Under the pieces are notes generated by a model. That model ran no database searches, had not been told where the DNA came from, and saw only the letters and a list, made by a program, of their open reading frames with translations. A DNA stretch of 64,000 bases, taken from Tubulanus polymorphus. Taxonomy: Eukaryota; Animalia; Nemertea. Each line of letters starts with the position of its first letter. The first letter of the stretch is position 1. The stretch spans positions 4,922,231 through 4,986,230 of the forward strand of contig NC_134033.1 of NCBI RefSeq assembly GCF_964204645.1. The letters run 5' to 3'. The position numbers and the translations under genes are program-made. Shown here piece by piece: positions 1-64,000 of this stretch.

Positions 1-487
1 TGATAAAAATGAAAAAAATGCATTTTTGAAATTTTGACGGTTATGGAAAGATTATTCGGCGAAATTTTCAAACCTTAAAACGATAAATAAAGAAACTTTA
101 AGACTTGAATGTGGTTTAAAGTTATCGGCATCTGTCGCAGTCCGTTGAAACATTTTTTTCGATGATAGATTTTGATCCTGTTTAGATCTAAGTTAAATCA
201 TGATTTTTCCACGCATTTGGTTGTTATTTTTATACGCTATCGGTGGAATAGTGTTCAAAAAAGACCCCGCCGAACAAGACCTAACCCGCCACAATCATAT
301 ATCCATGCGTTTTACTTAGCTTCAACTCAGTTATTATATTGACTGAAGAGTGAATTGTCAAAACAGATATTTACCAAGTGTTTTACAGAGACGCAGAATA
401 TTCAGAAGTGAAGATAGAAAATATTACCGAATATTATCAAAAACTGAACGCAGTTCGCGGGCGACAGTAAATATTTTTAGAGAAATA

Positions 488-580
488 ATTGCACATGATT
501 ATAAACACGATATATTGAAATACATCTAAATTTAGAAACCGCGGTAATTACAGCGAAACCGAAAACAGATGAAAGTTTCA
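488..580 (+). promoter_or_regulatory. Conserved upstream block shared by all four receptor copies (putative promoter core)
   Basis: The block ttgc(a/g)catgattataaacacgatat...tctaaatttagaaaccgcggtaattacagcgaaaccga(a/g)aacagatg is nearly identical at about 488, 19880, 36357 and 56780, roughly 200-290 bp before each ATG. It contains TATAAA. Function is inferred only. Confidence 0.5.
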
Positions 581-773
581 CAAATACGAGACTGTGCGCC
601 AGTTTGATGGGAGATTTTTTTTAGAAAATAATTTGACTCTGGATCAATTCGTCCACTTTTCACATTTGCGAATTCGTCATTACTCTGCAGCTACTCTTTA
701 GAGAGATGTCGCGCAAACTTGGAAAGAGTTAGAAATGTTTTTTTTTTGTTTTGAAGCGTGAATTGTGTTCAAT

Positions 774-3700
774 ATGCAGCGAATGAAAGCGTTGTTCGTA
801 GTTTTACTGATCGCTTGCGGAGACTGTATATTTACGCGGGCTGATCGCGCAAACTCTATCGAGGAAGCTACGTCTGTTACAGTCAGTTCATCTTGTAACA
901 ACACTCAATACTCCGTCGATTCTAGGTCTGGTTACATCGTTACACCGAACTATCCGTCGTTAGTGCGCGGTGTTGAGTGTCGTTGGTTCGTCAACAGCTC
1001 TTTACCGGGAAGTTTTCTTGTTCAAGTTTACTACGACGTCGAGCCGTCGATATTCTGTAACGAAAACTACCTTCTCGTCGGTGAGTCCGACAACAAACTC
1101 TGCGCTACCGGAAGAAAACGAATAGATATCCGCAGTAACGATTTGATTTCGTTGTTGTTTTGGAGTAACGTCGATGGAGCGCGAGGTAGTCGGGTTTATA
1201 TCATATACCGTTTTGAAGAACAGAGTCGCTTGAAAATCGTACATAAATGCAACAAACGTTTATTCTTGTAATTTAAACTTTTTACTATTTGCTGACGATA
1301 CGACTGCCATTAACTCTCATTCCGATCTGAATATACTGCAATCAAATACTAATGTTGAGCTCACTAAACTGTTTAACTGGCTAAACTCCAATAGGCTATC
1401 TGCTAATCTGTTGAAAACGAATTATATGCTTTTCCATAAAAAGATCAATATTCTTGATGATATCGACCTTGTAATGGGTAATGTTTCAATAACTAGAAAC
1501 AGAGAAACAAAATTCCTTGGTGTAATAATTGACGACAGCCTAACATGGAACTCCCACATAAACAAGCTGTGCTCTATTGTTAGCAGAAATATTGGTGTAT
1601 TAAGAAAAGCACGACGTATTTTTCCTAGATCCGCGCTCATCAAGTTATTCAACGGTTTCATCCTTCCGTATCTACAGTACTGTAATATCGTCTGGGCATC
1701 TAATTATGTAACTAGGTTACGACCCCTTATTTTGCTTCAAAAACGCGCTATTCGCATTGCTAGTGGGGTAAATTTTCTAGAACACACTACTCCACTGTTC
1801 AAAAAGTCGTATCAACTCAAACTTCAAGACATCAATGTGTTCCAAAATTCTGTACTGATGTATAAATCTGTCCATGTGTTGCTGCCTGTCAAATTGTCCA
1901 ATAGTTTAATTCGTATTTCTGATCTTCATTCCCACAACACCCGTAACTCTAATCAATTTCGTTTACCTTATTACAGAACCAATATCAGGATGTTTTCTCC
2001 TAACATTAATTGTATTAGAGTCTGGAATTCTCTTCCAACTGAACTTCAGCAAGCATCCAACATCGATATATTCAAGCGGAATTTGAAAAGACATATAATA
2101 GGATTGTATTAATACTTATCATACTTGTGTTTAACATCATGTCCATCCATTCCGCCAGGGCATTAGGCTTTTTTCATTAAAAGTATACCCCCCTTTGGGG
2201 TCCCTTTTTGTCCTTTTTCTTTACTACGCTTTACAGTGTAGAAGTACTTTCTGTAACTTTTCTTTTATGTAATAGTGATGACTGTATTTCTGTATTGTAT
2301 CTCTTTAGTGAAGAAATAAACTTATTATATATATTATATAAACATGTAGTTAAAGAATTACCAACTCAAACAGGTTATGAATTCGTGATTTCTATCCGGC
2401 GATGTAAATTGTTGTTAGTATGGATCGGGATGCCAGACGGGTTTGCATTTAATCTAACGTTTATACAGATAGATTTCCGATTAAGACCAGGTGAGGATCC
2501 AATGAAAACTCGTCCTAAAATTTACGACGGATGGAACAGCACCAGTGAACTTATAGCTCTTATACGAGAACAAACCGGACATCCACCTTCATCGTTTTAT
2601 ACTAAAACTAATAAAGCACGTATTGAATTTGAAAATAGGAATTTGTTTCAGTCGCGGTTACTCGTGCAAGTTTACAAAATATCAGATTGGAACATCTCTA
2701 ACCCGTTAATTCAAGTCGATAATAAATCAGGACTGCTCACTACAATTGATGGAGTACCACATATAGTAACTCAGTCTAAATACTTATACTGCTGGTCTAT
2801 CACAGTCGATGTTCTGCAGTACGTCGTCTTCAACTGGACAAGTGATCTCGTCTCGTCACCAGGTGTCGTTGGTGTATATAAACAGGAAGGGTTACGTATT
2901 GTGAGAACTGATATTTTACTCAGTTTTAACCATCTTAGATCTCTGAGTGTAAAATCAGACGGATTTCTCGTCATTCTGTGCGTTTTAACGACATCGGATT
3001 TTTTTAGATCGAATTTGAAAATAGAATTTGATGTGAAATCGATGACAATTTCAGACTGCTATGTCAACAAGCCGAGGATATCGGTAAGTTTATTACAATG
3101 ATCTGTAAATCTGTATGAAATATTGTTTTGATAATCTATGATTTTGATGAAGATAATGCAGAGTGAAACAATCGAGAAATGCAATGTTTCAATCTTCAGA
3201 CAAAATAACAGCGCAATTTTAAAATCAAAATAATAATAATGATGGACAGAAGAAGGACAGTTTAAATGTACTAACTTATTATCAACATCGTTATGTATTT
3301 CAGGCAGTGAAAAATGTGAAATCATTGAACTCTCACAATACGTTTCCGAGATCAAAGAATACATTGTATCGTGTAACTACATTACAACTAAACTGGAAAG
3401 TGAACATCTATGAAGAACAGTTGAAACTAACAGCGATATCAGAAAGCTGTGATCGAGCTGGTTTTTATATGTTTGATGGTAGTAATTTCACAGCTAGACG
3501 CAATGGTCCGTATTGTCCTGGTTCATATTACGGTCGATCTGTCGTCAGCCTGATTACATCAGGTGGACCGGTTACTGTAGTAGCATACGCTTATTACTAT
3601 AATCAGTTAACAGTTGGTAGCTCATCTCTTAATTTTGCTTCTACTGATTGTGATGATTATGTTCTACAGGAAGAAAAACGTCAGATCAATATGACGTCAC

Positions 3701-6700
3701 ACTGTCTGGTGATTACACCTGAAAATCGACGCCTTCGCTTGAACAATATTCACATATTATCAGAACACGAATATCAAATTGACCGATGTTTTCTCAAGAT
3801 GCCATTGTCATGTGATCAGTATCTGAGTTTGATTAATCAGTTTCTTAATAACAGTCTCGTATTAAACACTGTAGATTTCACAGTTAATGAGTTTGGATTC
3901 TGGCAGGAACCACTAATAGTTAAACTACGTCGTAAATGTTTAGGAGTAAAAAAACTGAAAATATGCTGGGTTCCCTTGTCCCAACTGCGACTAAAGATCA
4001 ATGTAGACTCGTGCAGTCACCAAACTACCCGGGTTGGGCAGGGCGTACGATAAAATCTATTTCCTATAGATTCAAAAACCCGATCCAACAAAATGTATTT
4101 CAATATTACAGATTTATTGTCAAATTGATTGGATCAGTTTCATGCGCAACAGCCAAATCCTACGAGAACGATCCAATTATTTTGATACAATTAATGGAAT
4201 ATAACCCCTTCTTTGATGGAAGATTATTTAACCTATTCACGCTCAACATGAGACAAAAATATGTGAAAATAACGCGGTTCGTAGACTTATATTTTATAGT
4301 TTAATAGAAAATGCTTTGCGTTTTGAAGTGAAGAATACAATCCCAACCTTTCAAATACAATATACTTTACACGAGTCGTTACCGATTAATGATTTCGATG
4401 ATTTCTACTGCAAACACGGATTTCTGGATTCCGGAATTTCTTGCATCAAATTCATCAGAGATGAACGTCTGAATTGGGGTAACGCTGAAATATACTGTAG
4501 ACAGAAGTACGCGGGACATCTACTCAGTATCAACTCAGAACAAGAAATGATTTCCATCAAAAGATTATTCGCTAGAGAAAATCTCCAAATGGCGTACGCA
4601 TTAAAAACGCCCATAATGATGATTGGATTAAAATGGAAGGTAAAACTATTATGTACAAATGTGAATTGGAAAGGAAAGATTTTTAGAGAAGAAATAATAG
4701 ATTACCTTTTTTACGAAACAGAATGATGGTTATTACACGTGGACTGACGGTAAACCTTTGAGCTACACAGAGTGGTATAAACCTGTTATTAATGAAACGA
4801 TACCAGAAGTTATTCGAGGATTGATATCTCCGCTAAGAAAACAACCGATAAATGACGTCAATATGCCGTGTACGGCGATGATACTAAATAATCCACGAGG
4901 ATCAGCGAACTGGGTTCGATTCCCGTGTCAAATCGAGGAGACGCACACGACATTCATTTGTGAATTCGAGAGAATCGACATCAAACACAAACGCAATTCA
5001 GCGATAAACGATGCGAACAATTCAGTGAATCCCGAGGTTTACTGTAATAATGACAATCACTGTACGACTCGTTTCACACATCTGTGTAAGGAATCGGATG
5101 AACAAAGATGTACGTTCAATTCTCCTCGCTGTTATTCCCGGCACGAAAGGTGTATTTTAGAAAGGATGCCGATTGGTTTCCCGGTATGTAGAAATCTTGA
5201 ACACATACTCGCGTGTAATGACTTCGAATGTGCTGCTGGTACTGTAAAATGCCCGGCATCTTATTGTATACCAATCAGAAACGTTTGTGACGGTCGATCC
5301 GATTGTCCTAATTCAGAAGATGAACGAAACTGCGAGACTTGGTCCTGTCCGGGAATGTTTAAATGTGGCCAGGAAAATCGATGTATTCCGCAATCTGAAG
5401 TTTGCGACGGTGTCGTAAATTGTGAACATAACTCGGATGACGAGTCATACTGTAAGGTCGCGTGTCCTGAACGTTGTAATTGCCGGGGTCTTTTCATCGA
5501 TTGTGAAAATGCTCTTTTATCAGATATTACTGGTCGTTTTATAAAATCAACTCGAGTTTTGATTTTGTCGAATAACCGAGTCGTATTTAAGGAATCGACG
5601 TTTAACTCTTTCATTTATCTTCGTTTTCTCGATATTTCGGGCAATAATTTGTCTTACATCGTTCCCAATGCGTTTTCTAATCTAAACAATCTTTACACAT
5701 TAGACCTTACTCACAACCGCGTAGCATCATTATCTGCTAATACATTCGCTGGTTTGATCGGTTTAAAAGAACTATTTCTTGTCGGAAATCCGCTGCAACA
5801 TTTTAAAGACGGTAGTTTCTTAGGTCTGACATCACTTCCTGCCCTCGATCTTCACGGACTTTCTATATCGGTTCTCGGCGAAAATGTATTTAAAGGTTTA
5901 TCCGCATTACAGTCGTTAAATATCAGCAGTAACAAAATTCATCACATTTCAAGCTTTGCTTTTTCTGGATTGGTTGGACTTGAAATTCTTGACCTCGTCA
6001 ACAATTTTGGAGTAATATCCGTAGAAAGAAACGTTCTAGGCGATCTTATATCAATGAAATACTTATCATCGTATGCTTACAAATTCTGCTGCATGGCGCC
6101 GAATGTTGACCGATGTCTTCCCGAAGCTGATTTTCAACCTGCTCTGACCTGATAGGTAACACTGTACTGAGAGCCATCATCTGGATGATCGCATCTTTCA
6201 GTTTTCTCGCTAACAGTATCGTTATCTTATTTCGTATTCAAGCTTTGCGGATGAAATCCTCCGGAACACGTAACACATCTTCAGATATCCTTATCATTAA
6301 TATTGCCGGTTGTGATTTTCTGATGTCGGTCTAATTGGTTTTGATCGCAGGAGCTGACCACGCGTTCAAGGGTATCTATTATCTGAATTCTGAAACCTGG
6401 ACGAATAGCTCATTATGCCGTGTCACCGGGGTTATTGTCACCGTTTCGTGCGAAGGTTCCTTGACTTTTCTCTTAATTCTAACGCGTCAGAGATATTCAA
6501 ATATCGTCAACCCGTTTTCTGAAAGTCCAATTATAACTTGAAAATACGTTATCGGTATTTGCTGCATTTGTTGGCTCGTTATTAGCACAGTTTCTATTCT
6601 ACCGCTGTCATCGTCGTCTTACTTCGGAGACAATTTTTACGGTACAACCGGAGTTTGTTTGCCTATGAATTTTCTAACGATTGACGTCAATGGCTGGGAC

Positions 6701-7069
6701 TATTCATTCGCTATTTTTGCCTTGCTTAATGCGGCAATATTGGCTACGATAATGACGACGTACGCTCAGATGTATAGACTCGTATCTGGAAGTAGGTCGG
6801 CCTCGGGTAGAGCCGATCCTACCGAACTGGTTTTAGCTCGAAGGAGTTTAGTAATCAATCTTTGTAATTTATTTTGCTGGCTACCGATAATAATCGTTCA
6901 GTTTTGCGCCGTATTTTCGGTCGAGATACCGAACCAGGTGGCAGCTTGGCTGGCCGTTCTATTTTTACCGATCAACTCGTCTTTGAATCCGCTTCTTTAT
7001 ACAATACTAAATATCGATATGAAATCTATTCGTGAACGAAGACTAGGATTGACGACACCGAGTAAATAA
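774..7069 (+). pseudogene. GRL101-like LGR receptor copy A (disabled)
   Basis: Exons 774-3083 (split by a LINE), 3304-4639 and 4722-7069 with GT-AG phase-0 introns matching copy D. Lesions: LINE insertion at about 1260, two -1 frameshifts in exon 2 (about 3950 and 4235), an in-frame 909-bp deletion at about 5024, a 4-nt deletion at about 6131, TAA at 6332-6334 and TGA at 6539-6541. Confidence 0.92.
1260..2339 (+). mobile_element. 5'-truncated non-LTR retrotransposon (CR1/L2-group-like) inserted in exon 1 of copy A
   Basis: Open frame 1261-2112 contains the RT motif LFADDTT, KFLGVIIDDSLTW and the C-terminal HNTR...WNSLP...FKRNLK signature. AATAAA at about 2315 is followed by a TA-rich tail. 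Receptor exon sequence resumes at about 2341. Possible degenerate TSD aaac(g/a)t at 1254-1259 / 2340-2345. Confidence 0.9.
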
Positions 7070-8893
7070 ACAATATGAATATATCTATATTTCATGTTTC
7101 ACCTACGTATCTGATTCAATGAAACGTTTTGATATTCCCAAAATATGATTATGTTATTTTAGGACAAAAACCAATCGCAAGCAAACAGATCATTGTCAAG
7201 CATAAATAATCTCAATCGATTTTTCATTCAAAGCCTTGTGTAGTGACTCTTTATTCAATTCGACAAGAAACATGTCTAGACCTGACCACATAGTATCTGT
7301 AATTGTGGTGGAATCTACCAGAGTAATTCGACATCAAAAATAATAGTTTAATTGAAAATGAACTACGAGAAATTATTCTGATTTTGAAAGTATTTTGATA
7401 TTGTTCGGAATGGTTGGTCTCTTTAGAAAGTAGAAACTAATCTCATACTAATACTAATAGTAAGTGTAGTGAAATGTGCACATGGGGAAAAATGACCTCT
7501 TGTGACTTGAAAAAATAATAATAAATATAAAAATGAACTGTCAATTATTTGGACTAAGATATTAGTCGTAGGCTGTAGTTAACAAAGCAAACCAAATCAG
7601 TTCGACCGAGCAGGTCTCAGGAAATAGAAATTTTCAGTAAACGCTATGCGCTTTAGAAAACAGTCAAATCTGAGCCTATAGATTGACTCGTAAAAATTTA
7701 CGACGATTTTTTTCTAATGAAAATATTGAAAATTTGCTAGTTTTTGCAAAACGTTTTTTTTTATTTATTTCGAAGACAACAACAATATTAGCTAACCAAA
7801 AATATTCGATTCTGCATATTCAGCTCACTTAAGCGCGGTTCGTCGCTTACCTCGGAGCGAAGAACTGATAAAAGAAGAAATGAGAACACGCGCCATTGAA
7901 ATATTATCAGTGTTGTTTATGATTTCGTGAAATTGTTTTTTTTCAAATTCGTGATTTTATCGATATCGCTGCGCGACGCGTCCATTGAGAGAGGTGTGTT
8001 TATGGACGGGTTAGAACTGGACGCGCGCCGGACAGATACATAGCTGATTTCAGCACAAACGATCAGTTTAATTGTTTTATACAATGCAACTTACGTATTT
8101 AAACAGCAATTATCACGTGACTCTAAAACTCTGTTAGCTTTCTGATCAAGTCACATGCAGCTTTTGTATCCACGAGTTCAAGGTCAGTAACAAATTAGTC
8201 AGACAAGAGACAACGACAGAAAAAAAGGATGTTTGGTAACGTAAAAATGAACCCGATATTATTTTTACTTTTTTAGAATTGTTTCACATACTACGGAATA
8301 GTTAACAATAGAAACTACTCTCAAATAGGAATTTGAAGCCAAATTGGAAATTAGGGAAAAAGGGCCTTTTTGACGTCGAAAATAATAGTATTATTGAAGA
8401 CCAGTTTCTGAGAGTTACCATAAATATTTTAAGCTCTTTGAAATAGTAGAAACTACTCTCAAATAGGAAGTCGTGGTCCGATCCGCAACCAATACAGTCG
8501 TGGATCAGACGCGCGAGCAGTGGATGATTTGAAAGAAATTGAAAAATGGCCGAAAACTATGTTTCATGTAGAATTTCTGATTAAAAAATGAGATTTCAAA
8601 GAAGCCAACGAAAAATGAAATGAGTCGAAACGGCGGAAAAATTCGTGCACTAAAGCAAGCGCAGGAGTATTTCGTCGCCATAAAAAACCGTTGCAACAAT
8701 TTGTGTATACATTGATACCTAGTTTGAGGGGTTCTGTGTGAGTCGATGCGCACACAGAGCTTGTCTATTTGTAGTTAGATATTAAGAGTTCTGCTTTCTC
8801 TGGAGTCACGCACTATAATTATATAAACTAGAATAAGGGTTGTAGAGGAGCCTATGTTAACCCGGTTTCCAATCAACAAAACCTAAAACACAT

Positions 8894-9001
8894 GACCCAG
8901 TTCCACAGTTCTGGGTTAGGATTTGGTTAAGAGTAAACTCATTGAAAATGAACTATTTTAACTTTGAGTTATCTCTAACTCACAACTGTGGAACTGGATC
9001 C
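8894..9001. mobile_element. Small MITE-like element (about 108 bp)
   Basis: 17-bp terminal inverted repeat gacccagttccacagtt / aactgtggaactggatc (1 mismatch). Related fragments at about 29767 and 29841. Confidence 0.6.
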
Positions 9002-9039
9002 AGAAGTCACATTATGGGTTATTCATACAGGGACTCGTT

Positions 9040-9086
9040 TACCCGATGAAGCTGCTCGAAGCTACTTTAGTTGCAAAAGCTCGTGT
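9040..9086 (+). other. Degenerate Penelope-type minimal hammerhead motif
   Basis: ac-CCGATGA-a-gc...gc-AAAA-gc-tc-gtg; both core boxes deviate from CTGATGA/GAAA. Same family as the motif at 51588-51628. Confidence 0.35.
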
Positions 9087-9579
9087 CTAGCTAAGACTAA
9101 AATACAATACTGTCTGTCTTTTACATGTTACTAAACGAACAAAACAGTTTTATGAAACTTGATATAAGCGGTTATCTGACCAAAATTCCTACAGCGGATT
9201 TTCATACAGAAATATTCCTAATTTTTCATCCCATTAAAGGATAAAATTACTACAAAGTTACACATTTGAAACTTTGCAAATTAGCCGTATAGAAATTCAC
9301 TCTGTTCCTGTGAGATTTGTAAAAAAAGTGACAGTAGTGGATGGAACTGTAAATATTGCAAAGCAAAAGCCGTGACGGTTATTACTAATTTAAAAATGTA
9401 TTGCTAAAAACGCTTAGCGTTTTGAGGCGTGACGCATCTGCTGATCATACAGTATATCAATGACATCATTTGATGTTATTGCTCTGCTGGGTTTTGTATG
9501 TTACATAATCAAAACGATACAAATCAGTACAAATGATATTTTGTGAACGCGGCCGAGCTTAGAGATATAACGTGTTATA

Positions 9580-10896
9580 ATGATGGTTTCGTGCATGATT
9601 TTGATTTTAAACTTCAGTTTATTCACTGGAACCAAACTACCGATAGGTAAGAGACGTATTGATTATTTGTGATCACGTTTACAGTATATTTCAATTCTTA
9701 TATACAGCATAGTTTATGTATCCAATCTCATCACATCTGAAATACAAATAAAACTGGTCTGATGAGAAACATGATTCTACAACTTACTAAAGAGACCTTA
9801 TTTACAACTCTTATTCCACCGTCTACAGTAGACTGCCATCTGAATCTTTCCAGATGGCAATAGTGAAGATCTCTAAACAAGAGTATGGAAATAACATAAG
9901 TCATGGCCCGGAGAACTTCCTACTTTTTCAGTATTTCAATTAAAAGCATTCCAACAGAAATTTCGTTATTTGGGTCTTATTTGTTCTCATGTGTCGTATG
10001 ATTTACGATGATTTTGTGGCTGTTTTCGAATTCGAAAAATATTTTCAAATAACTTTTCTAGACACGTGTGGACCTCGGGAAAGGCTCCGATGGAACATTA
10101 TCGCGGGGAAGAGACAAGTAGGAAACATATATGTTTGTAGTAAGGCTTCTGCTATGAGACAGTGTATGTATCAATGCGCGCATCATACACAGTTTCTCTG
10201 TATGTCACTCTGTTATCACCGATCAACTGAACTCTGTTGTATTCATCCTGAAAGTAGATTCACTCGGCCGGATTTCTTCCGAGATGGGTCAGCGTATGAT
10301 TATATGGATTGGTACTGTGAACGTGCAGATGAGTTAGGTATGTAAACCCCTAAACCTGTTTAATCGAATATTCGGTTTAATCGCTGGATTGTAGCGAGTC
10401 TGACGAATTCTGAAAAGTGGCCACTTTCGGAAAAATTTATATCAGGCTCTGATTAGTGCTTAATTTGCAGGTAAATCCTGGTAATGTTTGAAAAATTCCC
10501 ATCGGATTAAAGAATAAAACGCATTTAAAAGTTAGAAATTCCGTTGTTTTAATTTTTGCTGACAAAAAGCAACTACGATTATTCTAGCAAGATCTATGGT
10601 TTGTATATTGTAAATTTAATTTCGAATATTTTGTAGTTTTTCTGATTGATACCGGTTCAAAGAATCTGCCTTCGCCTGAAATCAACTCACTCGAACGAGT
10701 CGCAGCAACAGCGTCCGGGAATAACTGCGGTTTGAAATGTCTTTGGAATCGTGAATGTGATTTGTTCGTCATCAAACGACAAAAAAACATCGTCAAATGT
10801 CGTTTATATAATACAGATCTGATTGCCGTTGATCAATGGAAACAATCCACTGATGAAATGATCTTTAAGGATGAGTCTAGATTCCGACACCTGTGA
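9580..10896 (+). CDS. Secreted double PAN/apple-domain protein, 200 aa, 3 exons (9580-9646, 10062-10337, 10637-10896)
   Basis: Exon 1 encodes a hydrophobic signal peptide (MMVSCMILILNFSLFTG). Both introns are phase 1 GT-AG. Exon 2 has QCMYQC...FLCMSLCY...LCCIH...YDYMDWYC; exon 3 has CGLKCLWNRECDLF...KCRLY. The spliced CDS is 603 nt with no internal stop. Confidence 0.75.
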
Positions 10897-12053
10897 ATAT
10901 TCTAATCATGCATATAATAATTAATTTACTTTGAAAGCTTTGATGTTAACAAATTACGATAATTCAATAATATGTAAATATTGCGATATGGCAATTAAGT
11001 GTAATCAAACGTTTGCAGTCATTTCAATAGAAATTTCAAAGGGCATTCTATCCTTTAGGAAGATTTTTTGGTAATAATGAATTCATGCTATTGTATACTG
11101 TTGCTGCCATCATATATGATATGATATACCTATGTTAGTGGGTGTACTGTAGCCGTGATTAATGTGACAAAATGATGGTGATTTTATCAATCTTAGATAC
11201 GTACACTACGCGTATAACGGCACTGAACGCACGCACGTGTTTGTTTTTATTAACAGAGATATTGTCATGAATAGCGCTGATCGCGTTGTGGGTGAACTAC
11301 GTTATCGAAGAGAAAATAACTGAATGACTGATTTTGGACCAATCAGAATGTTTTTTTTTTTCGGTTAGCCAGATCCCAGGTTGTTATTCATATACAAATG
11401 TAGCATTTGGTTTATTAATCACGAAAAGTACAATTTCTGTGGCGTATGTGTACTTTATGAAATCAGGTCACAGTTCATTAGATGTCATTGAAGATTGAGA
11501 AATATATCGCTCTTACGTTCATTAATTTTATTATTCGTCCCGTGGTTGAAATACACAGAGACAAAGCTATATATCGGTGTTAAATACAATTTTAAATTCA
11601 CATTTTAAAGAACGTTCTGTTTTGGTCTTTATTTTCTGACTTTTGATATATAGACTGTAGGTACCCAGTATCATAGGTACCACCTATAAACAATTTTGAT
11701 TTTATAACCGATACCTAGGATTTCGGTTCGGATTTTTTATTTTGTACCCCGAGCTATCGTGACAAGTACTTGTACCTATGAGTAAGCCGTATACCAACAA
11801 ATCTATTTCATCAGCAGGCAATTTCTAAAACTTCCCACGCGAATAAATTAGTTGATCAAGATACAAGGAGATATGTTAGTAAACTATATAGAATAAAATA
11901 GTTGTGGCTAATTTCGAAATTTCGTTAAACACGTCTGATATCGGCCCGGAAATTACCATAAATTTTTGATTTTGATTTCCCTCTTTTTTGTATTGTCGAT
12001 TGGTTTCAATAATAATCATCAAACAGTTCGTATCGTTGGTCTCTAGGATACGC

Positions 12054-12290
12054 GCCGTGACGTTTTAATTAGTAAAGTTATTACTACAAAACACTCGTTT
12101 GAGGCGTGACAAATCTGCTAATCATACAGTACATCAATGCAGCTATCATTGAATGTTATTGCTCTGGATGAGTTTATCATTTTAAAATATTAAAACATGA
12201 GATACAAATCAGTTGAAATAATAATTCAGAGACCGCGCATACAGCCACATATTGTTATAATGTTTGTTTTGTGCATGATTTCCAGTTTCA
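12054..12290 (+). repeat. Diverged duplicate of 9369-9605 (upstream region and start of exon 1 of the PAN-PAN gene)
   Basis: Shared motifs gccgtgacg, ttgaggcgtgac, atcatacagta, gttattgctctg, gatacaaatcagt, tgttataatg...gtgcatgattt occur in the same order. Confidence 0.75.
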
Positions 12291-12356
12291 AGGCCAGCTG
12301 TAGGCTGAGCCTATTACTATACAAATGGAGCGAATTTAAATGCCCTTATGAAAATG

Positions 12357-12622
12357 GTACACGTGTATTTAGCTAAATACACGTGTAATACACGTGTAAT
12401 ATGAAATTACACGTGTACTTTTGACATGTGTAAAACACGTGTATTTCTAAAATACACGTGTAGTTTGGACATGTATTTTGAATTACACGTGTACTGAAGA
12501 TGTGTATTTTGAAATACACGTGTAACTTAGGACGTGTATTTTAAAAACACGTGTAAATTCATGTGTGGCTTCTGAAATACATGTGCAATCTGGATGCATG
12601 TACTAGGCTAAATTATACATGT
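12357..12622. repeat. Tandem array of palindromic TACACGTGTA/CATGTG units
   Basis: About 9 ACACGTGTA cores plus decayed variants at 11-30 bp spacing. Probably the subterminal repeats of a transposon that also removed the 5' end of the adjacent GPCR. Confidence 0.8.
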
Positions 12623-12956
12623 ACCTTGTTTCTCATAATTGGTCAATTTTGTGAACTGCAATAAAATTTGTAATTACATCATTTAGCTTCACATGATTTC
12701 ATAAAAAGTAAGATTTTGCATGTAATGTTCGGAGAATTGAAGGAATCTCCTGTCTTTATAATTGTTTGATCCTCATTTAGTAGTTTTTTTTAGGATGCCG
12801 TGTCAAAAAAGTCATGTTGTTTCTCCTGTATTGACTAGATTGGATCCTGTATGAATGAAACACATGTCTTTGTTGCCCCCTGAATAAATCCAAAAACTGT
12901 TTCACAAAAATCATGATCTGAACAAAAAATTTTGGATATTTCATTTATTATCAACA

Positions 12957-13800
12957 GTTTTGGTTCTGTTTGGAGTCTTCGGAAATTCAGCTACTTTCCT
13001 AATAATAAGTCGCAGATTCCGCAGTTTATCTTACGCTAACTATCTCATCGTATTGTCAGTCTGTGATTTTCTGTACTGTATAAATACGCTGATGCCCGTT
13101 TTACAGTTCGGTCTCTTACATCCAAACGTCGGTCCTATATTCATCATGAAATCTTCGATCAGTTGTCAAATCTTTGAATTTGTAATGATACTTGCAGGTA
13201 GCAACAGTTCGTGGTTAATAGTAGCTATAACTCTAGAACGCGTAGCAGTTGTGCTCTTCCCGTTCACATCTCGTTTGGTATGTACACCGAGATTCGCTAG
13301 ATTAGCCAAATTCATAATTACTGCAGTGAATGTACTGGTTCTGTATCTCACACCTGCTTTGTCGATAAATTTCTTTGACCAGTTTTTCGGATGTTACTAC
13401 GCATTACTTGACCAAGTAACGTTTTTTACCACAATTGTCATCCATGTCAACCTTTTACCGTTAGTTTTGATCGTTATATCGAACTATGTTATAATAGTTC
13501 AGTTGTTCAAAGGTTCAAAAATGGTTTCGTCTGATCAGAAAAACTACAAAATCAAAACGTACTACAATAATGCTTGTTACAGTTTCGCTCGTATTTGCAA
13601 TATTTACACTTCCTACTACTATAACGTCGTTATTACCAGTCTCGCCGGAACAGAGAGATTTCCTATTGGACATTTGCACTCAGTTCCATGTTTGTAACTA
13701 TGTAGTAAATTTTTACATATATCTTTTACTGGGACGAGAAATTCGTGAGTATTTCTGTCTGAAAATCCGCTGTAGAAATTCAGTCAAAAATAACTATTGA
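12957..13800 (+). pseudogene. Class A (rhodopsin-family, peptide-receptor/chemoreceptor-like) GPCR, 5'-truncated with one frameshift
   Basis: TM1 GVFGN, TM2 LSVCD, TM3 ITLERVAVVLFPF, TM6 FAIFTLP, TM7 CNYVVNFYIY. A +1 A in the A-run at about 13540 splits ORFs 12960-13697 and 13570-13800. No N-terminus is visible. Confidence 0.85.
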
Positions 13801-14017
13801 TTTCAAGGATTAATTCTCTTTAAACCCATAGAACCGGTATTCGATGTGCACTGTGCATTGTGATATTCTGTAGATTCCTACAACTCCATAAATTACTACG
13901 CGCACTCAAAAATTATCTTCAACAAATCGATGGTTTTGTTTTTATTTATTGCTCATTTTCCTTTCACAACACACACACACATACACAAATACGAATTTAT
14001 TTTCCTTTCCTTCGAAT

Positions 14018-14445
14018 TCACGTATCAACTAAATATAGTGCAAAACTGTCTATATATGAAAAACCTTCAGTAAACAAAACATAACGAACTTGATCGAGTT
14101 TACCAAAAAATACCGGAACCTTGTTCTTTAACGGTTTTTCGCAGACGTAGCGACTTAGTACCAAAACCAAAATGAATCGATAATTATCGTTATGTTTCGC
14201 TATTTTGGAAACGTCGCACAAAATCGGCTTGAAATTGAGAGTTACGTCTGTACGCCACGGTTTTGTTTCTCGGAAATCGTTTCCGGGCCGGCGCGTGTAG
14301 TGTGTATACGTCTTGACGCAACGACCAATCTTTGATTTGTCTTCGAGAAATCTTCTGACCGTTTGCTTTTGCTAGTCTGTCTTGAGTTTGAACGCTTCCA
14401 AAAGAACCGGGATGTTTTAGTGCGAAATATACTTTCGTCAGCCAT
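14018..14445 (-). mobile_element. Polinton/Maverick-type c-integrase relic
   Basis: YF..KHPGSFGS...IKDW..RQDVYTLHAPARKRFPRNKTV...QFQADF/DVSKIAKHNDNYRFILV...SRY..PLKNK matches the characteristic N-terminus of Maverick integrases. Frameshifted and internally deleted. Confidence 0.8.
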
Positions 14446-15154
14446 TCGTTCTGCTGAGTCCCGTCAATTTTGTTATTATTATCAATTACCACTGTGTTAC
14501 CACGACATCGAGAGGAGATGCAATTCACTTTACTAACCTTGCAATTCAACTCTAGATTTGTATCGGTTAAACAGCAACACAATTTCAGTAAACTTTACTA
14601 CACATGATTGCAAATATCGGGACGGTGTTTACACGTGGTAAGTGCTCCTTTGATGGATCTCATATCAAACGACGTTCGTGATAAATCATATGTAATTCTA
14701 TTTCGGTTGGAATACATTTTGATGACGGCAATTTCCTGTTTTATAAATTAAAACGGAAAAATACTGAACGGTTCGATGAAATTTCCGATTGAAAAAACTC
14801 AGGTTTGATAGAAAATTTGTTTGCACAAAATAAGGTTTGAAAATTTTTCTATATTTCAAAAAATCATATAAAGTTGCTTTATAACGTACTTCTGCGCGGG
14901 TAATGTTTACGACAGTTTTATACAAATTATCGCGCCTACGATTTTACGATATAAATTACTTGACATATCGAGTTCCTTTAAAATCATTTTCAAGCTATTC
15001 GCGTCACAGCGTTGTTCGACGAAAGTTTTCACCATACGATTGATATCGTGTAGATAATTTCTAGGTATTAAAATCACGTATACGTGAGTCATATCGAATA
15101 ATCCGTATAATATAAATCTCACAATTTTCTTCGTCATCATTATCACCACGCGTA

Positions 15155-15637
15155 ACTTCTTTTAATTCTAACTCGTCAGAGATATTCAAATATCGTCCAC
15201 CCGTTTTCTAGAAGTCCGATTATAACTCCGAAATATGTTATCGGTATTTGCTGTATTTGTTGGCTCGTTATAAGCACAGTCTCTATTTTACCGCTGTCAT
15301 CGTTGTCTTACTTCGGAGACAATTTTTACGGTACAACTGGAGTTTGTTTGCCAATGAATTCACTGACGATCGACGTCAATGGCTGGCACTATTCATTCGC
15401 TATTTTTGCCTTGTTCAATACGACCATATTGGCTACGATAATGACGTCGTACGCTCAGATGTATAGACTCGTATCTGGAAGTTCGTCGGGCTCGGTTAGA
15501 GCCGAACCTACCGATTTGATTTTAGCTCGAAGGAGTTTATTAATCAATCTTTGTTATTTATTTTGCTGGTTACCGATAATAATCGTTCAGTTTTGCGCTG
15601 TATTTTCGGTCGAGATACCGAACCAGGTGGCCGCTTG
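15155..15637 (+). pseudogene. Orphan fragment of the GRL101-like 7TM region (end of TM3 to start of TM7)
   Basis: Near-identical to copy D at about 62692-63176, with small indels; ends abruptly after NQVAA. Confidence 0.92.
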
Positions 15638-16092
15638 TTATAGAATATAAATTAGAATATTTCGCCATGAACCAGCCGGGAACCGAATGGCATCACGAAT
15701 TGGAGCTTGGCAAATATCGGCTGAGTTTTCTCTGAAGACAGTTTTAGATTTTTGGCAGTTGCTGTACCTGTATCAACAGTAAACAATGAAAGAAATTTGA
15801 TGTTCCGAAGTAATATCGAAATCCATTAATGGAGGTATATATTTAATTTACCTACTGTTACTATCTGACGGTTTTATAATTCTTGTACAAATAGGACAAA
15901 TTAGTGAAGCGTCATAAACCGAAATAAACATATTAATTATTCACTCCATGTCTGTATAGTAATTGTCACGACACGATATTTGCCGCTTCACCGGTTTTTA
16001 TGTCGTTTTCGCACAATGAATTCAAACGGTAAATTTAATGATGAAATCGGAAGTGTTTCAGTTATGAAACGTGTACTGGGTTTCCGTGTTTC

Positions 16093-17055
16093 TCACGGGT
16101 TGTACTGACATAAAAAGTCATTGCGATTGTTGCAAGGAATATCATTATATCGATCTATATCGATATACCACTGAATACAGCGTTCGTGCCGATGGTTCGG
16201 TTCCCCGTTGTGCCAGGGTAGGATTGCGATAATGGTATTATCTGATCTCGAAACCCACGGGCCGCGCATTGACCCAGAATTCATCTGCAAATCATATCCA
16301 CCTAACATAGGTCTATAAACGACTTCTGAAAAAGACATATTAGTGTTAGAAATAATTGTGCACTCCATTTTAAGGGTGGCGCCTTTTGAGCCTGTAACTC
16401 AGAAAGATAACTGATATATGGGTGAAAACTGAAGATACGGTATGGCAGTAACTAACCAGAGCAAATGGCCTAAGAGCTTCAGATAATATGTGTTGATTTA
16501 GACTCCTTTATATTCGCGATCCCACATCTAAATCGACAACCTGGCATTATTACCGAAAAGTTCATTCAAACTCGTTTAATGATAGGACTTTGGCTACAAA
16601 AATCGTTATACTTTGTTTCTTATTTCTGTAGAGTTTAAAAGTTGACCCGGCCGGCCACCCAATCTACCGTGCATCACTTTTTTAATCATAATAAAACTAT
16701 CAATAACAGACCCGACAGTTATAGAAATGAACTCATTACACATTTTATGGCAGTTTACAAAACTTACCCGGTCGATTAGGAGAAACAAGGTATGAATTTA
16801 TTCTAGCTTTAAAATCTATCAATATGAAGTTAGACATACCATTTTTGTCGATGAGATATTTCCTCAAGGCAGCCCTCGATTGTGAAGTGCGGGGTTCGGC
16901 AAGTATCCAACCGTGATAGGTACAGAAACTTGCCGCGTCTGTGACGGTCGCACTTTTATAAGCGTTACTGTTCCATCGGAACACGTGATAGCAAATTCCA
17001 TTCGCAACGAAAAATCCAAATCTACAAGATCCGTGTTCTACAAACAGAGGAATAT

Positions 17056-17094
<39 letters not shown>

Positions 17095-17518
17095 CCGATA
17101 TTCTCATAAAGACGATTTCAAATAGCCCGATTAACATGATTTATGCGAATATTCTAGAGCTTCTCTTGAGCTGGAATCATTTATTCACTTATGAATTAAA
17201 AATACGTTGTAAGATCTCGAAAAAAATACCTTTATCGTGTTTGTACATGACAATTTTCGTTTTTCCTGATGCTCTGCATTTCACCAGCTCGTTGTCGAAC
17301 AGAAAACATTCGTCGACGCAGTGAGATTTCGTCGAATCGACGTCGAAACCCCGACAATTCGACCCTTCGCTCAAACAGCGCAGCGCGCATTCACCGCGCG
17401 ACCCGACTGTCGACTTGTACGGTTTTGAAGACACGTCGACCATCATCGTATAGAACTCTCGAAACTCGGACGCGACGCTGACTATCAGACAAATAAACGG
17501 GATGAATTTAGCGAACAT
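16093..17518 (-). CDS. Secreted PAN + C-type lectin protein with EPN motif, 239 aa, 3 exons (17518-17230, 17037-16840, 16325-16093)
   Basis: Signal peptide MFAKFIPFICLIVSVAS; PAN-like ECALRCL..SNCRGF; CTLD C..GF...GICY...AASFC...LAEP, then W.NGEPN..ERC...YNDIPC...FLCQ. Both introns are phase 1 GT-AG; the 720-nt spliced CDS is open. Confidence 0.85.
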
Positions 17519-17745
17519 GTCGTGAAGAAAATACGCTACACGTAAGAACTGTTCTATGCATGGAACTAATCGCCAGTTACAGATTCCAGCTAAACCGCGT
17601 GCGGCATCCCGTGTGTGTCCAGATAATACGTAGTCAACCTCGCATAAATCGCTTCGATACAAGTAGCGAAATCGTTCGGTCGCATGAATTGAGTCCCAGT
17701 AGTTTCAAAACCTCTTTCAAATAGTGGTATAAATCGCTATTTTAT

Positions 17746-18272
17746 CTAGAGTCACCATGTCAAAAATAAGACAGCACGAAATGGCTTTGAAATGATGACT
17801 TAAAAAGTTCGTAGCCACTATAATCTACATGTAGCATAATTGTAATAAATTGTTGAATCTGATTCTATTCTATGTAATGAATTTCTATGTTTGGAATAAA
17901 ATACAGATGTTCACTGGTACGAAAAACAACCGCTTCTTTTACGAGATTATATAAAATTAAGAGGAGACCTCAAATAACAAGAAACGAGTGATTTGAATCT
18001 TCAATCAAAAAACCGCATCTTCTAAAAATATACCCGAGAAATATCGACAGCAAAACAAACAGCGCGCGCCTGAAATAAGCTCAAATATCAATAAATTAAT
18101 TCAACCAAATAAACCAGAAACCCACGTATCACAGGAATAGGGCCCGACCGGGTTGGGTGAGGTGGGTGCTGTCTGAACCTGAAACCAGTTGTACGTATGT
18201 AAATGTCATTTGTATTTTATAAGAAGTAGAGTTCAACTCTTCAACTCTTCATCTTACTCAAATCACACTTAA
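17746..18272 (+). repeat. About 525-bp block duplicated at 54324-54844
   Basis: Colinear high similarity from ctagagtc...caaaaataa to cttactcaaat..cacacttaa. The blocks lie about 1.9 kb upstream of copy B and about 2.2 kb upstream of copy D. Confidence 0.9.
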
Positions 18273-21200
18273 CTAACAAACTGTCAAACATTTTTAATCC
18301 AGTTCAATTGTAAATAAATGCAACTTTTATTGTTAAAAAGTTCCACTTGAAATTACAACTGCATTTTATACCAACAGCTGAAATTATGTTTTTATTCAAA
18401 GATCTATCAACTAAGTATTCTAACCTGACCTATATATTCGGCCTACCCATTCAGGCTAAGGTTTGGGGGTAGGGAGGGGGATACTGAAGTAGAGAGACAT
18501 GTTATACAGGTCACACCGGAATTCTTCAGTCACTCTGTCGTTCATTCAACTTTAGGTTCAATCTTCTGTGACAAGGGGGTCTTGTTCTCTGTTGTGTGCT
18601 GGGGGTGAAGACACGTACTCTGTGGCCTAGTCTTCTGGGGTCTTGTCTCACCGATAACCCTGAAATTTTCATGTTTATTTTAAGTAAAATATTTACATAA
18701 TAGGCGTTGTCTTAAAAAACAATAAATTTGAAAAAACACGGAAATTTTGAAAGAAAGTGAAAAAACCTAAAAATAGAGGGAAATGGAAAAAAAGAAGCAT
18801 GAAATACAGGATCCTGAAATAAAGGTATTAGGCATAAGTAATAAACAAACTGCTATTTCTATATGTAGACCCAGAGACCCACAGGACCGTGACGCAAATA
18901 GCACCCTATATACTTACGCATTTGATTTAAGATTGTATTAATATTCATGCACTCCTATGACTTACTAACTCACCGAGTAAGTTCCTAATCACTAACTAAA
19001 CCTATAAAACATAATTTCAGCTGTTAACTTTTTTCTTACTTACAGTTTATCCAATCCTGTGCGTGTTATGTATGAATCCAATGATAATCCTTGAGTCAAT
19101 TTGATTCCTTGTGTTTTTGACAACAGTTCAGTTTTTGAGCCAAGTTCATATCAATTCTGAATTAGTTTAAGCGCGATTCCATTTCAAATTAATCCTAAAC
19201 AAGACGACAATGCAAATTCCATAGATTTCTGAGCAACAGCTCAGTTTTTGAGGACAGTTTTTTTCAAATCTTTATTTTGTTTCAGCGCGATTCCATTCAG
19301 AATACACCCTTATATGTTCACAAGAGGTGTCTGCTTTTTAACGGGAGACAGTTTGAGCATCTCTGTCCAGACTGGTAAACCATACACCATCGCGATAACC
19401 TCTGGGTGTGAACATATACAAGACACCCAGTTGTAATAATCTGCGCGAACGACGAATTGTCGAACACGATGAAGTTTCATATTTCATATTATCTAACTAT
19501 TTGGGTCACTGGTCATAATCCATCTTCGCTCTATAAACTGCGCGGCTCGACAAAAATCAATGCATTCTTAACTACATGAAGTACGTATCCATATAGTATA
19601 AACCAGATCCTAGAAATATCTAATAGCAGTTGATTTAAAATATGAAAAATTAATAATCTAATTCGATGATGCCGCTAACACCAGTTCGTGCTCAGAAAGC
19701 ATTCTCATCTGTGATCGGACGCATAATTAGTCATACTCTAACAAGTCCATACCCGCCACAATACGAAGTGTTTAATAGAGACGCAGAATATTTTTTGATA
19801 GATAGATTATGTCATCGAATATTATAAAAATAACTCAACGCAGTTCGGGAGCGACAGTAAATACATTTTTAACGAAATAATTGCACATGATTATAAACAC
19901 GATATATTGAAACACGTCTAAATTTAGAAACCGCGGTAATTACAGCGAAACCGAGAACAGATGAAAGTAACAGAAATACGAGACTGGCACCAGTTTGAAG
20001 GGGGATTTTTTTACAAAATAATTGGACTCGATCAATTCGTCAACATCTGCCATTTGCAAATTCGACATAACTTACCAGCTACTCTTTTGAAAAATGTGGC
20101 GCAAATTTGGAAATAGTTAGAAATGTGTTTGTTTTGAAGCGTGAATTGTGTTCAATATGCAGCGAATGAAAGCGCTGTTCGTAGTTTTACTGATCGCTCG
20201 CGGAGACTGTATATTTACGCGGGCTGATCGCGCAAACTCAGTCGAGGAAGCCGCGTCTGTTACAGTCAGTTCATCTTGTAACGACACTCGATTCTCCGTC
20301 GATTCTACGTCTGGTTACATCGTTTCACCGAACTATCCGTCGTTAGTGCGCGGTGTTGAATGTCGTTGGTTCGTCAACAGCTCTTTACCGGGAAGTTTTC
20401 TCATTCGAGTTTACTACGACATCGAGCCGTCGATATTCTGTAACGAAAACTACCTTCTCGTCGATGAGTCCGACAACAAACTCTGCGCTACTGGAAGTAA
20501 ACAACTAGATATCCGCAGTAACGATTTGATGGAGCGCGAGGTAGTCGGGTTTATATCATATATCGTTTTGAAGAAAAGAGTCGCTTGAAAATCTTACATA
20601 CATGTTCGAAACGTGCAGTAAACGAAATACCAACTCAAACAGGTTATGAATTCATGATTTCTACCCGGCGATGTAAATTGTTGTTAGAATGGATCGGGAT
20701 GCCAGACGGGTTTGCAATGAATTTAACGTTCATACAGATGGATTTCAGATTAAGACCAGGTGAGGATCCGATGAAAACTCGTCCTCAAATTTACGACGGA
20801 TGGAATAGCACCAGTGAACCCATAGCTCTTATACGAGAACAAACCGGAAATCCACCTTCATCGTTTTATACTAAAACTAATAAAGCACGTATCAAATTCA
20901 TTTCAAATAGATACCCATTTTTTCAGTCGCATTTACTCGTGCAAGTTTACAAACTATCAGATTGGAACATCTCTAACCCGTTAGTTCAAGTCTATAATGA
21001 ATCAGGCCTGCTCACTACAATTGATGGAATACCACATATAGTAACTCAGTCTAAACACTTATACTGCTGGTCTATCACAGTCGATGTTCTGCAGTACGTC
21101 GTCTTCAACTGGACACGTGATCTCGTCTCGTCACCAGGTGTCGTTGGTGTTTATAAACAGGAAGGGTTACGTATTGTGAGAACTGATGTTTTACTCAGTT

Positions 21201-21689
21201 TTAACCATCTTAAATCTCTGAGTGTAAAATCAGACGGATTTCTCGTGATTCTGTGCGTTTTAACGACATCGGATTTTGTAAGATCGTATTTGAAAATAGA
21301 ATTTGAAGTGAAATCAATGACAATATCAGACGTCCACGTCAACAAGCCAAGGATATCGGTAAGTTGACTACAGTCATTTGTAAATTAGCTTTGTATGTTA
21401 TAATGATAATAATAATGATAGCGATAACGATAACGATAGCGATAGCGATAGCGGAAGCGACAACACTCCACAATAGATAATATGTTCATTCTGTATTCGT
21501 AAAGTGAGCTTCTAAAATTGCAGAAAAAAAGCTCTATTGTGCATTTATAGACTTTGTCAAATCTTTTGATTCGGTGTGGCGAGCAGGGTTGTGGCAAAAG
21601 CTTTTGAATAATGGTATTAACGGAAATGTATTTATTCTCATACGTAATGTGTATAGTAACGTTAATACTGTAATGTATGGAAGCTCGAA

Positions 21690-23218
21690 GTAAATATAAG
21701 AAAAACAAAGTATTAATTTTTGGCACAAGAGCTCAAAGGAATAATGTCCGATTTATTATGGGTAATCAAAACATCGAAATGTTAGTACATACAAGTATCT
21801 TGGTATCCCCTACAACAAAACAGAAGTTTACCAGCAACAAAGAAATGTCTAATTAGTCAAGCAAAAAGAGCTCTCCATGTTTTGTACACTAGATACTCTT
21901 AACCAACCACTGGACTGCCAGTTTAAACTTTCCGATCCGACTATCGTTCGTATTCTAACATATGGCTGTGAGGTCTGGAGGTTCTCCAACCTACAGTGCC
22001 TAGAAAATGTCCATATTTCCTTTCTGAGGCGCATATTACATCTCAGAAATAGTACTCCATCTTCTATGTTGTCTCGATCGTTGCGATCACGATGAAAGTG
22101 AGAATTTTAACTTTTTGGCACAAACAGTCTCATCCCCTTTCGGTAATTTGTCGCATATTTTATATAGGTCTGTTATGAAATTGTCCCGAGGAATAGGGAT
22201 GCTCCAAATATTGAATGGTTCCAAAGTATAAAAAATATCCTATACCCCGTCGGACTAAATAAAATATGGGATTCACAATCATTCCCAAATGTTAATTGGC
22301 TCAAAGCAACATCCAAACAACGGTTTCTAGATCAATATAAGCAATCATGGACTAGCTCCATGCGCGATTCTACTAAAGGTTCTCACTACACGTTATTCAA
22401 AACCGATCTACTCCTGGAAAACCGTCTCTGATCTTTCGGATAACCTCATAGTTAACTTAACTTCATTCCGTACTACAAATCATAAGCTCCCAATAGGAAC
22501 TGGCAGATGGAATAATGTAGAGCGTGCTGAAAGAATATGTGCATTGTATAATAATGGGATTGGGGACGAATTTCATTACATTTTCAACTGTGCATAATTA
22601 AATGATTATATCTAGAAATTATATCTAGACAGGAGATTTTATACGAACCCCAACCTTTTCAAATATGAATTATTAATGCAAACTAAAGATAGAGCCGAAC
22701 TTCGTAAACTGTGTATTTTTGTTGGTAGAATTGTCACAGAGCGGTTTCCTCCGGATCGTTGGGCGATGATATTTCGTGGTGATTTCCACTCCGCAACGAA
22801 GATTTCAGGACCAGTTTGACGGAGGAACTGCTACCATAACACAACCACGAACTGTCGTGGCGATTGACCAGCCGTTTCTTCTCACCAGGAACTGATGAAT
22901 TTAGTTAATAATTTGTTTTTCCTACACTGATCCTCGAAAACCCTTCAGGTCACCTAATTTAGGATCGGATTCACGACGCAGGAGATCATGATATTCTTTG
23001 GCTGGTTGGCGTCGGCAATCATTCCTCGTCGGGTCCCATACCGGGCGCCAAATGTCACAGAGCGGAGTGACGGAATTATGAAATTTTTCAATTAATAGCT
23101 CACATGAAAATCGATATTTAACCATGTATCTATCTACTGTACGTCATATATAATGTAAACTCGAATTGTCTTTGTATTAAGACCAAGAGTTTGTCAAACA
23201 AAGTAAAGTAAAGTAAAA
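21690..23218 (+). mobile_element. Decayed 5'-truncated non-LTR retrotransposon in intron 1 of copy B
   Basis: Fragments ILIFG, YKYLGI, RILTYGCEVW, RTTNHKLPIGTGRWNNVERAERICAL..GDEFHYIFNC (C-terminal zinc-knuckle region) and KLCIFVGRIMKFFN*. Tail of (aagta)n at about 23200. Sits within a (GATAGC)n-type microsatellite. Clade not assigned. Confidence 0.82.
22732..23072 (-). mobile_element. 341-bp LTR-retroelement-derived mini-insertion nested in the LINE
   Basis: 4-bp TSD GAAT (22728-22731 / 23073-23076). Removing the insert restores the LINE ORF end. 13-bp direct repeat tgtcacagagcgg at 22732 and 23053. The minus strand reads ...tgtgaca-tt-TGGCGCCCGGTATGGGAC, resembling a tRNA-Lys primer-binding site. 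Confidence 0.7.
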
Positions 23219-26200
23219 GCTACAGCGGTAGTGATAGCGGCACCGACAGCGACAGCAACTACCACAACGACAATGACAATAAAAATAGTAATTATAATAA
23301 TATTAATCATGATAATAATATGAGTGAGACTGAGGAATTCTTTCGTTTTTATTCTTTCTTCGAATCGATCCAATTAAAATGTGTACACGAAATGTTTTCT
23401 AGATACGATTCGTGCCATTCTATCTTAAGACCTGTTACAAATCATAATTTTGCGAGCGGAAATTATGTTGATACACACGAGATTTTCAGATAGTCGCATT
23501 ATATTATTATCGTCATCGTTATACATTTTCAGGTAGTGAAGGAGGTGAAATCATTAAGCCGCGTGTTCCCGAGTTCAAAGAATACATTGTATCATGTAAC
23601 TACATTACAACTAAAGTGGAAAGTGAACATCTATGAAAAACAGTTGAAACTAACAGTGCTATCAGAAAACTGTGATCGAGCTGGTTTTTATATATTTGAT
23701 GGTAGTAATCTCACAGCTAGACGCTATGGTCCGTATTGTCCTGGTTCATACTACGGTCGATCTGTCGTCAGCCTGATTACATCAGGTGGACCGGTTACTG
23801 TAGTAGCGTACGCTTATTACTATAACAATCAGTTAACAGTTAATCGTCCTGACCAGTCGTATCTTATGTACGCCCCTATCGATTGTGATGGTTATGTTCT
23901 AAAGGAAGAAGAACGTCAGATCAATATGACGTCACACTGTCTCGTGATTACACCTGAAAATCGACGCCTTCGCTTGAAAAATATTCGCGTATTATCAGAA
24001 CACGAATATCAAATTGACCGATGTTTTCTCAAGATGTCATTGTCATGTGATCAGTTTCTGAGTTTGAGGAATCAGTGTCTTGATAACAGTCTCGTATTAA
24101 ACACTGTCGATTTCGCAAGTGATGGGTTTGGATTCTGGCAGGAACCACTAATAGTAAAACTACGTCGTGAATGTCTAGGAGTGAAAAAAGCAGCTAGTAT
24201 TCGAGGTTCCCTTATCTTATCTGCGACTCCTGATAAATGTGGACTCGTGCAGTCACCGAAGTACCCGGGTCGGGCAGGACGTACGTTCAAATCAATTGTC
24301 TACAAATTTGAAAAAACGATACAACAAAATACATTAGAATATTACAGCATATATCAATATTACAGATTCATTGTAAAATTTATCGGATCAGTTTCATGTG
24401 ATACAAACAACGTATTTGATTATGATCCAATCATTCTAATGCAAATGATGATTTACAGCCACTTCCTCGACGGAGTCGTTAGAAACCGACATGAAACTAA
24501 AATATGTGAAAATAACGCGGTTCGTGGACTCATATATCATAGTTTGAAAGGTTGGGACCTGCGTTTTGAAGTAATTAATAGCATTCCAACGTTTCAAATA
24601 CAATACACTTTACACGAGTCGTTACCGATTAAAGATTTCGATAATTTCTACTGTAAAAAAGGATTCCTGGATTCCGAAATTTCCTGCATCAAATTCATCA
24701 GAGATGAACGTCTGAATTGGGAGAACGCTGAAATATACTGTAGACAGAAGTACGCGGGACATCTACTCAGTATCAACTCAGAACAGGAAATGATTTCCAT
24801 CAAAAGATTATTCGCTACAAAACTTCTCCGAATGGCGTACACATTAAAAGCGCTTATAATGATGATTGGATTGAAATGGCAGGTAAGTCTAATGAATAGA
24901 GATATTAATTTGGAAAGAAATATTTTTGAAAAAGAAATATTATGTATTTCTAATTTTCTTCATGTAACAGAATGATGGTTATTACACGTGGACTGACGGT
25001 AAACCATTGAGCTACGCAGAGTGGTATAAACCTGTTATTAATGAAACAATACCAGACGTTATTCGAGGATTGATATCTCCGCTAAGAAAACAACCGATAA
25101 ATGACGTCAATATGCCGTGTACGGCGATGATACTAAATAATCCACGAGGATCAGCGAACTGGGTTCGATTCCCGTGTCAAATCGAGGAGACGCACACGAC
25201 ATTCATTTGTGAATCTGAGAGAATCGACATCAAACACAAACACAATTCAACGATAAACGATGCGAACAATTCAACAAATACAGACTTAAATAAAACCATA
25301 CATCAAATGATTCCCGATGTTACTTTAATCAATTCAACCTGTCCAATGGGTTGGGTAACTATTACCGGACAATGTTATCGAATACTAACCGACTGGAAAA
25401 ACAATCGAGGTTTGAATATTCGGAGTGCTAGAGAAATGTGTCAAAGCATCCGTGCCGAAAAAGTGAGAATCACCTCAAATACGGAAAGCGATATGAAAAA
25501 TTTAATTAGCAAATTTCAATATCGACATCAATATGGCGCTATACTGACAATGGACCACGACGGATTCAAAGTTTACAAACCACTAGTGACCAGGAATGAA
25601 ATTACTCATATTCAATCGGTTAAATGGTTATTGAAACCTTTCGATAATATAACACATAAAGTGCATTCCGTGTTGTGTACCTATAATGTAACTGGAGAAG
25701 AGTTAGCTTCTGGAAGCGGTTGTAAATCGTGGCAGTTTGAATGTAACGATCAAAGATGTATCAGCGACCATCGCGTATGTGATACCAGACACGACTGTCA
25801 ACACGGCGAAGATGAACTAAATTGTACGGATATCAATTTACACAGTCAGTTCCGCTGTAACGATGGACAGGTTATATCGATTAGCGGTTTCTGTGACTTT
25901 ATGAGAGATTGCGTCGATGGCTCGGATGAGAACTCGTGCTATCACCCACCGTGTTTATCTACGCAATATCGCTGTTCCAATCACCAATGTATCGATAGTT
26001 ATAAACGATGTGAAGGACTAGCCAACTGTAAAGACGGTTCCGATGAGATCGGATGCACTGCTGTACTTTGTCAGGGGTTCTCGTGCGCGGACGGTGAATG
26101 TATTAGTTCTCAGTTGTATTTGGATGGTGTCGTGGATTGTAGCGGAAGTCTCGAAGAAGACGAATTGGTAACTAATATGACAGTGAATCCCGAGGTTTAC

Positions 26201-28834
26201 TGTAATAATGACAATCACTGTACGACTCGTTTCACAGATCTGTGTAACGAATCGGATGAACAAAGATGTTCGTTCAATTCTCCTCGCTGTTATTCCCGAC
26301 ACGAAAGGTGTATTTTAGAAAGGATGCCGATTGGTTTCCCGGTATGTAGAAATCTTGAACATATACTCGCGTGTAATGACTTCGAATGCGCGGCTGGTAC
26401 TGTAAAATGTCCGGCATCTTACTGTATACCAATCAGACACGTTTGTGACGGTCGATCCGATTGTCCAAATTCAGAAGATGAACGAAACTGCGAGACTTGG
26501 TCGTGTCCGGGAATGTTTAAATGTGGTCAGGAAAATCGATGTATTCCGCAATCTGAAGTTTGCGACGGTGTCGTAAATTGCAAACATAACTCAGATGACG
26601 AGTCATACTGTAAGGTCACGTGTCCTGAACGTTGTAATTGCCGGGGTCATTTCATCGATTGTGAAAACGCTCTTTTATCAGATATTAATGCTCGTTTTAT
26701 AGAATCAACTCGGGTTTTGATTTTGTCGAATAACCGAGTCGTATTTAACGAGTCGACGTTCAACTCTTTCATTTATCTTCGTTTTCTCGATATTTCGGGC
26801 AATAATTTGTCTTACATCGTTCCAAACGCGTTTTCTAATTTAAACAATCTATACACATTAGACCTTACTCACAACCGCATAACATCATTATCTGCTAATA
26901 CATTCGCAGGTTTGATCAGTTTAAAACAACTATTTCTTATCGGAAATACGCTGCAACATTTAGAAGACGGTTGTTTCCGAGGTCTGACGTCACTTACTGT
27001 TCTCGATCTTCACGGTCTTTCTATATCGGTTCTCGGTGAAAATGTATTTAAAGGTTTATCCGCATTACAGTCGTTAAATATCAGCAGTAACAGAATACAT
27101 TATATTTCCAGTTATGCTTTTTACGGATTGGTTGGACTTGAAATTCTAGATCTAGTCAAAAATGCCGAAGTGATATTTGTAAAAAGAAACGTTCTTGGCG
27201 ATCTTACATCACTGAAATACATCGCTTCGGATGCTTACAAATTTTGCTGCATGGCACCGAATGTTGACCGATGTCTTCCCGAACCTGATCAATTTTCAAC
27301 CTGTTCTGACCTGATGGGTAACGCTGTACTGAGGGCCATCATCTGGATGATCGCATCTTTCAGTTTTCTCGCTAACAGTATCGTTATCTTATTTCGCGTC
27401 CAAGCTTTGCGGATGGAATCCACCCGAACACGTAACACATCTTCAGATATCTACATCATTAATATTGCCGGTTGTGATTTTCTGATGTCGGCCTATTTGT
27501 TTGTGATTGCAGGAGCTGACCACGCGTTCAAAGGCGTTTATTATCTGAATTCTGAAGCTTGGACAGATAGCACATTATGCCGTCTCGCCGGGGTTATTGT
27601 CACCGTTTCCTGCGAAGGTTCATTGACTTTTCTCTTAATTCTAACGCGTCAGAGATATTCAAACATCGTCAACCCGTTTTCTAGAAGTCCGATTATAACT
27701 CCGAAATACGTTATCGGTATTTGCTGCATCTGTTGGCTCGTTATAAGCACAGTTTCTATTCTACCGCTGTCATCGTCGTCTTACTTCGGAGACAATTTTT
27801 ACGGTACAACCGGAGTTTGTTTGCCTATGAATTTATTGACGATCGACGTCAATGGCTGGCAATATTCATTCGCTATTTTTGCCTTGTTTAATGCGGCCAT
27901 ATTGGCTACCATAATGATGACGTACGCTCAGATGTATAGACTCGTATCTGGAAGTAGGTCGGGCTCGGGTAGAGCCGATCCTACCGAACTGGTTTTAGCT
28001 CGAAGGAGTTAAGTAATCAATCTTTGTAATTTATTTTGCTGGCTACCGATAATAATCGTTCAGTTTTGCGCCGTATTTTCGGTCGAGATACCGAACCAGG
28101 TGGCAGCTTGGCTGGCCGTTCTATTTTTACCGATCAACTCGTCTCTGAATCCGCTTCTTTATACCATACTGACGATCGATATGAAATCAATTAGAACGAG
28201 ATATAAACGTCAACAAAAGAACTAGATTAATAACACTTCAGTAGCAATAAAGGAGCTTTTAAACGAATCGTTTTAGTGTTCTCGGTCGCACACCAAACTC
28301 TAGTAATGAATCTAAAGAACAAAGGACATTAACGATGACCTTTGGGCCCATGGTCCATTCAGTTTTTTTATCACAACTTTCTTCGTAGCTATTAGATTAA
28401 TTGTAGATTGTTTGTTAAATGCAATGTTATTTACTTTAGGTGCGGATTTAACGGGCTCGGCGAGCCCTTTACTGGCCAGTGCAATTGAAATAAACGATTA
28501 CATAGATGACGACTTATTAATTTATGAATGTATTCACTGATGTAGTGAAAGCGTGTGTGTGTGAGAGTGATAGGTTTCATTTTTCTTTTAGGGCGGCACG
28601 GCTCCGATAGATCATTGTGATCTCTTCGTGTAGCCCACATTTTCTTGTTACATTTTGTCACTGTATATTATGCGATATCAATAATGTAATAATGTAACAA
28701 CAAAAATAAATACCATACTACTTTACTAAATATGCCACCGGATGAAATTATTTTTCAGCCACCACCGAACCGTATGGCGACCGATTCGGGTAAACGAAAT
28801 TGCCAAGTTAAAGAAAGTGCAACATACCCCATGC

Positions 28835-29140
28835 CAAATATCACAAGCATTCAATATCATGATTGATATATGCAATCAATTTTCAATAGAATACGAAGTC
28901 AAGTTTAACACTGAACAGACTATATATTTTATCTACTTTTTCTTCCCTGGGAGGATCAGAATCCTTGAAAGTCACAGTGTTTTATTTCACAAGGCCATAT
29001 CATTTAAGTATCAAAAACTGGTATGCACTTGGGTAATATGATCGCTACCGATGAGACAGACTCTCAACGGATGTACCACGCAATATGTGATTTAAACAGA
29101 ATAGTGGATATATTTCACTCACAATTTAATCATGTTAAGC
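28835..29140 (+). mobile_element. Decayed LINE reverse-transcriptase fragment
   Basis: QAFNIMIDICNQFSIEYEVKFNTEQT and HLGNMI resemble the post-YADD region of non-LTR RTs; frameshifted. Confidence 0.55.
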
Positions 29141-30281
29141 CCTTTATCAGATTTAATTTCGAAAGTTGACTATATTCGAGTATATTGGAGCGTTGCTCGC
29201 CACAGTTACATTTTCGGTAATCGGGTGATGATTCGAAGCGTTCAGATTCAACAGGTTTAAAGTTTATGATTATTTTTCCTAGTTTAATTCCGGTCACGAT
29301 AGAGTTTGATTGACAGGTACTTTTGTTGTTGATCACGCTTAATCAGTTATCAGAATAGAACACTAACTCACCATCTATCCACTAATTCTGGACGATGAAC
29401 AATTTGAAATTTGTTTTTCCCTGCCTCTGTCTCTCGCTCTGCCTCTGCCCCCTCTCCCTTTCCCTCTCCAATAATAAATATCACAGCTAGTGATAAACAT
29501 CACAGCTAGATACATCGTTTCAGAGCGATGTATAAATATTTTACCACATATTATACGAACGCACCAGCGAGCCGGCGATCATATCAGCGGATAAATCACT
29601 CGTAATAAATGCAAATAAAACCGCGATGATGAGTTATAAAAAACGTTTTAAACGAATCTGTATCGATACAACACCTCTCCACACATCAGCTCGTATGTAC
29701 GTACCAGTGCGCGACGTACTTGAACAGTCATTTTTATCGCGTTTTTCATCAGTGACTGTTTGTCACACAGTTCTGGGATCTAGCTACCAGTTGTACTTTA
29801 TCATCGCTGGCATTTCGTCAACTTCGGGAGCCGGTCGAACCCAGTTCCATAGTTGTCGTTACAATTTGATTATGTTGAATTTATGAATGTTAACGAATTA
29901 ATCTTGATCGTATATGATACAAAAAGAACTAAACATTTCTTGGCGAATACATTGGAAACTGATCGGGATCTCGGAGTGGAAAATCGACAACTGATTTTGA
30001 ATTTATAGCGAAACAATCGGAAAAAAACTTAAAAGTGACATGCTAAAACTGATTGTGACATTACAGATATTATCGTTGGACAATGAATAATGCAATCTGA
30101 TTGTAAGTTCTAAATCGTTGGAAAATTGAATTTGAATTTCTTTAGAAATTGACATATTGAAAACTGATTGTGACTTTCTTGTCGAATCATCGGAAACTAA
30201 TCGTGATTTTGAAGTGAAATCATTCCACTTCACAATCAAGTTGACCCAAGCGAACTTTTCAGGTGAACTTATCCGCGAATT

Positions 30282-33772
<3,491 letters not shown>

Positions 33773-34429
33773 ACGATTCGTCCATGAACCGGTGACAAAC
33801 ACCAGATAGCGCTACTAACAGTCGGTTTTGCGGCATTCCAAATTCAAACACATTTATAAATTTTGATACATTTAAACCCCGAATTTCAAATTGGCAAAAT
33901 CACTTTAAAACGGTGTTGATATACTGTATAGATCGGTGCTGTTGTATTTAGTAAATCGTTCATTTGTATAATCTTGTAAATAACCGTGTTATGTAAAAAA
34001 GTCTTTATTTTTCTCCTTAATATACGATTGTAAACAAAATTATTGGCCAAAAAACCACCAACCGACATCCGTATGACCCGTATTTTCCTGTTCCAAATCA
34101 TACAGTCGGGCTATGTGTTGTTTATATACCGATAAAACGTAAGACTCTTCGTAACTCTTGGAAATAAACACTTCGAACACAATATTAGAATCATTACATC
34201 CAATGATGCCAGTCAAATTTCTATGGTTTAATTGGAATTCAAACACCTGGTCACATTTGATTCGAGTTCAGATTGAGTCTACTGTCTACTTTGCTATAAC
34301 GAGGGTCCATATGTTCAAAACTAAGATTAAACCTATCCTAACGGCAGAGTCCTAATGAGAAACTGTTTAAAATCTCTACTCTACCGGATTATGTGAGCAG
34401 TTTTTCGATTATATTTTCCTTGAAGAGAT

Positions 34430-35075
34430 TTCAGCTCACACATGAGTCCTCTATCAGACCAGGTTGTTTTAGTCAGCACACACTTGATGCAATCAGGTCC
34501 TGTTGAAGTGAGGAAGGTCTGGAATCTGGAAACTGTATTTGTCGGTTTAGTAAATGCGCATTGGCAGCAATCAGATCCTGCACGGGTCAGGAAGGTCGTC
34601 TCTGAAAATGCAACCAAAGTTTAATTAGACTTAAATCAGCTTGAATACGACCTCACCTAAGTTTGACTTTTAGAATTGAAGTTAAATTGTCCGCTCACCA
34701 ATTCATGTGTGGATCTGCATGGATTATTTCGATCAGTTATCGTTTCCTTGGGAAATGTGACACCCGAGCTACAGCATAATATCTGTCCGGCCTTGTTGGT
34801 TTAGTCAGCAAACATTGACAGCATTCAGATCCTGAGAGAAGTAGAGCTTATCTGAAAAACAGGCAGTATTGATCTCAATGATAATTCTTAATTTGTCTCG
34901 AAACATGCACATTGTAATTTGTTATAGCCAGTATTAAAAACCCACAAATCCACTCACCACCAATTTCTGTGTGAAGCATCATGGATTATCTCAAAAATGT
35001 CTGGAGTTCACAGCGTCGGTTTACTCAGCTTCGGAGTATTGGCAGCAATAAGGTCCCGAGTGAGGAATGGCTGAT
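34430..35075 (-). other. Degenerate repeated Cys-rich exon-like units
   Basis: Four units resembling FLTxxG(S/P)(D/E)CCQCxxTKPT. Three are preceded by ttttcag acceptors and two are followed by a shared ataatccatg...aattg(gtg)|gtgag donor block on the minus strand. Some units contain stops or frameshifts. Confidence 0.4.
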
Positions 35076-35928
35076 CTGAAAAACCGACAATTTCATATTT
35101 CAGTACTGACTGGAAGAATCAATGTTTAAGTTTAGGTTGGATTCCCGAGTGAGAACCCAGAGACAGGGAGTCAATTAGATTAATTTATAAACGAGATGTG
35201 AACTGTCGAAAGCATCCCTCGGCAACTTCCCAAATTAGTCTTTAAATTAGTGGAAAAAAACTTATAGATCTCCCTTTTTACTTACCTAATCTCACGCAAG
35301 CACTGTACATATATGCGCGTGTATAGTGAATTCAACGCGTGTTAAGAATTAATCCTATGCCGGTTAAATTTCAAATCGAAAGGTATTCATTGAATTCAGA
35401 GATCGAGGACAATAACCGGACACAATATGAACTGAGTTTGTCATGATGCGGTGCAAGGGACACGAGAACCACTGGCTAGATAATACCAGACTGACCCTGT
35501 TAATATTTTAACTTCAGAAACCTAACTAATATATGAAGTAGATATAATATCTGATATTCTACACGTCCTCGTTAAAATGATATTTCTATACAGTAAATTA
35601 AATCCTTTCAAAATTGAGTTAACAGAAAAATCACTTTGCAATACAATCTGTTATTTACATTTCCATTGTCTATAACTCGAATTGTCACTGAAATCAAACA
35701 CACATCATAGAACTCTTGGAATTGATTTCATCAAATAAAATGAATTAAGATGATATCATCATAGGAAATATGCAATACATTCAACAAATCAAATGTCCAT
35801 TGTCTGTAACTTGTTAGAACTGTCTTAGCACCAGCAACAGCAGTAGTAGTAATAGTAGCCAAGCAGGAAATACTGTTATTTGTATTTATGAATTCAAGTC
35901 ATCCAGATGATAAATAGAGGCTACTTTA

Positions 35929-36092
35929 ACTTTTCTCATGATTCTCAACTCGTCAGAGATATTCAAATATCGTCAACCCGTTTTCTAGAAGTCCAATTAT
36001 AACTCCGAAATACGTTATCGGTATTTGCTGCATTTGTTGGTTCGTTATAAGCACAGTTTCTATTCTACCGCTCTGTCATCGTCGTCTTACTT
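35929..36092 (+). pseudogene. Second orphan GRL101-like 7TM fragment (TM3-TM4)
   Basis: Matches FLxILTRQRYSNIVNPFSRSPIITPKYVIG...SSSY, with indels; ends about 35 bp before the upstream homology block of copy C. Confidence 0.9.
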
Positions 36093-36641
36093 GGATTGAG
36101 TTGTTTCCTCAGAAAGTCTGCAGAGAAAAAGTCCTTACCCGCCACAATCAGATATCCATGCGCTTCGCTTTGCTTCAACTCAGTTATCATATTGACTGTA
36201 GAGTGTGAGAATTGTCAAAACAGATGTTGACGAAGTGTTTTACAGAGACGCAGAATATATAAATTAATATAGAAAAATAATTATCGAATATTGTCAAATC
36301 TGGTTCGGATATCAAAACGCAGTTCGAAAGCTACAGTCAATATTTTTAGCGAAATAATTGCGCATGATTATAAACACGATATATTGAAACACGTCTAAAT
36401 TTAGAAACCGCGGTAATTACAGCGAAACCGAAAACAGATGGAAGTTTCACAAAATACGAGACTGGTGCCAGTTTGATTTGGTCTTTACAAAATAATTGGA
36501 CACTGGATCAATTCGTCAACATCTGCCATTGGCAAATTCGTTGTAACTTCGTTATAACTGCAGCTATTCTTTTGAGAAATGTCGTGCGAACTTGGAAATA
36601 GTTAGAAATGTGTTTGTTTTGAAGCGTGAATTCTGCTCAAT

Positions 36642-39600
36642 ATGCAGCGAATGAAAGCGTTGTTCGTAGTTTTACTGATCGCTCGCGGAGACTGTATATT
36701 TACGCGGGCTGATCGCGCAAACTCTGTCGAGGAAGCCGCGTCTGTTACAGTCAGTTCATCTTGTAAGAAGACTCAATACTCCGTCGATTCTACGTCCGGT
36801 TACATCGTTTCACCGAACTATCCCTCGTTAGTGCACGGTGTTGAATGTCGTTGGTTCGTCGACAGCTCTTTACCGGGAAGTTTTCTCGTTCAAGTTTACA
36901 ACGACATCGAGCCGTCGATATTCTGTAACGAGAACTGCCCTCTCATCGGTAAATCCGACAACAAACTCTGCGCTACCAGTAGAAAACCACTTGAAATCGG
37001 CAGTAACGATTTGATTTCGTTGTTGTTTAGGAGTAACGTCGATGGAGCGCGAGGTAGTCGGGTTCATATCATATATCGTTTTCTAGAACAGAGTCGCTTG
37101 AAAATCGAATATAAATGCATTATTTATTAACGGTGGAGTAAAAGAATTACCAACTCAAACAGGTTATAAATTCACGATTTCTACCTCTCGGTGTATATTG
37201 TTGTTAGAATGGATCGGGAAGCCAGACGGGTTTGCAATGAATTTAACGTTTATACAGTTAGATTTCAGATTAAAACCAGGAGAGTATCCAATGAAAACTC
37301 GTCCTCAAATTTACGACGGATGGAACAGCTCCAGTGAACCTATAGCTCTTATACTAGAACAAACCGGACATCCACCTTCGTCGTGTTATACTAAAACTTA
37401 TAAAGCACGTATTGAATTCATTTCAACTAGATCTTGGTTTCAGTCGCAGTTACTCATGCGAGTTTACAAAATATAATTTTGGAACATCTCTAACCCGTTA
37501 ATTCAAATCTATAATAAATCAGGACTGCTCGCTACAATTGATGGAATACCACATATAGTAACTAAGTCTAAACACTTATACTGCTGGTCTATCACAGTCG
37601 ATGTTCTGCAGTACGTCATCTTCAACTGGACACGTGATCTCGTCTCGTCACCAGGTGTCGTTGGTGTATATAAACAGGAAGGGTTACGTATTGTGAGAAC
37701 TGATATTTTACTCAGTTTTAACCATCTTATATCTCTGAGTGTAAAATCAGACGGATTTCTCGTGATTCTGTGCGTTTTAACGACATCGTATTTTTTTAAA
37801 TCATATTTGAAAATAGAATTCGAAGTGAAATCAATGAAAATATCAGACGACCACGTCAACAAGCCAAGGATATCGGTAAATTAAAAACAATGATTTGTAA
37901 ATTAGGTTCGTGTAATAGAATCATTGTAATAATCTATGATTTTGATGGCGATTTGACGAGTGAAACTTTGCCGAGAAACTTGGAATAACAACGTTATGTG
38001 TGACCCAAAGCACATGTTGTTTACGCGGAGTAATTATGATGATTAGTGGAAGAATTTAAATTATTTTGGATTACAACTAGAACTATTATCGATATTTTCA
38101 GTTTGTGAGTGGTTTGAAATTGTCGTATTGTAAACATTCAATACTGTAATCAATTCTCTTATATTTCAGCATTCAATCACAAAGTTTGTGATTGAATGCT
38201 GAAATATAAGAACTCAATATCAGCTAATCGATTGTTCCCAAGATCAAAGACTACATTTTATCGTGTAACTACATTACAACTAAACTGGAAAGTGAACATC
38301 TATGAAGAACGGTTGAAACTAACAGCGCTATCAGAAAACTGTGATCGAGCTGGTTTTTATAATTTTGATGGTATAATTTCACAGCTAGACGCTATGGTCC
38401 GTATTGTCCTGGTTCATACTACGGTCGATCTGTCGTCAGCCTGATTACATCAGGTGGACCGGTTACTGTAGTAGCATACGCTTATTACTATAACAATCAG
38501 TTAACAGTTGGTTGTCCTAGCAGGTCATCTCTTGAATTTGCTCCTACTGATTGTGATGGTTATGTTCTACAAGAAGAAGAACGTCAGATCGATATGACGT
38601 CACACTGTCTCGTGATTACACCTGAAAATCGACGCCATCGCTTGAAAAATATTCACATATTATCAGAACACGAATATCAAATTGACCGATGTTTTCTCAA
38701 GATGACATTATTATGTGATCAGTTTCTGAGTTTGAGTAATCAGTTTCTTAATAACAGTCTTGTATTAAACATTGTAGATTTCACAGTTAATGAGCGGTTC
38801 CTGAACTTCGCTGAAAAAGCTGAAACACTGAAAAGCTGAAACGCTGAAATAAAAACGCTGAAATTTCAGGGAATTTCCGAAAAACGCCAAAATTTCAGGG
38901 AATTCCCGAAAAACGCTGAAATCGTGCTAGGTACCGACAATACACGTTTTGAAATGTTTTCCGGGCTGGTGTCCGCTGCCGAGTCCTGAACCGTGTTTTA
39001 TGCTCTACCTTCGGTTACAGAGACATGCCTTAAGGTCGTCGTCATGACCGACTTGATCGATTGCGGATTGCGTGGATTGTTAGATGTGTTTTTTGCCATA
39101 GTTTTATGTGCATATACCGGTACGGTCTAACAATGAAGTTATCACTTCATTTGAATAAATTCTTAATCACAGTAATATTAATTCACAATATTTTTTCTTA
39201 TGTTTGGTGATTTCTTGCAACTTATCATTGCCAAGTCTCATACAAGTAGTAGCTGAATGAAAGTACAGTTAGGCTGAACCTGATAACCCAAATTAAGTGC
39301 TAGCATGGAACTAATGATTATTTTGATTCTATTTTCGGTGTCATTGAAATTCGTTAATAAAGGTTTTAACCGTCATAGTATACTGTACTTAGCATTGCTA
39401 CAATTGGGTGCCATATTTCTACAATTTCTACAAGGAGGAAGGAATCTTTAAGTGTCTTTGTTCCCGGGTAGGGTACGGGGTAAAACCTGGTTTACTTTCT
39501 CCTTCGACTTGCCGGAGACTACTATCTGCAATGTATTGCATGCTTTGATGTGTCTGGCCTATAGGAGTCGAACGATATTTTTTTCCCATACACAGGCATG

Positions 39601-41439
39601 GCTTTAGTGTAGATGAAGGCTAGGCACTGCACATTGTGGATTGACTGGAACTCTTAACTCACAAAATTAAACGAGTCAACAAGAAAGATCCAATAATTGG
39701 ACATTTGTCTAACTATATTATTTAACAGCTTGAAATAACACATTCTGCAAGAGTATACAAAGGAAATCAGTTCTTACATTATATCAGAATCAATAGTTCG
39801 CTTAACTCTGGCTAGAATTCTGGTTCCATTGCTTCATATTATTGAAATAGCATTCGAATAGCCATCTTATTTTTAAAAATTGTGTCGTTCAGCTATCCTG
39901 CTGCAAATTTCGCAGTTGAAGTTTACTGGTGCCATCTGATTTCTCAGTATCTCAAAAAATTTGCACATTCTAAGCCTGAATCTAAAAATAGAAAAAGGTG
40001 CATTTTAGTCGGATATAAAAGAATAGTGGCTAATACACCCTGGACTATATAGCCTATGGGGTGGGCCTAGTTTGAAAGCACTGAGGTCCGAGAGAACAGC
40101 ACTTAGTAAATAAATACTGAAATTAAACTTACAAAACACCCAGTACTTGAGATGATGTACTTGACAAGAAGTGTCACCAGCTAAGCATATCAACTTTGTC
40201 TATGACTCCTCCTTTTATAGATTCAGTAGTAGTCTAAAAATAAGAATCGGTACATTTTTCTAACAGTCGGTATGTCATTTCTTCAAAAAAACTAATTATT
40301 ATCACGCCACAGCAAATAAATTATTCACAGTTGTTGAATGGTTAGCCCGATTTAGATTAATTGGTTGACGCTAATCAGTATGACCCATACGTAGGGGCCT
40401 ACTGCATGCCATTGGCGTCAATCCATTCCATTCCATTCCACAGTGAATTAAAAAGAAATTTAGTTAGATCCCTTATGTCCAAAAGCTGCATCATTTATAT
40501 AACTAACTGTCAAATTTAATTTACCTCCTTCAGAGAATACCATAGTCCGTGGCCCATCAACGTGTTGACAAAAGAAAAGTTGCTCCATGTTTTATACATG
40601 AACGTTCAAATAAGATATTTTGCGTCTTGCAGGGAATATTGAGCATAGTGTTTAAGTTGGCTTGCACGGTTTGTGAATGGGTTTTCCTCATTATGCTGCC
40701 TGTATGCATTAAAAATCCGGATTTCAAGCGAATTAATTTGTCCAACAAGTGGCCCTCTAGAAGTATACTCCACACATACTGTCCATGCGTGTCTCTGTAA
40801 CCGAAGGTAGAGACTAAAACACGGTTCAGGACTCGGGAGCGGACACCGGCCCGGAAAATATTTCAAAACGTGTATTGTTGGTACCTAGCACGATTTCAGC
40901 GTTTTTCGGTAATTCCCTGAAATTTCGGCGTTTTTCGGAAATTCCCTGAAATTTCAGCGTTTTTATTTCTGCGTTTCAGCATTTCAGTGATTCAGCTTTT
41001 TCAGCGAAGTTCAGGAACCGGTTAACGAGTTTGTATTCTGGCAGGAACCACTGATAGTTAAACTACGTTGTCAATGTCGGGGAGTGAAAAAAGCGCATAA
41101 GTTTTGGATTTGCCGGTTCCCGTCTCCCAGTTGCTACTAAAGATAAATGTGGACTCGTGCAGTCACCGAACTACCCGGGTTCGGCAGGAAGTACATCTAA
41201 ATCTTTTTTCTACGAATTTGAAAAACCCGATACAACATAATATATTTCAATATTTCAGATTTATCGTCAAATCTATTGGATCAGTTTCATGTGAAACAAA
41301 CAACGTGGATGCGAATGATCCGATCATTTTGATACACAGCTGATAAAGTAATACCTCTTCCAAAATGGAAAACTGTTCAAATTTATAAGGACCCAACACA
41401 AAACTTTAATATGTGAAAATAACGCGGTTCGTGAACTTA
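36642..41439 (+). pseudogene. GRL101-like LGR receptor copy C (3'-truncated, disabled)
   Basis: Exon 1 is 36642-37875, with a disruption and stop at about 37128 and TAA at 37474. Exon 2 starts at about 38170-38230, has a frameshift at about 38372 and a 2.2-kb transposon insertion. Homology stops at about 41439 after ENNAVR; the CTL, LDLa, LRR and 7TM regions are absent. Confidence 0.9.
38795..41020. mobile_element. Non-autonomous Mutator-like (MULE) DNA transposon, 2226 bp
   Basis: About 230-bp TIRs (38795-39025 / 40790-41020) begin cggttcctgaacttcgctgaaaaagctgaa and contain internal sub-repeats. 9-bp TSD gttaatgag / gttaacgag; the uninterrupted site cagttaatgagtttgg is present in copy A. 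No intact transposase ORF. Confidence 0.88.
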
Positions 41440-42057
41440 GTGTAACTAGATTTTTTTTAGTAAGTATGAGCTTTGTCGAGAACTTTATGGTAATTTTATG
41501 AGACAAGGAATTCTTTACATAGATAAAGAAGGATTTTCAACAAGGATAGACACAAAATAGATATAATTGTCGAACAGATATGTAAATAGATATAATATAG
41601 TATTATGCACAATCAGACTTTATGCTGAAAAACCATCGTGAAAATTACAGCTGGCATCAACTGTGTGTAACGAATCACAAAAGACGAGAATGATAAAGTT
41701 AGAAAAGTCACTTTTTATGTTAAAAGTTCATTGGTTATCTCGCTTGCCGCAAACCCTTTACGTTTTTGGCATCGTTTGATATCTATGACGTCATGCCAAT
41801 GCTAATTCAATTGATCGAAAGTCGTTACAAAAAAGTGCCGACGCTTCTCATTTTTGTAGTAACTACAAATTGAATCTCCGTTTACGTTGAATATTAGACA
41901 CAGCTGAAAATGACTCAATATAATGTTTCGATTATTCCCTACAACAAAGCGTCGCCAGATTTATGATTTAATGGTCCAAAAAAAATATTTCATCGCATAT
42001 TTGCTCATTAATTGCTGCTTATATGCATGTATAACTGGCTTAGATTCATAAATCTAA

Positions 42058-42698
42058 AAATGATACTTTTGGGTATAACGAGGTCATGCGCCAGAATGTC
42101 AGTAGATGGCGCCAAGTACATGTAAATATAGTCATCCTGGGGGACCCAGATATAATTTTGAAAAAAATTAAAGTCATTCAAAAGGAAAGAATTAGTTTGA
42201 CAGTTAATATGCACAAAATATACTTTTGCAATAAATGGAATATGTTTGTTGAACGAAGACCAACCGATAGAAGTTTAAAAAAGCCCCGCATTAGATTCTG
42301 CTCTGGACGGTTAAATAATCGAAAAGAAACCTAAATTCTACCCATCGCAACAGTTGAACACGATCCTGCCCTGATGGAAAAAAAATCGACACCACCTAAT
42401 TTCTTATATCCACCACAGCAGACACGTGTGTTTGTTTTCTTCCGCTGCGGATGCGCTGTGAGATCTGCTGTGGCCGATAGAAAAGCTCCCAGTTAAATAA
42501 AAGGCGAACTATCTCCTGGTTTCCCAAATATCTGTCATTTTATGAAGATCTCGCAAGGTGCTAGTCGAAACGTCGAAACAGCTAAAATGATAACGCTGAA
42601 AGAATTATTTCCGGGTTACCAGGATGACATAATTTATACATATGTGGCACCATCTACTGACAGTTCGGCGCATGACTTCGCGGCGCCAAAATTTCATT
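42058..42698. mobile_element. Older MITE-like element with about 100-bp diverged inverted repeats
   Basis: gtcatgcgccagaatgtcagtagatggcgcca...gtcatcctgg (42083-42140) is the reverse complement of ccaggatgac...tggcaccatctactgacagttcggcgcatgac (42619-42676). Confidence 0.65.
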
Positions 42699-43904
42699 GC
42701 GTCGTGGAATTGTCTTTTTCGCTAGGTGAAACAAAACATCAGCTTTTCGGCGGAGATTGTCGTTCATATATTTGTTTACGTCTGTTAGGCTCGTAGGTCT
42801 CTATTACGACTGATGATGTAATCTTTTCCCAATCTTTTCGTATTTTGTCTATTCTATGTCTCATACTATACCCCTTTGTTGACGTATTGCTGTAATGTTT
42901 TATTATAAAATTGTAATAGCGTCAAAAAAGATCGAATTGAATTGGTATCACGCTGATCCTTGCTGACATTGCTAAAAGGAAAATACCAGAAAATACGTAA
43001 AACTTTACAATCCATCATCGTATACGTTTATTCTTTTTCGCAGCAAATAATCGACACGTCGATTTAAGAGTTTATAGATATCATAATTCGCGGAATTCTG
43101 CAAAATCCATCAAATTAAGAAGAATTCTTTTCATTCCTCCACCCAGGGTTGGTTTTTTATTTGTTTCATTGTCGATCTTAATTTCCAGTTTTAACGATTT
43201 TTAAAAAAGTAAGTTTTATTCATTTTTACAGCTCAATTGTAAACTGATCACAATTTTAATTTTTAAATCTTTTTTTTACATTTCTCCGGTGATTCAACGT
43301 GGAATTATACGAATAATGATAATAGAAGTTTCATTTTCCCGGTATCTCATTTCAACATACCTTTGAGCATTTTTCGAAATATTTATTCCATTAATTTGCT
43401 CTCTCATTCTCTTAGTGAAATCCGTACTCCAAACAGCCAATAAGTCTTAGCACGGCTCCTCCGCGAATCTGCCTACGGTCTAAAACCTGTAGTGTTCAAC
43501 CTTCCTAAGGTAAGCTTCCGACATCTCACTAAGTTTCTCTTTGAGTTCCGCTTTAACATATTTCTCAACGAATTGCTGTTTATTTTTCTGTCGTTTTGGA
43601 CTCATTCCCGCACGGTGGACATGGGTGACCTGCTAATTCGACAATCATACCAACGATAAGAAACGTGTGATGATAAGCGCTGTTATTGATTTCAGCTCAC
43701 TTGCCTGATCATAGCATCTTCACCGGTATGCTGTATATAAATGTGTAGTTTTAATCATTTGACTCATTTGCATTACACCTGATCCCGAAAACGTACATCT
43801 TTAATAAACTGTTCTTCATTAGAAAATGGGATTTTTTGACGCCTTATAAACGTTACCATTATGAAACCTAAACAATGCTAACCATTCAGCGTCATTTTAC
43901 AAAC

Positions 43905-44250
43905 GATTCAATTCAATTCTTTATTGATCCTTATTACATTGAAATTCCGGGATAAAATTCCCAAATTCAATAAATACAAATTTTAAAATAAATTAATACA
44001 ACATACATGACACACGGGTAATTCATACAGAACAACATAAGCATGTTATTTTAAATGACAATGTCTACTTCAACCCACCCAGACTCAAGACTCTAGGATA
44101 TCGAGTGACAGCCAAACCCGTGGCCCGGGCCGGCTGGCTAGGCCACACGATATGCTCGAAGTCATGATGAAGCAGACATCAGAAGAGCTCTTTCTTCATC
44201 CATGGAGGCAATGAAGTTGCAGACCAGCTTAGAGGCATAAGTAAATGAAG
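43905..44250 (-). mobile_element. Possible 3' end of a non-LTR element
   Basis: The minus strand ends aataaagaattgaattgaatc (poly-A signal plus short-repeat tail) after a short ORF2-end-like frame (SKLVCNFIASMDEER). Weak. Confidence 0.35.
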
Positions 44251-44722
44251 TCGGTCGCAAGTTCGCGATCAATTATTGAGAATTTTCAATAAAAAAATTT
44301 AAACCACTACTAGAGTCGAAGACCTATCATCTACCCAATCGCCAAATCTCATCATTCCCCAAATTTCTTAAAACTTCGATTTCAAATTTGCAATTCCACA
44401 TTAGCTTAGCCCAGAAATTCTACATTTTTTCCCCAGGCGTCAAATAATTTTCTAAAATTAATTTTCTTGTTATTCTTATCTATGGTGGCTGATTCGTATG
44501 GTGGCTGATAAGGGTCATAGCGTAAGATTCCTGGTTTTGTATAATTGTACGTTCTTCTAGATAGTAGAAAGGTAAACCACTTTGCCTGTGGCGAATTATT
44601 TTTGTACTTCTAGAGTAATCTGGGATTAAATGTGTATTCATTGTTGTGTGACGATTTAACTTTAAGAACAAAATCTTTACATCGATAAGAACCGGGAATC
44701 AAAACCGGCAGTAACGAATTAT

Positions 44723-45658
44723 TTACTTAATGCAGGCGAATTTCGAACAGAAATATACGCGAATTTCTCGTCCTAGTAAAAGATACATGTAAAAGTTAAT
44801 TGAATAATTGCTCAAAAGTAATTGACTAAATATATCTAAAAGAAATTGCTTTTGATACGCCGAGATTGGCAGTAATACAGTTATTGTAGACGGCATCGTA
44901 AGTAAATATAGCGAATGCGATTGAAACTGTTACAAGCATTATTGTTGTTCGTTTTGATTTTGTAGTTTTGTGATCGGACAAACGCATTGGACCTCTGACT
45001 AACTGAACTATTATAACAATACTTGATATGATGATCACTGTTAATGCAACAAGATACACGAATATAGTTAATATAAGAAAATAGATGATGTGGTCTGATA
45101 ACTCGTAATAACATCCAGAAATCTGGCCGGAGAACTGCATGATTACTGTTGGTTGAATACCTGTTACCAATGCGTTCATTACGAAAATGATAACAATCAT
45201 GTATCGGGCGAATCTCGGTGTACATATCAAACGAGCCGTGAACGGAAAGAGCACAACTGCCGCACGTTCTAGAAATATCGCTACTATTAACCACGAACTG
45301 TTAGAGGCCATAAATGATATCAAACATTCATAGATTTTTCAAGTTATCAATGAATTCAACGACCGCTGTTCACGTGCACCAGAAAATATTGCAATACAGG
45401 CATCAGTGTAGAATTGGTACAAAACGTAAAATCACTGATAGACAAAACCAACAGATAGTTGGCGTAAGAAAAACAGCGGAATCTACGACTTATCATTATC
45501 AGGAAAGTAGTTGCGTTTCCAAAGGCACCCAGCAGAAACAAGATGAGCAAAATGACCATAGATCCCGTTCGATTCGCACCCGACTTGTTTGCAGTAGACA
45601 TCAGAACGATGTTACTGTTATATGGTCGGCCGACATTCTGAACCTCTGTAGAATTCAT
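44723..45658 (-). pseudogene. Full-length intronless class A GPCR pseudogene, paralogue of 12957-13800
   Basis: MNST N-terminus; GAFGNATTFLIMISRRFR..SYANYL; SNSSWLIVAIFLERAAVVLFPFT; KTTKSKRTTIMLVTVS; LSNYSINFYMYLLLGREIR. Several frameshifts. Confidence 0.88.
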
Positions 45659-46179
45659 AATCGATTTATTCAGTGTATTGTGTTAAGACTTTCCGTCAAC
45701 TCGCGTGAATGGTTGCTTCCTAAGTGAAAGCAGTAGGCCTTTAAATAAGATTAAGTCTCATTTGTAATGGCTCTATTCAACCTTAGTTCGAATTGAAATC
45801 ATGTCCAATTTATTTTGTCTACGAAGTTAAAATTAATATTCTCAGAAATTCTACATATCAGAATTGTGCAAGTTTTAGTGCAAATTTGATTAAAATTCGT
45901 TTCAAGCCGAATGATAGATTCAATTTTCAAGTGAATGCTATATCCGTTCCAAATGTCAGGCCCGTAGCCACGGCGGGTTCGATCGCTGGAGCGAACGCCC
46001 CTTTTAGGAAAGAGTCCTTCATAATTTCATCAGAATAATCTGTTTCATTCAAATTGTGACATGTTCTGGTAACATATCAAACACGAATGTCCTAGTATCC
46101 GTTATTGAAAGACAATATGATGCGTATGACCCAAGCTCGAGTGCGAGTAAAATATTCACCAGATGCTTAGGGGATAGTT

Positions 46180-46979
46180 GTTGATCAACGAGCTAAACAT
46201 ACCCGCCAAACATTTAGGAGCTCGTTTATTCATTAACATAGATAGATCGTGACATACAGCCTGAATAAACTGATCTCCGATAACCGAATTTCATCAAAAT
46301 CTGTATTAGTACTCGACAATTAAATCCATCAGGTTGCATAATTTTCGAGCCGAACTGAAAATTGTGTGAATGATTCTCCAGTCTGAGGTCTTTCATCTCT
46401 TAATTTATTACGAACCCCTCTTCGGTTAGAGCAAACCTTTTAAGTAAGACTAATTTCAACACTTCGAAATCATTGATCTCAGTCGACGGCAATCGAAATT
46501 CAATTGCTAACACTTTACCTGTCAAAAGTGCTCTTAGATGTGTCGACCACATGGCTTTATCCCACTTTGGCAATTAGCATGACGTTCGAATAACGAGTTG
46601 ATACGCGTCAATATCATCATTTCGTTCATCCAAATGGTGTAATTTGTGATTTTTACTCTTTTTTTATACATTTTTACTTCTAAAACCTTGAGCTCGTGTT
46701 CACTTTCTAAACTACGTTCTTGCCTATCTTACGACTGCAATTCACTTTCAATTCAATTCAAATCAATGTTTATTTGCATAGAAGAAGTAACCATATCAGA
46801 TCTACGGTGTTGTCATATCGAGGAAGCACGCATTCGCGGAATTTTCCAAAGCCACGGAATTTCGTCACTTTCATTAAGAAACCGTATTTTCCAGGGATAC
46901 CTGGTGTCGGACTAGGCACCGAACCAATCGATGAGTTCGCTTCGAATCCCACTACTTGCACGGCGATTTTATCTGACAT
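46180..46979 (-). mobile_element. Ty3/gypsy gag relic (SCAN-domain-related capsid type)
   Basis: Across frameshifts it reads ERSLESEHELKVLEV...DERNDDIDAY..FERHA..KWDKAMWSTHLRALLTGK...DFEVLK..LLKRFALTEEGF..K.R..RP.TGESFTQFSVRLENY...DQFIQ, the pattern of Gmr1-like/SCAN-type gypsy Gag. Confidence 0.72.
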
Positions 46980-49900
46980 TGTCTCTGGGTGCCAGGTACC
47001 ACCTGCACTAGCAGTCAGAATCTAGTAGGAAAAGATGATCGGCACCAGGGCAAACATCGGTTATCTAAGTTAATCAACTTCATGCGATCTTAGTAGAACA
47101 GAATATCAGTTCGGGGATTCGGCACTTAGGGGATTCATTCAATTTCCTATTATCCTGTCTTCTTGGACTGGCCATTGACAATGGGAGAATCAAAGAGAAT
47201 CATAGAACAAATATAACTGCAAAGCAGCGACAACGGGTTTAAATATCGCACAAGGGAGCGCACAAATATTTCACCGAAATAATTCCTATCAGTTTATAAC
47301 TTAAAACTATTTTGAAGGAGCGCGACACATATCCGGGATATGTGGATCCAATAGGGCTACCACGTAAAAAGTACTGATTCACCTTGTTTGGTGATTTCAT
47401 AGTTCCGTTGGGAGTTGCATAAACTAATCATTCCCGTTGGCATAGGACACTTATGTGTATTTGTACTTATAACGCGTTCTCAAATGTTTTGATACTTTCT
47501 CAGTTTGTATCAAAAATATTGCCGATTTTTGGTCCTTAAGTCCTGAAAAATGATAAATTTACAGTTTAAAATCGTACAAACGTGTCATCTATACCTCAAA
47601 ACACTTTATTTCCTGACCAATTTATGATGTTATGTGTGGGCCATAGACCTCAATATCTGCCTGTGATCTCAACTTTCAATTAAGATTACGTAAGCTACTC
47701 GTGCCCAAAACGCGGCAGGCGCACAATAGAAAGTTACGCGCAGGGTACTTTTGGGAGGTTTAAACCTCCCAAGGTCAATTTACTAAAATTGTGACCTTCA
47801 GGGAGATTCTACGAAAGGCCGATCGTTATCAATTTTGGTTGAACTTGATACCATAATGCTCGCTGGTTTTAATGTCAAACCATGTAGTCCATATTTGGTA
47901 AGTTGTAAATTACGTAAAACCGAAAGAAAAACCAATTATTGGATCGAGTTTTTCCTGATTACACGAATTACGTGAAATATCTAATAAATGAAATGTATAC
48001 ACAATACCAATAAGAACAACCTGATTTGATTCTGTTCAGAATTCATTCCTATATTTTCGTCATAAAAATCGGAGGCAGTATTTCTCATTGATTTTTTCAA
48101 TAGCGTCATTTCAGCCATGGACTGTAAAAAAACGTTACTGATTCCATGGTTAAGCTCGTTTTCGAGTAAAATATTGCATTTGATTCATTTCTCGTTGTGG
48201 TTTTGTCAAAGCTATATTTTCACAGTCCGATCAGTGATACAAATAGCTAGTCAGTTACCAACGGTATAGCCAATAGTCTACAGAACCACCCGAACAGCGA
48301 AAATTAGCAAATTGTACCAGTGATACCAGTTTTTGTCATGATTTTATCGAACATGTCATTCAATAATCGATGTGATCGGGTAAAAACTCGCCCCGTAAAG
48401 GTCCCTTTCAGTAAAAATCCCCTTGTTAAATATACCCCAAGGTAAAGGCCCCAGGTAAAAAACCCGAATAAAGATTTTTCAGTGTCTAGTTGGATGTTCT
48501 TTTCTTGTTCCTCTGTATACCTGTATACCTTCTCTATCAGATAGAAATGTTGTTAACTGCAACTATCCGTTAATCAAACTGTTGAATTATTTTTGATAAT
48601 CGGGAGTGATGAAAAGTTAGGAATGAAAATTAACGGTTTAGCTACTTATATATAGTTTAAAATCATGTGTTCTGCTTTAACAAATGCACTGTTTTATCTA
48701 AAAATATTATCTGACCCGAGTGCCTCAATCACAGTCCATCTCACTGATTACTTCATCACAAATAATCACCAGCCATTGAAATGTTTAATCCTCATACAAT
48801 ACAATACAATTATCTCAAATCTAAATTTCATGAGATAAATGCCCCTAGATTTCATAGGTTTTATTCCAACTGTTGCGACAGTCATATCAAAACTGGACCA
48901 TTCATATCAATAGACGTTAAACTAGACTGTTAATATATGAAAAGTCTTTAAGGCCATATCATATATCTGAAGTGCGCTATGTTTTGCCTTGCAGTAACAA
49001 TTTGATTTGTCACATGATTACTCCATATCTTCATATAATTTCCAAATAAACGAATACATTTCCATTGTTATGTTAAATGACATCAGCAAAAGCAAATAGA
49101 CACAAACTACTAAACTACTGTGTTTAGGATGGTTTAAGAGATTGGACGCCGATTGATACGAAAAGTAGATTTCATGCAATCATTTTCTTTCTTTAAAAGT
49201 GTTCGACTCTGGACGAACGGTTAATAGAATTTTATCGGGTTAGTCTTTCTATAGCCGACTAGCTATTGAATACCAGTGATTAAGCCATAAGTAAATAAAG
49301 AAGTTACTTGGGATGTTTTGATGACAATGTACAAGTAAAACCAGGCCTATGAGACACCCGTAATGTGTAAAATGATATCATGCAAGATATTCATATAAGC
49401 GTATTTTAGTCCTGATTTGAATGAATGTACCCACATTTTAGGCAATGAATCGAGACTTGGTTTTATCCCATAGCGTCAGCGCTAGTACATGCTTGAGATG
49501 AGATTGTTGGTTTATATTTTGAACTCTGTAAAGAAGTTTTGTACATTGAAGCGTGAATGACGCACTGTGATGAACTATGTACGAAATAACATATTAAATT
49601 CAATGAAAGAATCTTAATGTTCCAAAAGGAATATAAGTGTAGTTAAGATTAATAGTTGTTTTTTTTTCTTAATGAAAACCGATGATATAAAATAATTTAG
49701 CTTATTATCCCCAAAGTAAAAATCCCCCGGTAAAATATTCCCAATATTTGATTTAACTAACATAAAATCAACACAATTTATTATGTTCAAAAAAACTCAA
49801 CTCATAGATTCAAGATTTTATTGCACTTCTATTAACTGAAGATGATAGTAATGATGTATAGATGTATAATATGATGAACGAACGTTTGATGAGGAATAAC

Positions 49901-50394
49901 TACTGTGGTTAGATACAATTCTCATTCTTAGGATACGAATCGGTTGATTGAATTCGGTCGTTGAAACTACTGGCTAATTTACAGTGGTCACTATTGAAAC
50001 GATTAATTGAAGTGCCCTTGAAATCAAGATAGATTCCTGTTGCGTAAATTAACTAATTTTTAAGCGACCACCTTCTATTGTCGGTATTCGGTTAGCTCTT
50101 GGTTAGCCAGAGGTTTTACCATACAGACTCGGACTAGATGATTGAATTAAATCTTTGAATCAAAATATTGTCACTGGAGTAAATATATATTCCTTATTAC
50201 ACTTTCAGCAGTGATCATATTTTACATGTAAATTGAAGGTATTACTGTCATCTAAAGTTAATAAGGGATTAGAATCGCAAAATTTAAGTTGTTCAGAACC
50301 AACATGAAAATGAGAAGAAAATACACAATATCCGTGTATGGTGAATAACGAGACAAATCCCACAATGAATTCAGCTAAAAATCAAATGTTCTAC

Positions 50395-50435
50395 GAGCAA
50401 TGTTTCGGCTAATGCTATTAGCCATCATCAGGCCC
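50395..50435 (-). ncRNA. Minimal type I hammerhead ribozyme motif (Penelope-like)
   Basis: Minus strand GGGC-CUGAUGA-U-GGCUAAU-AGC-AUUAGCC-GAAA-C-AUU-GCUC: intact core boxes, perfect 7-bp stem II, 4-bp stem I, minimal stem III, AUU cleavage triplet. Confidence 0.65.
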
Positions 50436-51587
50436 CCGTCAACATGAAAATATTGATACGTAAATCGAATCCATATCATAAGCATACTATACCACAAGTT
50501 AAAAAGAGTTATTTAGTTCGAATTAAAATATAGTATGAATAAGAATATGAAAAGATAGTATGAATAAAAAGTTCATTAATTTCATTTATTCTATGAATTT
50601 ATTTAAAGATTTATTTCATCAAAAGAGATCAATGCACAGTTAAATATATTGCAGTTGTATTGTGGATGAATATGTTTGAATAAATATCGTGCTTTCAAAT
50701 GTTCTTGAAAAATCGCCAAGTGAGGATTTTACCTAGATTTTACCCCAGGCCCTAAATCCAGTAGGTTTATGGCGAAAGGTTAAGATTAGGAATGTATTAG
50801 CAATATGATTTTTTGAAACAGTATTTTGTCTCCCGATGATTTGATTTGCAGGTCAGACTTATTGTTGACCAAAGTTCTTAAAGTGAATCGCTTTAAAGTA
50901 ATAAATATCAATGAAGCAATATCATAAATTTTGAAGTGAGTTATTTTGTAATAATCCAATTTAAGTGCACTCCGATGCATGCTAAATTCTTATAAATTCA
51001 TTTATAAATTCAATTTATACATTTTCCCTCCTCACTTGTAATTCTATATTACTAGTTATTATTATTATTATTAGTTTTACTAATGAACATAACAGTGACT
51101 TGTGCCTAATGTCAATAAGCAGCGATTGGGTGCCGCCTTTCTGTGTTAATCTATCACGAAAGATTTAACTCGATTAGAGCCGCTGAATACGTATTTCTTT
51201 GCAGCCTAGAGTTTATGCATACATGTTCTAAATCAAGACAATATGCTCTATATCAGAGCCTATACTAAAGCATGCACTCATAATTCGTTGAAGAGTCCGA
51301 GGCTTAATTGTGAGAGTTGTTATACAATGAGTAATTAAATGGTGGGATTACAATGGGAGAGATCATTTCATCAACCACATCGTTGCCCCAGGGAGTTAGT
51401 TATATTCGTTATAGCCAAAATACCTTGACCATGGACTCTAAAACGTCCATGACTTGACAGAATATAGAAATTTGCCCAGAAAAAGTTATGCATATTCCAA
51501 CAAAAAAAGAATCAATAAAGACTTATATTATTTGAATTTAAATGAAGAGACGAGTAGTACTTTAAAGGTTAACTATTTATTTCGACG

Positions 51588-51628
51588 CACGAGCTTTCGC
51601 TTCTGATGTATAGAAGCTTCAATGAGTG
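51588..51628 (-). other. Degenerate Penelope-type hammerhead motif
   Basis: cac-tcattga-a-GCTTCT-loop-AGAAGC-GAAA-gc-tc-gtg followed by aataaa. Stem II and GAAA are intact; the CUGAUGA box is mutated. Confidence 0.45.
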
Positions 51629-54323
51629 AATTATTAGAATTGGTACATTTAGTAAATTCCGGAAACAAAACCTAGTCTTAAGAACTACCATTAACCAAGT
51701 TTCAAAGAATTTTGTTCCCTTATGATATTGAATGGTGTGAAATTGAAGTGTCCCTAATGATATATCTTTATGTAAGTTCAACTAACTTACCCAGTTAGTG
51801 ATGATAGTTGAATAATTAACAAAATAATAGTTGGAATATCGTTTAGGACAAATTAGGATTTTACCGGATAAGTTTTTTCCTAATAGGCTACCTTTTTGAA
51901 GAGCATGCATCCTGAGATACGTATACAAAAATTCGTTTGACGCTAAATGCAGAGTTTTCACGGTAGAACATATTTGGACATCAATTAATCACGTGAAGGA
52001 GATGAAATGACAATTTGTCACTGCTGAGCTTATTTTCCTTCACTGAACTTTTTCTAAGTTTTTTCAATATTCTCTAATCCGACATTATATACGCTGCGTA
52101 CTAACTGTACACAATTTCGGGTTTGGGTTGTTTTTGGAAAAAACAGATTCCCAGAAAATTGTAATTTTTGGGTTCTTGAAAACGGTCAATATGTTATAGC
52201 AGGTTAATGTATAAACCGCATAGAATAGCTACAATAAACAAAATGTATCCAGGAAAATATATATTTCAGAACACGATCGATTTCACTGAATTTAGCCTCA
52301 TCATGTAGGATAAAATGAACTTCTGTTGATATTGCGATTGTGCTGTCGTTAGCTGTCGCATAGCTTATTCGAATCGCTATCGAAAGTAACAAAACAATGG
52401 TCACATGTGTCAATGAACTTATCGCTATTCGAAGTAATGTGCGTATTGAAAAATTTCACAAGCACGAAATATTAAGCCAATCTATTCTAATTCATACCTG
52501 GTCGTGTTATAAGCAATTCAAGCGTTTAGTTTGTACTTTAAAATAGAATGAAAAAGATTTATTGATGAAATACAAAACAAGTCAAACAAACTCAACTAAC
52601 TGACTACTGCTGAGTTATTTATATTTGATGAAAGAACATATTCTAGTTACTGACATTGGCTCGCACCTTGATTATTGTCTAAGTTGTACTATAACTTACA
52701 TGCCAATGGATGTTTGCATGCGCCTCTCTGATTGGCTAGAATCCTTGCATTCGATAGAAACTGACGGCATCAGTGAACTAACGGGGAAATTAGAATTGTA
52801 TGTTTGACCACGGATTCTTCGTTTTTGAGTCCATGGTTTTGGCTCTGGTTTTATCGTGAGTTTGATTAACGTACATTGTAGAGAACAATGGTGGGGATTC
52901 GAATAACGTGCATCCTTTATTCAGAAAGAGTATCATTACGTATATACATATAGAAATTAATACAATAACTTTAATCAGAATTATCTCATCACGCAGAACC
53001 AGTGAAATAGCCGTTGTAAAGCCGCAAAGTAAATTGAATGAAATTGACATAATGTCAACGTCTTACGGTCAACAAATGAAACATATTGTACAATAATGAA
53101 CGAATCAATGAGTAGTGCTCACGCATTTGTTTCCATTTCATAAGAATCAATTCCAAACAGATGAATCAGATTCGAATTTTTGCTTCTTCGTTATGCGAAG
53201 TTTTTTTGTTTATATCGGGGACTCTTATATGATTTAGGTTTTAGAGTCCATGGTTATATGAATATCTTATGATTTCTCAACTTTCATCAAATACTTAGGA
53301 ATGCCATTGAAAGATTTTCAAACCATTAAACGTTTGGGTAAAAAGTTCTGCTAAATTTGATTACCATCGGCTTTTTAGATAATCTCCACGAAGGTCACAA
53401 TTTTAGTGATTTGACCTTGGGAGGTTTAAACCTCCCGAATCCAATTCGCGAAATATCGGTCCTCTTTGTCGGCGGTAATGAAAGAATACATAGAGCGAAG
53501 TTTCTATTGTGCGCCGGCCGCATTTTGTTCACCAATAGCTTACGTAATAAATTGAAAGTCGAGATCACAGGCGGATATAGCGCTCTATGGCCCACGCTCA
53601 ATTCATAAACTGGTCCGAAAATAAAGTGTTTAGAAGTATAATTGACACGTTTGTACGATTTTGCGCTGTAAATTTATCATTTTTCAGGACTCAATGACCA
53701 GAAATTGGCAATATTTTTGATACAAACTGAGAAAGTATCAAAACATTTGGGAACGTGTTTTATAACGTGTTTTTGATGTGATGCAGATTTGAAACTGAAC
53801 TAAACCACGTGTATTCAATAAATGCATTCATTTAATCAAATTCCCGCGGCAGATCATGTGTTTATGAGGAGAGAGTGAGCGCTCAGAGTCACTGGACCTC
53901 ACCACCCGCGGATCATTATCCCCCCAGTACAGCGTCATACCTACCTCCTAGTGGTGGAGAATATCCATCCTATAACCTATGATCATCCGCCATTTTACGA
54001 GGAAGCCATGAGTGGCATGTGAACTCTTCAAACTTGAAAGAAGTGAATTAAATCATAGTTCAAACTCGTGTTAAGTCATTTCATTTGGATAAGTTGTTAC
54101 AGTTACATTGAAGAAGTCATCTTGTGACTGTGAGTCCCAATTTGTAGGCCTATTCTTAATTCAATTAATTTGAAGTCATAATTTGGTTGAGTTGATCGTC
54201 ACAATTATAACGACTTCAAAAGTGAATTTTAAAACTTTTTAATTTAATCTTATTAACAACGAGAGGGTTGTGAAATTGGAGGAACTGACTCCGCAAAATT
54301 ACAATAGACATAGACCTACCTAC

Positions 54324-54844
54324 CTAGAGTCGCCGTGACAAAAATAAAACAGTACGAAATGGCTTCAAAATGATGACTTAAAAAGTTCGTAGCCACTATA
54401 ATCTAAATATAGAATAATTGTAATAAATTGTTGAATCTAATTCTGTTTAATGAAATGAATTTCTATGTTTGCAATACAACACTGGTGTTCACTGGTACGA
54501 AGAACAACCGCTCCTATTACGAGATTATATGAAATTGAGAGGAAACCTCAAAATAACAAGAAACGAGTGATTTGAATCATCAATTAAAAAAACGCGTCTT
54601 ATATACCCGAGAAATATCGACATCAAAACAAACAGCGCGCGCCTTAAATCAGCTCAAATATCAATAAATTAATTCAATCAAATAAAATAGAAACCCACGT
54701 ACCACGGGAATAGGGCAGGGTGGGGTGGGGTGGGTGCTGTCTGAACCTGAAACCAGTTGTACGTAAGTAAATGTCATTTGTATTTTATAAGAAGTAGAGT
54801 TCAGTACTGTTCAACTCTTCATCTTACTCAAATATCACACTTAA
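54324..54844 (+). repeat. Partner of the duplicated block 17746-18272
   Basis: Direct colinear similarity. Confidence 0.9.
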
Positions 54845-56268
54845 TGAATGAATGGAGTTGTAGTTTTAATTACGGCAAATATCACGTGATAGCACAAGAA
54901 TGCACTTAAAATGGCAACAAAAATCCTCAAAACTTCCCCCTTTGGGCTTCACGCCTGATGTGTTCGTTATTATATCTTTTTTCTTCTACGCGCGCCGAAC
55001 AGTTTATTTGTCGTCAATCGGCCTGTGTTAGCCTCGCTATGTGTATACATCACTGCTGTCTCTAGCCCCCTACATGTGCTAACTCGAGGTATTCCCGAAA
55101 GTACAGCATCTTCGCATTACCGGTAATTTTCCTGAAGAAAATCCCTCACTCGCAATGCTTTCAAAAAATAAAATCCGGGCTAGCGACTGACAGACCCTGC
55201 ACAGACAACCCTTTCGATCCTCTCCAGTGTAAACCACGAACTGCGCAATTTCTATGTACTACTTACGAATGTATCAGTGTGCGAGCATCTGCGAGGATAG
55301 TGATTGGGATAACACTAATTGCTTGGTAAAGACGACATAGACAATTCACTGACAGGTAGGCCCCTCATGCGCCTCAAAAATTTCCATGATTCATCATTAT
55401 TTTGGAAACCTCACTACAACAAGCTATGATAGTAATAGCTAGGATCATGGATACAGGCAAACGTCGCGTTACAGACAATTTTTTATCGGATTTTCAGTTC
55501 CATATGACACAGCATTATGGGACTATATTCATGGTAGTAGAGATACAATGGGTGTTGTTTGGTGAGCGGCGGGATTTTCGCAAGCGACGATGCCTATATG
55601 GTCTTCGACGATAAACATGATAACAACGAGAACAATACATTTCAAAGATAAAAACTTATGATTTGGAATCAATTACTATTTTTACATTAAATTTTTATTC
55701 AAAAGCACTTTGCTTTTTCAGTTTGGGATGGCTTTTTGTCGCCAGTTTATGCTGCATTCATCATCGATCAGAATGAATAAAAACAGTCGATTAACATCCA
55801 TTGAGTTTATTAAGGAACTTGGTCAGGGTTGTTTTTATTCTAATATTAGATAAATTACATATTTGGATGCAAATGTCTTAAATAGAAGAATATGAAACGT
55901 GGTTTTTTGTATTGTAGGTGGCGCTACCGGAAAACTTTAGAAATTACCTTGTAAAATAGTACTTGTTCAATGATTACAGATGCTGAACTGATATTATAAA
56001 TTGCACTCAACTTTTAAGAACACGAGAGAGGTCACCTGTCTTAGAAAAAACTAAACAATTGACTATAATTCATTAAAGAATATAACTGAAACCAGTTTAT
56101 TGATTATCAAGTTGCGATTGTTTCGAATTCTAAACTCTAAATCTCGACTCTACCCCCACTCACTCCACTAGTTACATATATCATTACACGGACGTGCGGG
56201 TAATTACTGTCAGACATCACGTGATCAAACAGATAAAACGTGTTCACTGACCACAACTGGATTATCAA

Positions 56269-57060
56269 TGATAAAAATGAAAAAAATGCATTTTCAAAAT
56301 TTGTACGGTTATTGAAGAATGGTCGGCGAAATTTTGAATGGTCGGCGATATTTTCAAACCTTAATCGTGTGCGAGGTAGAAACGATAAATAAAGAAACTT
56401 TAAGATTTGAATTTGTGGTTTAAAGTTATTGGCATCGGTCATAGTCCGTTAGAAAATTTTTCGATGATAGATTTTGATCCCGTTTCGATCAAAGTTAAAT
56501 AATGATCTTCCACGCATTTAGTTGGTATTTTTATACGCTATCAGTGGAATAGTGTTTCTTCAAAATGATCCCGCCGAACAAGTCCTAACACGCCACATTC
56601 AGATAGATACATGCGCTTCACTCAGTTATAATATTGACTGAAGAGTGAATTGTCGAAACAGATATTGACGAAGTGTTTTACAGAGACGCAGAATATTTTG
56701 CAGTAACGGCAGAAAATATTACCGATGAAAAACTGGCCGCAGTTCGGGAGCAACATTAAATATATTTTTAGCGAAATAATTGCGCATGATTATAAACACG
56801 ATATAGTGAAAGACGTCTAAATTTAGAAACCGCGGTAATTACAGCGAAACCGAGAACAGATGAAAGTTTCACAAATACGAGACTGGTGCCAGTTTGATGG
56901 GAGATTTTTTTTTTACAAAATAATTGAACTCTGATCAATTCGCCAAATTCTGACATTCTGACAACTCGTCATTACTTTGCAGCGACTCTTATGAGAAATG
57001 TCGCGCAAACTTGGAAATAGATGTAAATGTGTTTGTCTTGAAGCGTGAATTGTGTTCAAT
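56269..57060 (+). repeat. Upstream region of copy D, homologous to positions 1-773 upstream of copy A
   Basis: Colinear similarity from tgataaaaatgaaaaaaatgcatttt to the start codon; probably extends beyond the left window edge for copy A. Confidence 0.9.
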
Positions 57061-60000
57061 ATGCAGCGAATGAAAGCGTTGTTCGTAGTTTTACTGACCG
57101 CTTGCGGAGACTGTATATTTACGCGGGCTGATCGCGCAAACTCTGTGGAGGAAGCCGCGTCTGTTACAGTCAGATCATCTTGTAACAACACTCAATACTC
57201 CGTCGATTCTACGTCTGGTTACATCGTTTCACCGAACTATCCGTCGTTAGTGCGCGGTGTTGAATGTCATTGGTTCGTCAACAGCTCTTTACCGGGAAGT
57301 TTTCTCGTTCAAGTTTACTACGACATCGAGCCGTCGATATTCTGTAACGAAAACTACCTTCTCGTCGGTGAGTCCGACAACAGACTTTGCGCTTCTGGAA
57401 GAAAACAACTAGATATCCGTAGTAACGATTTGATTTCGTTGTTGTTTAGGAGTAACGTCGATGGAGCGCGAGGTAGTCGGGTTTCTATCATATATCGTTT
57501 TGAAGAACAGAGTCGCTTGAAATTGATACAACATAAATGCAACAAATATTCAGTAAAAGAATTACCAACTCAAACAGGTTATGAATTCGTGATTTCTACC
57601 CGGCGATGTCAATTGTTGTTAGAATGGATCGGGATGATAGACGGGTTTGCATTGAATTTGACGTTTATACAGATAGATTTCAGATTGAGACCAGGCGAGG
57701 ATCCGATGAAAACTCGTCCTCAAATTTACGACGGATGGAACAGCACCAGTGAACCTATAGCTCTTATACGAGAACAAACCGGGCATCCACCTTCATCGTT
57801 TTATACTAAAACTAATAAAGCACGTATTGAAATCATTTCGAGTATACATTGGTTTAAGTCGAAGTTACTCGTGCAAGTTTACAAAATATCAGATTGGAAC
57901 ATCTCTAACCCGTTAATTCAAGTCTATGGTAAATCAGGACTGCTCACTACAATTGATGGAATACCACATATAGTAACTCAGTCTAAACACTTATACTGCA
58001 GGTCTATCACAGTCGAGGTTCTGCAGTACGTCGTCTTCAACTGGCCACGTGATCTCATCTCGTCACCAGGTGTCGTTGGTGTATATAAACAGGAAGGGTT
58101 ACGTATTGTGAGAACTGATATTTTACTCAGTTTTAACCATCTTAAATCTCTGAGTGTAAAATCAGATGGATTTCTCGTGATTCTGTGCGTTTTAACGACA
58201 TTGGATTTTTTAAGATCGACTTTGAAAATAGAATTTGAAGTGGACTCAATGACAATATCAGACGTCTACGTCAACAAGCCAAGGATATCGGTAAGTTTTA
58301 CATAATGTTTGTAAATTCGTTTTGTATAATAGAAATAATATAAAAATCTTTGACTTTGCTTATTACCTTGACCCGTTTAACCAGCGAAATCTCGGATACC
58401 CACATTATGTTTTCCATCATTTTGACATAATCCATCAGATAACCTGCAGCTGAATGCCAATAAACAATGAACTCTTCACTGTCACTTTGTCGTCAACTAT
58501 CTACTAGATAACTAACTCTAACCAACTTTTTAGCATTCACCTCAAGAAAAGCGTCTTTACACATACAAATTATAATAATTAGTTGGAGAGTTCATACAGA
58601 CCTTTCAAAGTATGATGCATATTTTTATCAATTTTAGGTGAATCTGATATTTGCTGAATTGTTCCCGAGATCAAGGAATACATTTTATTTTGTAACTACA
58701 TTACAACTAAACTGGAAAGTGAACATCTATGAAGATCAGTTGAAACTAACGGTGCTATCAGAAAACTGTGATCGAGCTGGTTTTTATATATTTGATGGTA
58801 GTAATTTCACAGCTAGACGCTATGGTCCGTATTGTCCTGGTTCATACTACGGTCGATCTGTCGTCAGCCTGATTACATCAGGTGGACCGGTTACTGTAGT
58901 AGCATACGCTTATTACTATAGCAGTCAGTTAACAGTTGGTGGCTCATATCTTAGATTCGCTCCTACTGATTGTGATGGTTATGTTCTACAGAAAGAAGAA
59001 CGTCAGATCAATATGACGTCACACTGTCTCGTGATTACACCTGAAAACCGACGCCTTCGCTTGAAAAATATTCACATATTATCAGAACACGAATATCAAA
59101 TTGACCGATGTTTCCTCAAGATATCATCGCCATGTGGTCAGTTTCTGATTTTGAATAAGTTTCGTTATAACAGTCTAGTATTAAATACTGTTATTGAGTT
59201 CGGATTCTGGAAGGAACCAATAATAATCAAACTACGTCGTAGATGCCTGAGTGTGAAAAAAGCATATGGATTTGTACTTGCCGGTGACCGTTTTCCAGTT
59301 ATTACTAAAGATAAATGTGGACTCGTGCAGTCACCGAACTACCCGGGTACGAAATTTTCATACACATCTATTTTCTACACATTTCGAAACCCGAGCAGTC
59401 AAAATGTATTTCAATACTATAGATTTATCATCAAATACATTGAATCAGTTTCATGTGAAACAAACAAAAGGGGTAAGCACGACCCACTAACACAAATACA
59501 AGTGATAACTTACAACCATTTCCTTAATGAAAAAAATTTCAAAATTATTTTAGCTCAACATGAAACAAAAATTTGCGAAAATAATGCAGTTCGCGGTCTT
59601 ATATTTTACAGTTTAAGTGATAACAACCTGTACGTTGAAACAAAAAATTATGTCCCCATATTTCAAATACAATACTCTTTACACGAGTCGTTACCGATTA
59701 AAGATTTCGATAATTTCTACTGTAAACAAGGATTTCTGGATTCCGGTATATCCTGCATCAAATTCATCAGAGATGAACGTCTGAATTGGGAGAACGCTGA
59801 AATTTACTGTAGACAGAAGTACGCGGGACATCTACTCAGTATCAACTCAGAAAAGGAAATGATTTCCATCAAAAGAATATTCGCTACAGAACTTCTCCGA
59901 ATGGCGTACACACTAAAAGCGCTCATAATGATGATAGGATTAAAATGGAAGGTAAGACTATCATGTACAAATGTTAATTGGAAAGGAAAGATTTTTAGAT

Positions 60001-63000
60001 AAGAAATAATAGATTTCCTTTTATTTACAAAACAGAATGATGGTTATTACACGTGGACAGACGGTAAACCTTTGAGCTACACAGAGTGGTATAAACCTGT
60101 TATTAATGAAACGATACCAGAAGTTATTCGAGGATTGATATCTCCGCTAAGAAAACAACCGATACATGACGTCAATATGCCGTGTACGGCGTTGATACTG
60201 AATAATCCACGAGGATCAGCGAACTGGGTTCGATTCCCGTGTCAAATCGAGGAGACGCACACGACATTCATTTGTGAATCTGAGAGAATCGACATCAAAA
60301 ACAAACACAATTCAACGATAAACGATGCGAAAAATTCAACAAATACAAACTTAAATAAAACCATAGATCAAATGATTCCCGATGTTACTCTAATTACTCA
60401 AACCTGTCCAAGAGGTTGGGTAACTTTTTCCGGACAATGTTTTCAAATACTAACCGACTGGAAAAACAATCGAGGTTTGAATCTTCGGGGTGCTAGAGAA
60501 ATGTGTCACAGCATCCGCGCCGAAATAGGAAGAATTACTTCAAATACAGAAAGCGATATGAAAAATCTTGTCAGCAAATTTCAATATCGACATCAATATG
60601 GCGCTACACTGACAATGGAACTCGACGGATTTAAAGTTATCAAACCAATGGTGATCAGAAATGAAATTACTTATATTCAATCAGTTATATGGTTATCGAA
60701 ACCCTTCGATGATACGAAAGATAAAGTGCATTCCGTGTTGTGTACCTATAATGTAACTGGTGATGAGTTAGCTTCTATAAGCGGTTGTAAATCGTGGCAG
60801 TTTGAATGTAACGATCAAAGATGTATCAGCGACCATCGCGTATGTGATACCAGACACGACTGTCAACGCGGTGAAGATGAACGCAATTGTACGGATATCA
60901 ATTTACAGAGTCAGTTCCGCTGTAACGACGGACAGGTTATATCGATTAGCGGTTTTTGTGACTTAATAAGAGATTGCATCGATGGCTCGGATGAGAACTC
61001 GTGCTATCATCCACCGTGTTTATCTACGCAATATCGCTGTTCCAATCACCAATGCATCGATAGTTATAAACGATGTGACGGACTAGCCAACTGTAAAGAC
61101 GGTTCCGATGAGACTGAATGCACTGCCGAACTTTGTCAGGGGTTCACGTGCGCGGACGGTGAATGTATTAGTTCTCAGTTGTATCGGGATGGTGTCGTGG
61201 ATTGTAGCGGAAGTCTCGAAGAAGACGAATTGGTCACTAATATGACAGTGAATCCCGAGGTTTACTGTAATAATGACAATCACTGTACGACTCGTTTCAC
61301 AGATCTGTGTAAGGAATCGGATGAACAAAGATGTTCGTTCAATTCTCCTCGCTGTTATTCCCGACAAGAAAGGTGTATTTTAGAAAGGACGCCGAATGGT
61401 TTCCCGGTATGTAGAAATCTTGAACATATACTCGCGTGTAATGACTTCGAATGTGCTGCTGGTACTGTAAAATGTCCGGCATCTTACTGTATACCAATTA
61501 GACACGTTTGTGACGGTCGATCCGATTGTCCTAATTCTGAGGATGAACGAAACTGCGAGACTTGGTCGTGTCCGGGAATGTTTAAATGTGGCCAGGAAAA
61601 TCGATGTATTCCACAATCTGAAGTTTGCGACGGTGTCGTAAATTGTAAACATAACTCAGATGACGAATTATACTGTAAGGTCACGTGTCCTGAACGTTGT
61701 AATTGCCGGGGTCATTTCATCGATTGTGAAAATGCTCTTTTATCAGATATTACTGGTATTTTTACAGAATCAAGTCGGGTTTTGATTTTGTCGAAGAACC
61801 GAGTCGAATTTAACGAGTCGACGTTTAACTCTTTTATTTATCTTCGTTTTCTCGATATTTCGGATAATAATTTGTCTTACATCGTTCCCAACGCATTTTC
61901 TAATCTAAACAATCTTTATACATTAGACCTTACTCACAACCGCATAACATCATTATCTGCTAATACATTCGCAGGTTTGATCGGTTTAAAAGAACTATTT
62001 CTTTTCGGAATTCCGCTGCAACATTTAGAAAACGGAAGTTTCCGAGGTTTGACGTCACTCACTGTTTTGGATCTTAAAGGACTTTCTATATCGGTTCTTC
62101 GTGAAAATGTATTTAAAGGTTTAGCCGCATTACAGTCGTTAAATATCAGCAGCAACAGAATCCATTATATTTCGAGCTTTGCTTTTTCTGGATTAGTTGG
62201 ACTTGAAATTTTAGACCTCGTCAATAATTCCGAGGTAATATCCGTTGATCGAAACGTTCTTGTTGATCTTACATCATTGAAATACCTCGCTTCCGATACT
62301 TACAAATTTTGCTGCATGGCACCGAATGTTGACCGATGTCTTCCCGGAGCTGATCAATTTTCGACCTGTTCTGACCTGATGGGTAACACTGCACTGAGAG
62401 CCATCATCTGGATGATTGCATCTTTCAGTTTTCTCGGTAACAGTATCGTTCTTTTATTTCGAGTTCAAGGTTTGCGGATAGCATCCTCCGGAACACGTAA
62501 CAAATCTTCAGATATCCTCATTGTAAATGTTGCCGGTTGTGATTTTCTGATGTCGGTCTATTTGTTTTTGATCGCAGGAGCTGACCATACGTTCAAAGGC
62601 GTTTATTATCTGAATTCTGAAACCTGGACGGATAGCTCATTGTGTCGTCTCGCCGGGGTTATTGTCACCGTTTCGTGCGAAGGTTCCTTGTCTTTTCTCT
62701 TAATTCTAACACGTCAGAGATATTCAAATATCGTCAACCCGTTTTCTAGAAGTCCGATTATAACTCCGAAATACGTTATCGGGATTTGCTGCATTTGTTG
62801 GCTCGTTATAAGCACAGTTTCTATTCTACCGCTGTCATCGACGTCTTACTTCGGAGACAATTTTTACGGTACAACCGGAGTTTGTTTGCCTATGAATTTA
62901 CTGACGATCGACGTCAATGGCTGGCTCTATTCATTCGCTATTTTTGCCTTGTTTAATACGGCTATATTGGCTATGATAATGACGACGTACGCTCAGATGT

Positions 63001-63302
63001 ATAGACTCGTATCTGTAAGTAGGTCGGGCTCGGGTAGAGCCGATCCTACCGAACTGGTTTTAGCTCGAAGGAGTTTAGTAATCAATCTTTGTAATTTATT
63101 TTGCTGGTTACCGATAATAATCGTTCAGTTTTGCGCCGTATTTTCGGTCGAGATACCGAACCAGGTGGCCGCTTGGCTGGCCGTTCTATTTTTACCGATC
63201 AACTCGTCTCTTAATCCGCTTCTTTATACAATACTTACTATCGATATGAAATCTATTCGTGAACGCAATAAACGACGACTTGGATTGACAGCTAGCAAAT
63301 AA
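57061..63302 (+). CDS. Intact giant GRL101-like leucine-rich-repeat GPCR (SP-CUB-like xN-CTLD x2-LDLa x6-LRR-7TM), 1936 aa; exons 57061-58290, 58638-59951, 60036-63302
   Basis: All three exons are open and join in phase 0 (tcg|gtaagt...ttttag|gtg; aag|gtaaga...aacag|aat). Splicing rebuilds the CTLD motif MIGLKWK/NDGYYTWTDG. Other motifs: CUB SGYIVSPNYP..C.W; LDLa FxC..G.CI....CD...DC.DGSDE; LRRs; hinge YKFCC...DQFSTCSDL; TM7 LPINSSLNPLLY. Confidence 0.92.
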
Positions 63303-64000
63303 ACAATATAACGCTGCATCTATATTCGTGTAGTCACGTTCGAATCCGATCTATTGACACCGTTTCCTTTTTCCAAAACGTTACGATTCAAATTGTTCGA
63401 ATCGATTGATGTTCTAACGAGATAAAAAGTAATTCAAGTAATGCGATTTAATCGGTTTCCGAATCCCGTGTAGTTCCTGTTTATTGCTTTCACAAATAAT
63501 ATCAGATCACCTGATATCTCTACCCTTAGTGGTTTTCACATAAAATGAAAATAATTTGACATTAAAAAGTTTTATTGAAAATGAACCAGAAATTCTTCTA
63601 TTTTTTTAGAATAGTTTGATAAATTTTTGGAGTTGTTGGGAATGGAATAGAATACTACTCTGAAATTGGAGTTGGAGTCCTGTTTGAAAATGGGGGAAAA
63701 TGAGCTTTTCGACTTCGAAAATAGAAATTTATATGAATATAAACTATAATTTCAGCCGATTTTGAGAGGTTCTTTTTGATATTTTTGGTGAAGCTCTTTA
63801 AAATAGTAGAAACTACTCTAAAATAGTATTCGTTGTCAGATCTGCAAACCAAACCAAATCAGCTCGATCAAACCAATCTGAGCAAATGTATCTTTTCGGT
63901 AAACCTTAATCGTTTATGCTAAATAAATACGTCTTAGAAAACGGTCCAATCTAAACCTATACATTGACTGGTAACGATTTATGACAATTTCTTTTTCCTA

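What the first reader, a model, noticed from the sequence alone, without database searches (positions are those of the whole stretch)
774..63302. Tandem birth-and-death array of a giant CUB-lectin-LDLa-LRR GPCR: candidate variable recognition-receptor system
Seen: four same-strand copies plus two fragments of a 1936-aa receptor within 64 kb; only copy D is intact, and each dead copy has its own independent lesions. Established: LDLa-LRR-7TM is the GRL101/RXFP-type LGR layout, and GRL101-like genes are expanded in several invertebrate lineages; CUB and C-type lectin domains are ligand-recognition modules. Inference: adding about 1100 aa of CUB and CTLD modules to an LGR and turning copies over rapidly suggests a lineage-specific family of pattern-recognition, allorecognition or chemosensory receptors that couple variable extracellular binding directly to G-protein signalling.
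Basis: partly seen in the sequence, partly recalled or inferred. Interest (0 to 1): 0.8.

Follow-up and report, generated by a model that had tools for sequence, protein, structure and literature searches.

The report
Decayed edge of giant GRL101-like receptor array
The window holds one intact and three broken copies of a 1936-residue GRL101-type G-protein-coupled receptor gene, lying at the sparse, decaying edge of a family of about 370 copies in the ribbon worm Tubulanus polymorphus. This is a larger case of a receptor expansion already published for snails.

Summary
Copies A (774-7069), B (20157-28240), C (36642-41438) and D (57061-63302) lie on the + strand, with two 7TM fragments (15157-15637, 35930-36092). 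Only D is intact: three exons, GT/AG introns, 1936 aa.

The genome is Tubulanus polymorphus, a nemertean. The window is a sparse edge of a family of about 370 copies in roughly 10-kb tandem arrays on at least nine contigs. Of 20 sampled array copies, 11 are fully open.

The receptor half (six LDLa, LRR, 7TM) is a type-C LGR. CUB-CTLD-LDLa-LRR-7TM is already annotated as "GRL101-like" in mites, sea urchin and abalone, so the architecture is not new.

I could support only one weak CUB and two lectin-like domains that lack sugar-binding motifs. About 620 residues remain unassigned, and exon 2 has no outside relatives. Both AlphaFold runs failed.

Selection is purifying throughout (dN/dS 0.24-0.57), and no window shows significant positive selection. 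Very uneven dS points to gene conversion.

Tandem GRL101 expansions are published for apple snails (chemosensory organs) and Biomphalaria (a schistosome-resistance locus). The function here, sensory or immune, is unproven.

The scan already found this family in at least eight other windows of this genome.

The parts
57061..63302 (+). Copy D: the only intact gene, 3 exons, 1936 aa (exon 1 57061-58290; exon 2 58638-59951; exon 3 60036-63302)
   Evidence: ORFs, GT/AG splice sites and phase checked. There is no stop in the joined CDS. D versus other copies gives dN/dS 0.35-0.65.
57181..57501 (+). D: N-terminal CUB domain (weak), after a signal-peptide-like start (MQRMKALFVVLLTACG)
   Evidence: Pfam CUB scores E=0.01 in D, below the curated cut-off. 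All 12 exon-1 paralogs match, best E=2.4e-5. hhalign against CUBs of GRL101-like proteins gives E=3e-4, probability 42%.
57502..59714 (+). D: about 620 coding residues (aa 148-769, interrupted by intron 1) with no assignable family; contains the most variable patches and a conserved CGLVQSPNYPG motif at 59316
   Evidence: No Pfam hit in 19 exon-2 members. The exon-2 profile against 1.84 billion proteins finds only CTLD-half matches. No internal repeats by hhalign. AlphaFold gave pLDDT 34 and 31.
59715..60278 (+). D: C-type lectin-like domain 1, split by the 84-bp intron 2
   Evidence: hhalign probability 97%, E=3.6e-11, against CTLDs of Tetranychus, Lytechinus and Panonychus GRL101-like proteins. 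Snaclec hits in PDB. No EPN/QPD/WND motifs.
60405..60752 (+). D: C-type lectin-like domain 2
   Evidence: phmmer against PDB: NKG2D E=4.3e-6, plus mannose receptor, CD23 and snaclecs. No EPN/QPD/WND motifs.
60786..61676 (+). D: six LDL-receptor class A modules (the fourth degenerate), with a cysteine-rich spacer between the fourth and fifth
   Evidence: Pfam Ldl_recept_a E=9e-35, five stretches. Module starts located by sequence.
61686..62300 (+). D: leucine-rich repeat domain with N-cap and hinge
   Evidence: Pfam LRR_8 E=1e-46, six stretches. RXFP1 structure 7TMW aligns over LRR and 7TM, E=7e-78.
62391..63227 (+). D: rhodopsin-type 7TM domain with QRY (for DRY), CWLP and NPLLY motifs
   Evidence: Pfam 7tm_1 E=2e-23. 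Motifs found. Lowest dN/dS of the gene, 0.24.
774..7069 (+). Copy A: pseudogene
   Evidence: insertion at exon-1 codon 162; exon-2 frameshifts and two stops; 909-bp in-frame deletion in exon 3 (CTLD2 and about three LDLa modules lost); 4-nt deletion at exon-3 codon 773.
1256..2347 (+). 1.09-kb dispersed repeat inserted in exon 1 of copy A
   Evidence: At least 15 copies at 99-100% identity on other contigs, plus many 5'-truncated copies that share the 3' end. This is a young, retroposon-like element.
15157..15637 (+). Fragment F1: isolated piece of the 7TM region (exon-3 ORF residues 878-1034)
   Evidence: 93.8% DNA identity and 90% protein identity to D.
20157..28240 (+). Copy B: pseudogene with a 2.2-kb intron 1
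   Evidence: 28-nt deletion at exon-1 codon 124 and TAA at exon-3 codon 1014; exon 2 is open. The long intron 1 is shared with copies at C9:5.02 Mb and C22:0.05 Mb.
35930..36092 (+). Fragment F2: 7TM piece about 550 bp upstream of copy C's start codon
   Evidence: Similar 7TM fragments lie upstream of exon 1 in L009, L013, L014, L019 and L020, so this is probably a relic of the duplication junction.
36642..41438 (+). Copy C: truncated pseudogene (exon 1, then exon 2 to residue ~331, no exon 3)
   Evidence: 7-nt insertion and two stops in exon 1; 1-nt deletion in exon 2. The distal exon-2 part at 41021-41438 matches array-type exon 2 at 64-75%.
38795..41020 (+). 2.2-kb element with 234-bp terminal inverted repeats, inserted in exon 2 of copy C
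   Evidence: At least 40 dispersed copies at 94-99% identity. The same insertion lies at the same distance (128 bp) from the exon-2 motif at C9:4.443 Mb and C9:5.039 Mb.

Best explanation
Shown. The window is a thinned-out, decaying stretch of a very large tandemly duplicated gene family in Tubulanus polymorphus.

Each unit is a three-exon gene for a receptor of about 1936 aa. The domain order is:
- signal peptide;
- one weak CUB;
- about 620 aa of unassigned extracellular modules;
- two C-type lectin-like domains;
- six LDLa modules;
- a leucine-rich-repeat domain;
- a rhodopsin-type 7TM.

This makes it a type-C LGR with the GRL101-like layout.

The family evolves by birth and death. Units multiply by unequal crossing-over. 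About half of the sampled array copies keep a full open frame under purifying selection. Others die by transposon insertion, frameshift, deletion or stop. Dead copies can themselves be duplicated. Gene conversion keeps most of the gene alike, while a few outer-domain blocks stay old and different.

Copy D is an intact outlier. Its exon 2 is at most 81% identical to any other copy.

Inferred. The intact genes encode working cell-surface receptors. The variable N-terminal modules bind different ligands. That signal is passed through the LDLa/LRR/hinge part to a near-constant 7TM, which activates a G protein as in RXFP1.

The repertoire most likely serves sensing of outside chemical cues, as proposed for the expanded GRL101 genes of apple snails. 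Immune or self/non-self recognition is the second possibility.
For: Genome identity: contig C9 is 16,481,795 bp, the same as the contig of NCBI LOC141911221 of T. polymorphus.

Family size:
- 372 first-look candidates for exon 1 and 380 for exon 2; every scored one is significant.
- 242 hits to the back-translated CGLVQSPNYPG motif against 0 in the control.
- Roughly 10-kb spacing in the core arrays.

Intactness: 11 of 20 sampled copies have a full three-exon open frame with conserved splice sites. None of 2000 simulated neutral copies at 6% divergence stays open.

Selection: dN/dS is 0.57, 0.53, 0.41, 0.33, 0.27 and 0.24 running from exon 1 to the 7TM. dS ranges from 0.01 to 0.68 along the gene.

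Receptor type:
- RXFP1 (7TMW) is the best solved structure, E=7e-78.
- GRL101-like proteins score 320-443 bits on the LDLa-LRR-7TM part.
- The type-C clade has 100/100 support against LGR5.
- QRY, CWLP and NPLLY motifs are present.

Dead-copy duplication: shown by the shared TIR insertion.

Precedent for a sensory role: 29-132 tandem GRL101 genes in apple snails, highly expressed in tentacles and labial palps (PMC6573481). GRL101-like expression is restricted to the tentacles in Charonia (PMC13403566).
Against: - There are no expression data, so neither the tissue nor transcription itself is shown.
- RefSeq holds only short partial models of these genes: 689 aa and 525 aa.
- No ligand is known for any GRL101-type receptor; the type is called an orphan in PMC11863921.
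- The fold of about 620 ectodomain residues is unknown, because both AlphaFold runs failed.
- There is no significant positive selection. The best window, aa 646-653, gives omega 3.6 with p=0.003, against a Bonferroni threshold of 3e-4.
- The 7TM tree leaves the family in an unresolved polytomy with GRL101-like and RXFP clades, on a long stem of 1.78.
- Frameshifts caused by assembly errors cannot be excluded without reads.
Confidence: 0.6

Rival explanations
1. The family is a germline-encoded immune or self/non-self recognition repertoire. The variable ectodomain loops would bind pathogen or conspecific molecules and trigger G-protein signalling in immune or epithelial cells.
For: - Variation is concentrated in short patches of exons 1 and 2. 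Of the 72 alignment columns with 4 or more nonsynonymous changes, 59 lie in aa 155-770.
- There is nominal nonsynonymous excess at aa 646-653 and 412-418.
- Gene turnover is high.
- CTLDs are common in immune receptors; the best PDB match of CTLD2 is NKG2D.
- A cluster of 12 CTL-LDL-LRR GRL101-like genes lies in a schistosome-resistance locus of Biomphalaria sudanica (PMC12297450).
Against: - No window survives multiple-test correction.
- The most divergent block, aa 670-770, has dN/dS about 0.3 with dS of 0.3-0.7. That fits old variants, not fast adaptive change.
- The CTLDs lack carbohydrate-binding motifs.
- In Biomphalaria the validated variant lies in a neighbouring Zn-RING-IAP gene, not in a GRL101 gene (PMC12297450).
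- There are no expression or polymorphism data here.
Confidence: 0.2
2. The arrays are selfishly or neutrally amplified DNA, a macrosatellite-like segmental amplification. The gene is then a passenger, and most copies are not used.
For: - The arrays are highly regular, with a period of about 10 kb.
- 45% of sampled copies are dead, as are 3 of 4 in this window.
- Dead copies get duplicated.
- RefSeq built only fragmentary models.
Against: - Open frames of more than 1930 codons with conserved splice sites are kept in 11 of 20 copies at 5-10% divergence, whereas 0 of 2000 neutral simulations stay open.
- dN/dS is 0.24-0.57 with a domain gradient, lowest in the 7TM.
- 34 codons are under significant negative selection.
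Confidence: 0.07
3. The receptors are classical hormone receptors for relaxin- or insulin-like peptides, as type C1 LGRs are, multiplied to match a multiplied peptide family.
For: - RXFP1 is the closest solved structure.
- The LDLa + LRR + 7TM layout is that of relaxin receptors.
- Type C2 receptors have been suggested to bind insulin-like peptides (cited in PMC6267866).
Against: - About 370 copies, half of them pseudogenes, is unlike any endocrine receptor.
- The RXFP clade excludes the family with 100/100 support.
- The extra ~1090-aa CUB/unknown/CTLD ectodomain is absent from RXFPs.
- GRL101-like proteins score higher than RXFPs: 200-234 bits against 153-167 bits on the 7TM region.
Confidence: 0.05
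4. The copies are an assembly artefact, either haplotigs or collapsed and expanded repeats.
For: Nothing positive. Tandem arrays of this kind are hard to assemble, and read depth is not available here.
Against: - Window copies differ by 6-14% in DNA and carry different lesions and different transposon insertions.
- Each window copy is about as close to array members 1-2.7 Mb away as to its neighbours.
- Subfamilies at 47-76% protein identity sit on other contigs.
Confidence: 0.02

Closest known systems
GRL101-type (type C2) leucine-rich-repeat GPCRs, first described in Lymnaea stagnalis; CUB/CTLD-bearing 'GRL101-like' proteins of Tetranychus, Panonychus, Lytechinus and Haliotis
   Same: Same domain order: CUB, C-type lectin-like (not found by Pfam in the Haliotis protein), about five LDLa, LRR, rhodopsin 7TM. 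The CTLD is homologous (hhalign probability 97%). The LDLa-LRR-7TM part scores 320-443 bits. These receptors are orphans.
   Different: This receptor is 450-800 aa longer. About 620 aa between the CUB and CTLD1 match nothing, and there is a second CTLD. The 7TM sits on a long private branch. Copy number is about 370 instead of a handful.
Tandem GRL101 expansion in apple snails (Ampullariidae), 29-132 genes (PMC6573481)
   Same: A lophotrochozoan lineage-specific burst of GRL101-type genes by tandem duplication, read there as environmental sensing.
   Different: A different phylum and an independent burst. The number is about three times larger, and the ectodomain is longer. Expression in sensory organs is shown for the snails but not here.
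SudRes2 cluster of 12 CTL-LDL-LRR GRL101-like genes in Biomphalaria sudanica (PMC12297450)
   Same: A dense cluster of paralogous lectin-bearing GRL101-like GPCRs, with truncated and missing copies between haplotypes. An immune-recognition model was proposed for it.
   Different: That cluster has 12 genes in 440 kb, against arrays of dozens at a 10-kb period here. No association with any phenotype is available for the worm.
Relaxin family peptide receptor RXFP1 (PDB 7TMW), type C1 LGR
   Same: It is the best solved-structure match over LRR and 7TM (E=7e-78). The LDLa + LRR + 7TM logic gives the likely way the signal reaches the G protein.
   Different: RXFP1 has one LDLa, no CUB or CTLD, a known peptide ligand and a single gene. 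The RXFP clade excludes this family.

Membership tests
Type C LGR (LDLa + LRR + rhodopsin 7TM) | Rhodopsin-family 7TM domain with its core motifs | tested here: met
   Pfam 7tm_1 E=2e-23. QRY, CWLP and NPLLY motifs are present.
Type C LGR (LDLa + LRR + rhodopsin 7TM) | Extracellular leucine-rich-repeat domain directly before the 7TM | tested here: met
   Pfam LRR_8 E=1e-46. Aligns with the RXFP1 LRR and 7TM in one stretch.
Type C LGR (LDLa + LRR + rhodopsin 7TM) | LDL-receptor class A module(s) N-terminal to the LRR | tested here: met
   Pfam Ldl_recept_a E=9e-35, five stretches. Six modules by sequence.
Type C LGR (LDLa + LRR + rhodopsin 7TM) | 7TM groups with type C rather than type B (LGR4-6) | tested here: met
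   The clade of RXFP, GRL101-like and this family has 100/100 support against LGR5-like sequences. No type A sequences were in the tree; glycoprotein-hormone receptors score far lower in PDB (E about 1e-35 to 1e-25).
GRL101-type (type C2) subgroup | 7TM groups with GRL101-like proteins and not with relaxin receptors (C1) | tested here: inconclusive
   The RXFP clade (100/100) excludes the family, but the family joins an unresolved polytomy on a long stem. Bit scores favour GRL101-like proteins: 200-234 against 153-167. The Lymnaea GRL101 sequence itself was not in hand.
GRL101-type (type C2) subgroup | Several LDLa modules, often preceded by CUB and/or C-type lectin-like domains | tested here: met
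   Six LDLa. CTLD1 is homologous to the CTLD of GRL101-like proteins. CTLD2 matches. The CUB is weak but matches in 12 of 12 paralogs, best E=2.4e-5.
Carbohydrate-binding C-type lectins | EPN or QPD motif together with WND (calcium and sugar site) | tested here: not met
   None of these motifs occurs in the CTLD region of any of 12 intact copies. The domains are lectin-like, not shown to be lectins.
   Only the first module matches. No exon-2 member of 19 matches CUB at E<=1. hhalign of modules 2-6 against CUB gives E of 0.01-0.47, and there is no similarity between the modules.
Chemosensory receptor repertoire | Expression in sensory cells; one or few receptors per cell | not testable with these tools
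   No expression data were available.

The most novel reading that the evidence does not exclude
The ~620-residue stretch between the CUB and the first lectin-like domain may be built of fold(s) private to this nemertean lineage. Its short hypervariable patches (for example aa 412-418, 512-516, 596-628, 646-658 and 687-704) would then form the binding surface of a germline-encoded, diversified recognition system of about 200 working receptors. That system would report directly to G proteins. It would be an invertebrate sensor repertoire for immune, self/non-self or prey and mate cues, different in build from all known chemoreceptor and immune receptor families.
Probability: 0.15. Interest if true: 0.8.

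Novelty: new variant of a known kind. Interest (0 to 1): 0.45.

Why it matters
If the intact copies are expressed, this would be one of the largest known families of giant multi-domain GPCRs. At about 370 units of roughly 10 kb, it takes up more than 1% of a 268-Mb genome, in a phylum whose sensory and immune receptors are almost unknown.

It would be a second, independent lophotrochozoan burst of GRL101-type receptors. That strengthens the view that this orphan receptor type is a general scaffold for lineage-specific sensing.

Public annotation holds only 525-689-aa fragments of these genes, so protein-based surveys would badly undercount the family.

This window adds the picture of how the array decays. 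Young transposons hit exons, deletions remove domains, and dead copies are copied again.

Tried and rejected
Steps that failed or gave nothing:
- AlphaFold2 on exon 1 (12 paralogs) and on exon 2 (19 sequences from three subfamilies about 50% alike) gave pLDDT 34 and 31. No fold search was run, because matches to such models are meaningless.
- The ESM Atlas was busy on all four tries.
- Profiles of exons 1 and 2 against PDB sequences found only the CTLD half and noise.
- A word search with a 1460-aa read-through ORF, scored on its exon-2 part, found nothing among proteins of 804-2557 aa.
- The HMMER profile search of exon 2 against 1.84 billion proteins found nine hits, all to the CTLD half. 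Exon 1 was not searched this way because only one job is allowed.
- hhalign found no similarity between the six putative N-terminal modules.
- The look-up of encoding contigs had no record for P0001.
Subfamilies on C5, C10, C11 and C12 and the C6 20.7-Mb array could therefore not be fetched, and intactness rests on 20 copies chosen for good exon-3 matches, which biases the sample towards intact genes.

Ideas rejected:
- A shared transposon footprint in copies A and C at exon-1 codon 164. The site lies in a variable patch and the sequences do not support it.
- Recent local duplication of A-D. None of them is closest to a window neighbour.

Handling of the joined model: the joined 1936-aa protein was never sent to a search, family scan or folding tool. 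Those were run exon by exon, by reference. Joined coding sequences were built only inside local scripts, for frame checks, codon alignments, dN/dS and local profile comparisons.

Full report
**What is in the window**

The window is G000:C9:4922231-4986230, in a 268-Mb assembly of 77 contigs with about 37% GC. Contig C9 is 16,481,795 bp long. That is exactly the length of the contig carrying NCBI gene LOC141911221 of Tubulanus polymorphus. That RefSeq protein maps at 92-99% identity onto one array copy of this genome. The organism is therefore the palaeonemertean T. polymorphus. Nothing here is human.

Self-comparison finds four same-strand copies of one long gene and two fragments:
- copy A, 774-7069;
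- fragment F1, 15157-15637;
- copy B, 20157-28240;
- fragment F2, 35930-36092;
- copy C, 36642-41438;
- copy D, 57061-63302.

**The gene model**

In D the three long ORFs join through canonical GT..AG introns, both in phase 0. Exon 1 is 57061-58290, exon 2 is 58638-59951 and exon 3 is 60036-63302. Intron 2 is 84 bp. The second intron cuts a C-type lectin-like domain in two. The joined sequence aligns over the junction with the lectin domains of known GRL101-like proteins (hhalign probability 97%), which confirms that splice.

**The lesions**

All details are unless stated.
- Copy A has a 1.09-kb insertion at exon-1 codon 162. It also has frameshifts and two stops in exon 2, a 909-bp in-frame deletion in exon 3 that removes CTLD2 and about three LDLa modules, and a 4-nt deletion at exon-3 codon 773.
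- Copy B has a 28-nt deletion at exon-1 codon 124 and a TAA at exon-3 codon 1014. Its exon 2 is open.
- Copy C has a 7-nt insertion and two stops in exon 1 and a 1-nt deletion in exon 2. A 2.2-kb insertion splits its exon 2. It ends after exon-2 residue ~331 and has no exon 3.

The statement "only D is intact, each dead copy has its own lesions" is therefore correct within the window.

Two additions follow from looking outside the window.
- A's insertion is a dispersed repeat. At least 15 copies are 99-100% identical, and many 5'-truncated copies share its 3' end. It is a young, retroposon-like element.
- C's insertion has 234-bp terminal inverted repeats and at least 40 copies at 94-99% identity. 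The same element sits at the same distance (128 bp) in front of the same exon-2 motif at C9:4.443 Mb and C9:5.039 Mb. This copy was therefore already dead when it was duplicated.

B's long intron 1 is shared with copies at C9:5.02 Mb and on C22. No window copy is the closest relative of another: each is 94-97% identical to array members 1-2.7 Mb away.

**The scale**

- Exon 3 of D finds 43 scored matches at 85-91% protein identity, nearly all without stops.
- Exon 1 gives 372 first-look candidates and exon 2 gives 380. All 102 and 96 scored ones are significant.
- A conserved 7TM 33-mer occurs 71 times with up to 3 mismatches.
- An LDLa 30-mer occurs 130 times.
- The back-translated CGLVQSPNYPG motif occurs 242 times, against 0 for reversed controls.

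Core arrays have a period of 9-12 kb: C9 2.80-3.14 Mb on the + strand, C9 3.81-4.15 Mb on the - strand, and C6 18.66-18.90 and 20.73-20.92 Mb. Further subfamilies at 47-76% identity lie on C4, C5, C6, C8, C10, C11 and C12. Around the window the copies are 35-100 kb apart, so the window is a thinned edge.

Of 20 array copies I could fetch, 11 have a complete open three-exon frame with conserved splice sites. One of those carries an in-frame 378-bp deletion. Nine carry a stop, a frameshift or a missing exon. The sample was picked by good exon-3 matches, so it leans towards intact genes.

**What the protein is**

Pfam finds five LDLa stretches, LRR_8 and 7tm_1 in exon 3 with strong scores. By sequence there are six LDLa modules. 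The best solved structure is the relaxin receptor RXFP1 (7TMW), E=7e-78 over LRR plus 7TM. It scores far ahead of LGR4 and the glycoprotein-hormone receptors on the 7TM part.

In a tree of the hinge-7TM region, RXFP, GRL101-like proteins and this family form a clade with 100/100 support against LGR5-like sequences. The RXFP clade (100/100) excludes the worm family. Beyond that the family sits on a long private stem in an unresolved polytomy. GRL101-like proteins score higher than RXFPs.

Current classification calls GRL101-type receptors "type C2" and describes them as orphans (PMC11863921). I file the family as a type-C LGR of GRL101-like architecture. Its placement inside C2 is supported by domains and scores, but not resolved by the tree.

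**The N-terminal 1090 residues**

- Residues 41-147 match Pfam CUB weakly. D scores E=0.01, below the cut-off. All 12 paralogs match, best E=2.4e-5.
- CTLD1 (aa 770-929) is secure.
- CTLD2 (aa ~972-1087) hits NKG2D at E=4.3e-6 and a run of other C-type lectin-like domains.
- Neither CTLD has EPN/QPD or WND in any of 12 intact copies. By the established motif rule they are lectin-like domains with no sign of calcium-dependent sugar binding.
- Residues ~148-769 remain open:
  - no Pfam match in 19 exon-2 sequences from three subfamilies;
  - no PDB match;
  - no similarity between the six putative modules, or to CUB beyond an "SPNYP" motif.
- The exon-2 profile search of 1.84 billion proteins returned nine hits, all to the CTLD half.
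- Both AlphaFold runs failed, with pLDDT 34 and 31.

So "CUB-lectin" is right as a label for the ends of the ectodomain. "About 1100 aa of CUB and CTLD modules" is not shown.

**Is the architecture new?**

No. Proteins that NCBI names GRL101 or GRL101-like in Tetranychus urticae, Panonychus citri and Lytechinus variegatus have CUB, Lectin_C, five LDLa stretches, LRR and 7tm_1 in the same order. The Haliotis cracherodii protein has CUB but no Pfam Lectin_C match. The layout is therefore old in bilaterians. What is particular here is the extra ~620 residues, the second CTLD and the copy number.

**How the copies evolve**

Among 12 intact copies the mean protein identity is 91%.

| Region | dN/dS |
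|---|---|
| Exon 1 | 0.57 |
| Exon 2 | 0.53 |
| CTLD part | 0.41 |
| LDLa | 0.33 |
| LRR | 0.27 |
| 7TM | 0.24 |

A neutral simulation at 6% divergence never keeps the frame open (0 of 2000). The intact copies are therefore maintained by selection.

dS is very uneven, from 0.01 to 0.68. The highest values lie at aa 670-770 and 1550-1610, where dN/dS is about 0.3. This is the pattern expected if gene conversion keeps most of the gene alike while some blocks are old variants.

A parsimony count on segment trees gives an overall omega of 0.47 and 34 codons under negative selection. Only one codon is nominally positive. Columns with four or more amino-acid changes cluster in aa 155-770 (59 of 72). 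No 8- to 20-codon window survives correction. The best are aa 646-653 (omega 3.6, p=0.003) and 412-418 (p=0.04), against a threshold of 3e-4. Diversifying selection on a few loops is possible but not shown with 12 sequences.

D itself is an outlier. Its exon 2 is at most 81% identical to any other copy, while exons 1 and 3 are 91% identical. It is under purifying selection, with omega 0.35-0.65.

**What is known**

- Apple snails have 29-132 GRL101 genes made by tandem duplication. Many are highly expressed in tentacles and labial palps and are read as environmental sensors (PMC6573481).
- Charonia expresses a GRL101-like receptor only in the tentacles (PMC13403566).
- Crown-of-thorns starfish express one in sensory tentacles (PMC6267866).
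- Biomphalaria sudanica has a cluster of 12 CTL-LDL-LRR GRL101-like genes in a schistosome-resistance region. Copies are truncated or missing between haplotypes, and an explicit model has the lectin domain presenting pathogen ligands to the GPCR (PMC12297450).

I found no paper on this family in nemerteans. RefSeq has only 525-aa and 689-aa partial models of it, one named "GRL101-like".

**Verdict**

The thing is a real, very large, lineage-specific expansion of a known receptor type, seen here at its decaying margin.

The mechanism I commit to has three steps:
1. The variable N-terminal modules bind ligands.
2. The signal passes through the LDLa/LRR/hinge part to the 7TM, as in RXFP1.
3. The 7TM activates a G protein.

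The repertoire most likely senses outside chemical cues. I put that at roughly 0.45 within the functional readings. Immune or self/non-self recognition is second at about 0.2. Only the gene structure, the domains at both ends, the copy number, the turnover and the purifying selection are shown. Binding, signalling and tissue are inferred.

Earlier follow-ups of this scan reached the same family in at least eight other windows of this genome. My copy counts, mosaic dS and snail precedents agree with them and were redone here independently.

**Method note**

The joined spliced protein was not submitted to any search, scan or folding tool. Those ran exon by exon, by reference. Joined coding sequences existed only inside local scripts.

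Noticed in passing
window 12888-13694 (+), 44829-45544 (-), 31387-31854 (-): Remnants of other, small rhodopsin-type GPCR genes unrelated to the array. Two are paralogs about 51% identical and match Pfam 7tm_1 (E=3e-8 and 2e-10). The third is a shorter 7tm_1 piece (E=1.6e-5). None looks complete in one frame, so they are either pseudogenes or genes with introns.
   Followed up: partly
window 9944-10342 (+): A 133-aa open frame with a PAN/Apple domain (Pfam PAN_1, E=9e-7), lying between copy A and the small GPCR remnant. It is not known whether it belongs to a gene.
   Followed up: no
window 30267-31163 (+) and 32801-33769 (+): Two long open frames between copies B and C. The first has a weak ankyrin repeat (E=0.006) and ends in a hydrophobic stretch. 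The second, 323 aa, looks like several membrane helices with a pore-like '[12 protein letters not shown]' segment. By eye this resembles an ankyrin-TRP-type channel gene, but Pfam and PDB searches gave nothing.
   Followed up: partly
window 1256-2347: A very young dispersed repeat of 1.09 kb. At least 15 copies are 99-100% identical on seven or more contigs, and many 5'-truncated copies share its 3' end. It looks like a recently active retroposon-like element.
   Followed up: partly
window 38795-41020: A 2.2-kb non-coding element with 234-bp terminal inverted repeats and at least 40 copies at 94-99% identity. It is probably a non-autonomous DNA transposon. Most other copies carry about 120 extra bases in the middle.
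   Followed up: partly
window 35930-36092; L009 7309-7533, L013 6936-7067, L014 187-324, L019 310-543, L020 19-243: A short piece of the 7TM region (exon-3 ORF residues ~853-930) lies upstream of exon 1 in many units. This suggests that the original duplication breakpoint fell inside exon 3.
   Followed up: partly
G000:C9:2808485-2810878 (locus L008/L021): The RefSeq model LOC141911221 (689 aa, 'uncharacterized protein') covers only the LDLa-LRR-7TM part of one array copy. It skips about 380 bp of continuous exon 3, as if that stretch were an intron. A second model (P0097, 525 aa, 'GRL101-like') is also partial. Public annotation of the family is fragmentary.
   Followed up: partly
G000:C10:2520243-2526880: Three hits to the exon-2 motif are spaced only 3.3 kb apart. 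That is much tighter than the ~10-kb gene unit, so it may be an array of exon-2-only fragments or a shorter relative.
   Followed up: no

What the first reader, a model, noticed from the sequence alone, without database searches (positions are those of the whole stretch)
59260..59660. One CUB-like domain is hypervariable inside near-identical frameworks
Seen: flanking coding blocks are almost invariant between copies, but this domain differs at a large share of residues with in-frame indels. D: YTSIFYTFRNPSSQNVFQYYRFIIKYIESVSCETNKRGKHDPLTQIQVITYNHFLNEKNFKIILAQ. B (about 24180-24590): FKSIVYKFEKTIQQNTLEYYSIYQYYRFIVKFIGSVSCDTNNVFDYDPIILMQMMIYSHFLDGVVRNR. A (about 3950-4345): IKSISYRFKNPIQQNVFQYYRFIVKLIGSVSCATAKSYENDPIILIQLMEYNPFFDGRLFNL. 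C (41085-41440) is different again. Anchors (LVQSP.YPG, YRF, SVSC, DP, KICENNAVR) are kept. Inference: this is the specificity-determining domain, under diversifying selection or excluded from homogenising conversion, analogous to variable domains of immune receptors.
Basis: partly seen in the sequence, partly recalled or inferred. Interest (0 to 1): 0.8.

Follow-up and report, generated by a model that had tools for sequence, protein, structure and literature searches.

The report
Variable CUB domain in receptor family
An invertebrate (probably a ribbon worm) carries at least a hundred copies of a giant cell-surface receptor gene that copy-to-copy recombination keeps almost identical, except for one outer CUB-type domain that stays different in every copy and probably decides what each receptor recognises.

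Summary
In window copies A, B and D, DNA identity is 93-98% in the flanking exons and 67-76% at 59190-59650. The same segment is the variable one in 45 further open copies and in three other subfamilies of this genome.

The gene is a 1,936-residue GRL101-type receptor: signal peptide, CUB-like domains, C-type lectin, six LDLa repeats, LRRs and a 7TM. Copy D is intact. B has a frameshift in exon 1. A and C are pseudogenes.

Pfam and PDB sequence searches do not recognise the variable domain. Its model matches CUB structures, and it occupies the position of a true CUB domain in a Lineus relative.

- **Synonymous divergence** is also 3-4 times higher in the variable segment (dS 0.31 against 0.08-0.09) and is close to intron divergence. 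The main cause is therefore homogenisation of the flanks with escape of this segment.
- **Selection** across the domain is purifying (omega about 0.5), so this is neither decay nor a disordered linker.
- **Variable positions** evolve at omega about 1.
- **A few sites** show omega above 1. The signal is roughly ten times what recombination-only simulations gave.

The ligand and expression are unknown. This scan has reported the same family twice before on other windows of this genome (s1-500220, s1-500274).

The parts
57061..58290 (+). Copy D, exon 1 (410 codons): signal peptide, a weak CUB match and further beta-rich ectodomain
   Evidence: Open frame starting MQRMKALFVVLLTACG, GT donor at 58291. 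Pfam CUB E=0.009, below the family cut-off. Nearly invariant among 26 copies except a small patch at residues 258-266.
58291..58637 (+). Copy D, intron 1, used as a near-neutral yardstick
   Evidence: GTAAGT...TTTTAG boundaries. Only 66-80% identical among 28 copies, against 95-98% in the adjoining exons.
58638..59951 (+). Copy D, exon 2 (438 codons): two degenerate CUB-like modules (assigned by motif reading only), the variable CUB-like domain, and the start of the C-type lectin domain
   Evidence: Open frame, phase 0 at both ends. At least 96 matches in the genome, 88 without a stop.
59188..59657 (+). Hypervariable segment of copy D (exon-2 residues 184-340)
   Evidence: Entropy profile. dN 0.143 and dS 0.310, against 0.03-0.05 and 0.08-0.09 in the flanks. 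D's version has no relative closer than 24.8% nucleotide divergence among 45 copies.
59316..59684 (+). CUB-fold core of the variable domain (C227 to about L349)
   Evidence: AF2 domain model, pLDDT 64.8, eight strands. In VIA-align 2 the top 21 hits are all CUB domains, Z 6.8-9.2. Foldseek best hit is the MAp19 CUB, E 8e-4. Language-model look-alikes are CUB clusters. No Pfam or PDB sequence match.
59952..60035 (+). Copy D, intron 2 (84 nt)
   Evidence: GT..AG, phase 0. About 80% identical among 28 copies, against 94-98% in the exons on either side.
60036..63302 (+). Copy D, exon 3: rest of the C-type lectin domain, six LDLa repeats, LRRs, rhodopsin-type 7TM, stop codon
   Evidence: Pfam Ldl_recept_a 9e-35 (6 stretches), LRR_8 1e-46, 7tm_1 2e-23. 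Open frame of 1,088 codons.
24091..24595 (+). Variable segment of copy B (approximate limits); open, with a 7-residue insertion
   Evidence: B's exons 2 and 3 are open, but exon 1 changes frame near 20531.
3880..4345 (+). Variable segment of copy A (approximate limits); two frameshifts, pseudogene
   Evidence: Three reading frames are needed to follow it. A also has a 1.08-kb insertion at 1256-2340 and lacks the equivalent of D 60338-61246.
41021..41439 (+). Variable segment of copy C; frameshifts and stops, and the copy ends here
   Evidence: A 2.2-kb insertion separates it from the rest of exon 2 (38775-41021).

Best explanation
Copy D is an intact member of a GRL101-type LGR receptor family. 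At least 96 genomic places match exon 2 (380 first-look candidates), mostly in tandem arrays. Gene conversion together with purifying selection keeps most of each gene nearly identical between copies. One ectodomain module is the exception: a much-diverged CUB domain directly in front of the C-type lectin domain. It escapes homogenisation and keeps old, copy-specific sequence. Its beta-sandwich framework is under purifying selection. About fifty positions in loops and on alternate strand positions change freely and radically, and a few of them change faster than neutral. The likely consequence is that each paralogue presents a different CUB binding surface on a constant LDLa-LRR-7TM signalling unit, which would give a germline repertoire of sensors (chemosensory or immune). 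Shown here: the anatomy, the fold, the substitution pattern and the recombination. Inferred: that the variable surface binds ligand, and what the receptors sense.
For: Architecture and family: Pfam LDLa x6, LRR and 7tm_1. The best outside relatives share 33-37% identity, carry CUB, Lectin_C, LDLa, LRR and 7tm_1, and several are named GRL101-like. The Lineus longissimus relative has a true Pfam CUB immediately before Lectin_C. Fold. Family size and open frames: at least 96 matches, 88 without stops. Escape from homogenisation: dS 0.31 against 0.08-0.09. Introns are 66-80% identical while flanking exons are 94-98%. Flank divergence is nearly independent of variable-segment divergence and of genomic distance. 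PHI test p<=0.006 in all partitions. No mutational hot spot: the six pairs closest in the variable segment (0.2-2.5%) are more diverged in their flanks (1.5-3.5%). Constraint: omega 0.48; 68-70% of sites at omega 0.14-0.16; 34 of 161 sites significantly negative. Selection for change at a few sites: M2a against M1a gives 2dlnL 236.6 with 4.5% of sites at omega 5.6. The test remains significant in three sub-blocks with their own trees, 2dlnL 31.7, 75.6 and 37.2. Three null simulations with block-wise discordant trees gave only 18-28. Two sites pass Bonferroni in a site-wise test. Variable positions recur in independent subfamilies (Spearman 0.48, p 1e-10) and carry radical residue mixes such as R/V/F/S/N/D or F/R/G/Y/H.
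Against: No expression or splicing evidence was obtained: the runs that hold the locus behave as DNA, and the one presumed RNA run has nothing. No ligand or binding data exist. As a class, the variable positions evolve at about the neutral rate (pN/pS 0.88, CI 0.40-1.98), which fits tolerated drift as well as a mix of selected and constrained sites. Recombination inflates the M2a test, and I ran only three null replicates with simplified branch lengths. The structure models have only moderate confidence (pLDDT 55-75), and I had no coordinates, so surface exposure of the variable sites is inferred from strand periodicity and residue chemistry. Intron 2 lies between homogenised exons yet is only 80% identical, so conversion tracts must be short, or synonymous sites of the flanks carry some constraint of their own.
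Confidence: 0.55

Rival explanations
1. Tolerated drift without function. The CUB-like module is a spacer whose surface positions are unconstrained. It drifted past the similarity threshold for gene conversion and so kept diverging, while the rest of the gene stayed homogenised. The variability would then be a by-product and carry no specificity.
For: Class-level pN/pS at variable positions is 0.88-1.0. dS is raised along with dN. Recombination alone gives false-positive M2a tests of 2dlnL 18-28. Only two sites pass a strict site test.
Against: The observed M2a signal is about ten times the recombination-only null. The same positions vary in independent subfamilies. The changes are radical and concentrate in a few patches, while the rest of a 1,936-residue ectodomain and transmembrane protein stays nearly invariant. 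Most copies keep open frames.
Confidence: 0.3
2. Recent burst of duplication plus a local mutational hot spot (hypermutation) in this segment.
For: Flank synonymous divergence is uniform at about 3.5-3.9% at all distances from 10 kb to 2.8 Mb, which could look like a star-like burst.
Against: Introns are far more diverged than the flanking exons, so the copies are old. Pairs with near-identical variable segments have more diverged flanks, which is the opposite of what a hot spot predicts.
Confidence: 0.05
3. Decay: the divergence reflects pseudogenes losing constraint.
For: Window copies A and C are pseudogenes with frameshifts inside this very domain, and B has a frameshift in exon 1.
Against: 88 of 96 genomic matches have no stop over 438 codons. 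The analysis of 45 open copies gives omega 0.48 with 34 sites under purifying selection. Decay would not be confined to one domain.
Confidence: 0.05

Closest known systems
GRL101-type leucine-rich-repeat GPCRs (LDLa-LRR-7TM; first described in Lymnaea stagnalis), including the tandem expansions in apple snails
   Same: Same C-terminal architecture (LDLa repeats, LRRs, rhodopsin-type 7TM). Database relatives carry that name. Apple snails have 29-132 tandem GRL101 genes, many expressed in tentacles and labial palps (PMC6573481). A GRL101-like receptor is tentacle-specific in Charonia (PMC13403566).
   Different: Only 33-37% identical to the nearest outside proteins. Here the copies evolve in concert, with one hypervariable CUB module; the papers I read do not report this for the snail expansions. 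No expression data for this animal.
Lineus longissimus LOC135496567 (P0004) and similar CUB/Lectin_C/LDLa/LRR/7tm_1 proteins of Acanthaster, Dimorphilus and Ostrea
   Same: Same order of modules: CUB, C-type lectin, six LDLa, LRR, 7TM. The variable domain sits exactly where P0004 has its CUB.
   Different: P0004's CUB is a normal Pfam CUB (E 9e-16). The domain here is unrecognisable by sequence. A profile search of 1.84 billion representative proteins found only two marginal hits.
Canonical CUB ligand-recognition domains (C1r/C1s/MASP, cubilin, neuropilin, Kremen, the Gpr126/ADGRG6 CUB)
   Same: Same beta-sandwich fold by structure comparison, Z up to 9.2 over 100-113 residues. CG...SPNYPG start motif and a later cysteine pair. 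By motif correspondence (my inference), the most variable loops, after C273 and before the last strand, match loops L5 and L9, which form the Ca2+/ligand site of canonical CUBs.
   Different: The second cysteine of the first disulfide is missing. A 6-7-residue variable insertion separates the third cysteine from the conserved Asp. Ca2+ ligands were not verified.
Multigene receptor families with conserved frameworks and variable recognition parts shaped by gene conversion (MHC and KIR genes, plant NLRs with highly variable LRRs, snail FREPs); comparison from general knowledge
   Same: Germline repertoire, tandem arrays, mosaic evolution in which conversion homogenises most of the gene while the recognition part stays diverse.
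   Different: The carrier is a GPCR and the variable module is a CUB domain. There is no evidence of somatic diversification, and no evidence yet of allelic polymorphism or an immune role.

Membership tests
GRL101-type LGR (LDLa-LRR-7TM GPCR) | Rhodopsin-type seven-transmembrane domain at the C-terminus | tested here: met
   Pfam 7tm_1 E 2.1e-23, above the family cut-off.
GRL101-type LGR (LDLa-LRR-7TM GPCR) | Leucine-rich repeats preceded by several LDL-receptor class A modules in the ectodomain | tested here: met
   LRR_8 E 9.8e-47 (6 stretches); Ldl_recept_a E 9e-35 (6 stretches).
GRL101-type LGR (LDLa-LRR-7TM GPCR) | Sequence relatives annotated as GRL101 or GRL101-like | tested here: met
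   Hits named 'G-protein coupled receptor GRL101-like' from Ruditapes and Patiria. The best hits (E 1e-148 to 1e-133) have the same module set.
GRL101-type LGR (LDLa-LRR-7TM GPCR) | G-protein signalling on ligand binding | not testable with these tools
   Needs expression and cell assays.
CUB domain (Pfam PF00431) | Match to the CUB sequence profile | tested here: not met
   No Pfam hit even at E<=10 for residues 59241-59696. No PDB sequence hit with the single sequence or the profile. hhalign against the Lineus protein that contains a CUB gave probability 0.4%.
CUB domain (Pfam PF00431) | CUB beta-sandwich fold | tested here: met
   The top 21 VIA-align 2 hits are all CUB domains (Z 6.8-9.2, rmsd 2.7-3.4 A, 100-113 residues), then Z drops to 5.8. 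Foldseek gives CUB hits at probability 1.00 but E only 8e-4 to 2e-2. Model confidence is moderate (pLDDT 64.8).
CUB domain (Pfam PF00431) | Four conserved cysteines forming two disulfides, and the Ca2+-binding Tyr/Glu/Asp/Asp set of the ligand-binding subclass | tested here: inconclusive
   C227, C273 and C313 are invariant, and an extra invariant C203 lies upstream. The usual second cysteine is absent. Ca2+ ligands could not be assigned without a reliable alignment.
Receptor repertoire under diversifying selection | dN above dS at recognition sites after allowing for recombination | tested here: inconclusive
   M2a 2dlnL 236.6 against 18-28 in three null simulations, and two sites pass Bonferroni. 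Against this, class-level pN/pS is 0.88 and recombination is present.
Concerted evolution by gene conversion with a region of escape | Synonymous divergence of homogenised parts far below that of introns and of the escaping part, histories decoupled, recombination detectable | tested here: met

The most novel reading that the evidence does not exclude
A spiralian animal uses at least a hundred, perhaps several hundred, germline GPCR genes as a recognition repertoire. Specificity would be set by a hypervariable CUB domain kept diverse by selection, while gene conversion keeps the signalling chassis constant. That would be a new type of variable receptor system (chemosensory, self/non-self or immune) built on a GPCR rather than on Ig, LRR or lectin scaffolds.
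Probability: 0.3. Interest if true: 0.8.

Novelty: new variant of a known kind. Interest (0 to 1): 0.55.

Why it matters
Large tandem expansions of GRL101-type receptors are already known in snails and are suspected to be chemosensors. Which part of these giant ectodomains sets specificity is not known. This family points to one module, and gives at least a hundred natural variants of it on an otherwise constant chassis. That makes the question testable by domain swaps and ligand screens. It is also a clean natural example of mosaic concerted evolution, in which exons are homogenised while introns and one domain escape, in a phylum with almost no functional genomics.

Tried and rejected
- **Ancestral reconstruction (iqtree2 -asr):** I did not attempt ancestral sequences by any other route, and used likelihoods summed over ancestors instead.
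- **iqtree2 codon models:** too slow and timed out. I replaced them with my own GY94 code on FastTree topologies with proportionally scaled branch lengths. This is an approximation.
- **Folding the whole 438-residue exon:** poor result (pLDDT 39.8), because the paralogue alignment is almost invariant outside the variable domain. The flanking modules therefore remain without a fold assignment.
- **Profile search of 1.84 billion representative proteins with the variable domain:** two marginal hits, so the alignment could not be deepened.
- **Read laying for expression and allelic diversity:** uninformative. The contig runs cover intron 1 and so behave as DNA. The presumed RNA run holds nothing. 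In the one raw-read DNA run of another sample, D-specific stretches have depth 0-1 against about 7 expected at 98% likeness. That could mean absence of this copy, or a diverged population or cryptic species.
- **Hypermutation and pure-decay readings:** rejected and 9/49.
- **Joined spliced protein:** Exons were handled separately, and a natural read-through frame (L071) was used for the length-dependent word search.
- **Species name:** I did not verify it. The closest check was that published genome sizes of 313-358 Mb (PMC8468679) are roughly compatible with the 268-Mb assembly.
Full report
**What is in the window**

The window is eukaryotic: GT-AG introns, 35-40% G+C. It corresponds to G000:C9:4922231-4986230 in a 268-Mb assembly of 77 contigs. 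A self-comparison finds four head-to-tail copies of one large gene:
- A at 207-7143
- B at 19763-28192
- C at 36125-41439
- D at 56501-63400

Small 3'-end fragments of the family lie at 15157-15637 and 35930-36092.

Copy D is intact. Its three phase-0 exons are 57061-58290, 58638-59951 and 60036-63302, giving 410 + 438 + 1,088 = 1,936 residues starting with a signal peptide. The other copies are damaged:
- B has a frame change in exon 1 near 20531.
- A needs three frames to read through the domain in question, carries a 1.08-kb insertion, and lacks about 900 bp of the LDLa region.
- C has frameshifts, stops and a 2.2-kb insertion, and ends after the domain.

**What the gene is**

Exon 3 carries six LDLa modules, leucine-rich repeats and a rhodopsin-type 7TM. 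The C-type lectin domain spans intron 2 and gets a partial Pfam match. The first module of exon 1 is a sub-threshold CUB (E 0.009).

A word-indexed search with a natural read-through frame of a paralogue (L071) found nothing closer than 33-37% identity. The best hits come from Acanthaster planci, Lineus longissimus, Dimorphilus gyrociliatus and Ostrea edulis. They carry CUB, Lectin_C, LDLa, LRR and 7tm_1, and some relatives are named GRL101-like. In the Lineus protein the module order is CUB (Pfam E 9e-16), Lectin_C, LDLa x6, LRR, 7TM. The domain under study sits directly before the lectin domain, which is the CUB position.

**Is the variable domain a CUB?**

By sequence it is not recognisable:
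- Pfam gives no hit even at E<=10.
- PDB sequence searches with one sequence and with a 64-sequence profile are blank.
- hhalign against the Lineus protein finds nothing.
- A profile search of 1.84 billion representative proteins gives two marginal hits.

By structure it is a CUB:
- The only part of the exon-2 model with usable confidence, residues 203-350, gives 21 top matches that are all CUB domains (Gpr126, MASP-1/3, MAP-1, Kremen, cubilin, TSG-6, spermadhesin, neuropilin). Z is 6.8-9.2 over 100-113 residues, then falls to 5.8.
- A domain-only model (pLDDT 64.8) gives the MAp19 CUB as best Foldseek hit (E 8e-4) and many CUB hits at probability 1.00.
- Language-model look-alikes are CUB clusters.
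- The CG..SPNYPG start and the later cysteine pair fit a CUB as well.

I therefore accept "CUB-like" on fold and position, not on profile membership.

**The observation at family scale**

The genome holds at least 96 matches to exon 2 (380 first-look candidates), and 88 have no stop. I fetched 70 loci and aligned 67 open frames.

Within the near subfamily (45-47 copies on C9 and C22), column entropy is close to zero outside residues 184-340. Inside that segment it peaks in a few patches:
- 186-193
- 210-222
- 237-243
- 276-281
- alternate positions of a long beta-hairpin at 289-306
- 326-330
- 336-338

Thirty of the forty most variable columns lie in this segment, and their residue mixes are radical. 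Subfamilies on C12, C6 and C8 show the same segment as least conserved. Exon 1 and the first 470 residues of exon 3 are nearly invariant in 26-27 copies.

**Why the domain is variable**

Nei-Gojobori estimates over all near-subfamily pairs:

| Partition | dN | dS |
|---|---|---|
| N-terminal flank | 0.053 | 0.076 |
| Variable segment | 0.143 | 0.310 |
| C-terminal flank | 0.033 | 0.093 |

Synonymous divergence is therefore raised 3-4 fold as well.

- **Copy age.** Intron 1 is only 66-80% identical between copies and intron 2 about 80%, while the adjoining exons are 94-98%. The copies are old, and the flanking exons are far below neutral divergence.
- **No distance effect.** Flank synonymous difference is 3.5-3.9% at every genomic distance from 10 kb to 2.8 Mb.
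- **Decoupled histories.** Flank divergence rises only from 2.5% to 6.2% while variable-segment divergence goes from under 3% to over 30%. The pairs most alike in the variable segment (0.2-2.5%) have more diverged flanks (1.5-3.5%). This also rules out a local mutational hot spot.
- **Recombination.** The PHI test detects it in all three partitions (p<=0.006).

The main cause is mosaic concerted evolution: conversion plus purifying selection homogenise the exons, while the introns and this segment escape. Intron 2 is short and lies between homogenised exons, yet it is only 80% identical. Conversion tracts must therefore be short, or the flanks carry some extra synonymous constraint. I leave this open.

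**Selection inside the domain**

iqtree2 would not give ancestral states and was too slow for codon models. I wrote a GY94 likelihood on FastTree topologies with scaled branch lengths.

Results for the variable segment:
- M0 omega is 0.48.
- M1a against M2a gives lnL -6691.1 against -6572.8 (2dlnL 236.6), with 68% of sites at omega 0.16, 28% at 1 and 4.5% at 5.6.
- Sites with posterior above 0.99 are 186, 187, 193, 215, the column after 237, 278 and 338.
- Three sub-blocks with their own trees remain significant, at 2dlnL 31.7, 75.6 and 37.2.
- A site-wise alpha/beta grid test finds 34 negatively and 7 positively selected sites at p<0.05. Two pass Bonferroni: residue 187 (p 2.9e-6) and the column after 237 (p 4.3e-6).

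Results for the flanks:
- The C-terminal flank shows no signal.
- The N-terminal flank shows one (2dlnL 128) at small patches, residues 102-106 and 164-165.

Recombination inflates such tests. I therefore simulated the alignment three times under M1a with a different tree for every 20 codons, and analysed the result the same way. The false signal was 2dlnL 18-28 with omega2 about 2. That is well below the observed 236.6, although it is similar in size to the sub-block values.

In a test that avoids both circularity and deep trees, I defined variable positions on the far subfamilies and scored nine mutual-nearest pairs of the near subfamily:

| Site class (defined on far subfamilies) | pN/pS | 95% interval |
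|---|---|---|
| Variable | 0.88 | 0.40-1.98 |
| Intermediate | 1.00 | 0.45-2.85 |
| Framework | 0.28 | 0.12-0.69 |

My reading is a folded, constrained domain whose exposed positions are on average free to change, with a handful that probably change under positive selection.

**Where the variable sites sit**

I had no model coordinates, so this part is inference. In the domain model the variable patches fall in four kinds of place:
- the loop after the SPNYPG motif
- the loop after C273
- the loop before the last strand
- every second residue of the 284-312 hairpin

Motif correspondence with canonical CUBs places the second and third of these at loops L5 and L9, the usual Ca2+/ligand site. Alternation on strands and charged, aromatic and small residue mixes fit a solvent-exposed face, not the core.

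**What I could not show**

I have no evidence on expression. The runs holding the locus cover intron 1 and so are DNA. The one presumed RNA run holds nothing. A raw-read DNA run of another sample lacks the D-specific stretches at 98% likeness, which could reflect copy-number variation or a diverged population.

I have no evidence on ligand or tissue. In gastropods, GRL101 expansions are expressed in tentacles and taken as chemosensory (PMC6573481; PMC13403566). I found no paper describing a hypervariable CUB module or concerted evolution in this family.

**Earlier notes of this scan**

Two follow-ups on other windows of the same genome describe the same family. One reads it as variable-loop sensors (s1-500220). 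The other reads it as old, weakly constrained segments left by recombination (s1-500274). My tests put the truth between them: recombination explains most of the contrast, and a small selected component remains likely.

Another note names the animal as the ribbon worm Tubulanus polymorphus (s1-508762). I did not verify this. The Lineus hit at only 36% identity shows that the genome is not a close relative of Lineus longissimus.

**Verdict**

- This is a new variant of a known kind: a lineage-specific GRL101-type expansion with a CUB module as the variable part.

Noticed in passing
window 1256-2340 (ORF 1411-2112): A 1.08-kb insertion interrupts exon 1 of pseudogene copy A. It holds a 233-residue open frame with no Pfam match. 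Possibly a mobile element.
   Followed up: partly
window 38775-41021: A 2.2-kb insertion splits exon 2 of copy C just before its variable domain. Its content was not examined.
   Followed up: no
window 12960-13697 (+) and 44826-45323 (-): Two further open frames with rhodopsin-type 7TM matches (E 1e-7 and 6e-10) lie between the big receptor copies. They could be other GPCR genes or fragments.
   Followed up: partly
window 57832-57858 (exon 1 residues 258-266 of copy D): A second, much smaller hypervariable patch sits in an otherwise invariant exon 1. Similar small patches lie at exon-2 residues 102-106 (with indels) and 164-165; these also score as omega>1 in M2a.
   Followed up: partly
L021 (G000:C9:2942114, +) and L029 (G000:C9:2281873, -): Two copies 660 kb apart on opposite strands differ by 0.2% in the variable segment but by 1.5% in the flanks. 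L010 (C22) and L013 (C9) behave alike. This could be recent transfer of the variable block, or flanks overwritten by other copies. The 139-kb contig C22 may be an alternative haplotype.
   Followed up: partly
L071 3884-8707 (G000:C9:2848000-2857999) and two more copies: In some paralogues the 81-nt intron 2 has no stop and is in frame. Exons 2 and 3 then read as one open frame of about 1,600 residues.
   Followed up: partly
window 58376-58569, 59346-59733, 60510-60703, 61674-62449: In the raw-read DNA run of another sample with the same species label, stretches specific to copy D have depth 0-1 against about 7 expected at 98% likeness, while conserved stretches pile up reads from paralogues. 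This could be copy presence/absence polymorphism or a diverged population.
   Followed up: no
window 59952-60035 and equivalents in 28 loci: The short intron 2 is only about 80% identical between copies, although the exons on both sides are 94-98% identical. Homogenisation seems to stop at exon edges. No explanation was tested.
   Followed up: partly
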